In this document: positions 1-64,000 of the stretch, piece after piece
Layout of the letters: every line of letters starts with the position of its first letter
How positions within the stretch are numbered: position 1 is the first letter of the stretch
Assembly (NCBI GenBank): GCA_965637545.1
Contig: OZ281495.1
Span: 21,700,001 to 21,764,000 of the forward strand
DNA length: 64,000 bases
Direction: 5' to 3'
Source of the DNA: Phallusia mammillata
Taxonomy: Eukaryota
Made by a program: the position numbers and the translations under genes
The notes under the pieces: model-generated
Seen by the model: the letters and a program-made list of their open reading frames with translations, nothing else
The model's database searches: none
What the model was told of the DNA's origin: nothing

Positions 1-181
1 TACTCGATATAAAATGACTTGCTTAGTGTAGTTCGTCAAACCTTTTCTTACGGAATATGGTTAAATCTTGTCGCGACTTGTCAAAGCAAAACTACCGTAA
101 TATTGAATACCTAACTGGCATTTCTGACACCACGTCGTTAAACATTTTTGGCACTTAAGCTTTAAAATTCTCCCTTAGCAC

Positions 182-3074
182 CTTCACAGAGAGTTCCATT
201 TCCTGCAAAGCCGTCTTTGCATTTGCACGTGTAATTCCCGATTGAGTTTGTGCATGTTGCATTGACATGACATCCATCGATCTTTTCAGAACATTCGTTT
301 ACGTCTGCAAAGGACAAAACTTTTAGAATTGAACCCTGAAATGAAACAAACTTGGATTTGCCCATGCCTTTCGACCCATAAGTGCTCACCGGATAAACAG
401 ACTTATTTAAACTTTCTCGTGGTCTGGGGAAGCTTTTAAATATAAAACATATAAAGGTTAGCATAGAGTTCAATTTGGCATCGTTTTGTTTTGGTAAATG
501 TCATTGGGCGATAACTTCCATTGTGGTCATCACATTTTTGACACAGGTTTGTGACTATGACAGAAATTCTACTAACGAAAAATAGAAAATACCAATGGAT
601 AGTAATTTGCTAAATACCCACGGGTAGCGCAAAGAGCATTAAAGAATATTCGAAGCCAAACTGTGTGAAAATACTGACGGTTAGGGTTGTTAGGGTGAGG
701 TTTTGTAAAAAAACAAACAATAAACACAGCTTATAAACGTAGTTCCCAACAGATTTGATTACTTGTGCAACGAAGCAAACGTTTTGGCTCGATGAATATG
801 ATTAACCACTTATGTTTTTCGTTTATGTAAAACCGTTATGAAACCCTGACGAATGACAGTCCTTAAACACTTGCTAACATATCAAATTAGGGACCATAAT
901 GAAGTCACACGTTTTTTTTTAAATAAGGGCAACATTTCAAAAAGTATCAATCTTGTCAACCAGTGTTACAGCTAGCGGATGCTCATGCAACAACGCATCA
1001 CAAGTGAATTTCGCTGATGTAACACCATTTAAAAGAGTTTCGCAAAAATCAGTGATTAATGGAACTATTTTATGCGGGGTATGTTAATAACAGATCATCT
1101 ACCAAAATATCCAGTAAGTTGTCAAAACATCCAGCGATTGTAATAAATAGTCACTAACTCTTGTATCGATGCAATTGTTCCGATGGAAAAAACAAGTATA
1201 GTAAGTATATTAAATTTGATTTTCGTTGTAATGTTTTATGGCGTTATGATTACAACTTTTTTACCTGTACATTCCCCTCCGTTTGTGCGAAAACCCGTAT
1301 CGCATTGACAAGTGTAACTGCCCATACTGTTCGTGCATGTCGAATGAGACTGGCAAGCATTCAACGGTGATTCACATTCGTTCACATCTAAAAATGTCAG
1401 TGTTAAACTTGTGTATAAAATATGCCGAGTCACACTGTTAACAAGTCACTGGATGCTTCTGCAACCGAGATAAGGGGATGCGGTCGTTTTGAAGTGAAAA
1501 CAATTTGACCCTTATCTCAAACTGCAGCGCTTATTGGGTTTCGTTTGAAGCAGAAAAACACACAAGGTTCGGTCATACAGCCCCAGGCGCCTCTTGCTTT
1601 TTAAGATTGTCAAAAATGAAAAAAAAACTTTAGGGAAGTTCATTTAACTGCGCTTCGATAATTTGGCTGAGGTCGCGTGCTGCGAAAGTTTGAGAATCAC
1701 TTTGCAAAAATTATTCGTTAGCGTACAAACTTAAACCGTTCAAAAAAAGTTAAAGTAAAAAAAGTTGTGTATAACCAGAACATCCATTTTTAAGTCGTTG
1801 CTAAAACGCAAACACCGCCAACCTTCGCATCTTGATCCAATGACTTCGAAACCGCTTTGACACGCGCAGGCAAGACCATTCCATATCGCACCATCAACAC
1901 ATCCATGATACTCCGCTTCGCACAATTGACCATCTATTTTAATAAAACAAATAGTAGGCACTACATAAACACAATAGAGAACTGATGTTATGTTTGAATG
2001 AGGCACTAAAGATGCTAAATAGGCGCACCATGAAATTCTATACTCGGAACTGAGTATACTTTCGTTTAAACCAACGGTATACATCTAAGTTGTTTCAATT
2101 GCCTATATATTTGATATGCTTACACATAGTTGTAACTTGTAAGCAGACCAAAAATTCGAACCCGAACCCGGATCGTTTTTGAGAAGCCCGTTTTGGTCCG
2201 AAAGTTTGATTGACAGGCATCTATAAATCCCTACAAAAGGCACTTCTGCACAGCATACAATTAAAAACGGCGTTTTATAGGGATGTTGGGTATTAGATGA
2301 AGTACAGCAACTAGATGCTTTTGGGTAATTTTATTTTTAACGGACAAAGGACACAGAATTTAAAGTCGGGCCCGAATCAAGCCCGTTTGTTTGACAAAAC
2401 CTATAGGCCCAAACCCGGCCCGAACCCGACCCGAAAAGCCCGACCCGACTTACAACTCTGTGCTTACATACTTTTTCTCCTGTCTGTGGCTTATCATCTT
2501 CATTTCTAACAAAATTAAACTTACCAATGCAATTTTCTTGATCAACCTGGCATTCTGTGCTCTTGGCGTTAGAGGAACTAGGCGGACTTAGCGGATCTGT
2601 GTTCAAAGACACGTCACGTGAGCAAACGCGTGTAGAAATTATGATGTTAAACTACCTAGCAGCTTACCGAACCTTGCCCTCCATGTTAAAACCACATCAG
2701 TTTGCCACCAAGTTTTGACTTCTTCCAGTCGCGTTACGTCAGCACTGAATTCACACCTTGAGATCGAAGTGGGCAGGACTGCAAATGTGTCCCCAAATTT
2801 GGCACTTCCTGCCACCGTCGCGTCTATACCTGCTGGCTTCTTGCAAAACGAGTGTTGGAAATCCACTGTGACAGACTTTGTCGGATCAACCTTGTTTTCT
2901 CCGACCGTATACGTACCATTACAGAAAGCTGCAATACAAACGTAATTCGTGTAATGATTTTAAGTACCTTGCGAGCCTAATACATGGTATTTATGGATGT
3001 GTATAACAAAGCTCACCTTCAATCGTTTTCCAGTTTGACAACAGCACTAAAGCGATGAACCATAAAGTATCCAT
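182..3074 (-). CDS. Adhesion-GPCR paralog F, 5' part only (signal peptide, X module, EGF/EGF-Ca exons); continues beyond the left edge
   Basis: Signal exon 3017-3074 MDTLWFIALVLLSNWKTIE|gtgag. Phase 1-1 X exon 2668-2928. EGF-like exons near 2525-2590 and 1825-1930. EGF-Ca exons near 1265-1390 (DVNECESPLNAC...) and 182-304 (DVNECSEKIDGC...). GAIN/7TM is not in the window, so GPCR identity is inferred from paralogy. Confidence 0.75.
2125..2460. mobile_element. hAT-type non-autonomous element (MITE) with ACCCGA subterminal repeats
   Basis: 8-bp TSD TGCTTACA (2117-2124 and 2461-2468). Termini CATAGTTGTAA / TTACAACTCTG. A related left end appears to start at ~44614. Confidence 0.8.
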
Positions 3075-4684
3075 TAACTGAACCGATTTGACAAGAAAAC
3101 ACAGAGGTCAAGTTACAGTGCACAATCTATCACCCAATGGCATCAACACAGTTTATGCTATATTGGTGAACAAAAATGCTGGAGTGGTACTCTTTATAAT
3201 AGCCTCCACCAGCGCGTAAATTTCGTCACGTGGTGAACTGAAGAATAAATGTCAAACTGCTGTGTATAGTTTCATTGGACACGCGTAAACAATGTAATGT
3301 TTCTCGGAAGCTTGTGTAGCCTAATCTGTCAAGTCAAACTGACAATTAGTAGCTCAACTTGGAACTATCCGAACAACACACACAAATGCAAGGCAAAACA
3401 TTTTTGGTCAATAAGACGAACTTGATCCCTTCTTTACGTCTAATAAAACTTCAGCTAGACTTGACGAGTAATATTTTTTGAAAGACTTTATTGCAAACGA
3501 ACACCAGCTTGTGGAGAAGCGTACGACCACATACTGCGTAGTAGCAGTTTTCGACAGTTAAATGTGGATTCGTTTCAGGCTAAACTAAATGTGTTGATCG
3601 TGATCAAGCTTTTAAATTTGACCAATGACTAATACACCTCACCATACAACGGGCAAAACAACATTTAAGCCACTTCTATCAAATCGTATCAAGCCTGAGG
3701 ACTAATTTTTAATGTTTACGTGCGACACGACTGCGAAACTTTCATGACGTATACGTAGAGCTACCACCATGGATCGCTAGCTCTGTTTATGGTTAATCAG
3801 TTGTGTGACGTGACTTTTATTTGTCTGAGATAAGTACATTTCATTCACGGAAGCTTGCATAGCTTACGTACTGGGCCCGTTTGAATGCAAAGTTCAATTT
3901 TCACGTTCAATAATAAGGAAACTTTTTTGTGTCACACAGAATTATTTGAAAATATATCAAAGTGTTTGAATTAAAATCGTTTAGATTGGAAGTTTAAAAC
4001 AAAAAAGAAGACATTTTCGGTCGCACGGAACACACTTTGTCGAATTTTCATAATAAGCGTTTTATATGCAGCTTAATTCGTTGATATTTTGGATCATTTG
4101 ATGGATTTGTTTTTGAATTTCTTAGCAGGGCGTGTCGGATGCTTGCGACTAAATTTGCGCTCGTGCCAAATAAGAAGCAATTACGTCACACATATCACGC
4201 GAAGGACGGTGTGACGTTGCGAGACTTGTAGCCAAGTTGTGGCAAACCACGCAACCCATCTTCCCCTATATGTCCGTGCGCAAGTGTCAATCCACTATAA
4301 GCAATATTAATATGCTAAGTAGATGCGATTCTGATTGTGAGCTGAATGGACTTCTGATTGTTAAATTGATCTTCATGGTTACGTTTTGTAGGTAAGCTAG
4401 ATTACTTTAAGTTTTTTCGGCGTTCCTATTTTATTTGCCAAAGCACATCACATTCTAGTTCGTTTTATAGTACTTGTGTACATGTTGTTGTGAATTCAAT
4501 GCAAGTAATTCACATCGTCAAACATAGCAGAAATATGGCGTAATGCCTTAAAGTGACATTCGAAAACGCGGCACTGCACATAGTTGGAAAAGAACTTTCA
4601 AATACGAAGAAACAGTGAAGTCAAGTTTTTTGTACAAAAAATACATTAATTCAAATACCAAACTAAAAGTTTAACTTTTTCTAA

Positions 4685-10413
<5,729 letters not shown>

Positions 10414-11678
10414 AATGGTCCAATGCCGTAACTAGCAGCATAAGGACTTGCCCAAAACGAGTACGCTGATCCTGTTCGTTTCTCCACCTTGTGCGTTTAA
10501 CTGAACATTTAAACGCAGTTTTACGTTTCAGTCTGTTTCGTCATACGTTTTTTCGTACATCATTGCCGTTGTACATTTTGACGACTTCCGTCGCTTGATT
10601 GAAACCACCGGCATATAATGTCTGGATGTCAGCAAGTGTCAAGGGTTTAACCGGAGGTCACACTCTTCCAATTCATTTTATGTGAATAATGTGAAATCCA
10701 AGTTGTCTACTGCGGTCATTACTAAAATATGAAGAGTACAATGCGAGGCGACTAAGAGGTTGTTGCTCCCAAAAATTCTATTACAATGTGAACATATTTT
10801 TGTGGTCTGAAAACCTTTGTAGAAAATCAAAAAAACTATTGTAGTTCATTTTACCCAATGAAAATAAATGTACTTAAACTAGCACTAATGCAAAACGTAG
10901 ACTACGCTGATTTGTTCATTGTATTAAAAAATATTTTTATAATGCGATTATTCTTTCAGACAAACCAGAATACAAAGTGATCATAATGCAAAGCTTTTCT
11001 ATTTAGTCGGGCCAGTATTGGTTCAAAAAATCCAAAACTTTTTTATTGACTTAGGTCTTTTGCGTGCTTTGAAGCTTCTTTAAGTCCGTCGGGAGAGGAT
11101 GTTGATTGTTGTTTGGTAAAAACACGACAGATGTAATGAACTCCTGTGCTTATGACAGTATAAAGCATCCATGTTGTGTAAGTTCTTACACAAAGAAAAC
11201 AATTTGTCTGGCGAAACAAAGGACATCTATTTACAGAACCGTTTATTTTCAGAAAACATATAAGCAGTTAAAATGCAAAGAAAAAGAATCCGCAGCCGAG
11301 ACCAATAAACGCGACAATTTAGATGTAAAATTATTATTAAATTTTGGGAATGTACTCGGTGGTCCCAAACTTTTGTAAATTTCCGACACTAAAGTTCAAG
11401 AAAAGATGTACAAACTTGGTAATAGGGATCAAAACAAAAGCGTACTATACATTTAGAACGAAAAAGCACATTTCTATCCTAGTCTATCCTACATTTGATA
11501 CGACATCAGAGCAAGCTGGGGAAAACTTGTAGGACGCTCTGATTTTGTTATACAGTAAGTGCATTTACAAATCGTTATTGCACAGTAATGTTACAGTAAA
11601 AACAATCATTTTACAGCGTTTAAAATGCTTCAACAAAAGACAAAAATTATATTAGAGCAGATTGTGCCCTATATAACT

Positions 11679-14600
11679 TTACGACTGTGTGCTTTGAAAC
11701 GTTTCTTTGTAAGACTGAGAGTTGGTACCCAATCCACGGCTGCCAGATGTAGATGAAGTATTCTGGGATACAATCGAACGAATCGGAACCCACCAAATCT
11801 TACGCAATTCAGGGGAGCGAACAGATGTGAGAAAAAATATCACTACCCCCTACAACAACAAAAACCATGTACTTAATGGAGGCTTGTTTATTTGTGGCAA
11901 CTTTGCATCCTCAAATTACCTGCAAGGTGTTAAATATTGCGAAAAGCCAACTCATAATGCTGAAGTAGATCTCGTCGTTCGAGATAAGCATGAGATATCC
12001 GAACACCCAGGTCATCCCCATGATAGCTGACATGCTCGAAGCGATAATAAACATTTGTTTGTTTGTTCGCTTCATGGAGCTTGTTTGTGCCTGAGTGTAT
12101 TTTGCAATAAAAAAACGCAGTATTTTTAGTGTTTGTACAACTTACCTCAATATTTTTGCAGGAAATTTCACGCAATACAGTCACGAAAACTCCTAAGTTG
12201 AACAGGAAGAGAATTCCCACGGGAAGAAGAAATGCAAAGTTCAAAGAATGTCCGGTTAACCAGCACATATTTTCAGCGCGATACGTCGAATAGAAAATAT
12301 TGGCGTCATCTAAATCGGAAATACGTTTGATTCGACCTTATGATATTTATCATTTGTATGACGTCGTTAGACAGGGGTTTAACGTACGTTAAGCAATTCG
12401 CCCCTCTTGATGACCTCTATGACTGTTTAAATTGAAATGTCATCGTATTAAAGGTTTACGTTATCAATTAAACAAATCGGCCAACAATTTAATCAATTGA
12501 ACGCGAATTGAGAAGTTATGATTACTAAAGATAATAATCAGAATGCCAAAAATGTGATGCGTCGTAAGGTTTCAAAAGTCTTAAGGTTCTTCATGATTGC
12601 AGTAAATAATTTTAAACCTTGTTCTTACGTTGGAATTATCCGCTTCAAGCAACGCCAAAAATGATGCTAATCAATATTGTACAGTGTTATAATGACTGAG
12701 TTAGCCTGCGAAGTTGTTACGAACCTTCGTTACACAAATTGGTAGCAACTTTTGATCGATGATCGGCGTATCCCAATGTTAAAGCAAGAGTCAGACTGAC
12801 GACAACCAGTGGAGAGCCGTATGAAAATGCGGAAACGCGTTGAAGAAATCCCCCAGTATCTTCCCTGAACACCTGTAGGTATTTAAAATGTACCAAATGT
12901 ATCGCGGTTATTGATAGTCACTGTACCTACAGCGTGTTCTAAGGATCAAACACTATGTTCGCTATTAGCGTTAGCTATTCACTTTACAACAATATTTTGC
13001 GAAGCTATTCTTGTCTTGGCCGCTATTTTCTACTGTTGATCAATAACATTTAGGCCAATTAGTCAGTAATACCTTAACAACAGACATGTACATGTCGTAG
13101 CTGTACACGGCCATCCAGCACCAGGTGGTAAGCATGAAGTAGTGTAACAGTACAGCTACCAGCGTGCAAGCGTGGCCTGCGTTTGCTCGGGAAACTCCAG
13201 TGACAAAAATCAGGTATACGACCAGCAGGTTGCAGCAAATGTTTATGAGAATCTTTGCAGGGCGGCGGCGTCGGAGTTCACTGCAGAAATTGAATTGTTA
13301 CATTAAATGGTTGATATGTGTTTAGATATTTTGAGTTTTACCGATGAAGGCAATGCACGATGATTGTGAAAGCCAGACCAAGAATAGAAAGGATGCAACC
13401 AACGTCACTGACAATGTCAAGTGCTACGTCACTAGGAACAATCTTTGAATTCTGCATTACAATTATCAACGATTAAAAATATATATATATATATGTGAAA
13501 CAAAATAAAAGACAAATAATTGTGCTCAAACCATTTTCTAACGTACATGTGAATATAATCGATGTTGTCATTATTATTTAATTTTTAAGATTACAAAAAA
13601 ATGTCAAGAAAGGTTACGTTGCATTTGAGTGATACTTCTGTACTTACGACGAGTAAGGCAAAGTTTGTGAGATGATTGCAGCGACATTCCTTTGGGTCCG
13701 TAGAATGATCCAGACAACATCCATTTGTCGACCACGCGCTTCGATTAAAATCCCAATGCACACATTCCAATGTGGTTCTCGCTGCCTACATGGTATATAC
13801 GGTTTATCAATTCAACCTGTTTAAATAGTCTCTACAGAAAAGCATATATAATGGATTTGGCCAAATGCCACGGTTTACTACCATGAAAGAGTTATCGGTT
13901 GCAGTCTTTTCTCCATAATTAGCAGCCTCTCCTGGATGTTGTATCTTTACCGGATCTGTTAGATTATTCACCGGACTTCCGTCTCCAAGCTCAGCGGATA
14001 TAACCTAAACCACAACGGATGTTCACAGAAACGTTGTTGCTCACTCTGTTAAAAAATGAACGTACCGAAACATTTTCGGAGTCAAACAAAGTTGATCTGT
14101 CGTAATATATAAAAGCTGAGCGTACAGTGGTTGGTTGTGAAGAGTTAGTCGAACGCTTGCCCCGAGTTTGTGTAAATTTTGCAATTGCGGTTGCTGGAAT
14201 GTTGATCACAGGTGGATTGAATGTATTTAAATTGCTTGAAAGCGCAGGTTCAAAAACAACTGGGTCCTTGCTGTTGACATATATATCTTGTACCTGCGTA
14301 AAAATATGGATAAACCACAGTATTACGCGAGCAAAAGCCCCCCTGATTTTTTTGATTTTTTGCATTTTTTCGTTAGTTGAAAAAACAACACTGTTTATAA
14401 TGTTGCACCTTGACAGAAATAGATTCAGTAGCAAAAGTAAATGTTTCGTTTGGGGTGTCAAGATTAACTTGTAACAGTAGCGCTGATATTGCTCGCACAA
14501 CTTCAGTTCGTTGTGATCGGAGTAACACGGACGAACTTCGAAATATATTGCTGGCTGTCAATATTGTTGAATTGGCAAGACTAGATGTAACCTGATGACA

Positions 14601-17600
14601 GAAAAGATTTTGTTGGCATTGGTTATCCGTCAAAAGGAAAGAAAGTAAAAATAGGATGGGACTCACATTTATATTTCCTGCTGATGCTGCTTTCGATATA
14701 TTGCCAATAAATTGAGCTGCAATGTTAATCACACCAGGAGTTAGAGCTTGTGGATCGGATGTAATTTCACCAAGTAGAAGTGAGACTGTCTCCGTTGCAG
14801 TTGTGCTTGTTGTGGCATTTGCGATTGACTGAATTAACAACATCCTATTAGATTTTGTAATCACACCTGTCTTACATTTATCTCATACAGTGATGTGTAT
14901 GATGAATATTTAAAAGCGATTTGGAAACTTGGCTCTAGCTTGTTGTGGAAACAGCAGTAATGTGAGTGTAATGAATATTATATAACACACCTGTTGAATG
15001 GCGTCTTCGCAGGCTGTTTTGTTTGTGGTGCATACAGATTGAAGCACACCCTTACCTAATACAACACAATTGTTTACAAACTTGCCTGCAAACGTTTTTT
15101 TATTACATTAACAAAAGTTTGCTCTTACTCACATATTTTCCCCTCTAAATGGTAACCTGCATTGCAAATACAATTGTAGCTGCCGTTCGTATTCACACAC
15201 AGGGCATTGCTGCCACATTGCGAGGAACTATCACACTCGTCTATATCTGCAAGTAGTTTTTGTTAAATTTAATCTTTAAAACTAATTGTGGCATTTTTAA
15301 ATTAGCCTCATAATACAACATCATAATACACTAAGTTTTACCTGTTTTACAATGAAGTTGCATTGCACCTGATTCTATTATACACATGTGGGTAAACGGG
15401 CGGTTGATTCAATAAACCAACTTTGATTTATTGCAAAGACATTTCAATAATAAAGAAAGTTAAGGACTGTGCTCGTTTGTTGAACCTTCATGTTTTTTGT
15501 ACAACGATGCGAACTCTCTGGATTATTTACTTTTATGTTTTCCAATGCATCGTAAGATTTTTTAGTCTTTTTGACGTGTATTACTGTGTAAAATGCACCA
15601 ACCTTTGCAAAAATTTCCGTTTAATTGATAACCGGAGTTACAGTGGCAGGTGTAATTGCCTTCGGTATTAACACAGTGGCTGTTGTTCCAACATTGTTGT
15701 GCATTATCGCATTCATTAATATCTGTCGAAAACGCGTTAGTGGTTACCTTAGTAAAACATCACAACGTTTAGCCTTACTCAGAATGTATCAATTGATAAC
15801 AAACCTATACATTGCGTTCTGTTTCCAGTAAATCTGTTTAGATACACGCAGTTGTGGGAGCCCAAGGTGTTGACGCAGGAACAATTAGAAGAACAGCTGC
15901 TGGCATTTGTTTTGCACTCATCAATATCTGCGTGCATGTACATGTACATTACATACATCAAAATATTGCTCAAGTGGCGGTTTAATGCGATTGACAAATT
16001 TGTTTTTTGAATTTTTATTGCTGTTGGTTTAGTTTCGCGTCCACTCAACGCTCCTCGAAGTGTACGACAGTAACTAAACCATTAAAGCAATAGTAAATGA
16101 TCCGTCTGCGCGTTCTAAGTGTCGGCTACTATTTATAAATCTCTTTTGACCCGTTTGAGACATTTTTTTTCCTTTTGTTGATAAGGTGACCTTTTATTAA
16201 TTATGCTATTAGGCTAAATTGTTTTAGTTTTGATTAAAATTACCAGAATCTTACGTAGAGCCGCGCAATACTTCTTTATTGACTTCAACGCAGTTATAGA
16301 CCGTTTACAATTACCAGCTTACCAATTACCAGTTATTTCAGGCAACTTAATGACCGTATTCTCCACATGTGTGAAGTATAAACCGGGACGAAATATTTCA
16401 AATCTGACTAGCAACTAAACGTCCTCGATTATATATCACGAATAAAAAACGTCTACCTTGGCAATATTTGACGGTCTTATTCCAAACAAATCCTTTTGGA
16501 CACAAACAGTCGTAACTTCCATAGTGGTTTGTGCAATTAACTTCGGTTGCGTTCTTGTAAATGTCTTTGTGGGGTCCGTGACTTTCCACAACGCACGGCG
16601 ACTCAATACATTCATTCACATCTGAAGACGTATGTTATAACTTATAACTTATATTGTGCAAGTGGTAGCTTTCCCAGTGCGCCATTTTTTTGCTATGTAC
16701 AGGATATAAATATTTTGTATAATTTTTACATATATTTTGCAAACCTTTGCATGTAACTTTATTGTTTTCATCTTTTGTTGTGTTGTATCCTTCCGGACAT
16801 GAGCAGTTAAAGCTTCCAATTGTATTGTTGCACTGTGGCGTTTCAGTGGTGTTGTGGAAAAAACGGCAATATCCAGATATTTTACATTCGTCTTTATCTG
16901 CAAAAACATTACTGTATTAGTTCTCAAATGCTCGAATAATCACTACTTTTGTAAATCGAAATTGCGACACCCGCAAACATTTATCAATTTTATTGGGGAT
17001 CGCAAGTGTGCATTAAAGTAAAAACAGTTTTAAAAAAATACATTTTCAAATAGTTTTTTTTTTACTAGAATAAGCGCAAGATTGTTTCCGTAAAACCAAC
17101 AGTGGGTAGTCCACTTAAATTGAAACTGCGCTGCGTATATTCAGTACTCTTTGACCTTTGAACTATCCATAATAATTAGAAATGTATTTACGTACCTGTA
17201 CAATTAATGCTATTGGCTGTAAACCCTTCTGTGCAGTTGCATATGTAGTCATTACATTCGGCCCCTGTTAAGCACGTCGAGTCTGCAAAACATGTACAAA
17301 ATTGTACCTATATTCGTTTAAGTTATGTATCCAAGATTTATTACCTGAGTTGTTTAAGAATTCATTCCATTGGATCGTATAATTGTCCCTCCACCAGCAT
17401 TTTTTGTCCGTCGACAGATTAAAACTTACGAAATTGCTCTCGTTGTGCAATAAATGAAATTCAATGTTATCGCTTCCAAAATTAATTTGGCCACATGATA
17501 TCGGTTTGCTGCAAAACCTTCGAGACATCGTAATGTTTAGAAACGTCCATTTCGAATTGCGGCTACTACCAATCATCGTTTTTCCATATGTTCCTTTAAA

Positions 17601-18812
17601 ATAATACAGTGTAAAATTTGTGTAACGTTCTTGTATTCAATACAATGTGAGGTTTAATAAAGTAACTAGTTTGTTGTCGAGATGCAGAGAGTTAATTACT
17701 GCAATCTTGTAATATTATGCGCATTGCTTACTTTATTCACGGCACAAAAAGAACTTTGTGCGTTAATCTACATCAGACAAATAACAACGTACCTGGAATC
17801 TGACAAATGAATAACGCTATTGTACTTCCGTCAGTCCATTCCGTTCTGTTGCTGGTTCTGTTAAAAGTGCGACATTGCGTCGCATTACTACCCATGACGT
17901 AAAATTTTCCCGATTTTTCTGAAGCAAAACAGTGTGTTTAGTGGGTACGACCAAACACGAACCGATGGACAAGATAGCATGGAAATATTAAAGGACAACA
18001 TGTATCATTTGAAAGTGCAGGTTATGTTAAAAAATACAATATTTTGTTCAGTAAACGGTTTGCTTATCATATTTTGTGTTTTTAGTTAAAATATCAGACA
18101 GAATGGCAGATTTGTCTATTTTTGTTGCCCATTGTTTATACGTGACACGACCAGAGAAGGTACGTGTCAATTTCATGCAACGACGTCTACTATCACAATA
18201 GCCACAACAATTCTAAGCATTACCAGCTTCGATTGTGTTGGTTTGGCTATCACATGTGAAATTGGAAATACTTCGTTGTGTCAGTGTCCGAGCAAATTGC
18301 AGGTAGTCTTCCGTTAAGTTAAATAGTGTTCCGTTATATTTCTTACACTGTAGTTCGGCGGATGAACAATTGACACCATGATCCCCCACAAAATACACAA
18401 CATCGTCAACTTGATAGACGGATCCTGAAATGTAAGTAGATGAAACACACATCTGGTTGAATTTGACATTGCTTTACAGCAGGTTGTCAAACTGGCCAAA
18501 TTAGTTGATATAGCAACCAACTTTAATGGAATGATCGGTGCACATTTTAAAGCTTTAGTGTTTCATTAAGCCAATCTTCTTGACATGTTCTCCGCCCTAG
18601 TCATTCTTTATCAAGCTCTAGTTGCTACATGATTCACCTCACGGTTATCCATCCGGTGTATAGTCACATCGGCACAATAACAAAGTTAAACAAAATGGGT
18701 AACAAAATGTAAAACAAAACTATACACCTCTTTGTGCCACCACAACATAGCAACCGAAAGTACAAAAAGTTATCCACGCTAAGTATCGGTTTATGCTGCG
18801 TTTTGTTTTCAT
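11679..18812 (-). CDS. Adhesion GPCR paralog D (SP-CTL-like-X-6 EGF-GAIN-7TM), complete
   Basis: Signal exon 18728-18812 MKTKRSINRYLAWITFCTFGCYVVVAQR. CTL exons ~18235-18424 and ~17793-17920, X exon 17345-17593, EGF exons ~15130-17285. GPS exon 13648-13785 ([13 protein letters not shown]), TM2-3 exon 13073-13280, TM6-7 exon ~11927-12100. Stop after ...FQSTQS at 11679. Confidence 0.94.
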
Positions 18813-19649
18813 TGTTCCCACACAGCTAAGTTGTTATTATTGTTGTTGTTGCTGTTGTTTCCACTTCAACCAGTAACTATTGTAGTTCAACGTCAAAACT
18901 GTCGTCCAAAATATGTTTACTGAAAAAAGACACACTTTTTTGCAAATAGCTGCCTTCCTACGAGCTGTAAGCTGTAAAACTCTAAATGCTTGAGTACGTA
19001 AGGTTCCTGTATCGTTTACATTCACGCGATCACTTTGATTAATGGCTTAGTCAGATCATCATTCGTTACTTGCTCCCTCGCTAAAATATAGGAAGTTGGC
19101 AAATTACAGTATACAGAGTGCTTCTGGTTTCTCAATTGTTCAATTGAGCGATGCAGCAGTGACGTTTGGTAGCTGTTTTTCTCAATAACTAGACGTCGTT
19201 TTTGTCTTCTTGATGACACTGCCCTCACTAAATATAACGTAAAGCAACCTATTTAGTGTTGCTGGTAATTTCTATATATGACTGACTACCTGACGCACCC
19301 ACAGTGCTAACCTCTTAAGGATACGAACATGTCTACCTGTTTGTCAATGAAAAAAAACACAATGCTAAGACACGCCTTAAGATTTATCACGATGGTATAA
19401 AATACCTTTTGTGAACTTTTATAACTGAAATTGTTGTTGTTTTTTGGGACATAACTGTATTAGAACTTTCTTGTGTAATACATGTTACACATACAAACAC
19501 AAATAAATAATCCAATATAACACTTTAGATGTATAAATATTTATATCATCTTAGTCACAGCTTACCCACAGTGCTATATTCACATGCATATTTCACACAT
19601 TCAGCGCTAATTATAACGTACACAGAATTGCATTCGCTTCATCGAAATT

Positions 19650-22600
19650 CTAAAAGTGTGTTTCGTCTGTGATTGTTCCCTGATAACTTTGCGATACGTC
19701 GTATGATTGGCTGTGCATCCTCATCTTACCACTGACGGTGGAGGAACCACGTGATATGACTGAGCGAATTGGATTCAACCAAGTTTTGCGCAGTTCGGGT
19801 GATCGAACAGATGTGAAAATAAATATCATCACTCCCTACAAGTGCAATCATATCATATTAGTGTTTTAAGACAATTTGTGCGGAAAATAATTTTAATTTC
19901 GGCAGGTTGTATAAAGTTGTATTTTTAAGTATTTTTAACGACAAGTATTTTTAAGACAACTAACATCAAGTACCTGCAAAGCGTTGAACATTGCAAAAAG
20001 CCAACTCATGATGCTGAAATAGATAGCGTCTTCCGAAATTAGCATGAGATATCCAAAGACCCACGTTACTCCCATCATGGCTGACATGCTCGCAGCAATA
20101 AGAAACATTTGTTTGTTGGTTCGCTTCATTGAGTTTGTTTGTGACTAAGGGGTTTACACATGTAAGCATATAGTTTACTATTTCTCTTTCTAAACGTACC
20201 TCGATATTTTTGCAGGAAATCTCACGCAAAACTGCAACGAAAACTGCTACGTTGAAAAGGAAAAGAATTCCCACGGGAAGAAGAAATGCGATGTTCAAAG
20301 AATGTCCGGTTAACCAGCACATATTATCAGCTCGATACGTTGTGTAAAAGATACTAGTGCCACCTACATAATTTATAACAGCTCATTAACGGCATAAAAT
20401 TAACAAAAATAGACCTCAAGAAACGACGTCAAAATATTAAATTCCATTTACCACTTTGAAGTTCAAACCACACACATTTTCTCAGCTATACGAACCTTCG
20501 TTACATAAGTTGGTCTCTGGTTGATGCTGCTGGTCGAAATGTCCCATAGTAATGACTAGAGTAAGGGAGACGATACACAATGGGGTGCCATATGAAAAAG
20601 CAGAAACGCGCTGCAAAAAAGCTCCTTTGTCTTGTCTGAACACCTGTAACAGAACGGGCATTTTGATACTGCTGTTATATGCAGTTTGTATTTAAAGAAC
20701 CAAATACAATCTTACTTTGACAACGGACATGTACATGTCGTAACTGTACACGGCCATCCAACACCAGGTGGTAAGCATGAAGTAATGTAGCAGTACAGCT
20801 ACCAGCGTACAAGCGTGGCCTGCTTCTGCACGGGAAACTCCGGTGACAAATATTAAGTAGACGATCAGTAGGTTGCAGCAAATGTTTATAAGGATTTTTG
20901 CAGGACGCCGCCGTCGCACGTCACTGCAAGAATATATCGTTAAAAATATCGTAAAATATATCAACTGTTGGGATGTTTTTTACCGGTTGAGGCAATGCAC
21001 GATGATGGTGAACGTTAGGCCAAGTATGGAAAGGATACAACCGACGTCACTGACAATGTCGAGTGCTACGTCACCAGGAACTGTGTTTGAATTCTGCTCA
21101 CAAACAAACGTTACATTTTGCAAAAAAAGTCTAAAGGTATGTTTTAATTGTTGGTGTTGCAGTAACCAGCTTTGTATTAAATCAACACAAGATCTTACAA
21201 CTAGCAAGGCGAAGTTTGTGAGATGATTACAACGACATTCGATTGGATCCGAAGATTCATCCAGGCAGCAACCACTAGTAGACCACTCACTTTGGTTAAA
21301 ATCCCAATGCACGCACTCCACTGTGGTTTTTAGAGACTAAAAGATTTCGAAGTTCAACTAGATGTTTGTACAAATGAAGGTACTACTTTTATCAGTCAGG
21401 AGCCATGCTTACCTTAAATGAGTCGTTTGATAATGGGGACTTTTTGTTTATGAAACTCGCTCCTGCGTGTTGAATTCTTACCGGATCCGCGAGATCATTA
21501 ACAGGACTTTCTTCTCCAAGCTCGGCAGAAATAACCTAAACCGTTACTTTTGTTTACAAAACTGCATCGACGTCAATGAAGACTTAGGCACATACTGATG
21601 TCACATTCTTTTCGGAGTAAAACAACGTCGATGTTTGGTAAAAAATAAAAGCAGTGCGAACAGATGCTGGTTGAGAATCGTTGCCGGATCTTTTTTGACG
21701 ACTCCGCATCACTTTCTTGGTTGCAGAAACTGGGATAATGATGACAGGGGGTTGGGATGTACCAGGATTTCCCGAAAGTTTTGGTCTGTACGTCACTGGA
21801 GCTTCGTTGTTTTCATCTATATCTTGTGCCTAAGTTCACAGTGTTATGTCAACCACAGTCGAAAAAACTGTGTAAAATATCTTAAAGCAATGTGTTTTGT
21901 GGTAGTTATGGACAATCAAATGTGTAGCCCTCGCGGGGCCTATTGTTACTTTCGTACCTCGCTTATAAATATTATTAGCGAAGTCCTTAAACCACAATAT
22001 ACCTGCATTGAAAGTGAATCGGTTGCATACGTAAAAGTTTCATTGGCTGAAACGAGATTCACTTGCAGGGCTAACGACGATATTGCTCTGACAACTTCAG
22101 TTTGTTGTCGCTGAAGTTCTAAAAAACCAGTTGAATTAAGGGAACCAGATTGCTGCGACTGGAAACCGTGCAGGAGATTGCTGGTGGTGGTTAACATCGA
22201 ACTAGCGATGCCAGATGTCACCTAAATAATCAGACATGGGTTTTGACTAATTTGTTTGCTTACTTACTTACTTACATCGGTATATTTTTCTGCCCTAATA
22301 AGTAAATATCTTACCTGTATGGTTCCCGCTAAGGCGGCTTGTTTCACATCTCGCATAAACTCCACGGCCTTCTTAGTCACAGCTGCAGTCAAAGTTTGCG
22401 GATTTGCTGTAATTTCTGTTAAAAAACTGCTGGCAGACTCCGTTCCCGCTGTGCTCGTGGTCGCATTTGCTAGAGTCTTAAACATGAACAAAGTTAAAAA
22501 ACGCGGATTAGTAAATAGTTCGCAGCAATTTTACCTTACTTAGCACCTCCTCACAAGTTGATGGATCTGTCAAGCATAAATTTTGAGAAATTGATTCACC

Positions 22601-25600
22601 TGCAAGAAAACCAGGTTTTGCATTACTGTTTGTTGTGTGTAAAGTAGGTGAAAAACACTTTGTATTGCAACTATTTGTAATTTGAGTTGTAAACCATTGT
22701 CTTACATTTTTCTCCATTCCACTGATATCCAATATTGCACATACATCTGTAAATGCCCTTAATGATTTCGCACCTTGAGTTATTTCCACAGTTCTTGCAC
22801 ACGTCGATGACTGTAACAATGCTTGCGTTATTAAAACACTTGCTAGACATGCAAATGGCACAGATTATTACGTGCGTTTAGCGCCAACTAGCGGCTACAC
22901 TAAAAGGAGCCAGTCACTCCAACGGGCAAAACAAACGAACATATGTATCAAATTGTGAAAACAGTTATAACTGTATGGCTGACTTAATCTAGTTCTTTTG
23001 CACCATTTTTTAAACAGTCCCATTTGAAATTTTGCGTTGTAACAAACCTGTACAATGAGTTCCATTACCAGCAAAACCAGTTTTGCAGTTGCAATTGTAG
23101 GAACCATCAGTATTGGTACAAGTTGCGTTAAAATTACATTCAGTTTTGTTGAATGTACATTCATTGATATCTGCAAACAATGGTTGATACTGGTGCAAAT
23201 CAGATAAATTATAAAAAAATGTATTTAATTTTTCGCAATAAAATATTTGTTACAGAAAACGGGTGTAGGCCTAGTATTCGAGTGATGACAAATAATTTTG
23301 ATTTTTACAAATATGTTGTTGAAGTTGTCCCAAACGTTGCTTTAATATAATATTGCGTTGCCTGAATTGTCACGAAATTACGGTCATTCTCCAATGAGTT
23401 CATATTACAATTTTTGCAATCTATTCACCTGTGCATTGTTGTCCGTTTCCACTAAACCCACTTTTACAGGTGCAGAAAAAAGAACCATCAGTATTGTTAC
23501 AAATTGCGTTGGAATGACATAAATTTATGTCGACTGTACATTCATTTATATCTGGAAAAAATGAATGTATCGGCACATGAAATACCGGTTTAGGATATTG
23601 ATTTTAAAAATGTATAAAATTATAAGTTTAGTCTATGCCACAAAACAAGAATATCTTACCCGTACAATGTTGACCATCTCCGCTGTAGCCGTTTTTGCAC
23701 TTGCACTTATATGAACCAGCGGAATTGTTGCATATTGCGAGATTGTGACAATTATCATTCCCCATCCTACATTCATCAACATCTGTAACGTTTAATACAT
23801 GTGTTTGCATTTGAGAGAGATATTAAACGGATTGCATTTAATTCCCTTTCAATTCAAGCCAACTTTGCATTTAATTCAGATGAATATAAATTCATAACTG
23901 GGACCCTGAAGCATCTATGCAAACTTTTTTTAGTAAGAAATTCATTTAAGAGACCCCTGAATATTCATCAGCCGTAGTGGATACTGTTTTTTTACGTAGG
24001 CATGCAAGTTCAGACTTAATCACAGGTATGAGTGAGATTTCAGAAAAGCTTTTATCAGAAAGTTATACAAGTGTTTTTGTCTTTCTACCGATACTTTTAA
24101 TATAAACAAGCATGATACGAATTATAAACATTCAGAACCTTCGCATAAGTTCCCATTATTTTTGTATCCAGAATGGCATTCGCATTTGTAACTGCCCCTG
24201 GTGTTATTGCAATCACTATTGTTCCCACAGTTGGTTGAGTTTAGAGTGCACTCATCGATATCTACGAAAAATAAACAAATAGGTAACTATGAAACGTAAA
24301 TGACCCATTAAGGTTATGTAGCATAACTATATCGGTCAAAGAAAATGAGTCACTAGGGTGATACATTTTCGACTAAGTCGCCATGAATGGATAATTACTT
24401 AAAACAACTGCAATATGACGAGTATTGCCAAAATACATCAAAGTAGAGTCAGACATTTAATAAACGATAAAATCTTTTTCGGTATGAATGCTGGTAGTTT
24501 GTCAGTTTAATAGAAATCTTTTAAAATTGCTTTGCCTTCTATTTAATCTGCCCACCTGTGCATTCTGTTCCGTTGCCTTGAAACCCATCTTTGCAAGTAC
24601 ATATGTGTGCGCCAAAAGTGTTATCACATTTTGCGTTGGAGTGACATGGACTACTCGAGCATTCGTTAACATCTGTAAAGCAGATTAATGGTATTTACAA
24701 GCAAAAAAGTCGTTTTTTGAGAGGTTATAAGGGCTTACTTTTTATCTATGAAAAAAAAGCATGTTATTGCTTCTAACTTTGAACACTGCATCTATACTAC
24801 GCTACAACATGCAGTATAATGTAGCCTTCATCCTTAACAAGCATGACCAGAAAAATAATGATGCTTAAAATATTTTTGTCAGGATTTGTTGGGTACATTG
24901 TTCTAAATTGAACAAGTATTTGTAAGGTAAACAGTTGTTTTAATTAGTGTCTACTCAACTTATGTTCTACACCCCCAAACCACCCAAGTTGTTTTGTTTT
25001 GATGCAAGTTGTTTTGCAACAATAACGTTTAAATAAAGGAAACCGATTCTTTGCCGATTTCAAAATCTCACAGCAAATCATAAACGTATTATTATAACCC
25101 ATTTCCAATGGTTAATTATCTACGCCAGTACTTTTAGCGCCAGAACTTTTGACAATAATTTTAGCGAGCCCGAGCTTAAAAAAATCGGACTCGAAAGATT
25201 TACTTAAACGAAATTACAACACAAATTTTGCCAGGTGTGATGTCGCTGTTGACAATACGTGAAGAAATTTAAGAAGATGAAAAGATTGAGTTGTTTTTAA
25301 ATAAAAGTTTGTTTACTGTTGCAGTGCACTTCATTTACAGGAGACGCCTACAAAACTTTTTCCTAATGCGTAACCAAACTTTTCGAGTTGATAAAAACCC
25401 TCACACGTTTAAATGATATACTTACCCTCACAAGTATAAATGACATAATGGTCCTGATCATTACGTTTACTTTTTTCGAATCCATTTGAACAGTTGCACT
25501 GAAAACTGCCATTGTAGTTGATGCACGTTGGCGTTATCGTTACGTTGTTCTTGTATAGGCAATAACCTCCCACTTTACATTCGTCAATGTCTAAAAACAC

Positions 25601-28600
25601 ACAGTTGGGTCGTATTTGCCATGCCCTTTCTCCGCCAGTGCACGTTTGCCTCTTCCTTATTCTTAACACGACATGTTCACCTTTTTCAATTTACTTTTTC
25701 AAATTTTAACCTTATTTAAATCAAGTTTTAATATCTGCAACATTCGGTACGCGTTGCGTTAAAGCAGGGGTCGGCAACCTTTTTCGCACTGCGGACCGTT
25801 TTTGAAACTAAAATTTTATCGCGGACCGGTCTTAAAAAAATACAAATAATTAGCAATAAAAAAGCTTAAATTAGTTTATCAGCCTTGGAATACATAGGCA
25901 AAGCATTTAATCTGAAAAATTATACGGCCCGGTAACGAACTCCTCGCGGACCTGTACCGGGCCGCGGACCAGCGGTTGCCGACCACTGCGTTAAAGCATT
26001 GTGTCATATCTGCTTTCGAAACAAAGATACAAACAGCTAAGCATATTTCCATAATAGTAATCTTTTCTTAACTCTATGGTGATAAGTTTTGTTTTGTTTT
26101 GTCAACGTTTATAAGTAATATGTGCATTCATCTGTTGGATCATTCTCCAATGAGTTCATCATATTACATTTTTTGGAATCTATTCACCTGTGCATTGTTG
26201 TCCGTTTCCACTAAACCCACTTTTACAGGTGCAGAAAAAAGAACCATCAGTATTGTTACAAATTGCGTTGGAATGACATAAATTTATGTCGACTGTACAT
26301 TCATTTATATCTGGAAAAAATGAATGTATCGACACATGAAATACCGGTTTAGGATATTGATTTTGAAAATGTATAAAATTATAAGTTTAGTCTATGCCAC
26401 AAAACAAGAATATCTTACCCGTACAATGTTGACCATCTCCGCTGTAGCCGTTTTTGCACTTGCACTTATATGAACCAGCGGAATTGTTGCATATTGCGAG
26501 ATTGTGACAATTATCATTCCCCATCCTACATTCATCAACATCTGTAACGTTTAATACATGTGTTTGCATTTGAGAGAGATATTAAACGGATTGCATTTAA
26601 TTCCCTTTCAATTCAAGCCAACTTTGCATTTAATTCAGATGAATATAAATTCATAACTGGGACCCTGAAGCATCTATGCAAACGTTTTTTAGTAAGAATT
26701 TCATTTAAGAGACCCCTGAATATTCATCAGCCGTAGTGGATACTGTTTTTTTTACGTAGTCATGCAAGTTCAGACTTAATCACAGGTATGAGTGAGATTT
26801 CAGAAAAGCTTTTATCAGAAAGTTATACAAGTGTTTTTGTCTTTCTACCGATACTTTTAATATAAACAAGCATGATACGAATTATAAACATTCAGAACCT
26901 TCGCATAAGTTCCCATTATTTTTGTATCCAGAATGACATTCGCATTTGTAACTGCCCCTGGTGTTATTGCAATCACTATTGTTCCCACAGTTGGTTGAGT
27001 TTAGAGTGCACTCATCGATATCTACGAAAAATAAACAAATAGGTAACTATGAAACGTAAATGACCCATTAAGGTTATGTAGCATAACTATATCGGTCAAA
27101 GAAAATGAGTCACTAGGGTGATACATTTTCGACTAAGTCGCCATGAATGGATAATTACTTAAAACAACTGCAATATGACGAGTATTGCCAAAATACATCA
27201 AAGTAGAGTCAGACATTTAATAAACGATAAAATCTTTTTCGGTATGAATGCTGGTAGTTTGTCAGTTTAATAGAAATCTTTTAAAATTGCTTTGCCTTCT
27301 ATTTAATCTGCCCACCTGTGCATTCTGTTCCGTTGCCTTGAAACCCATCTTTGCAAGTACATATGTGTGCGCCAAAAGTGTTATCACATTTTGCGTTGGA
27401 GTGACATGGACTACTCGAGCATTCGTTAACATCTGTAAAGCAGATTAATGGTATTTACAAGCAAAAAAGTCGTTTTTTGAGAGGTTATAAGGGCTTACTT
27501 TTTATCTATGAAAAAAAAGCATGTTATTGCTTCTAACTTTGAACACTGCATCTATACTACGCTACAACATGCAGTATAATGTAGCCTTCATCCTTAACAA
27601 GCATGACCAGAAAAATAATGATGCTTAAAATATTTTTGTCAGGATTTGTTGGGTACATTGTTCTAAATTGAACAAGTATTTGTAAGGTAAACAGTTGTTT
27701 TAATTAGTGTCTACTCAACTTATGTTCTACACCCCCAAACCACCCAAGTTGTTTTGTTTTGATGCAAGTTGTTTTGCAACAATAACGTTTAAATAAAGGA
27801 AACCGATTCTTTGCCGATTTCAAAATCTCACAGCAAATCATAAACGTATTATTATAACCCATTTCCAATGGTTAATTATCTACGCCAGTGCTTTTAGCGC
27901 CAGAACTTTTGACAATAATTTTAGCGAGCCCGAGCTTAAAAAAATCGGACTCGAAAGATTTACTTAAACGAAATTACAACACAAATTTTGCCAGGTGTGA
28001 TGTCGCTGTTGACAATACGTGAAGAAATTTAAGAAGATGAAAAGATTGAGTTGTTTTTAAATAAAAGTTTGTTTACTGTTGCAGTGCACTTCATTTACAG
28101 GAGACGCCTACAAAACTTTTTCCTAATGCGTAACCAAACTTTTCGAGTTGATAAAAACCCTCACACGTTTAAATGATATACTTACCCTCACAAGTATAAA
28201 TGACATAATGGTCCTGATCATTACGTTTACTTTTTTCGAATCCATTTGAACAGTTGCACTGAAAACTGCCATTGTAGTTGATGCACGTTGGCGTTATCGT
28301 TACGTTGTTCTTGTATAGGCAATAACCTCCCACTTTACATTCGTCAATGTCTAAAAACACACAGTTGGGTCGTATTTGCCATGCCCTTTCTCCGCCAGTG
28401 CACGTTTGCCTCTTCCTTATTCTTATCACGACATGTTCACCTTTTTCAATTTACTTTTTCAAATTTTAACCTTATTTAAATCAAGTTTTAATATCTGCAA
28501 CATTCGGTACGCGTTGCGTTAAAGCAGGGGTCGGCAACCTTTTTCGCACTGCGGACCGTTTTTGAAACTAAAATTTTATCGCGGACCGGTCTTAAAAAAA

Positions 28601-31600
28601 TACAAATAATTAGCAATAAAAAAGCTTAAATTAGTTTATCAGCCTTGGAATACATAGGCAAAGCATTTAACCTGAAAAATTATACGGCCCGGTAACGAAC
28701 TCCTCGCGGACCGGCGGTTGCCGACCACTGCGTTAAAGCATTGTGTCATATCTGCTTTCGAAACAAAGATACAAACAGCTAAGCATATTTCCATAATAGT
28801 AATCTTTTCTTAACTCTATGGTGATAAGTTTTGTTTTGTTTTGTCAACGTTTATAAGTAATATGTGCATTCATCTGTTGGATCATTCTCCAATGAGTTCA
28901 TCATATTACATTTTTTGGAATCTATTTACCTGTGCATTGTTGTCCGTTTCCACTAAAACCAATTTTGCAGGTGCAGAAAAAAGAACCATCAGTATTGTTA
29001 CCACTAGCGTATTTAGGGGGGGGGGGGGGGACAAGGTGCCATGCCCCCCCCCTCAAGAAATTTTGACCGGCTGTTTTAGTATTAAATCTTGTCCAACTGC
29101 GCGTATGACGTTACAATGGGTTTTTATAATAGCTTTGTTACGTCACACTCATACAAGTGAAGATAATTCACAATATGATTAAGACGCAACCACTGTTAGA
29201 AACAACTGTGCCGAGTGTTAAAAAGTGTTACATGAACACGATCGAATCGTGACTATAACGTTCGTTACTTACAGCAAGAGTAAGGGCTTCTCAGGGCCTT
29301 AGGCTAACCAGCATTTAGTTGATATTGCGAGTTTAGTGGGCACAACAGGTGCTAACAGAGAGGTCTACACAGTCTACCGCAAGGTGGCGCACTTGTCACC
29401 GCAAGGTGGCGTACTTGTCACCGCAAGGTGGCGCAATATATTTTATATTGTTGCCCCCCCCCCCCTAAAAACGATCCGAGATACGCCACTGATTGTTACA
29501 AGTTGCATTGGGATGACATAAATTTACGTTCACTGTACATTCATTTATATCTGGAAAAATGTTTGTGTTGGCGCATGAAATACCGGTTTAGGATATTGAT
29601 TTTGAAACAACAGATAATTGTAGGATAAAATTTTAAAATTATAGTCTATCCCACAAAACAAGAATATCTTACCCGTACAATGTTGACCATCTCCGCTGTA
29701 GCCGTTTTTGCACTTGCACTTATATGAACCAGCGAAATTATTGCATAATGCGAGATTGTGACAATTATCAATCCCCATCTTGCATTCATCAATATCTGTA
29801 ACATTTAGTACATATGGTTGCAGTTGAAAAATATATATTAAACGGATCGTATTTCATTCCTTTTAAATTCAAGCCAACTGTGCAGTTAGTTAAGATGAAC
29901 ATAAATTCATAGCTGTAATAAACCCTGAAGCGTCTATATACAGACCTTTGCAGTAAGGTTTACATTTCAGAGAGCCCTGAATATTGTTCAAACGTAGTCT
30001 GTACTGTCTTTTTTACGTAGACATGCAAGTTCAGACTTAATCACAGGTTTGACTGAGATTTCAGAAAATCTTTTTGTCAAAAGTTATACGTACCAGTGCT
30101 TTTTTTTCTTTCCACTGATATTTGTAATATTAAACTAACATATTACGAACTACAAACATTAAGAACCTTCGCAAACATTAAGAACAAACATTAAGTTCCC
30201 ATTCTTTTTGTATCCAGAATGACAATCGCATTTGTAACTGCCCCTGGTGTTCTGACAGTCACTATTGTTCCCACAGTTGGTTGAGTTTAGAGTGCATTCA
30301 TCAATATCTACGAAAAATAAACAAATAGGTAACTATGAAACATAAATGACCCATTAAGGTTATGTAGCATAACTATATCGGTCAAAGAAAATGAGTCACT
30401 AGGGTGACACATTTTCGACGAAGTCGCCATGAATGGATTATTTTTTAAAACAACTGCAATATGACGAGTATTGCCAAAATACATCAAAGTAGAGTCAGAC
30501 ATTTAATAAACGATAAAATCTTTTTCGGTATGAATGCTGGTAGTTTGTCAGTTTAATAGAAATCTTTTAAAATTGCTTTGCCTTCTATTTAATCTGCCCA
30601 CCTGTGCATTCTGTTCCGTTGCCTTGAAACCCATCTTTGCAAGTACATCTGTGTGCGCCAAAAGTGTTATCACATTTTGCGTTGGAGTGACATGGACTAC
30701 TCGAGCATTCGTTAACATCTGTAAAGCAGATTAATGGTATTTACAAGCAAAAAAGTCGTTTTTTGAGAAGTTGTAAGGGCGTCCATTTTGGGCTTACTTT
30801 TTGTCTATTAAATATTTCTCGCAAAGCATGTTATTGCTTCTAACTTTGAACACTGCATACTACGCTACAACATGCAGTATAATGTAGCCTTCATCCTTAA
30901 TAAGCATGACCAGAAAAATAATGATGCTTAAAATATTATTTTCAGGATTTGTTGGGTAAATTGTTCTAAATTGAACAAGTATTTGTAAGGTAAACAGTTG
31001 TTTTATTAGTGTCTACTCAACTTATGTTCTACACCCCCCAAACCACCCAAGTTGTTTTGTTTTGATGCAAGTTGTTTTGCAACAATAACGTTTAAATAAA
31101 GGAAACCGATTCTTTGCCGATTTCTTAAAATCTGACAGCAAATCATAAACGTATTATTATAACCCATTTCCAATGGTGTATTACCAACGCCAGTAGTTTT
31201 AGCGCCAGTACTTTTGACAATACTTTTAGCGGGCCCGAACTTTACCTAAACGTCTCGAAAGATTTACCAAAACGAAATTACAACAAATATTTTGTCTGGT
31301 GTGAAGTCAGGTCTGAAAATCCCGGCACGACTATCAGCTCGCTATTGACATTGCGTGAAGCATTTTAATGTGACGAAGAGAATGCGTAACCTACTTTTCC
31401 AAGTTGATAAAAAGGCGAAACAGCGCTTACCCTCACAAGTATAAATGACGTAATGGTCCTGATCATTACGTTTACTCCTTTCGAATCCACTTGAACAGTT
31501 GCACTGAAAACTGCCATTGGAGTTGATACACGTTGGCTTTATCGTTGCGTTGTTCTTGTAAAGGCAATAACCATCAACTTTACATTCGTCAATGTCTAAA

Positions 31601-34600
31601 AATACACAGTTGTTTGCTTTATTAACTTCGCGAAACTTGTGGGCGCTAAGTTGACATGCCCTTTCTGCCTAATGCCCTATCCCAGTGGTTCTTAACCTTT
31701 TTGTAGTCACGGACCCCTTTTATGAATTTTGTAAGTCTGCGGACCCCCAACGCAATTTACCGTAAGTCTTTTTGTGTTTCACATTTCTTGCATTATCCCT
31801 GTCATGCTTTAGAAGCATTTAAATCCGCCCTCGCAGTCCTTTAAAATCAATGACGTTTCTGTATTTTAGTGGCCAACGCATCAAATTGATAATATTTCTG
31901 GTATATATAACTTCACAAATCACTTGTCCTATAAAGTCTATTGTCCATGTGTGTTATGATGTCACAATAGCGAAAACAATTACAAAAGTATATGTTCTTG
32001 GCCCAATTAAGGTGCGATGAACAGCGTGCACTCGTATGCAGGATTGTAAAAACGGTTAAGAAACTTAAAAATATTCTTCTGTTGGTTAATGATACTTAAC
32101 ATATTTCCCTCCGTGGACCCCTGAAACCATCTCACGGACCCCTTGGGGGTCCGCGAACCCCAGGTTAAGAACCACTGCCCTATCCGGTACGCGTTTACCT
32201 TTCCCTTATTCTTGACACGACATGTTTACCTTTTTTAATTACTTTTTACATTTTACCTTATCCAAATCAAGTTTTATTAAGTTTTATATATATATATACA
32301 TACATATGTACAAATTTTGATTCTAGTGAGCTGGGAAGACCTGTAATCCTATATTACATATTTCTATACCTAGGTAGGTAAAAGCGAGAATTTTAATGGC
32401 AGCTATACGAAAATGTTAGAAATGTTTTTTTAACTAGGTGAACTGTTATGAATACTACTTTGGACAAAAAATTTACTCGACACCTGAAAGTGTAATTTGT
32501 GTTTCGCAAGCTATTTTATTTAGATTCGCACAAACAAAGAAAAAAATATTTTTCTTACCCGTGCAGTTGTCAGCATCTCCGATGTATCCGTCTTTACAGA
32601 CACACGTATATGAGCCATGGATGTTAACGCAATTTGCTAGGCTGTGGCAAGAATAGTTTCCAATTTCACATTCGTCGATATCTGTAATATTCAGTATTGT
32701 GTGGTTTTGATACGGTTGTAAAGCTTGCTTTCGGAACAAAACTAAAATAGTTTTCTATCAGCAATGCTCTTGACAGTTTTGGTTTAGTTTCATTTCTTTA
32801 ACTTTAGCCCCTTAAAGACAAAATAAATTTTGCTTTCTTCAGTGAATACAGCCGCTTTTTCATCTTTTGACCGTGTGCTAAAAAACGGACACAACGAAAG
32901 TTTTCTACATTAAAAAAATAGACTAGATATAAAAGAAACCTAAACATTGTTATGTTGCAATAAAAGGATGTGTGAAATATAAAGGATACTGATATCGAAC
33001 TAAAACCTTTGCATTTAACTTTTCCGTTTTCTTCTGTTGTTTCATATCCACCTGGACAAGTGCAGTTGAAGCTGCCAATTAAATTATTGCACGATGGTCT
33101 GTTACCAGTTTCGGGTAAAAAGATGCAAAATTGCTTCAAATGACTGCACTCGTTGCGATCTTCAACAAGCAAAACGCATTTTTTACACGTTAAAGACTTT
33201 TTCATGTTATCGTTTATACCCAGGCATTCATGTTTGTTGTAATTCCAAAAAAATCCGGAAGGACATTTGCAAACATAACGTCCAATCCTATTTCTACACT
33301 TTACATCTGTTTGGTTGTAGTATTGCCCATATTGTGCATTCTCCGATACGTTACACGGCAACCCCAAACACTCATCGATGTCTACATAAGAAATTTTTTA
33401 AGTTATGCGAGCTGCGATTGAATTTTTTCTTATGCATTTTGTAACTGCAAATTTCCTTCTCAACACTTAAAGCTGCTACAATGAGCCGTTACGTCAAAAA
33501 TCAATGAAAAATTGCGAAACAAATTCCCTAATAACATTAGCATTATATGTCTGTTAATGGCAAGCTTGAGTGATATAGGCGCAGAAAAGTACTTACCCTT
33601 GCATTTGTATTTCCCCCCACTTTCATTAACTAAATTATATCCGCCAAGACAGTCACATTTAAAGCCACCTGCAGTGTTTAAACATTCACTCGAAGCTTGT
33701 GCTTGATGTGAATAATCGCAATATCCACTCTTGCATTCATCAATATCTGTTGCAAGAGATGTAATTTGCTGCTTGAGACAATTTGTTAGCTTTCTGCAAA
33801 CACGTACCTTCACAATATCCCATAGTACCATTCCAGAAATAGCCATTTGGACACTGACAATTGTAGTTTCGAATGGCATTCAAGCCGTTAGGTGGCGTTA
33901 TGTTTTGGTACATATCACTATCATCTGTCCAATTACATGATAAAGCAAGACAATCATCGATATCTAAACGTTTTTGGTTTGAAATTAAGTTTGACCAACA
34001 ACTAGCTATTAACTAATAATAATAATCTAATATTTAAGTTTTTCGAACTTAAGGGCGCCTAAAAGGCTGGCATTCTGGGAGTAAAACGCTAAAGGCTAAA
34101 ATTTAAAACCTTATTAAACTCAAAATTGTCGAGACTTTTAACCCAATCGGCGAAAAAAATTATTTCGTTAAAATGGCCAATTGCTTTCTGCTTGGTAATT
34201 TGCAATTTTAAACGCCATATTTAAGAAATTGAATTGGCTCATCACTTACCTTCACAGTGAGTGCTATTGGCTAAGTTCTCCGATTCACAATGGCATTGGA
34301 ACTCAAGGCAAGTGTTGTTGGGTGTACATTCCAAATCATATTCTTAACAAACAGTAAGGCGTTATCTAAATCTATTGAATATCAACCTACGCATAAAGTA
34401 ACGTTTATGCAACCTACCTGTACTCACGATGTGTTGCCACGGAAGGGTAACCTCATACGTCCATGAGGATCTGATTCCTTGTGCAATCAAATTAAACTCA
34501 ACAAAATGTATGTCGTATCCAAACATTTCCAGCGTTACGTTGTATTGATATGTCCCATTACTGCCAGCAGTTGCATTTCTTGGCTCATTGCAAAAATGCT

Positions 34601-35440
34601 TGGACACTGCAATGTCAATCACATTCCCATTGGAACAGTTGATAGGTCTGATTAACGACTGTCCGGTTGTGACTGAGTCTGAAACAAACACTGATTGTTG
34701 TGTTGGAAAACAGTACGAATTCTATATTCAGTGTTAAGGTGGGTATATCTAATCACTTACAACGTAGCTTTATCTACTATTATTCTATTCCTCTTTGTGT
34801 TTTGTAAGACGAAACATATTCTGATTTGGGGGCACAAGCTGCACAAAAGAGGTACACAGTTTGTGTGGTTGCGACCTGTTGTGGTAAACTGACCTTTCAA
34901 TTGACAAATAAATCGTGCTTTGTTGTCACAATTTATCCATCTTGTGTGGTTTTGCAACCTATTGTAGATCATGCAGTGGTTTGAGTTTGAATCGTTTATG
35001 TAAAAATCATTCATCATCTCTATACAAACAAACCGATATGATTTACCGTAAACCATATCACCACAACATTAAATATACCTTCGAAGATTGTTGTGTTCAT
35101 ATTGCTGCATCTACAAACCTGGTTGGTTTTGTTTGTAATGTTCCATGCAGTCGCCAAATCATTCATTGTGGAAATGGGAAATAATTCACCGTTGTCGTTT
35201 TCACATGCCTGGATGGCTTCCGTATAATTAACTACACTGTTTCCGACAAAGTAAATGCTATTTTGGATTTGATGAATAGATCCTAAACAAAGTCGGTTTA
35301 AACGGTTACTGACGCAATATTCTCAAGAATTTATTACGTGTAAACTCCATGCAAAAGCAAATATATTGTACGTTACCTTGTTGCCCAGTGACCATAGCTG
35401 TGCACAAAATAAGAAACCAAACAAGATTAGGGATCCCCAT
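19650..35440 (-). CDS. Adhesion GPCR paralog C (SP-CTL-like-X-about 21 EGF exons-GAIN-7TM); one EGF exon is interrupted by a transposon
   Basis: Signal exon 35377-35440 [24 protein letters not shown] exons ~35080-35285 and ~34893-35018, X exon 34418-34678. EGF-Ca exons (D-[IV]-[DN]-E-C...) from ~34340 to ~23048. Hinge exon 22535-22599, GPS exon 21199-21336, TM2-3 exon 20716-20923. Ends ...DETHF* at 19650. Confidence 0.92.
25765..25988. mobile_element. hAT-type MITE (CAGGGGTCGGCAACC TIR)
   Basis: TIRs present, with perfect 8-bp TSD CGTTAAAG. Confidence 0.88.
28525..28730. mobile_element. Duplicated copy of the 25765 MITE with an 18-bp internal deletion
   Basis: Same TSD CGTTAAAG and same flanks, so it was copied by the segmental duplication rather than by transposition. 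Confidence 0.88.
29002..29491. mobile_element. 490-bp hAT-like non-autonomous element inserted inside an EGF-Ca coding exon of gene C
   Basis: 8-bp TSD ATTGTTAC (28994-29001 and 29492-29499). Imperfect TIRs with poly-G/poly-C subtermini. Absent from the paralogous exons at ~23430-23550 and ~26190-26310. Confidence 0.9.
29375..29436. repeat. About 3 x 22-bp minisatellite (CTTGTCACCGCAAGGTGGCG) inside the exon-disrupting element
   Basis: Direct tandem copies without spacers. Confidence 0.8.
31683..32177. mobile_element. hAT/Charlie-like MITE (CAGTGGTTCTTAACC TIR)
   Basis: Perfect 15-bp TIRs and 8-bp TSD CCCTATCC. Absent at the homologous positions in the two younger repeat copies. Confidence 0.9.
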
Positions 35441-36607
35441 TGCGCTACACTTGTGTACAACCACGAAAACTATACTGCTTCAGCATCTACAAAAGCGCTA
35501 TGCTAGAAACACTATTTTGTCCCCTTTGTTTCATTGGGTTACAATACGGAAGTGAGGTAAACAGCCACTCATTAACGAGCATAAATGCGTTTGTTTAAAT
35601 AAATGAATGAATCTGTCTAAAGACTGTTGTGATTAAGTGCTGACACTAGTGACATCACACGTAGCCGACACCTAACCGCATATGAATCACTATCTTATGA
35701 GAATGCTCGTAGGCTGTAAACACGCACATTTCCTGAACTTAGGTTGTTCACTGTTATTTTGCTAAGTCTACTATTTGTTTTGCTTTTGTAGATGTGTTTG
35801 TTGCTACTGTTTATAACTCCTATTGCAGAAGTAAATATAAAAACTTTTCTCACGTTGGTAGCTTATATAATTGCAAGACCTGCGTCTGTGGGACCATCTG
35901 CAGCCGCGTTGGATATACATGCACACTTAGATAGACGCTCGGTGTCAAGCTTGGATAACAAACAAACAAACCTTTCACTGTAAATTTGATTTTTAAAACC
36001 TGCAGGTAACGACGTACTATTTTTTGCGATCTCCAATATTCGGGACGATTAATAAAATTCTGCAAAAACTACAAGAGCTTTACTGTTATATTTAAACACA
36101 TCATTACTTTTTTAAACGGGTAGCTGTTTTCAAACGTGTAAGTTGTAGACTGGTCAATATAATTGAAGTTTAATTGTCAAAACGTGTTTTATTATTGATG
36201 AGTTGGCATTAATTATGCGGGTAATGACGTTTTGTGACTACATTTTTTAAACTGGATAGCGCAAGCTATTAGAATGGTTTTTCATTACGTGTCTATAAAA
36301 ATGCGTGCTGTGAGTTTGCTGCTCCAATACAGTAAAATCAAAATATTGGGTAGTACACATTTCATTTGTACAGCAATTCTCTTCGATAAAGCATGCGTTA
36401 AATAAAACAAAACAAAACTTTGCGAAGCAACCTTTAAGCAGAAAGCAAAGCAAAATTGAAGAAAACGCGTTCAGAAAGCCATTACACTGACAAGTGGCTT
36501 TTTACATGGGTCAAGTAAAAGTTAGAAAAAAACTATACAATAAAACCAAGGATCATGTATGTATAAAACTTAAACCATATTTTTTTGGTCAGAACAATTT
36601 TTCGTTT

Positions 36608-39600
36608 TTAAGATTGAGTAAACTCAGTAGTAATAGTTGTTTCCTCATAACTTTGTGACACTTGGTAAGACTTGCTGTACATTCTTATCTTGTCGCTGAC
36701 TCTGGAAGATCCGCGCGATATGACCGAGCGAATCGGAGTCCACCAAACCTTGCGTAGTTCAGGAGATCGAACAGATGTGAGAAAAAAGATCACCAACCCC
36801 TACAATAAAGTAGTTACAAACATAGACGATTAAATATAGCTAATGGAAGTGATGGATTTGACACCGTGGTCCTATTGAAAACTTTTGGGTTACCTGCAAG
36901 GTATTGAACAATGCAAAAAGCCAACTCATGATGCTGAAGTAGATCTCGTCGTTCGAGATGAGCATGAGATATCCGAAGACCCAGGTCATCCCCATGATAG
37001 CTGACATGCTCGAAGCGATCATAAGCATTTGTTTGTTTGTTCGCTTCATGGAGCTTGTTTGTGCCTATAACGACATTTAATGTGGGGGTTTCCGACTGCA
37101 TAAAGAAAGATAGCAAACTAAAGTTATTAATGAAACACTCTGAGTCGACATCACTTTGGTTCCCAAACAGTTGTTAGGCCATTTTAACCAGTTGTTCCTG
37201 TGGTTTATGCCAAGTGGGGGCAACGAATCACTTAACTGCTGACTCAGCAAATTGCTGACTTAGATTTGTTTTCAAGCGTTCGAACCCAGGACACTCCCGG
37301 GGACGAATCCCGAACAGGTTTTTTTTATCTCTGTATGTAGGCTCAGGCGCGCCAGACCATTCAGCCAAGTTATCGTTGCCATTGCAAACGCATATGCCCT
37401 GCTGCGCCACCTACCGGAAATTAGCATGCCTATGCCGTGAAATATTGTCTTAGTATCTTTAACTGTACTAATTATCCAAAAAACAAGCTCAAAGATAATA
37501 CATGGTAAAACAGTACAATCACAGTACGCCAGGCCCATTAAAGGTGTCATACCGAATCAGCCGGTCACCAAGCATTCACCACCATATGGCAAGGCGTAGG
37601 CTAGAAAAAACTAGCCTGCGGTGGGATTCGAACCCACGACAGGAGTCTTTCCGGGACTCGCGCTCTACCAACTCAGCTACGCAGGCTCAGTGGAGAATCC
37701 GCCGAAAGTCGAATCACAAGCACCGTTGCCTGCCTCGTATGCTGCACATTTCAGCTTCGTAGTAGGGGATCGCCAGATTGACCAGAATCAGTTAAGATGA
37801 ACATAAATTCATAACTGGGATCAGCCCTGAAGCGTCGATGCAGACCAGCGATCACCAGCGATCGTGTGCCGTGATCGCTGGTCTGCATCGACGCTTCAGG
37901 GCTGATCCCAGTTATGAATTTATGTTCATCTTAAAACAGTACAAGACAAAATTGGACGAAACCTCCGTTTTCTACAGTACCTCTATGCTTTTGCATGAGA
38001 TTTCGCGAAACACTGATGCGAAAACTCCCAAGTTGAACAGGAAGAGAATTCCCACGGGAAGAAGGAAGGCAATGTTCAAGGAATACCCAGTCAACCAGCA
38101 CATATTTTCAGCTCGATAAGTTGAGTAGAAAACGTCGCCTGAAAGAATATGTCATGTAAAAAACGGCACATTATGATCATTAACTTAATTACAAACATAT
38201 GTTAATAGTAATGTTGAAACAGTGCTTTCGTCTAGAATTAAGCCAATTTTATTACATTTGGCTTATATCGACAAAAAATGAATGTTTCGTAACGAACAAC
38301 TGTTAGCAAATTTAGGTCAAAATTGCTCATAGTTGTTATAATGCACTTGGTTAAGTGATACTCCTATGTGGTTAAAAAGGGCCTTAGGGCCACAACATGC
38401 TACAAAGACAAACCTTTGTCACACAAGTTAGTATCAACTTCATGCTGCTGATCAAAGTGTCCAAAGGTAACGGCAAGAGTAATAACGACGACCAACAAAG
38501 GCGTTAAATACGAGAAAGCAGAAACACGCTGCAGAAATCTACCAGCATCTTGTCGAAAAACCTGCATATATAGTCCAACATGAGTTGACTGCAGTGAAAG
38601 CAAGTATACAAAAATGATAAAAAGTAAAAGTAAAAAACATAAAGCCAATCGTTGGTAGTTATCGAAAACTGATGGTACGTTTGTTCCCCTTTTTTTATTC
38701 CTGTTACCTTGACAACAGACATGTACATGTCGTAGCTGTACACGGCCATCCAACACCAGGTGGTTAGCATGAAGTAATGTAGCAGTACAGCTACCAGCGT
38801 ACAAGCGTGGCCTGCGTCTACACTTGATACTCCTAGGACAAAAATCAAGTAGACGACCAACAGGTTGCCACAAATATTAAGAAGAATTTTCGCTGGACGT
38901 CGGCGTCGCATGTCACTAAAAGGTACACGAGATTGATACACTGACTTGTAACACTGCAAAAGTTTTAATGTTTACCGATGAAGACAATGTACGATGATTG
39001 TAAAGGTAAGTCCGAGAATGGAAAGAATGCAGCCGATGTCACTCACAATACTGAGAGCTACGTCACTGGAAACCGTTTTTGAATTCTGTCAATAGTTGTT
39101 TATTAAACTTTTTCCTCATAAATATTAAAGAGAATGCAATGTTGCATACAACATCGTTCAAAATACGTATAATAGTCTGCTTTAAGCTTACAACGAGCAA
39201 GGCAAAGTTGGTGAGGTGATTGCAACGACATTCGACAGGATCCGAAGTTTGATCCAAGCAGCAACCACTAGTAGACCACTCGCTTCGATTGAAGTCCCAA
39301 TGCACACACTCCAACGTTGTTTTCAGCGACTGAAACGTGACAAGTTCGGTATTACACCACATGCTTTGCACAGTTAGGATAATGCCGAAGAATCTCACTT
39401 TTCTGGTTTCATTGGAAAGAGGGGTCGTTCCGTATCTGTTGTTTTCACCTTTGTGTTGAATCCGTACAGGATCTGTGAGGTTATTCACGGGAGATCCATT
39501 TCCAAGCGCGGCCGAAATCACCTTAAAATTACCGTTTACCATGTACGCTGATGCTGACCTACAGTGTTCAACTCAAGCAAAGTTGTACGTACCGATGATA

Positions 39601-42600
39601 CGTTCTTTTCAGAAAGAAACAGAGTGGGATTGTCAAAATACAGAAACGCGGAACGCACGGTGTCTGATTGCGAAGTGTTACTTGATCTTTTTCGGCGATT
39701 TAGGGCTAATTTCGTGATAACAGATTGAGGAATAATAATAGCTGAAGGTTCAGATGTGTTTGAGTTTACTGCAAGTTGGGGAGTGAACACCAATGGAGCT
39801 TGAACGTTGACATTTGTATCCTGGACCTACATAGAAAAAAAACTTCGGCTCCATGTAAATCAACACATCTTGAAAATATTTGAACTAACTCCCTAACCAG
39901 GGGCACTTTTAGTACAACAAATAAAGTTCATTTGCACCATTTGCTTCTGCACATACCTTCATTAAGATTGCGTCTGTTGCATAAGTGAATGTGTCGTTTG
40001 GTGAAGCAAGCTCAACTTGAAGTGCAAGAGATGAAATCGCTTGTGTAATCTCAGTTTGTTGTCGACGAAGCTCAGACAAATCGTTTGAGTTATTTGAGTT
40101 CGATCGTTGGGTTTTGAAGCTTTTTAGGAGGTTGCTCGTGGTGGTTAACATTAAACTGGCGATGTTTGAAGTAACCTTGGGGAAAGATAAATGACGGTTA
40201 AAAGAAGTATCAAATTACGAAAGGATTGCATTACCTAACGCTATATCTGATTCTTTAGACTTTTAGAGATTTATTGTACAAATTTATTAGAAGATACAGA
40301 CCGGAATTTGAGTTTTTGAAGTATACCTTAACCACCATCAAATCAACAACACACGTACCGTAGAGTATAAGTTATCTTTTTCATCATTTTTGGTTAACAT
40401 TTTTCAACAACATTTTTATGTACGCCCCACAAAGAAATGTTTTTCAAGCTTTCTGTATGAAAACGATTTTTCAAAATAATAAAATTTTCTCACGGTTATA
40501 TTTCCAGCTAATGCGGCGTCTGAAACTTCCTTCATAAACTGAGCGACGCTTTTTGTTACAGTCACGGGCAGAGATTGTTGGTTCGACGTAATTTTTGTCA
40601 CAAAATCGCTCGCGGACTCTGTTCCTGCTGTGCTTGTTGTGGAGCTGGCAAGTTCCTGGACACGGATAGTTATTAAGGCTTTACTAAAAAGCACAACTAA
40701 AATTGCATTATCGATTACAGAATGTTATTGACATGAACAGAACGCTCGATTGTTGAATTGTTATCATCAAAGTTTATAGTTGATGTCCAACGGTTAAACT
40801 AATTATTTGGAAATCCTCTTACCTCACTTAACTTTTCTTCGCATAGTGTTGGATTTGTGATACATTTGGATTGCAAGACACTGATACCTACAAGAAATTG
40901 TTTTTTTTTTGAAAACTTACATGTAAATAGGCTTTCCAACATGGCTGTTTTAGCAATTTTGCTTTTTTTCTCGTAACTGATTATAATTTAGTCATTGCTT
41001 ATGCGACATAGAAAAATCATTAAAAAGGCAAAATCATTAAAGAAATATATTACTTTCACATCCAACGCCAGTGAAACCATCCAAACAGGTGCAAAAATAA
41101 GTTCCATGTACATTAGTGCAGTTCGAGTTTTCTGGACAACTATTGCTGGCATTTTTACACTCGTCGATATCTGCAAAGCAAATATAAATGTAGTATTAGT
41201 CTATCTAAATATCGAAAACGGTCGTTTAAATATATTTTAAATATTTTATTCGTCTGCGTGGCATACGATTTAAATATTGCCCTTTGATAATAAATTTACT
41301 TTTAACCGCATACTTTAAAGTTGCATCATCAACTAGTATAGTGTGGAACTAACCATAGCAAAATAGTACAACATATTTACCTACAGTGATGCTTTAACAT
41401 TTATTGGTAAGTTTTTATAATAGCCACACATTTATCCAATAGTATCAAACACACCTTCACAGTGACTCCCATTTCCAGTATAACCATCTTTACAGGTACA
41501 ATTGTAAGATCCAACCATATTTGCACAAACGGCTTGAAGATGACAAGTGTTGTTATTTGTTGTACACTCATCCACATCTGTAGAAGTGCTGATAGATTTA
41601 GGAGAGTGTGCGGTTATAATGGTTGTTTGTGTTTTATGCTTTGAATGGGTTGAGACAAAATTTGTGAAAAAAATCGTAAATGCGTAAACACCTAGTTTTA
41701 TTTGACAACAAAACTTTCATTTGACCGTAAAACAACTATTTCAACTAAAGAAATCATACTCTATTTTTTAATTATGTGCAGTATCGGTTTAATATTGTGC
41801 CAAAATTTTAACTTTAATCTTATGTACATTCGTCCAGCAAACATTACTTAAGCATTTTTTTACGTAAACAGCAAAGCTAATGAAATATGATGCAAAACAT
41901 CTATTTGGAAAATGTTTTCTGCAGCAAACCTGCGCATTCGGTTCCATTCCCTTTAAAACCTCTCTTACAAGTGCAATTGTACGACCTCAAGGTGTTATAG
42001 CAGATTGCAGCAGCATGACATACGTTAATATCTTGTGCACATTCGTCAACGTCTGCAAACAAAATAGAAAAATATATTATTGGTTATAGTTCTAGTTTTC
42101 ATGCTGATGACATTTAACAACTTGTTACAATTTTTGAGTTTTTGATTAATCCTTTATGAGTGTAAGTTCATTCATGATATAATACATGACATTTATAAAG
42201 TATATATTTCTATTAAATTTAACGTTTACAATAAACAAAGCGTTTCGTCCGTTTTTGACAAATGTATCGCCCCCAACAACAGTTCCACACAACGACGTAG
42301 CTTCTCATTTAGGTTTTCGCATTGAGAATTTTTTTTTAGTTTTAAAACCACCAAATCAACTTATGTTGCGTTACATTTTTTGACACTCTTTTCAAGGGTT
42401 TACTTCAAACTCTCAAGCAACATTTAAACATTTGTTATTTGTTATTGTTTAAATTACGCTAAAATGTAATAAACTAACCTTTGCAATGACTTCCATTCCC
42501 AATAAAACCATTTTTGCACGTACAATTGTAGGATCCCACAGTGTTTACACAAATGGCGTGAAGATGACAAGTGTTGCGGATGGTTTCACACTCATTAATA

Positions 42601-45600
42601 TCTGTGCCAAGTTGACATAGAAATTTGTAACAAAGGTGATGTAAGGTTAATATTGCGGATTTTGTTACAAATGGTGCACATTGTGTTGTGATAATACAAC
42701 CTAAATTATTTGCAAAAGACTCTGTGTTTGATGTACAATTAAAAATATAGTTTGCAATAAATTATTTAAAAAAATACGAATACTTTTCGTCAGTTTATTT
42801 TTTTAATGAGCTTAACCTGCACTAGTTATTTGAAAACAAAACACATGAACATCTTTTTCAGAACGTTTTATACGTCCCATACCTGTGCACTCGGTTCCAT
42901 TTGCTTGAAAACCGTTGTTGCAAAGACAATTATAAGAACCCAAAGTGTTCAGGCAGGTGGCATCAGCATGACATTTACTAATATTTGTTGCGCATTCTTC
43001 AACATCTGCAAAGGTAAGTTGAATATTGACGCACTTTAATAAAAAATAAATGATAAGCTTAATGCTCGAGGTTTTGGTTTTCGTGCCAATAAAAGTTTTC
43101 TGAAACATTTTTGTGTAGAATATTTAATATTTTTTTATTTTGCTTAGTAATTATGCAAATTGATTTTACAGGCTCTCTAATTGCTGTTTGACTTTGCAAC
43201 GCTTAAAGTGCTGATAGAGATTAAAGTGTGTGTTTTTAAGAAAATGTACTATAGCCTATATAATCTAAACCAGTGCTGCGGCTAGTGACTTAAGAAATCG
43301 CCATGTGTGCCTCAAAAACTTTTATGAACAGCGCATTATATTATCATAATTATCGCATACTTTGTGGCATAGGAATATCTATCACAATTAAAATACAAAC
43401 TAAGTTCGCTGAATATTTTCTGTGTTTTAACCTGTAAACGTGTAAAGTATGCTGCTAACAAAAAAGTGGTTATTATTGGACCAACAACCTAAAAATGTTA
43501 GGCGTTTTAGAATTACCATACCATATGCTTTACCTTCACAATCGATTCCGTTGCCTTCAAAGCCAAGTTTGCAAATGCATTCGTAGGAGCCGAGGGTGTT
43601 GATACAGGTGGAGTTAATATGACAATCAGTTGCGTCTGTTTCACACTCATCAGTGTCTAAAAAATATTTCTAAATTTATCAAGCACAAACCAATAGTTTC
43701 AGAAGTGCAATTTTTTTTTTTTTTGATTACCATCCATATGTTTTACCTTCACAATTAATTCCGTTGCCGTTGAAACCATTTATGCAAGTACATACGTAAG
43801 AACCCATAGTATTGTTACATGTTGAGTTGGAATGGCAACTGTTGTCCCCTACCTTGCACTCATCAACATCTGTGTGGTAATTGTATATTAAACATACCCT
43901 CTACTATTTTTCAAACATCGAACCAAAGAATACCTTCACAGTTAGTTTCGTTTACATAATAGCCAGCGTTGCATGTACAATGGTACGATCCAAACGTGTT
44001 GTTGCAAATCAAATTTGGGGCGCACGGTTTCGATTTTGAACATTCATCCACGTCTACAAGCATTTGTTGTTGTTTTTAATTATTTTGGGGCAGGTAGGGG
44101 TCAACATTTTGCAGACAATTTTTTGTCCGTTTTATTAAAGTTCAGATCTCCTAACTTGTTTAGTAATCAACACTGCACAATACAATTAGTTTGACATTAA
44201 TGGTAAAAGGTGCAACTAATTTGAAACAATAATGACAAAGTATAAATGATCTATTTTAAACGACACTTGAACTGTAGTGGTGGTGTTGGCGTTGAAAAAT
44301 TCTTAATAATAAAAACAATCCATTTTGCTTGCAAGTTGATACAACTCATAAATTTTTTTCAATGGTGGTCAGTTTATCGTTTATCTTACCATGACAATAG
44401 AAAGTGCCGCGGCTTGTATTATCTGTGAAGTATCCTTCAGGACAATTGCATTGGTAACCTCCCGGCCAGTTTTCGCACGGAGCAAAACGGTACCAATAAC
44501 GTCCATAGTAGCAATAACCCGGTATTAGGCATTCGTCAATATCTGAAATAAACATTCTTTTTTCATTACGCTGTTCATGGTTCTCATCATTGAGAAGCAA
44601 TGTGTTATCCTGTCAGAGTCGTAATTCGGACTGGGCTTTCGAAATTGGGTTCTGGCTTAAGCTTAAAATAACCGGACACGAATCGGGTTTGACACCACCG
44701 TTGGCATTGTTTTTTTGCCACGTTTTTGCCTAAATTGGGCTTTATTTTTTCCTACGTTAACCGGGTTCCATGTGGACTCCGGGTTCCATTTTAACAAATC
44801 TACCCAAGTAACAGATTGCTCCTTTAACTTCTATACACACATGTTGACCACCACCGTAATGATAACTGCTGCTCTCGTTTTATTTATTTTCATTCGGACA
44901 TCGGCATGACTGTTAACTTCGTAAATCTTTCAACTCCAAAGTCAGATTTGAGGTCGACAGAAACGTGACAGTTCGTTTGTTTTAAACAGACACACCTGTA
45001 CATTGAGTTCCGTTTCCCTCAAAGCCGGGTTTGCATGCGCAGTTGTATGAACCAACGATGTTGTTACAAGAAGAGTTGGCGTGACATGCGTAAGTGTTTG
45101 TTGCACATTCATCGACGTCTAAAAAGGAAAATTCAAAAAGTACAGGAAATTGTAATTATACAAAACACAACTGCCATTTTGTATGAGGCAGAAACGCCTA
45201 AAGTTTTATTTTTTATTTTTATATTAAGTTAGTAATATTATTCGTGGTCTCCATACATTCCATTTTCAGACAGTTAAACGGACAATTACACAAGAGAAAC
45301 AATACACATTTTCAAAGCGCTTACCATCGCATTAGCTATTTGTCCTATTTCATTGAAAATCCTATTCTGACAAATGCATTTGTAACTTTGTGTTTAAGCA
45401 TTTGAGCAAAGTCTTATTGTGGAAACTTGTTAGTGCGGCTTTGTTTAAACTTTGAAATATTGCACCGTCAAGCATTCATCAATTACGATTAATGTGTGTG
45501 AAACAGCAGTTTATTTATTATAGTATCTTAAAATATCTGCAAACATTGTGTTTTAAAGAAGATTTGCACAGTCAAACCAACTGACTTTCGTTATCGATGA

Positions 45601-47592
45601 CTGAAGATTAAATTAGAATGCGTTTTGCCTTACCTGTACACTGACCGCGGCTACTTTCAAATCCTTCGTCACAATCACATCGAAAGTCCTTGCAAGTGGC
45701 ATTTGCCTGGCATAAAGCATTTGAATCTGTGTAAACGTTAAAAAGGAATGTTTAGCAGGAATTTATATGCAACAATTATAACCTTCTGAACCCTTTACAA
45801 TTACACTTTATACATTTTAAAAGATTTAGAATCGCTACTTTTAGCAGTTAAAGCTACATATACTATACCTCCTTTTGTGACATTATTCCAATAGAGTACA
45901 AAATACCGTTCGCTCCAATAATTTCCAAGCCTTGTGACATTGTATGTTACCGAACAGTCGTTGTTCCGTACTGTTGTTAAACTAACTGTGTAGCCGTGAG
46001 TCTGGTGATCGATTGTGGTGTTAAGCCAGAGGAATTGACAACATTGGGATATTTGAATGTTCACCAACTTCCATTCTGAACATCGGCTTCGGCCAATCGG
46101 TGTTTCTCCGATTGTTCCTAAAATTGATAAAAATGTTCAACTACAATAATAATAGAAAGCGATTTCGTGGTCTCTGGCAAGCTATTTTTTTTTTGCGAGT
46201 TGGTCTGCAATTTGCCATTGCGGTGACGTTCGTTTCGTGAAATGCTTGCAATACCTTACATTCATTTTGCGCAGTATTTTCATTTATAATAACACTTTAC
46301 AATTTGTTTAGATAAATTATTGTAGCTTTAAAACTATAAGAGAATTGATTCGATGTTTTTTTTTACCATAAGACCAGAAGGGCCTACTTTCGTAACCAAA
46401 ATGGTTATAACTATAGTGGCATCGGCAACGGCGTATAAGTTTCAAAGGAAAGAATCTTTTTTAAGTCGATACTTTCACATTTGTGAAATTTATAACGAAA
46501 TACATACACATTTTTTAGGGATAAAAGCTCCCTCTTGTATCGGTATGTTCTGACGCCCATGATAACCGGGGTTAAAACGTACCTTTGAATTTACAAATAA
46601 AGAAAGCCAACGTGTTGCAATTTATCTGGCTTGTGCTGTTGTCTTTTCTGTCAAAGGCCATACAGCTTCCATCACTTTGAGCCGCTACGTAAAACTTTCC
46701 TTCTCTCTCTGTTTTCAATACCCGATACTTTGTTGTGAATCTTTCATATTAAATTTTAAATATTTGAAAATATTTATAACTTACCCGCGTCTTCGGTCTT
46801 TGACTTATCAAAGCATGCATAGCTGGAAACATGTGTGTTCGTTATCTTCCAGGCAAAAGTTGTGTTTTCGGGAGACAAGTTGTAAATTTTTCCTTGGTTG
46901 TAATTCGAACACTCTGTTTTTGCATTCTCGTAGCTTAAGGCAAGACTCCCAACAAAGTAAACGTCGTCATCAAACTGGTGAATAGATCCTTGAATAAAAT
47001 ATTAACACACAAGCTTAAGTTTATCAAAATCAATTTAAAAGGTTAAAAAACGCGACCTCCTTAGCGTAGGCCTGCGTCTTTTCGGGGATTCAATTGTTCT
47101 TAAACTTTATGACATTTTTACACTTCTCTGGTTGCACGTTGGCGTTCCCTAAATTTATATGACACAGACTGCTATTTTCTTTACGGCTTCCCCCATGACT
47201 TCAGTACAAACTACACTAAGTGATCCAGGCGATATTTTTAATGTGGTCTACCGGGGACATTTGTATGTAAAAAGACCACCTTATATTACATAACTTTGGA
47301 ACCAATGAAGTCTAACTTCTGTCCGGATTATAAGATAAACATAGCAGTGCTGAGTCGAGATAAGTAATCTTATGCGTGCATAAGCAATGATTTATTATAT
47401 AGTTAGAACTCAAGTCTCGTTTAAAAAATAATTTAAAATAATATTTTTTTATCTTGTATAACTCAGTTCCCGTTTGAAACTATACGTTTGACGTACACAA
47501 GAATCAGATTAAATTTTTTATGCTTTGCACCTACCTCGTTGCGCAGTTACCATGCTGCAGCAAATTGCGACAATTACTGCAATGGTCTGCAT
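36608..47592 (-). CDS. Adhesion GPCR paralog B (SP-CTL-like-X-11 EGF-GAIN-7TM), complete
   Basis: Signal exon 47535-47592 [22 protein letters not shown] exons 46785-46988 and ~46583-46710, X exon 45869-46117, 11 EGF exons ~41055-45730. GPS exon 39192-39329, TM2-3 exon 38708-38915, TM6-7 exon ~36895-37065. Ends ...TEFTQS* at 36608. Confidence 0.94.
37613..37686 (-). tRNA. Atypical tRNA-like Pol III gene in a gene B intron (predicted anticodon GGA, short variable arm, C33)
   Basis: GCCTGCG TA GCTG AGTTGGTA GAGC GC GAGTC CCGGAAA GACTC CTGTC GTGGG TTCGAAT CCCAC CGCAGGC T. Perfect acceptor, anticodon and T stems, A-box, B-box GGTTCGAATCC, and T6 terminator 3 nt downstream. Confidence 0.6.
37792..37934. 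repeat. Perfect 64-bp inverted repeat with 15-nt spacer (foldback/MITE-like), TTAA at both ends
   Basis: Arm 37792-37855 is the exact reverse complement of 37871-37934. Degenerate single arms occur near 23880, 26640 and 29890. Confidence 0.9.
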
Positions 47593-47710
47593 CTTGTTAT
47601 GCAAGAAATCAAAGATTTTTTTATTAATGTTTCCAAAGGCTGCTGAATGCCAGACCTTTTTGGATGGAAATTTAAGCTACTAAGCAAAAAAAAGATTACA
47701 TATTTTATAC

Positions 47711-47945
47711 CAGTGGTCGGCAACCGCCGGTCCGCGGCCCGGTACCGGTCCGCGAGCAGTTTGTTACCGGGCCGTAAAATTTTTCAGGTTAAATGCTATG
47801 AAACATTTTGCCCATGTATCCCGGGGGTGATAAACTAATTGGGCGTTTTTATTGCTAAATATTTGTAGTTTTTTTAAAGACCGGTCCGCGATAAAGTTAT
47901 CCTTTCAAAAACGGTCCGCAGTGCAAAAAAGGTTGTCGACCCCTG
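47711..47945. mobile_element. Same MITE family as 25765, opposite orientation
   Basis: TIRs CAGTGGTCGGCAACC / GGTTGTCGACCCCTG, TSD TTTTATAC, homologous internal sequence. Confidence 0.88.
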
Positions 47946-48295
47946 TTTTATACAGTTGCTTTTCGTACACTTGTAGATTAAATCTAGCGCCTGCTAAAGA
48001 AATCGAGCTTAAAAGTACTAAAAGGTTGTCACTAGAAAATCTACACTCAATTCTGATCCTAAGCAGTTGCCATGCATACAGTCTGTCTGCCCACTAATTA
48101 ATTAATCTATTGATTAGTAAAGGAAGTGTGGTAATAGCGCAATGCGTGCTCACTCACTTGAAATCAGTCAGACCAAACATCAAATCAAGCCTCCTGCAAA
48201 CGCTTTATGATCGAAAACCTAACATATTTTAGTCCTATTCTTTAGTCAGTTTTGAAGTTATTTTAGCTGTAAGTTAACCTCGAAAACCCTCCATG

Positions 48296-48600
48296 CAGGG
48301 GTCGGCAACTCTTGGCACGCGTGCCACCCTTGAAGTGGTTTTTCATTGCACTTCAATAGATTTGCGTGTTTATCTTCAAGTAACAATTTAACCTATTACA
48401 CCGCTTGTTTATAGTTTTTATCGTGCCATTGTCCTAAAATTTAGCCTTACATGCACAAAACCAATCTGCTTTCTCTTTATCATTGATATCTGCTGGCACG
48501 AACCACTATTAGTTAGATAAACGTTGACACGCTAAGTCATTAACACATGGAAATAACAAGTAACTTGGCACGCGTCGCCCAAAAAGGTTGCCGACCCCAG
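48296..48600. mobile_element. hAT-type MITE (CAGGGGTCGGCAAC TIR, GGCACGCGTG subterminal motifs)
   Basis: TIRs present; homologous to 50521-50830 in the reverse orientation. Confidence 0.8.
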
Positions 48601-48742
48601 TATGAACAGAAATATTCAGCATGTTTAAGATAGCAAAAAGGTTTTGTATTTTGTACCACATAAAAATACTGACATAAAAAACGCCAAAAATTGTTTTCAT
48701 AAGGATTAAAAAAACACATTATAAATCGCTAAAACAAACATG

Positions 48743-51700
48743 TCAGCGTTTTTTCCCGTGCATTAATGTTAAGTCTCCCGCTCCGTTGCCACAAGCCGCC
48801 GAGGAGGTAGATTGCTTTCGAGGCGCACTTCGAAAAATTCCAGAGCCGGTAATGATCGAAGTTCGTCGAGCCATACTTCGTAATGGAGACAGCCACACCT
48901 TACGCATGTCAGAACGCCGAACCGAGGTTAGAATAAAAATAGCGAAGCCCTGTGAAAAATAGCGGACGTTGGACATTTATTACGAACCTAATAATTAGTT
49001 TACTGTATCTTCCGTTTTCGCCACTTAAGAAGACTGTTTTTTAAGACTTTACAAAAGATATAAATTAAACGTTTCTATTTACGGATAAAATTAAAATTTA
49101 ATTATATTTTAATGACCTGACCCGTTTGGTTAGTCGGAACTGCATGGTTTAACAGGGTATAATGTAGCAAACATTAATTTGTTTTAAAAACTTACACAAA
49201 CCGGCAGCGATAAAAAAGCATGATGTGCCAGTGTAGCCTACTGTGCAGACAACGCATGATGTTGTGTTTCACCTGAAGTGTGCAAAGGACAGCAAATAGC
49301 CAACTAGTGATAGTCTCGAAAAGCTGATCGTCTGATATCAACACAATGTATCCTGACGCCCACGTAAGCCCAAGCATTGACGTCATAGTAACAGCTATAA
49401 TAAGGTTTTGCTTTGCTGTGCGTCGGAGCTCACGTGATCTCGCCTGCAAATAAGCCATGCCATTTACGGTGGTCAAATTGCGTTAAGGCTTGTTTGATTT
49501 ACTTATGACTGTTTAATTGCATCAATTGCGTGTGTTTTGGCGTAATACAAATCCATTGTACCTTTGTTTACAACCTTCAGTTTCACAAAATGAGGTAAGT
49601 ACTTAGTAACCGTAGATAGAACCTTGGTATTTTTTTCAAAAACATAATTCGTGCGTTTTACCAGATTCATACAAACGAACCCAATAGAATGGTTTTAAAT
49701 ATGTACACTTTTCAAATTATATAGCATTGAGCGCGTGTAAATAGTGCTCACTTGACATTAATATATGGATATTTGATATGGTGGCATGCCTACTGGTGGC
49801 AAATTAAGCCCGCGCTAAACCCTGGACGCCTTTTTTGCATAATAAGTGGTATACCATATTTTGCATGAACAAAGAAAACAAAATGCCTTGGTATACAATA
49901 TAGTTAGGTACAATAGCTAGGTATGTATCGTGGTTTTCACTAGCTTTTAAAACCCTTGAATATTTGTATACTCTACCATTCTACCATTCTACCATTTACC
50001 CTGCATTCTCGTTAGAATCAAGACAGAAAGAAATCGTTCACACTGTTTTACAAACCTGTGAATTATTACACGAGAGCTCATAGGTGACTCGACAGAACAC
50101 CACGCAATTGTAAACCAACATGATGCCAATGGGAGCTAAAAACCCAAAATAAAGCGAGTATTTGTGAAGCCAACACATGTTTGGAGCTCGGTAATATGAC
50201 TCAAGTAGAAGATCGTCTCCTGTGACACAATAAATACATGATTAGACTCGGAGTGGGGTTGAGCATTTTGGGGACATTTCGAGTTTAAACAAATAGACCT
50301 CGGTCTGACTTCACACTCGGTCACATTTGTATCGCATTGCTTTGGTAATGTCGGGCCTAAGTAAGGTTTTACTCAATAGAATTAAGTATGGATCGAGTTT
50401 GTTAGGCTATGGTGCATGAAGAGCAAGCCCAGAATAAACTCGAACCGAACCCAATGTACAGTAATTAAAGCCCTTTTCGACTGGGGGTTTATTCATTTAA
50501 ATAATTTGGTATGTATAGGCCAGGGGTCGGCAACCTTTTAGGCGACGCGTGTCAATTTACTTGTTATTTCTATGTGGTAATGACCTCGCGTGCCAACGTT
50601 TTTCTAAATAATAGTGGTTCGTGCAAGCAGATATCAATAATAAAGAGAAGTCAGCGTGTTTTGTGCATGCAAGGCTAAATTTTAAGATAATAGCTTGATA
50701 AAAACTATAAACAAGCAGTGTAACAGGTTAAATTGTTACTTCAATATAAACACCCAAATCGGTTGGCGTGTCATGAAAAAACACCTTGCGTGCCAAGGTT
50801 GGCACGCGTGCCAGGGGTTGCCGACCCCTGTTATAGGCCTTAATGAAAGTTTACATATTGTCTGCATACTCAATAACACTATACATATTTTTATGTGCAT
50901 ACACTATTGTGTAAAAAAAATTAAGAAGCGAAACAGGAATAAAATAGTATACCTGGAGTACATAGACCGCTCACTCGCTGTTGATCAAAGTAGCCAATCG
51001 CAATACCCGCTGTGATAATGACAATTGCAAGAGGTAGCCCGTATGCGTACAACATACAAAGTTGCAAAAAGCGTCGCGGTCGTTCGTCAAACACCTGTTG
51101 TTAAAAAGACGTTCAAAAAGGCACTTTTGCCAAAGGAAACTGATAGGAACGGCATGTTGCAATAGATTTATTTATGAGTTTTTTTTAGTTGTATCGTATA
51201 AATGGTAAAGACATAATATTCCCGACGTTGTGACAATTTCTAATGCAATAAACCATATACCCCTGGAATCGTGTATAGTGTTAATTTTTTTAACGGGCAA
51301 TAAACTGAAAAGGTGCAATAATAGTGGAAAAGTTGGCCTATACAGACAAATACACTTTTTACAAGGGACAGTGGTACTGAAAATGTACCTTTACTAGTGA
51401 CTTGTACATGTCGTAGCTGTAGACGTTCATCCAGCACCATGATGTAAGAAGGAAGTAATGAAGTAAGGCAGTAGCAAGTAAACAGCCGTACATGTTGCTC
51501 GTTTGGCCGATCGCAACCACGAATATAAGATACGTGATAAAAAGGTTGCAACAAATGTGGATTACGATTTTAACAGGACGTCGCTGTCGGATTTCTCTGT
51601 TGTTAAAATTGATACAATTGTAATGTTAAAATCAAATATACCTGCTTGAAGCCGACTGGTTCATTCCTATGGATGATAAAACCCCACATTAATAGTACTG

Positions 51701-54700
51701 CAGGAACCGTTTGATCACAAACTAAGGTTAGCAAAATGTAGACTACAAGGCAAAAAACGTTTCAACATTGCTGCGTGTTTTGTTTTTTTAATTTAAAACA
51801 TTTAACTGTGTACAGACAGTTTTGGGTAGCCTATATCATTATTCAAAAGTGATGATTTATCCACTCATTTTACACAGGTTCAAAGAAGGAACATAACCAA
51901 CTTGCGTACCGGTCAATAAGGTGCACAATTACAGTCAACAATAACCCAACCATAGAAAGGATGCATCCCACGTCACTCACAAGAGAAAGCGCAATATCGG
52001 AAGCCACCACATCTGACTTCTACAACGCAAAATAATCCATCAGTAGACGTTTTTTTCAGCTTTGTCTCTTAATGTATCTATACGCCGTAACAATCAATTT
52101 TGTTACAAATACCTGTGACTTAGATCAGTGACTCACAAAAACTTAATTTTGCTATTTTCCAAGACACATGGGGATGCATTTTTATCTGCAAACAGTAAAG
52201 CTTTTCGTTTTTTTTTAATTCGCTGTGCCCTTTTCGGAGTTTATTCGGGCTGTTGACCAATCAATATTATTTTGGCCGAACTTTTAGTGCGAGTCCTTTT
52301 TAGCCAGACAACTTGTGACGTCACAAACATAAACAGCGTTAACACGTTAAAACAAGCTGTTGTGAAATTATTATTGCGCAACAGTATATAAAGCAGAGGG
52401 AAAAAAGGTACTTTACAAAACTGGTCACCCAAAATAATTTCCAGGTCACAAATCACGTTTTTGGGAAACACTGCTTCAATTCAATTAATGTGTTGAGAAG
52501 ATTATTGGTAAACATACGTAGGCTGCAATACACTTACAACAATCACAGCAAAATTTGTGAGATGGTGGCATCTGCACTCTGGTGCTCCTGTATCGGAGAT
52601 GTGTAGGCAACATCCTTCAGAGCTCCACCGACGAAAATTTTGATCCCAGTACACGCATCTACTTAATGTGCGTAAGGACTGTATGGTAATAAAAACAACA
52701 CGTAAGCATAATAATAATCAGGAAAGAAAAAATCTGTCACTTGCCTTTAAGGTGTTTTCTGTCACGGGAGTTTTGCCGTACTTTAATAGCTCGTCCAGAC
52801 GTTGTATTCGAACTGGTTCAGTAAGATTGTTTAGCTCCAAATCGACGCCAACATCGATTGACATCACCTAACGGAATTAGCAAACTTTCACGCTTTTCAT
52901 TTTTGTCATTGCTCTGAACGGTAGAGCTACTAACGTAAGAACTCAAATTACAAAAAAAGTTTGCTCATATCCAATAGAGAGCGTAAAGAACACAGTTATT
53001 TAAATTAACAATGAGACTGGGACAGGGTTAGAAACTGATTTAACGTCAGGAACTAAGTTTAGAAGTTGGTTTTGTTGTTATTATTATTGTGAACCACGCC
53101 TTAACCGCATGAGCTCTAACCGTCAGCATTTTCACACAATTTGCTTTTAAATATTTGCAATTGCTCTTTGAGCCATCCATCGATATTCGCAAATTTGTGT
53201 GATGTGAGTTCTTAAGTTATTAGAATTTCTGTTCTGAAGCCAGTTATAAATTCCACTTGCTTACCGAATCGACATGGTCCTGGTCTGAATAGAACAGTGT
53301 GTCGTCATAGTAGTAGATAAAGGAACTTCTTACGCTTTGCCAACTTCTTGACTGTCTTTGTTGGCCAGATGACAGTAACGCCGCCTGTTGTAGAACGCTT
53401 CCGGGAACAATGACACGGATGTGTTCATGGGTGTTTGTTCCGTTTGCATTGTTTTCAAAAGTTACTGCCGAAGAAACGTCGGTATTCTCGGAAACCTGTT
53501 AAAAAGGTAGTTCAGTTTAACACAAAATAATTATGTCTTCCTTAAAATTTACAAGCGAAAAATTTAAAATTAAGGTAAAGCACACTTGAAGCAGCAAAAA
53601 TGTCTCTAAAACGATCATTTACGTGTTTAATTTAACTAGATTAAATGCACAGTGGAGTATACTTTAAAACACTGAAAACATTCAACCGAAAGTGTAACAT
53701 CAAACTGACAAAGAAATGCAGTGAGTCGCAGGGAACAATAAGTCATGTCATTAGGTTTTACAAAACAAATCGGGTGATATTCAAATCGTGTATCATTTTA
53801 AAGAAAACTCACCGTACGTGTAAACCCAAATAAAGTGTAAACCCAATTACCTGTAAATCCAGGGATTCTGAAAACAGTCGGAACAAAGACGCGTTTTTTA
53901 ATTTGAACCTCTGGGCAAGTTTAGAGAGAGAATAAGCGAGTTCCTGTTGTTCGACATGCTGCTTAGCAACTGTATCATGTGAAGCATTTTGTTCATCTGT
54001 ATCATATGTAGCATTTGCCCATGCGCGAGAAACCAGGTCATTTGCAAGCAACGCAATGTTGGTAAAGGCATTCTCGCTCACCTAAAAAAATTGGTTAAAA
54101 TTTTGTGAATCGGTTTATAGTTAAGCAGTAAGTACATCTTAGTCATAAAACCTATATTGAAACAAAATCTGAAAATATGTTTTACCTGAACATTTTTGTT
54201 TTCCGCATTGATTCTGACGTAGGCCACGAAGGCAACAACTGATGACCTTTCTTCTGACGTCAGACTCGCCTTGGTAAGCGTAAAATTAAGCAAGTGTCCA
54301 CTGAGATAATCAATATCGACCTTTGACGTTTCGTTGTTTAGCACCTTAAAACACAACAACGCTATTCAATTGTAAGATATAACACGACATGTGACTATTC
54401 CAAAAGAGTGTTTTAGAGAAGTGCCAAAACTGCAAACATGATACATCCGATAAACAGAGAAGAATTGTTATTACGTCGAAGCAAAATAATAGCAAAACTT
54501 TTGAAACTGTAAAAAAAATGTACTGAATTTGCAGTTTGGTCTGCTCTAGGATATAACACAATAGCCTAGAAAAACTTTCCTCAATGAATGAAATCTCCTT
54601 GCAAGTACAGCAAGCGACTGCGGCCATTCAGGGTCTTGAATTCAATATACAGCGACTGATTTAGTGTTTTTACTATAAATTCTTTTGTGAATAATAGTAT

Positions 54701-56692
54701 ATATCTACGTTTTTCACAAGCGATGTGATCTTCTTCTCGCAGTCAAATATGCGCAAAGTTGACGTCATTAGCCTGTAGCGGCCTCGGTATGGCCCCTCTC
54801 CGCAGGACTCATCGTACAAACAAGATATAATAGCTTTTGGAAATTCTACAGAAAATCTCGTTGGTTATCAATTGTCATGAATAACTGTACGATGCATATC
54901 AGTTTAATATGCTGATTCTTCTTTGTTTAAAGTTTCGACTAGCACCGACTAGGTATTGTTGAAAGCTTGATTCAATATATTTGGTTGTTGTCAGCGGAAT
55001 GTCACGCGTTGTTTAGCAATACTGTGAACATTTAGGTTCGCGCCGGGTTCGAAATTAAGTTTAAATAATAGTTAGATGCGAAATTGACTTCACACGCGGC
55101 CAAATTTGAGTCGTAATTTTACTTTGGTAAATAGAAAATCTAAATTTTCGAGTTTGGTGCTGTGGGATTGTTATTTCAGGCGCGTTTACAATTTTTAGTT
55201 GCAAATTCTAAATCTTCTAAATATAAGGTAACACAATAATTTTGTTACCTGAATTTGGACATTTCTCTCGGGATTCTGCAATTGAACTTGTTGAAAAAAC
55301 TTCGAAATAATATTCCCTTGTTGAAGACACCCTAATAGTCTTGGACTTACATTTATCTATAAGCAACAGATCAACAGAATTATATTAGGCATTAGAGATT
55401 GAACTAGGACTGCCATCATCATTATAATTTCGAAATACTTAGAAAAGATAACCGCCTCGTTGGAAATTTAGCTTCATACAAATTTCTCTGCTCTGGCACA
55501 GAAATGAAATCCCTATTTTCTATTTAACTTTTTTACAAAAACTTAAAAACGTTCATGCTTTGTAATATACGTAGCCTATCCGATAATTTTTTTATGTAAA
55601 ACATTCGACCCTGCCCCAGTCTAAAGCAAACCATCGCAAAACTGTATGTTTTTGATACCTGACTTATAAAGTAACAGTTGCCTGATGGATTATTGTATTT
55701 ATGTTTTTTAATTTTACCTGGTGACATTCGTAAGTGCCTCGCTAAGCATTTGCACTCTTTTGTTGTTTCACCATCTTGCTGCTGGCATTGTAGAGTTGTA
55801 TTTAAACAAGGCAAACTATTATTGCAGCTTTCTATTCCTGTCAATCAATACAAAGTGTTTGAAAAGTTAGTTTGACCGATACTACATCGTTTGCATACCT
55901 GGGTCGGTTTGGTTGAGGCAGGAATACTCACAAGCGTTTTCTTCATGTTCGCAGCATATCACGTCATCCTTACTAACATTTCCAGAAGATACGACCGGAT
56001 TCGACACTGAAAAAAATAACATTTATTTCAAATGTTCTTGCGAAACACTGCTTTGGCTAAACTATAACATTATAAAATTCGTAACCACCGAACTGAAGAA
56101 TGTGTCGCTGAAACGTCACCCACACTCGAAATAATAGTTGTAAAGCTTGCCTAGGCCATTACAACAGCAACGACAATTTCCCCCCCAAATTACCTAATAG
56201 CCTAATTTAAAAGGGTTGAATTTAGCGTACTGCTTTGAACAGAAAGTTATACATCAGAAGCTTTTACATTTCTAAGCCTTTATGTGCCCAAAATTGGCAA
56301 CTTTTAAAAACGCGAAGCCTATTTAACTTGAGTTCAATTTGGCATGAGTGCTGTTGCGCAATTGGCTCGCGGAAGTAGAAACTTGACCAGGTCAATTTTA
56401 GACGTAAAAAGCCAATTCAAATGATCTAACCTTTTATCATAGCTGCGCTGTATATAGTCTTGCACAATAAACACATCACGAAACTAACCAGGTTGACAAT
56501 CGTTGCACAGAATCTGAACTGTTTAAACTTTACACAACCGTTTTGTGTGGCACGCTTATTATAACATGAAGTGAGCTTATGTTTGACATTGACATTCTAC
56601 AATGAACAAAACAAAATGCGATTAATTTTAGGGTACTAACCTGCAATTCTAATAACAACACATAGCACCAAAACAGCATAACAAGCATTCAT
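48743..56692 (-). CDS. Adhesion GPCR paralog A (most divergent; short Cys-rich N-terminus, GAIN, 7TM)
   Basis: Signal exon 56641-56692 MNACYAVLVLCVVIRIA. GAIN exons 54186-54344, 53851-54081, 53265-53495, 52745-52867. GPS exon 52538-52678 (CVYW...GCC...CRCHHLTNFAVIV). TM exons 51910-52019, 51389-51596, 50953-51094, 50056-50219, 49273-49443; last exon 48743-48949. Exon order between 54700 and 56010 is only partly resolved. Confidence 0.9.
50521..50830. mobile_element. hAT-type MITE, same family as 48296
   Basis: CAGGGGTCGGCAACC...GGTTGCCGACCCCTG; TSD GTATAGGC/TTATAGGC (7 of 8 match). Confidence 0.85.
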
Positions 56693-57426
56693 AGTGTTGA
56701 CAACAAACTTTTGACTCGTTTCAGAAGTAAAAATCATCAAATGAAGCGTCCCTGCGCAAAACACATGTCTTTGTCGCGTTTACTACCGTCACAACCAGCT
56801 ATGACGAAGAGCTGACGCGTGGTAGTCCCTTCTTCCGGTTATCGCATCGAGCAACAAATCATCGATGCTGATTCAAGCAGAATAAGGTAAAAGAAAGTTT
56901 ACTTGGTACCTATGCTATTCACATACGCATCCAATGACAACGCCTGCCTTCCCGAATGTTACGAGACGCTTGAAACGCTATAAAAGGCTTGCACTGATTT
57001 GCGCCACCTGCCAATCTTCCACTCAAAACATCTGTTCGGACCGGATTTGGCCACTAGCAACATTGCAAAACGTGGTGTGAACGGATGTTTCTTTACTATT
57101 TGACCAAATTGTGGTAAAGACGCGGTGTGAAAATTATGCGAGTAACATTGACACATTTTTTAAATCATGCGACTATATTGGAATTGGTCCTTGGGTTGTG
57201 TACACACTACCTGGTGATGGGCAAATATATTTTTTGGGAAAATTTTTTTCACTCATATATGCCACATCCAGAATATCTTTATTTTTTTACCCACATTACC
57301 ACAACGCTAACCACCTGCAGTAAACATGTAGGCTATCGCAGAGAAAATGAAATGACAAAAGTATAATGCAAAAAACGAGTGTATTTCGCAGAAAAAAGAA
57401 AGCGATATAGATTTGTAGGCACCGAC

Positions 57427-57990
57427 CAAGGTACTGAAGAGCTACTAACACCATAACGAGAATCAGAACTTCGCTTTCGTAAAAAGCTGAATTTTTATTT
57501 AGCGGCTATAAATGGATTGGGTTGGGAAATATTTACATAAATTTTTTACATTAGTAACTAATTATTTGGGTTAGTTTTATTGAATTTTAAGTGCTAATAC
57601 CTTACCCCGATCCTAATAGCCCTAACCGTGAGCATTTTTGGAGATATAACCAATCAAATTTGGGGGTAGATTCTCGTTATGGTGTTAGTAGCTCTACCCC
57701 AAGGTACAGCAACTATCACCATAACTCATGTCAGTCCACATAAAAGATAGGTGGCGTATGAGCCGAATTATTTATTTAGCGGCTAAACAGGGGTAGGTTG
57801 GGAAGTTAAGTTTTTTAATTTTTATATCAGGAACCTAATTTTGGAGTTAGTTTCTTTGAATTTTTAGTGATAACACCTAAACCCAACCCTATTGAGATAT
57901 GCAGTTTTTAATAAGGATTTGTGCTCTTTGCGCCACGTATCAAAAGTTAGCTAAATTTTTGGCTGACGTGAGTTATGGTGTAAGTAGAAT
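57427..57990. mobile_element. Two adjacent related foldback/MITE elements
   Basis: Perfect 26-bp IR at 57439-57464 / 57669-57694. A second, imperfect IR (CACCATAACTCATGTCAG / CTGACGTGAGTTATGGTG) spans ~57715-57980. Both units are preceded by CAAGGTAC. Confidence 0.7.
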
Positions 57991-59587
57991 TTTCATAGAC
58001 CGAAGCCATGGAAGTTGCTCCTATTTCTATTTACCCAATGAAGCGCGTCTTTTGCTTGTAAAAATATCATTAGTGTGATCGTTGCAACGATAAAATTTAG
58101 TTATCAGATTTTTTTAATCTTAGATTTTAGTGTCCTGTGGACTAGTTCCTGTATCCGGACTTAATGACAGCTTGTGGTATTTGTGATGGTATTTACCAAT
58201 ACCTAACAAGTCGTTGTAGTGGTGGAAATTTATGATGAGCAGTTTCTCCGTTTTCATATTTTTTTACGGGGATCTAAGAGTCATGTGCTTAAGATCTAAA
58301 AATCTTATGTAAAAACTGTAGATTTATATTTTGGATTTTCCGTGTGTGTAATTTGATTTCCATGTTATCGTGGAATCGTTGTCCAATCCAATCCAATGAG
58401 AGGAGCTAAGCGGCTAAATAAAGCCACAACTAAAATCAAACAATTTGTTTGCTCTATTTGTAATGAAAAAGTTAGTCAGCAAAAATAGCTGCATCTTAAA
58501 ATGGCTCTTAATGTTTTATAATTTTTCAAGAACATCAAAAATGCGGTTATTGATAAATTACTTACTGATAAAAAAATTAAAAGGTTATTTTGGTGCTAAT
58601 GGTTACAATTTCACAAGCTATTCTAAACTTTCCAATGCCTCATGACCTGACTTCCAAAAACATATTTTGAACAAGCAGCTTTGGTTTTGATTATATGTAG
58701 CATATTTTCTGCATCAAGGGTAAAGCCATGAGCTGTCTATGTTTATTCCATTTCCATAACATACGTCATTGAAGAAATGTTACTTAGTCATTTTAAAATG
58801 ATTTGTTTTAACATGGTGATGATCGTGTTAACTTGCAATTGTTTTAAATCTAAACTAATGGAGACTAAAACACATGAGTGTATTTCACAATGTTCTTTGA
58901 ATAGAATGAAGCATGTCTCTTTTTACTTTTATTTGGGCCATTATTTTTTAGCATTAAACTTATGAATAGGTCTGTAGATAGTGTTCCAAATAATCATGTT
59001 GGTTTGCTGAAGTCTGTTGAAAATGTGGTTTGTCTAAATTGAATGGTACAATAATAATTTGTTACAAAGTTGCTATAGCAGTATTTCAAAAACATGTGAA
59101 ATGCGTAGCATTTCATTAACAATTCTGTTATGTGCCTTTGACCCTGTGTCCCCTTTTTACAATTTTTTATCCAGATGAAAAAAAATTGCTAAACATTATG
59201 TTAGTGTTTGTTTCTACAGTGTTAAAAGACTTAGTTATCATTACTGGTTGTCCCAGTCTGCAGAATATGACAGTTAACGACATCCCCATGTGTTAGATAA
59301 ATTTGACCAGGCAGTACGTTGGTGCTAAATTTTCAAGTGTATTAAAAAGATGGGGCAAAAATGACATTAACTCACTTGTGGAGCTGCAACGCTCTGCAGA
59401 CTTGATGTGAGCAATTGTGGAGAAAGAAGTTGTGCACTAAAATAAATATCGGTTATTTTTCTTTAGGGTAAATAGTCAAGATAAAGGTGAAAGACCAAAG
59501 TGTGTGATTGAATAGTTAAAAAAACCTGACAAACAATTATTTTGAAGTGCAGTAAAAATATAAAGCCAGTTTTCCATTGAGGGTTAG

Positions 59588-59676
59588 ATGGAACAATGAA
59601 TGTTAATCAAACTCAAATGACTCAACTGCAACAGCAAGCATTTAACATACTATCATCAAATCATGCAAAAGATGTG
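59588..59676 (+). CDS. Candidate upstream Gln-rich exon of the POU2 gene
   Basis: tag|...|gtaag flanked, reads GTMNVNQTQMTQLQQQAFNILSSNHAKDV. Its end phase (0) does not match the start phase (1) of the 60849 exon, so an unidentified intervening exon is needed. Confidence 0.4.
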
Positions 59677-60848
59677 GTAAGTAGTAGTACTACTTGGTCA
59701 AACCCGGTCAAAATACAATTCCTAGTCATTCCCAGTAAACTATTCAAAAACTATATTTACTTGGTATACGTTTGATTTAAAATACATTAAAAGAAAAATC
59801 ATGTCAAATAATTTTTATGTTTCAAGTTTTTTTCAGGAAAAGTAAACTGAAAAATGTAAAGGTTAATGTTGGTCAAATATTTGTCACAAGCACAATGCAA
59901 ATAAAGTAAAACCCATGCCAATATTGGAGTCATTTTGCACTTGGGTCTTCTTAATCGCTTGAGGCAGGCTTGAGCTAGCACAAAACAACAAAAACTGCCT
60001 GAGGACCTATATTAGCATTCACTGTGCTGTCATCATCACTAAATCCTCCCAACAAGTAGCAATCAAGGAACTGTAGTATGAGCCCTTCACCATACCAGTG
60101 AGGTGACCATATCCCATCTCATTTACATGTTAGACATAACCTCATTTGCATATTATATGGGTGCCTACTCAGAAGTGATGTCTTATTACCGGCCACTCGT
60201 GTGTTGTGACTGTGCATGTGTCCATCCTGGGCTCAGCGTGCCAGACAGACATGACTCCATGAAATAGCTGTTGTAAAGTTTTTTGTTTGTTTGTGTAATT
60301 TTACTAGTTTTCATATACCATTAAAAGTAACAAGGTTTTTTTGTGTAGCCTGCTAAACAAGGTAATTTGGCTCGTACAGAAGTTTTTCAAGCAATTTCAG
60401 GATTAGTTTCCAAAGATATCAACGGTCAGTGCTACCATAGTATATCTTTTTGTTTTTTGTTTTTTAATTTGGCTTGTACAGAACTGAGTTTTTAAAAGAA
60501 AGTAGGATTAGTTTTGCTACAGGTTATAAAAATTGACCACAAATAGGTTTCTCGAAATTTTACCTAGTTTTCAAGGTATGTAAGTTGTATTTATGCGACA
60601 TAAATTGCCATCAGGTATTGAGAATTTCTCTCAGACTTCTTTAAGTGCCACTCTTTGTCAGTTTAAAAGCTGCACATCAGTAATTTTCTGTAATTGACAT
60701 TTGTGAATGGTAAGGTGGCACCGCTTTGAAGATCAACCAATTATCTGTCTAACTCGGAGAGCATTTTTTGCAATATTTTTTGGCTTTGTCAACAATCAGT
60801 ATGAAATGTTCAGGACTCGTTTTTTACTTGAAAATGTTTATCTTTCAG

Positions 60849-63800
60849 ACGAAAAAGTTAGTCAAGAACTGTCCGGTACCGATCAGGAAGGCATAAGTTT
60901 GCGAGTTAACAAAGAAAGGCTGCCCTCAGCTGAAGAGGACGAATTATCAGGTGACAGTGACCAGATTGACGACGGAAACGCGTTCCTTGTAAGTAACTTT
61001 TAGTTTATTTGCAGTTTAACTTTCTTTTGTTTATTTGCAGTTTAAAAGTACCTTTTACCGTTCATGTTTGCGCAGTTAACCTATTTTCCTCATTTCACAG
61101 AGCGCGGACGGCTTAAACGAATCTGACATGATGCGAAGACACCACGGCTACGAAATGGTAGGTGGCCTCGAAAGCCGGCGACAACGAGGCATGCATGTGT
61201 CTTTTTGTGTGGTGCAGCAGGCGGTTGTCGGTGCCACAACCGTATCCGTATTGGGTGTTACGTTGCAGCGTCCCTACCATTCTCCTTTGTGCGTTAACAG
61301 TCAACCCGCCTATGTTGTCTGCAAAGCTAGTTCCCCATTTTTGTGTGCTGCACATTCTCAGAAAGCCAAAATAAAGCCCCGGTTTTGTTCAAGCTGCATA
61401 AACTGCATCATTTAATGGAGCTTACGTCCGGGCTCTATGTGATGACTGCGACCACGTTGCCTATTTACGCTTCCCTAGCTGATATCTTTCGAAACAAAGC
61501 CACGCAGCTCGTTAATTTGTTGGCATTAATCACTCTTGAGGCATTTGGACAACGTGCATGTGTCCAATTTTGCGACCTGGCACGAATTAAAACAGCAGCT
61601 CACGTTTTCGTGTAGTAGGTTTGCAAGCGCAATCCGTACATATCTTAATATAATGCTCTTTTTCACTACGCCCAAAAACTATTTTGTTACTTTAACAAAA
61701 ACTATTTTGGTTTTTAAGAAAAAAAACCTTACATATGTTGTTAAATTCCCTGTGTATTGTAGGAAGAAGCCGAACAACTAGAGAAGCTAGAAATCTTTGC
61801 CAAAGAATTCAAGCAAAAACGAATCAAGATGGGTTTCACGCAGGGTGACGTCGGTCTTGCAATGGGTCGTCTCTACGGCAACGACTTTAGCCAAACCACA
61901 ATATCGCGATTCGAAGCTCTCAATCTCAGGTACGGGTACATATTTAGCTATGCAATTCTTTCCTGTTTGACATAATTTCTACTTCTACGTAAATTTAACT
62001 TGCGGTCGCAATTCTTCCTCCTGGGACTGATATTGTCTCGTTTCATCGCTTTCGGCTGCAAGTACGTCATGTCGACAAGCAAGAATAATGTAAATACCCT
62101 TAGGCTGTATACCAAGAACCGGTGGCTTATTTTGAGTTTCGATGGTGCCGACGCTGTATGACACAAAACCGGTACTTTGTACCAACGCCCTGCTTGTGGT
62201 CAACCGTCCATTAAGTCCCAATTTTGTTTTTCAGCTTCAAAAATATGTGCAAGCTGAAACCCTTACTCGAAAGGTGGCTACAGGACACAAATACCGTTCT
62301 TATGGACGCTAAAGACGGTAAGAGAACACCAGAACTACGTATAGCTTTTTTGATTTTTTTAATGTTTGTTTCACTAAAATACCTAGAACAAAACTGCATT
62401 TTTGCTTGCGAAATTACAGTCGAAATATACTTTATCTGGGAATTTCTATTTTCAGTGATCAGTTTTGTGTAACCCTTATTATTGAAGGCGTTAAAACGGT
62501 TGTAAAAGCGATTAAATCGGCTGTATAGCGATTAACAGTTTGGCCCCAAGCGACAAGTTTTTTAAAAATAATTTAACATTAGGTTGTTGCAATTTTGTTT
62601 GAAAAGAGCTGCTTTCATTGCCACCTTAAATAATTGGCGTGGAGTTTAACCAACGGGCGGAGGTCCCTCAAATGCTTCTTGGCTTTCGATTGTTTGCGTT
62701 ACAATGACCGGGGTCTGCAGGCGTGTCGCGTCCTCCCCGGGCCCGATACAAGCTCGTCTTCATTGTTTCTTACCAAGCGTTCCCTGGGTGAGAGTAGCGT
62801 CGCAGCGGAAGGTCTTTTCATATTCTCGCGATGGGACTTCCTGTGGGTGCCACAATAGGTGCCTGTAAGAAAATGCATATGCTAATCAATGCAATCGCTA
62901 GGTTCATTTTCCTCGGAGCAAGGAAGGCCTGAATGGGCAAAAACGGCCAACCATATGCTGACTCGGTGTTGTTTAGGGTGCAAGGAACGTAGTGTTGCTT
63001 CGTGGAAATTTTTTTGTGACAGCTGTTTGTATAGACATCGTTAAATGCTCCACTCTATCCACGTGGAGGTGTCACGCTTATATTCGCACCGATTAGTATT
63101 TCAAGAGACCGGCGGGTTAGGTTACTTGTATGTTGCAACCTTTATGCATTTCGACCCGGTGTGTAGTAACGGGCTGCATTGAAATCCACTATTTCCCTCC
63201 AGAGATTTTAATTAGCTCCACGGTGGCATACTTAGGCCGACAAAGGTGCCTTTGATATCCTTTGCAAAGACATCCATAGTGAATAGTAACAATGAAATAT
63301 CTTATGCAAATCTCTTTGAACCATCTACAATAGCTTTTTTTAAATCAAGCAAAGCTCCTTCCGATATATTGGTGTTTGTAATTTCCAAATAACTTATTAG
63401 GTTCCGTGTGGAACAAACAGATTTCGATGTTTCATTTGCAACACTAAATTTGCCCACATTGATTTAAATTCAATGCAAAACTTTAGCAAGTGACTTGTAC
63501 AACATGCAACCTTAAGGTTCATGGACCAATTGCGTGCTTTTTGTGTACTTTGTGTCGTTTGTACTTTGTACCTCTACCTTGATAACACTATCAGTGGCAT
63601 TTCGGCGATCATGTTTCACAGAATGTCACATTCGCGTCTTTTCTGTGTTTGACTGCGCGTTCCCAAGACAACCAGAGCAAATTTAGCGTTAGGCAGTTTT
63701 TCGCCCTAAAGTATGCTACGGTTTTAATTTGACCTGTTATGTATCAAAATGCGCAGAGAAATGGCGCTAACATTGATTATAAACAGAAATTTTAATATAG

Positions 63801-63993
63801 GAAAGTCCATTGCGCAGCGGGTCGGCCCTTTTGAGAAAGTTTTTAATCGTTTGCATATTGTCTTTCCCCAATTGTAGGCCGTCCTGTGGTGATGCCGCAA
63901 CTTGATCCCCAGTATCAGTCCGGTAGAAAACGGAAAAAGCGAACCAGCATCGACCAGAAGAAGCGCAGCACACTTGACGTCATTTTTAGCCAG
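60849..63993 (+). CDS. POU2: POU class 2 (Oct-1/Oct-2-like) homeobox transcription factor, partial (5' exons uncertain, homeodomain truncated by window end)
   Basis: In-frame exons 60849-60988, 61101-61157, 61763-61929, 62235-62317 and 63878-63993. POU-specific domain [71 protein letters not shown] has class-2 diagnostic residues ([24 protein letters not shown]). Homeodomain start is RKRKKRTSI. Confidence 0.92.
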
Positions 63994-64000
63994 GTAAGCA

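Follow-up and report, generated by a model that had tools for sequence, protein, structure and literature searches.

The 64-kb stretch of Phallusia mammillata DNA analyzed here (the window) was found to contain a tandem array of genes for EGF-TM7 adhesion GPCRs, with GPS, 7tm_2, and EGF_CA domains identified by Pfam in their exons. Five of these genes, denoted F, E, D, C, and B, each carry a copy of a module of approximately 85 residues, denoted X, that a sequence-only reading of the DNA had been unable to place in any known family. The question raised by this locus is what X is and what it may contribute to the receptors that contain it.

The X Exons

The five X exons were established as real at the positions originally proposed for them. 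All are on the minus strand, at 2668..2928 in gene F (261 nt), 9291..9557 in E (267 nt), 17345..17593 in D (249 nt), 34418..34678 in C (261 nt), and 45869..46117 in B (249 nt). In every case a single one of the six reading frames is open, and the exon is flanked by an AG acceptor and a GT donor and has the symmetric phase 1-1 that had been described for it. The reading frames range from 82 to 88 codons. Both of the motifs noted previously, one near the start and the other with a tryptophan near the end, were found in the X copies, and a tryptophan approximately 9 residues ahead of the terminal one is nearly invariant.

The mutual similarity of the copies was determined using leave-one-out profiles. 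A profile constructed without the copy to be tested was run against 1250 ORFs from the window, and each tested copy was recovered as the top match among the ORFs that had not been used for training. The E-values were determined to be 7e-23 for F, 7e-5 for E, about 1e-6 for D (9e-7 in one run), 3.6e-3 and 3.4e-4 for C, and 8e-7 and 5e-7 for B. The copy from F is the least diverged and is H-type-lectin-like, and that from E is the most doubtful by sequence. With a profile made exclusively from the sequences of other organisms, the X exons of the window were its five best matches.

Domain Organization of the Receptor Genes

All exons described in this section are on the minus strand, and each was searched individually. 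The predicted signal-peptide exon of F (3017..3074; 58 nt, phase 1) has an ATG, a hydrophobic core, and a GTGAGC donor, and is separated from X by an intron of 88 nt. The corresponding predicted exons, all of phase 1, are at 10347..10413 in E, 18728..18812 in D (85 nt), 35377..35440 in C, and 47535..47592 in B. Those of E, D, and B end in AQRG, and the ending in E is homologous to the endings in B and D. In genes B–E, a two-exon C-type-lectin-like module sits between the signal exon and X, and F is without one. Pfam searches with the exons upstream of X in B–E gave sub-threshold matches only (Lectin_C at E 0.019, with UL45 and Xlink weak), and we treat their possible identity as C-type lectin domains as a lead. 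The earlier proposal that X directly follows the signal peptide is thus correct for F and for no other gene, and the argument for ligand binding that was drawn from this position is weakened because B–E have another module ahead of X.

An EGF-like exon follows X in each gene. The first of these is at 17191..17307 in D (ORF limits), 45611-45751 in B, and 34245-34343 in C, where a six-cysteine pattern is found with Pfam EGF/EB matches below the cut-off. In E it lies within 8608-9033 (Pfam EGF_3, 39 bits), and in F within 1743-2084, with a six-cysteine pattern. The next EGF exon of D, at 15128-15262, matches EGF_CA with 41.7 bits. X therefore does precede EGF exons, as had been proposed, but in E the "array" is a single EGF exon.

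Approximately 2 kb of exons separate the EGFs from the GPS. The GPS exon of E (6836..7045, ORF limits) scores 53.3 bits with the Pfam GPS model, relative to a cut-off of 22.5. Paralogous GPS matches were found at 13642-13785 in D, 21196-21333 in C, 39183-39335 in B, and 52529-52684 in gene A. The GPS sequences are 69-78% identical between paralogs, with gene A at 49%. The exon for TM2-3 of gene E (6070..6348, ORF limits) scores 36 bits with 7tm_2 (cut-off of 20.6) and is 78-89% identical to those of D, C, and B. The GPS is immediately before the first TM helix and the seven-helix region is of the secretin-like 7tm_2 type, which identifies these proteins as adhesion GPCRs (class B2).

Support from spliced minus-strand RNA contigs is confined to the 3′ half of gene E, with joints at 6878/6697 for the GPS exon and at 6313/6591 for the 7TM exon. 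No RNA contigs were found over any of the five X exons. As for expression of the X type of module, it is present in two Phallusia proteins derived from transcripts, P0004 and P0015.

Assignment of X to the H-Type Lectin Family

The view that X belongs to no known family was not sustained. Profile searches, hhalign, and fold searches all lead to the H-type lectins, rather than to any of the SEA, Ig/FN3, CUB, or ZP-N domains that had been named as candidates. A confident match to a known domain had been stated in advance as what would refute the earlier view, and this match is of that kind. No Pfam match of X to SEA, Ig, fn3, CUB, or ZP was obtained, and comparison by Pfam or by fold gave no assignment to any of them. 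When the X profile was searched against 1.84 billion (1.84e9) proteins, there were 43 matches at E ≤ 1e-3, with PF09458 (H_lectin) carried by 16 and Gp53-like_C by 7. In all five proteins that were checked (P0002, P0003, P0008, P0014, and P0026), the X match coincides with the stretch recognized by Pfam as H_lectin. The whole-library E-values for proteins matched over this domain range from 5e-15 to 1e-5. Using hhalign, the five X copies of the window were aligned with the five Pfam-verified H_lectin stretches over 80 columns with a probability of 92.9% (P of 3.8e-7), and the B–E copies alone gave 85.8%. The reversed and shuffled controls were all below 0.3%. In the ESM Atlas, the leading feature clusters for X of F are H_lectin/Gp53-like_C, and no usable match was obtained for X of C.

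The Pfam model PF09458 (gathering cut-off of 24 bits) gave no match at E ≤ 10 to any of ten copies, five from the window and five from contig C5 of this genome, and nothing at E ≤ 1 in the six-frame translation of the genome; control genomes were equally silent. A word-indexed protein search with the X alignment was also negative, which its length window would lead one to expect. The PDB was searched by sequence with the profile of X, with two canonical relatives, and with an H_lectin profile spanning two domains, and no solved H-type lectin was reached. The negative Pfam searches with the X copies and the negative PDB searches would be expected if X were an unrelated small β-sandwich (Ig-, FN3-, or CBM-like, or new) whose likeness to H-type lectins reflects how common six-stranded sandwiches are. 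We regard this explanation as very improbable, since the E-values of 5e-15 to 1e-5 do not depend on fold, the hhalign match (93%) extends over the full length of X with clean controls, and Pfam connects X to none of the other candidate domains. We conclude that X is a very divergent H-type (snail-type) lectin domain, PF09458, that is overlooked by the Pfam model, and that its fold is not new.

X shares with the H-type lectins (PF09458), which include the Helix pomatia and Helix aspersa agglutinins, the C-terminal domain of discoidin I/II, and the coral lectin SLL-2, a six-stranded β-sandwich of about 85 residues, an (I/V)G .. K.V.V.F...F..P pattern toward its beginning, and a closing W.Q..L.L.W.A, in addition to the profile and hhalign links and the best fold matches. 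It differs from them in scoring below the Pfam cut-off and in having a nearly invariant cysteine past the first strand. It also differs in setting: X is one exon within a multidomain membrane receptor, whereas the H-type lectins are small secreted or cytosolic trimeric lectins.

Predicted Fold of X

The expectation that X is β-rich and extracellular was borne out: the structure models have six strands, and the module, placed after the signal peptide and ahead of the EGFs, has 1-5 N-glycosylation sequons per copy. The AF2 model for X of F has a pLDDT of 78, and its best fold matches are Helix pomatia agglutinin (HPA) and the R1 pyocin fiber knob. The model for X of E, the weakest copy, is also confident (pLDDT of 78). 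When 48,161 chains were searched exhaustively, it was matched to LKA1 gp49 (8.1), R1 pyocin (7.5), HPA (7.4), discoidin I (6.5), and SLL-2 (6.2). As modeled, X is a six-stranded antiparallel β-sandwich that can be superposed on the solved H-type members HPA, discoidin, or SLL-2, with 8-16% identity in the fold alignments.

The same fold is found, with equal or higher Z-scores (7.5-8.9), in phage tail-fiber and tailspike proteins and in the R-pyocin knobs (PF21882, Gp53-like_C; 6cxb, 4ru4, 4y9v, and 4mtm). Those knobs are C-terminal, trimeric, receptor-binding fiber tips, whereas X is internal, eukaryotic, bounded by introns, and next to EGFs.

Copy Number and Divergence

X had been described as a module of five paralogs. 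The five copies of the window are real, but X is not confined to them; at least 149 copies were found genome-wide, mostly alternating with EGF exons. Contig C5 contains at least 47 copies in 110 kb in this alternating arrangement, and X of F scores 8e-13 with a profile made of the C5 modules alone. The symmetric phase and the reuse of this exon at least 149 times beside EGF exons agree with the earlier suggestion that X is shuffleable. Other Phallusia adhesion GPCRs (protein P0015, at G000:C3:24.97 Mb) share both the module family and the GPCR context with the window genes. The P0015-type genes have tandem strings of modules and no EGF stalk, whereas each window gene has one far more diverged copy before the EGFs.

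The X domains of B–E are 11-25% identical between paralogs, compared with 78-89% for the 7TM exon. In the X tree, the terminal branches of 1.5-2.9 (5-10 times the median of 0.3) are those of B–E, and D groups with C with a support of 100/92. Judged by these comparisons, the X copies of B–E evolve very fast. The tree is compatible with a single entry of X into the array and also with several.

Such long branches could reflect lost constraint if the X intervals were non-functional relics, decaying or never spliced. The lack of RNA contigs on X and the variable number of cysteines (2 to 4 per copy) point in the same direction. We consider it extremely improbable that X is a relic, because a single open frame, the acceptor and donor sites, and phase 1-1 are retained in all five exons, the two tryptophan motifs have persisted along with the positions of the hydrophobic core, AF2 is confident even for E, and the adjoining exons of these genes are intact. 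X is open and of phase 1-1, so its inclusion or skipping keeps the reading frame.

Proposed Role of X

The best explanation, which we hold to be likely, is that X is a genuine extracellular domain, encoded by one exon and with the H-type lectin fold, that would act as the distal recognition unit of these EGF-TM7 receptors. The exons, the homology, and the fold are established, and the role in recognition is inferred. The order of domains is predicted signal peptide, C-type-lectin-like module (B–E only), X, a stalk of EGF/EGF_CA domains, a putative GAIN domain with the GPS, and the seven-helix core. X would bind a glycan or protein on another surface, and pull on the bound ectodomain would act via the GAIN/GPS region, by analogy with other adhesion GPCRs. 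That X is so extremely divergent next to a conserved 7TM core would mean that ligand specificity has diversified or been lost. Because its fold is that of a lectin, the modeled domain could plausibly bind a ligand. The window receptors probably possess a recognition unit of lectin-like type, for which sugar binding is putative.

The H-type lectins are homotrimers with the sugar pocket at the protomer interfaces (PMC6048534; bioRxiv 10.64898/2026.06.18.733164). Most of the motifs common to F, the C5 modules, and the canonical members (DTF, GF, R-x-D, and GWGQ) are lost from B–E, which makes it doubtful that these four copies have a conserved sugar pocket. Residues W235 and Y241 of discoidin A exemplify the conserved pocket for Gal/GalNAc-type sugars. 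The nearly invariant tryptophan of X could, as a guess, be the equivalent of the pocket tryptophan.

It is possible, though unlikely, that X has kept the H-type fold and is not a lectin, the scaffold having been repurposed to bind proteins, to oligomerize (forming trimers at the receptor tip), or to serve as a spacer. The loss of most family-conserved polar and aromatic motifs from B–E is consistent with this alternative, as are the phage and pyocin fiber knobs of the same fold among the best structural matches, the structural look of the modules repeated between EGFs in the C5 genes, and CofB, whose H-type lectin domain binds a CofJ peptide and not GalNAc (PMC6048534). It is opposed by F and the C5 modules, which retain the motifs of Pfam-verified H_lectin proteins, and by the characterized animal members (HPA and SLL-2) and the discoidins, which bind Gal/GalNAc-type sugars (PMC8878817; bioRxiv 10.64898/2026.06.18.733164).

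The proposed recognition unit can be compared with those of other adhesion GPCRs. In architecture, the vertebrate ADGRE receptors (CD97/EMR) resemble the window genes in having a signal peptide, a calcium-binding EGF array, an H-L|T-type GPS, and a secretin-like 7TM region, and the Phallusia relative P0015 is named "CD97 antigen-like" by NCBI. As far as is known, vertebrate ADGRE receptors begin with the EGF array, whereas in the window receptors the EGFs are capped by a lectin-fold module, plus the C-type-lectin-like module in B–E. The latrophilins (ADGRL) are also adhesion GPCRs with a lectin fold in the ectodomain, an N-terminal rhamnose-binding domain of the SUEL type (PMC6900090). That fold is unrelated to X and the EGF stalk is absent, so that the likeness is one of analogy and not of homology.

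More speculatively, and with considerable doubt, the array and its relatives might be ascidian-specific, fast-diversifying, lectin-capped adhesion GPCRs, in which a trimer-forming H-type lectin tip would recognize surface glycans, foreign or self, and signal via GAIN/GPS to G proteins, with the paralog-specific X setting the ligand specificity. The glycan surfaces that come into question for lectin-capped receptors are those of microbes, the tunic, gametes, or colony non-self, and X has a C-type-lectin-like partner in B–E.

Significance

In the 2008 survey of Ciona GPCRs, most unclassified adhesion receptors were reported with a GPS domain only (PMC2396169). Among the papers searched, none was found that links H-type lectins to animal adhesion GPCRs or to ascidians. 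In public records, products with X-type modules go under the names "Notch precursor" or "CD97 antigen-like". The Pfam H_lectin model overlooks a large branch of this family in animals, with at least 149 copies in this genome, and inventories of tunicate lectins are therefore underestimates. Extreme divergence of X next to conservation of the 7TM core is the sort of pattern seen in recognition receptors. To our knowledge, the ligands of most adhesion GPCRs are unknown. X now provides a testable hypothesis, that there are adhesion GPCRs of the chordate lineage with a lectin-fold recognition unit.

X Exons as One Family

The X modules of genes F (2668-2928), E (9291-9557), D (17345-17593), C (34418-34678), and B (45869-46117) are all encoded on the minus strand, each in a single open frame. 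The exons are 261, 267, 249, 261, and 249 nt in length, respectively, all multiples of three, and every one is preceded by AG and followed by GT. One base is taken from the upstream exon and one is donated to the downstream exon. The five symmetric phase 1-1 exons proposed in the sequence-only reading were confirmed by frame, splice sites, and length in all five cases. Both of the shared motifs that it described are present, and the low overall identity that it noted amounts to 11-25% between pairs of window copies. Because the identity is this low and BLAST among the window copies connected none of them, profiles were chosen for the significance test. A profile built from four copies placed the left-out one ahead of every other untrained ORF of the 1250 in the cases of F (1.6e-4), D (1.2e-6), C (3.6e-3), and B (7.8e-7); the left-out E was not recovered in this manner. 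Once relatives from other organisms were added, leave-one-out profiles recovered all five copies (F, 7e-23; E, 7e-5; D, 9e-7; C, 3e-4; B, 5e-7), and the top five matches of a profile built from other organisms only, with no window sequences, were the five X exons. The five exons belong to one family.

A cysteine just past the second strand (the column of C26 of copy E in the X alignment, A5) is nearly invariant in the copies from the window, contig C5 of this genome, and other species. A second cysteine is missing from many copies, and the partner of the near-invariant residue may lie in a neighboring domain or another chain.

Assignment to the H-Type Lectins

A Pfam scan of the window X copies found nothing, and additional copies from contig C5 were likewise unrecognized by Pfam. 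In the ESM Atlas, copy F adjoins clusters bearing H_lectin (PF09458) and Gp53-like_C, the Pfam family of phage fiber knobs. The AlphaFold model of F, obtained with a 10-sequence alignment, has six strands and a pLDDT of 78. A Foldseek search with this model, a route suggested in the sequence-only reading, gave Helix pomatia agglutinin (HPA) as the best match (E 2e-3). All of the first twelve VIA-align entries were H-lectin-fold chains, with 79-81 of the 86 residues covered and values of 8.9 for R1 pyocin fiber, 8.2 for HPA, 7.9 for LKA1 gp49, 7.7 for discoidin I, and 7.3 for SLL-2.

A ten-copy X profile searched against 1.84 billion proteins gave 43 matches at E ≤ 1e-3, of which 16 carry PF09458 and 7 carry Gp53-like_C. 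In the matched proteins P0002, P0003, P0008, P0014, and P0026, the X-matched stretch coincides with the Pfam H_lectin stretch. Alignment of the five window copies with these five Pfam-verified H_lectin stretches using hhalign gave a probability of 92.9% (P 3.8e-7, 80 columns); the value for B-E alone was 85.8%, and reversed and shuffled controls were below 0.3%. The first X motif aligns to V.F...F..P of the H_lectin family and the second to W.Q.L.L.W.A. From the ESM Atlas, fold, profile, and hhalign matches, X is a divergent H-type lectin domain, and the earlier view that it could not be assigned to a known family does not hold. This assignment rules out SEA, Ig/FN3, CUB, and ZP-N. The H-type lectin fold and family were already known; the X branch is new to Pfam.

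Receptor Genes Carrying X

The adhesion GPCR genes of the window form a tandem array on its minus strand. Pfam searches conducted exon by exon gave matches above the cut-off in single exons to GPS (53 bits), 7tm_2 (36 bits), EGF_CA, and EGF_3. GPS matches span G000:C2:21.686-21.753 Mb, and thus the array extends beyond the window start. Homologous signal exons of phase 1 are present in every gene. The proposed position of X directly after the signal peptide is correct for F, where an 88-nt intron separates the two, but not for B-E, where two additional exons intervene. X is followed by EGFs, as had been proposed: first comes a short EGF-like exon, and after it calcium-binding EGFs. Gene E holds a single EGF.

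The two-exon module found only in B-E looks, by eye, like a C-type lectin domain (..YFVG.., closing ..FICx); Pfam gave sub-threshold matches only (Lectin_C, E 0.019; UL45, 0.02; Xlink, 0.12). The ORF limits, all on the minus strand, are 46777-47001 and 46575-46748 in B, 35023-35322 and 34760-35068 in C, and 18216-18473 and 17776-17937 in D, and fall within 9796-10278 in E.

In the GPS/7TM region of gene E, three joints (4941/5244, 6313/6591, and 6697/6878) with CT..AC ends, the minus-strand form of GT..AG, occur in contigs from a single public run (X4) at 4811-6980. These joints demonstrate transcription and splicing of gene E from the minus strand. The RNA label of this run is a guess that the spliced forms support, and none of its RNA-like contigs extends to any X exon.

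The GPS and 7TM exons of gene A (51371-52684), the sixth receptor gene, are just 49-56% identical to those of E, and upstream of gene A no X exon could be detected as far as the window end. In gene C, a block of ~2.9 kb within the EGF array is triplicated in tandem (23384-26268, 26140-29010, and 29492-31308), two copies being 98.6% identical and the third 88%; the array expanded internally very recently, unless the triplication stems from the assembly.

Distribution and Divergence of X

When the five copies were used to search the genome in six frames, more turned up on contig C5, where at least 47 copies occur on both strands at 18.20-18.31 Mb (G000:C5:18200001-18310000, loci L011-L021), alternating with EGF exons that occur singly or in pairs. 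These genes are of an (H-lectin-like, EGF, EGF) repeat design. At least 149 copies are present genome-wide, on contigs C5, C3, C8, and C6. The module also occurs in other proteins, a search that the sequence-only reading had suggested. The Phallusia protein P0004 ("Notch precursor") is an X-EGF protein of the same design as the C5 genes, and its name is probably wrong. P0015 ("CD97 antigen-like", P. mammillata), also an adhesion GPCR, carries several X copies in tandem and no EGFs. It maps to contig C3 with 91-100% identity in several exons and 64-100% across the whole gene, which identifies the genome as belonging to this ascidian or a very close relative. Metagenomes contain eukaryotic contigs on which an F-like copy (37% identical) precedes an EGF_CA exon.

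Residues ~720-760 of P0015 (G000:C3:24967825-24980132) include a GPS-like stretch, ..CICKQVTDYSLVV.., that lacks the usual H-L|T/S cleavage triad, and on this basis the protein may not self-cleave; Pfam made no GPS or 7tm_2 call on P0015 at E ≤ 0.01. The whole genome has at least 150 GPS motifs above the Pfam cut-off, with dense clusters on contigs C1 (1.2-8.8 Mb) and C2 (32.9-33.1 Mb), and the GPS-bearing genes are a very large expansion.

Among paralogs E, D, C, and B, identity is 78-89% in one 7TM exon and 69-78% in the GPS exon. The introns fail to align, and therefore the conserved 3' halves do not stem from recent duplication. In the X tree, E, B, D, and C have terminal branches of 1.5-2.9, versus a median of 0.3; F has a branch of 0.51 and is placed near copies of other species, and D and C pair with support of 100/92. 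The window copies may be of one origin. Most of the motifs that F shares with canonical members and the C5 modules have been lost from B-E.

Proposed Function

H-type lectins are trimeric, with the sugar pocket between protomers (PMC6048534; discoidin preprint, bioRxiv 10.64898/2026.06.18.733164), and the fold can take a peptide instead of a sugar, as in CofB (PMC6048534). For F, putative glycan binding is rated just ahead of a role as protein binder or scaffold; for B-E, it is rated as less likely. Our literature search found no description of an architecture combining an H-lectin-like domain, an EGF array, GPS, and 7TM. The results presented here show an extracellular lectin-fold domain distal to the EGF stalk of a GPS-bearing 7TM receptor. 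X would be a recognition unit of this receptor; as with other adhesion GPCRs, ligand binding would act via the GAIN/GPS region.

Follow-up and report, generated by a model that had tools for sequence, protein, structure and literature searches.

Adhesion GPCRs are the least understood class of GPCRs. The vertebrate EGF-TM7 receptors (ADGRE1-5: EMR1-4 and CD97) have a variable number of tandem EGF and calcium-binding EGF domains at the N terminus, along with a GAIN/GPS autoproteolysis motif and a class-B2 7TM. Their paralogues are clustered, with evidence of exchange between neighbors. Adhesion GPCRs with an N-terminal C-type lectin domain have been described in amphioxus (Nordstrom et al. 2008, PMC2246102). 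In Ciona, 21 of 30 adhesion GPCRs were described with a GPS domain only (Kamesh et al. 2008, PMC2396169); the unclassified ones are a densely packed, tunicate-specific expansion with no clear vertebrate orthologues.

We analyzed a window of 64,000 nucleotides from Phallusia mammillata (contig OZ281495.1), along with the sequence to its left, and found an array of predicted adhesion GPCRs that is like each of these systems in part. It shares the features of the EGF-TM7 receptors that are listed above. However, ADGRE receptors have no lectin head, while in four genes of the array (B-E) a C-type-lectin/Link-type domain (CTLD) and a domain with a predicted H-type lectin fold (which we call X) precede the EGF stalk. 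Also, differences in EGF count between the genes of the array are built into the gene structure and do not depend on alternative splicing alone. The array resembles the unclassified Ciona receptors in all the respects given above, but its ectodomains are resolved (CTLD, H-type lectin fold, and EGF stalk) and the family is far larger, with at least 69 genes that have the 208-nt TM2-3 exon in common. As for amphioxus, the Lectin_C domains pass the Pfam threshold, whereas the CTLD of the array is below it; the domain list of that paper, as we read it, has no H-type lectin, unlike the array, and we noticed no description of a variable-length EGF stalk (PMC2246102).

We consider it quite probable that this is a lineage-specific array of seven adhesion GPCR genes that arose by tandem duplication of whole genes, after which ectodomain exons were gained, lost, and duplicated. 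The array is a clear case of receptor diversification through exon duplication.

Seven tandem genes on the minus strand

A sequence-only reading of the window had proposed six tandem genes on the minus strand. Self-BLAST of stop-free pieces and tblastn with the exons of gene D confirmed head-to-tail, minus-strand paralogs, but the tblastn comparison raised the count to seven (genes A to G). Each gene has one signal-peptide exon, which is always at the 5' end.

Gene A (48743..56692) encodes a signal peptide, a short Cys-rich region, GAIN/GPS, and a 7TM, and its draft chain is open. It is the most divergent member of the array, without lectin, X, or six-Cys EGF modules, and we found no Pfam domain upstream of its GAIN. 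The end of the cluster as first proposed, 56692, turned out to be the start codon of this gene's signal-peptide exon (56641-56692). Genes B to E each encode a signal peptide, the CTLD, X, EGF modules, GAIN/GPS, and a 7TM: B is at 36608..47592 (11 EGF modules; draft of ~1500 amino acids), C at 19650..35440 (~23 EGF modules; draft of ~2000 amino acids), D at 11679..18812 (6 EGF modules), and E, which is transcribed and spliced, at 4685..10413 (1 EGF module). The 5' part of gene F is at 1..3074, with the signal-peptide exon (3017-3074), the X exon (2668-2928), and the first EGF exons. The remainder extends left of the window to -9562 and has at least 14 further EGF exons, GAIN, and a 7TM; tblastn places the GAIN-7TM core at window positions -9562..-6327. 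Gene G, the seventh member, lies entirely left of the window (-15872..-10432) and has neither lectin nor X. All of these genes, and all of their features described below, are on the minus strand.

Gene models were built by dynamic programming with trained splice matrices and paralogue homology, and they recovered the RNA-confirmed introns (see below). An earlier version based on codon bias alone over-predicted mini-exons and was dropped. In the draft models, each of the seven genes can be read in frame along an unbroken GT-AG chain that starts at an ATG and ends at a stop, and the conserved exons of all seven are free of stop codons. The model of gene D is clean (21 exons, 1213 amino acids), and the drafts of A, C, E, and F still have read-through or missing exons. 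Homology and fold searches used single exons; spliced chains were built only to check the continuity of the reading frame.

A shared GAIN/GPS-7TM core

The exon structure of the GAIN/GPS-7TM core is common to all seven genes, with lengths checked against AG/GT boundaries. The TM2-3 exon has 208 nt and the TM6-7 exon 171 nt in every gene, the TM1 exon has 110 nt (107 nt in E), and the GPS exon has 138 nt in B-F and 141 nt in A. This agrees with the common intron positions, the 208-nt TM2-3 exons, and the 138-nt GPS exons of B-E that had been read from the sequence, and adds the GPS exon of F. The GPS exon of E (6878..7015) includes CNHL|TNFALLV and is delimited by AG/GT boundaries and an RNA contig. 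Its homologs are at 13648-13785 in D (where it matches Pfam GPS), 21199-21336 in C, 39192-39329 in B, and 52538-52678 in A. Similarly, the TM2-3 exon of E (6106..6313) has homologs at 13073-13280 (D), 20716-20923 (C), 38708-38915 (B), and 51389-51596 (A).

Among single exons of gene D, Pfam identifies 7tm_2 in the TM2-3 exon (E = 1.9e-9), GPS (E = 8.2e-12), and EGF_CA (E down to 1.4e-10); the TM6-7 exon matches 7tm_2 at E = 6.8e-4 and 19.4 bits, just under the cut-off of 20.6 bits. All seven GPS exons contain C-x-C-x-H-L-T and TNFA(L/I/V)(L/I)V, that is, the HL|T cleavage motif and the tethered-agonist sequence. The 7tm_2 match and a GAIN/GPS directly before TM1 identify these genes as predicted adhesion GPCRs (class B2). 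That the proteins cleave themselves at HL|T and are activated by their tethered agonist is predicted from the conserved motif only.

In phmmer searches, the 7TM exons matched the solved structures of ADGRG2, ADGRG6, ADGRL3, and ADGRE5, and the GPS exon matched the GAIN regions of ADGRD1, ADGRF1, ADGRG3, and ADGRG6. The best match varies by exon: ADGRG2/G6/G4 for TM2-3, ADGRD1/F1/G3 for GPS, ADGRD1 for TM5, and ADGRL3 for TM6-7. These scattered single-exon matches support the view that the array does not appear to be assignable to a single vertebrate ADGR family. We rejected membership in ADGRE/EGF-TM7, judging from the single-exon matches: ADGRE was never the best match for an exon, with ADGRE5 and ADGRE1 lower in score or absent (for TM2-3, ADGRG2 scored 47.7 bits versus 32 for ADGRE5 and 25 for ADGRE1), and the ectodomains of B-E are not EGF alone.

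Lectin-type domains at the tip

The sequence-only reading gave the family a tip made of a lectin and X. This holds for B-E, but F has X only and A and G have neither. (Low-score local alignments to the lectin and X in A, F, and G were rejected as spurious.)

The CTLD is short (~109 amino acids) and is split over two exons. These are at 46785-46988 and 46583-46708 in B (46583..46988; both phase 1-1), 35079-35308/35321 and 34894-35019 in C (34894..35321), 18224-18424 and 17793-17918 in D (17793..18424), and 10041-10268 and 9807-9938 in E (9807..10268). The 102-nt intron between the exons of E is in frame and free of stop codons. We searched 1.84 billion proteins with a profile built on the first lectin exon and obtained just three matches (E = 1.3e-5 to 5.5e-4), to proteins with 5 Xlink, 6 Lectin_C, and 7 Lectin_C domains. 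The numbers of matched stretches (4, 6, and 7) are near or equal to these domain counts. By this sequence homology to CTLD/Link domains, we classify the lectin exons as a putative divergent domain of the C-type-lectin/Link superfamily. Weaker signals point the same way. The best Pfam Lectin_C match, in gene B, has E = 0.019 and 16.1 bits (cut-off 22.6), and Pfam found no convincing match to the lectin exons or X even with E allowed up to 10. Against PDB sequences, both lectin-exon profiles matched snaclecs and mannose receptors, always below threshold (E = 0.15-1.3). The AF2 model is unusable (pLDDT 42.6; its input included read-through of the in-frame intron in E, and the single-exon rows of B-D were partly misaligned by MAFFT), and its N-terminal half has the order beta-beta-alpha-beta-alpha. 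By eye, the exon translations lack the EPN/QPD sugar-binding motif, and all that is left of the WND motif is W-I-N in gene C and W-T-D in gene D.

X is a single-exon domain, present once in each of B-F and absent from A and G. Its exons are at 45869..46117 in B (249 nt), 34418..34678 in C (261 nt), and 17345..17593 in D (249 nt), all three of phase 1-1; at 9291..9557 in E (267 nt, with a weak donor, GTTGAG); and at 2668..2928 in F (261 nt). The F copy was used for folding and gave an AF2 model with pLDDT 94.3. Its top 16 structural matches all have the H-type lectin fold (Z = 7.2-10). They include the Helix pomatia and Helix aspersa agglutinins, discoidin I, SLL-2, and phage or pyocin fibre tips, at Z = 8.4-10 over 81-85 of 86 residues. 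Foldseek's best match is the Helix pomatia agglutinin (2ce6, TM 0.60), and the Atlas features of this domain fall in H_lectin clusters (0.94, 179 features in common). We predict from the model that X has the H-type lectin fold. Like Helix pomatia agglutinin, discoidin I and II, coral SLL-2, and the fibre tips, it would be a six-strand beta-sandwich (rmsd 1.9-3.0 Å over nearly the whole domain), but it is only 12-16% identical to these lectins, and no copy of X, nor its relatives in the gene described next, matched Pfam H_lectin (PF09458) at E up to 10. Known H-type lectins occur in soluble form, as trimers or hexamers, or as fibre tips, whereas X occurs as a single copy in a predicted membrane receptor. 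The literature that we searched yielded no report of an animal GPCR with an H-type lectin fold.

The same genome contains a gene of the form [H-lectin-like - EGF - EGF]n (G000:C5:18.20-18.24 Mb) whose repeated domain is homologous to X (profile E = 1e-8 to 6e-3; 29-33% identical to X from F). In both this gene and the array, the domain is on a single exon and is followed by EGF exons. The unit is repeated many times there, whereas X is single-copy in each gene of the array. The GAIN/7TM exons of the array had no match at this gene in the 30 kb examined.

A stalk of variable length

The sequence-only reading had noted that EGF exon counts differ (1 in E, 6 in D, 11 in B, and about 21 in C). Our recount bears this out with ~23 in C and the other counts as given; F has at least 17, and the stalk ranges from 0 to ~23 modules across the array. 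The ectodomain exons are all of phase 1-1, so modules can be gained or lost with the reading frame intact. In B, C, and D, a conserved bridging exon of 65-95 nt lies between the final EGF exon, of phase 1, and the GAIN exons, of phase 0, and connects them.

Genes C and F contain near-identical cassettes of EGF exons (95.6-98.7% identical), so the length of the stalk is still changing. In gene C, two tandem copies of a ~2.76 kb cassette with five EGF exons (23384..29001) are 98.7% identical. The 15 mismatches and 4 gaps between them are all intronic and the exon peptides are identical. A third, older copy (29492..31308) is 88.6% identical. One EGF exon at the duplication junction (28930-29550) is split by ~490 bp. 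The 2.76-kb cassette was found by BLASTN and missed by Tandem Repeats Finder, as the period exceeds its limit.

Divergence and transcripts

Among B, C, and D, amino acid identity falls from 82-84% in the GPS+7TM core to 55-57% in GAIN, 36-37% in the CTLD, and 20-27% in X. With dN of 0.03-0.16 and dN/dS of 0.05-0.2, the core is, by these estimates, under strong purifying selection, which bears out the conserved signalling core of the sequence-only reading. That reading also had a rapidly diversifying tip. The tip is indeed far more diverged (dN 0.4-1.0), but positive selection is not part of the result, as saturation of dS in the tip rules out an estimate of dN/dS there. Patches of low dS in the core point to gene conversion, which would inflate the contrast between core and tip.

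A check of the models against RNA had been proposed, and it succeeded for three core introns of gene E, the one gene covered, in runs that we guess to be RNA and at a depth of ~3. Spliced contigs with 0 mismatches remove the introns between the TM6-7 and tail exons (4942..5244, GT..AG; contig of 282 nt), between the TM1 and TM2-3 exons (6314..6590), and between the GPS and TM1 exons (6698..6877); the last two are removed in the same contig, of 266 nt. We rejected a retrocopy as the source of these contigs because the TM1 exon of E is unique in the genome. None of the reads connects the lectin, X, or EGF exons with the GAIN-7TM exons, and the full-length architecture is thus that of the gene models.

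Alternative explanations

The head and EGF exons might be separate secreted lectin/EGF genes, like the [H-lectin-like - EGF - EGF]n gene, that lie upstream of short "GPS-only" GAIN-7TM genes. The homology of X to the repeat in that gene, with no array GAIN/7TM match in the 30 kb there, would fit, as would the lack of a transcript that bridges tip and core and the 21 of 30 Ciona receptors with a GPS domain only (PMC2396169). But each unit has one signal-peptide exon, always at its 5' end, the bridging exon that joins the last EGF exon to GAIN is conserved in B, C, and D, the models have no terminal exon with a stop codon between the stalk and GAIN, and the order is preserved in five paralogues, which makes this very unlikely. 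Also very unlikely is that several members are decaying pseudogenes or that the near-identical cassettes are assembly artefacts. The interrupted EGF exon in gene C and transcripts from gene E only could be read that way, but an exon of phase 1-1 can be skipped without a frameshift, the conserved exons of all seven genes are stop-free, and the core shows strong purifying selection. As to the cassettes of gene C, their 15 mismatches and 4 gaps imply that they are distinct and not a single copy assembled twice.

A germline system for non-self or allorecognition, with a diversifying, polymorphic tip, variable copy number, and expression in haemocytes or gametes, would account for two lectin-type domains at a tip that is 3-4 times more diverged than the core. 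Tandem arraying is frequent in immune receptor families, and the recent cassette duplications in C and F could be polymorphic. However, with saturated dS, dN/dS above 1 is not demonstrable, and two exonic RNA contigs, which cover core exons only and come from a run of another study than the DNA runs, are identical to the assembly. Also, at least 69 adhesion GPCR genes in this genome have the same 208-nt TM2-3 exon and they form many arrays, so an array is by itself a poor guide to function. We view this explanation as unlikely, and an immune or allorecognition role is unsupported. A more specific version, a polymorphic recognition locus where individuals differ in tip sequence and EGF cassette number and where self-cleaving GPCRs sense glycan "identity" at fixed distances from the membrane, seems quite unlikely.

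Proposed mechanism and significance

We prefer the explanation that whole genes were duplicated in tandem and that ectodomain exons were then gained, lost, and duplicated. The predicted receptors share a constant part, comprising GAIN with an intact HL|T autoproteolysis motif, the TNFA(L/I/V)(L/I)V tethered agonist, and a class-B2 7TM. To this would be joined a stalk of 0 to ~23 EGF or calcium-binding EGF modules and a variable head (CTLD and H-lectin-fold in B-E, H-lectin-fold alone in F, neither in A and G). The head may bind an extracellular ligand, probably one that bears glycans, and a rigid EGF stalk would set the head's reach from the membrane. Force on, or displacement of, the cleaved N-terminal fragment would expose the tethered agonist and activate the 7TM. 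Our results establish the gene structure, the identities of the domains, the gradient of conservation, the recent duplications in the stalk, and the transcription and splicing of the core of gene E, whereas we infer the class of ligand, the cleavage, the signalling, and that a single mRNA contains both tip and core.

The 2008 picture of ascidian adhesion GPCRs as "GPS-only" probably reflects incomplete gene models. The predicted receptors of the array form a natural series: the core for cleavage and signalling is nearly constant, while there are 0 to ~23 EGF modules and two, one, or no lectin-type domains. The length of the stalk and the identity of the head would thus be variables open to direct test, in a chordate model with experimentally manipulable embryos. 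We know of no animal with an allorecognition or microbe-sensing system based on adhesion GPCRs; if the locus did prove to be a polymorphic recognition locus, it would be such a system.

A tandem array of seven receptor genes

We describe a tunicate-lineage array of seven head-to-tail minus-strand adhesion GPCR (aGPCR) genes, labelled A to G in transcription order. The window, C2:21700001-21764000, contains no gaps and is about 37% G+C, and its exons and introns are short and eukaryote-like. When we compared all stop-free minus-strand pieces with each other, a conserved 3' block appeared five times in complete form, with many EGF-like pieces upstream of each copy and further EGF pieces at the left edge of the window. 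Single exons of gene D, the second copy from that edge, matched the Pfam models 7tm_2 (E = 1.9e-9), GPS (E = 8.2e-12), and EGF_CA (down to E = 1.4e-10). Genes A (48743-56692), B (36608-47592), C (19650-35440), D (11679-18812), and E (4685-10413) lie within the window, while F starts at 3074 and runs off it. Searching D's exons against the 40 kb to the left, we found the GAIN-7TM core of F at -9506 to -6327 (negative positions are left of the window) and the core of a seventh gene, G, at -15785 to -13650; beyond G's core, there were no more array copies down to -40000. So the sequence-only reading correctly recognized a tandem minus-strand array, but its count of six genes must be revised, as F's core and all of G's core lie outside the window. 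Gene A is the right-hand end of the array, and the POU transcription-factor gene that had been noticed beside it is confirmed on the opposite strand, by the C-terminal part of a POU-specific domain exon (62224-62472, plus strand; Pfam Pou, E = 3.5e-6).

We built gene models with a splice-aware chain search, for which we trained splice matrices on conserved exons of the array itself and also drew on homology between the paralogues. All seven genes have an uninterrupted chain from ATG to stop and exactly one signal-peptide exon, with a phase-1 donor (the copies in B-E share the ends ...AQR or ...GQQ), and all of the ectodomain exons are phase 1-1. The draft proteins are at least 531 (A), about 1513 (B), about 1996 (C), 1213 (D), at least 816 (E), about 1517 (F), and about 685 (G) amino acids long; these lengths are approximate because the drafts for A, C, E, and F still include some read-through or missing exons. 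Aligning the genomic copies and checking each AG/GT boundary, we found that the TM2-3 exon is 208 nt and the TM6-7 exon is 171 nt in every gene. For the GPS exon, the length is 138 nt in five genes (B-F) and 141 nt in A; the TM1 exon has 110 nt, or 107 nt in E, and in B, C, and D the TM4 exon has 148 nt. This upholds the core exon lengths reported before (208 nt for TM2-3 and 138 nt for the GPS exons of B-E). The stop-to-ATG gaps between neighboring genes are 0.84-1.6 kb (10414-11678, 18813-19649, 35441-36607, and 47593-48742), which leaves very little room for promoters and 3' ends, and read-through or chimeric transcripts between adjoining genes are possible.

The transcript evidence is for gene E only (the one gene short enough for 6 kb) and comes from contigs of one run that we presume to be RNA, at a depth of about 3 and over core exons. 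These contigs match E's exons with no mismatches, and the three stretches that they lack are precisely predicted introns with GT..AG ends on the minus strand: 4942-5243/5244 (where the cut could shift by one base), 6314-6590, and 6698-6877. The genome has a single copy of E's 107-nt TM1 exon, and the spliced contigs are therefore not explained by a processed copy at another place. A 2414-nt contig from run X1, at a depth of 107, has three mismatches to the conserved part of the TM2-3 exon (6104-6177), so another member of the wider aGPCR family may be far more strongly expressed than E in this run. Separately, an intron of E contains a repeat element (7979-8279) that matches dozens of short contigs from all four runs at 90-95% identity, and the loose ends of these contigs lead into unrelated sequence. 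This element is probably a dispersed repeat of SINE- or TE-like type that is transcribed.

The signalling core and the wider family

All seven GPS exons contain C-x-C-x-H-L-T and then NFA(L/I/V)(L/I)V, which we predict to be a canonical autoproteolysis site and a tethered-agonist-like sequence. They also share an extra cysteine beside the second GPS cysteine (G-C-C-L; for example, in 13648-13785 and 6878-7015).

We ran all similarity searches on single exons, exon by exon. Against solved structures, the best matches were ADGRG2/G6/G4 for the TM2-3 exon (E = 1e-11 to 1e-9) and ADGRD1/F1/G3 for the GPS exon, and the TM5 and TM6-7 exons had weak matches to ADGRD1 and ADGRL3. Neither ADGRE5 nor ADGRE1 was the best match for any exon. 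Because the matches are scattered over the ADGR families, the array cannot be placed in ADGRE or in any one vertebrate family, and we reject membership in ADGRE. This result is in line with the 24 Ciona aGPCRs that Kamesh et al. (PMC2396169) left "unclassified", and it agrees with the view that invertebrates have aGPCR subfamilies beyond the nine vertebrate ones (PMC6900090).

Across the genome, at least 69 loci have the same 207/208-nt TM2-3 exon, and there are at least 158 six-frame matches to 7tm_2. This expansion is far larger than in Ciona, for which 30 aGPCRs were reported in 2008. Many of the TM2-3 loci are in other tandem arrays, on contigs C2 (28.2-28.3, 30.3-30.7, and 32.9-33.1 Mb), C3 (24.76-24.93 Mb), and C1 (14.26-14.42 Mb). 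By the TM2-3 exon, six members of our array are mutual nearest relatives genome-wide (64-100% identity to D); A, at 59%, resembles D no more than does the nearest copy from outside the array (61%, at C1:33.6 Mb).

The lectin-type head

A single exon, phase 1-1 and 249-267 nt long, encodes X in B, C, D, E, and F, and the copies are only 11-27% identical to each other. A profile of X identified five further copies at C5:18.22-18.29 Mb. With these added to the alignment, AlphaFold predicted a six-strand sandwich (pLDDT 94.3), whose best Foldseek match was Helix pomatia agglutinin. In a second structural alignment, phage tailspike and R-pyocin fibre tips, the Helix pomatia and Helix aspersa agglutinins, and discoidin I all matched with Z = 8.4-10 (rmsd 1.9-3.0 Å over 81-85 of 86 residues); coral SLL-2 scored Z = 7.7, and Z dropped clearly after rank 16. 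Independently, a protein-language-model atlas placed X beside clusters of PF09458 (H_lectin; 0.94, 179 shared features). Pfam's H_lectin model itself did not match X. From the fold matches and the atlas neighbors, we assign X the H-type lectin fold.

The nearest relative of X outside the array is the C5 locus (G000:C5:18206001-18236000, minus strand), a gene of many [X-like exon, EGF exon, EGF exon] repeats. The array's GAIN and 7TM exons had no match in these 30 kb, which suggests that exon shuffling has carried X-EGF modules between receptors and genes for secreted lectins.

The "lectin" module (CTLD) consists of two phase-1 exons, of 201-243 nt and 126-132 nt, and is found in B, C, D, and E only. 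The lectin-plus-X tip ascribed to the cluster therefore stands for these four genes, while F carries X alone. A profile of the first CTLD exon matched only these four places in the genome. Among 1.84 billion representative proteins it had three matches in total (E = 1.3e-5 to 5.5e-4), to proteins with 4, 6, and 7 matched stretches and with 5 Xlink, 6 Lectin_C, and 7 Lectin_C domains, respectively. Since all three are Xlink or Lectin_C proteins, we classify CTLD, by sequence similarity, as a putative divergent member of the C-type-lectin/Link superfamily. Below Pfam's thresholds, the C-terminal exon matched Lectin_C (E = 0.019, positions 75-107 of 107) and the N-terminal exon matched UL45 C-type lectin-like (E = 0.02) and Xlink (E = 0.12). 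Against PDB sequences, the profiles had only weak matches to snaclecs and the mannose receptor, in the expected register. No EPN or QPD motif is visible and the domain is short (about 109 amino acids), so classical calcium-dependent sugar binding is doubtful. The AF2 model was unusable (pLDDT 42.6). The first-exon profile found no close relative in other organisms, in a search where an orthologue of 30% identity could miss E = 0.001; this is consistent with a lineage-restricted module.

Stalk length and divergence by domain

The number of EGF modules is 1 in E, 6 in D, 11 in B, about 23 in C, at least 17 in F, 2 in G, and 0 in A; the earlier counts for E, D, and B are unchanged, and C had been put at about 21. 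Most modules open with the calcium-binding signature D/N-x-D/N-E-C. Gene C has two tandem copies of a five-EGF-exon cassette (about 2.76 kb) that are 98.7% identical, with all 15 mismatches and 4 gaps in introns, and a third copy that is 88.6% identical. Gene F has about 3.3 copies of a two-exon, 495-bp EGF unit (95.6-97.3% identity). These near-identical cassettes argue that stalk length has been changing recently, by unequal exchange within genes. Gene C also has an EGF exon (at 28930-29550) that is interrupted by some 490 bp of unrelated sequence, exactly where the young (98.7%) and old (88.6%) cassettes meet; the chain search bridges this interruption by positing a new intron, which leaves 61 + 122 nt in frame.

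The tree for GPS+7TM is (A,(F,G,(E,(B,C,D)))), in which the clade of lectin-bearing genes, B-E, has support of 94/93. Comparing B, C, and D with one another, we found amino acid identities of 82-84% for the core, 55-57% for GAIN, 36-37% for CTLD, and 20-27% for X. The exons for GPS, TM2-3, and TM6-7 have dN of 0.03-0.16 and dN/dS of 0.05-0.2, as compared to dN of 0.41-0.84 in CTLD exons and 0.74-1.0 in X. The proposed excess divergence of the tip is thus present, but saturation of dS, in the tip as in most of the gene, means that one can neither demonstrate nor exclude positive selection. There are also patches of low dS in the core of B-E (0.4-0.7 in TM2-3 and 0.24 in TM6-7 for B vs. D; for example, 13073-13280, 11920-12090, and 36894-37064). 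These point to gene conversion or to constraint at the nucleotide level, either of which would exaggerate the contrast between tip and core.

Novelty, origin, and proposed mechanism

EGF-stalked aGPCRs (ADGRE) are already known. So are amphioxus aGPCRs with C-type lectin domains (PMC2246102) and unclassified ascidian aGPCRs (PMC2396169). In the library searched, we found no published report of an H-type lectin on an animal aGPCR (the two terms occurred together only in work on Toxoplasma, a paper and its preprint) and no literature on Phallusia aGPCRs. What this analysis adds is the array described here, together with its CTLD module and the series of stalk lengths.

We propose that the array arose by tandem gene duplication, and that its phase-1 ectodomain exons were themselves shuffled and duplicated. 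Since the HL|T site and the tethered-agonist sequence are conserved, the receptors probably work as aGPCRs usually do: the N-terminal fragment would hold a ligand, force or displacement would expose the agonist, and the agonist would activate the 7TM domain. Given two lectin-type modules, our best guess is that the head binds a glycan-bearing ligand. A role in immunity or allorecognition, to which the cluster had been likened, is a candidate that we consider rather unlikely. The EGF stalk would set the reach of each receptor.
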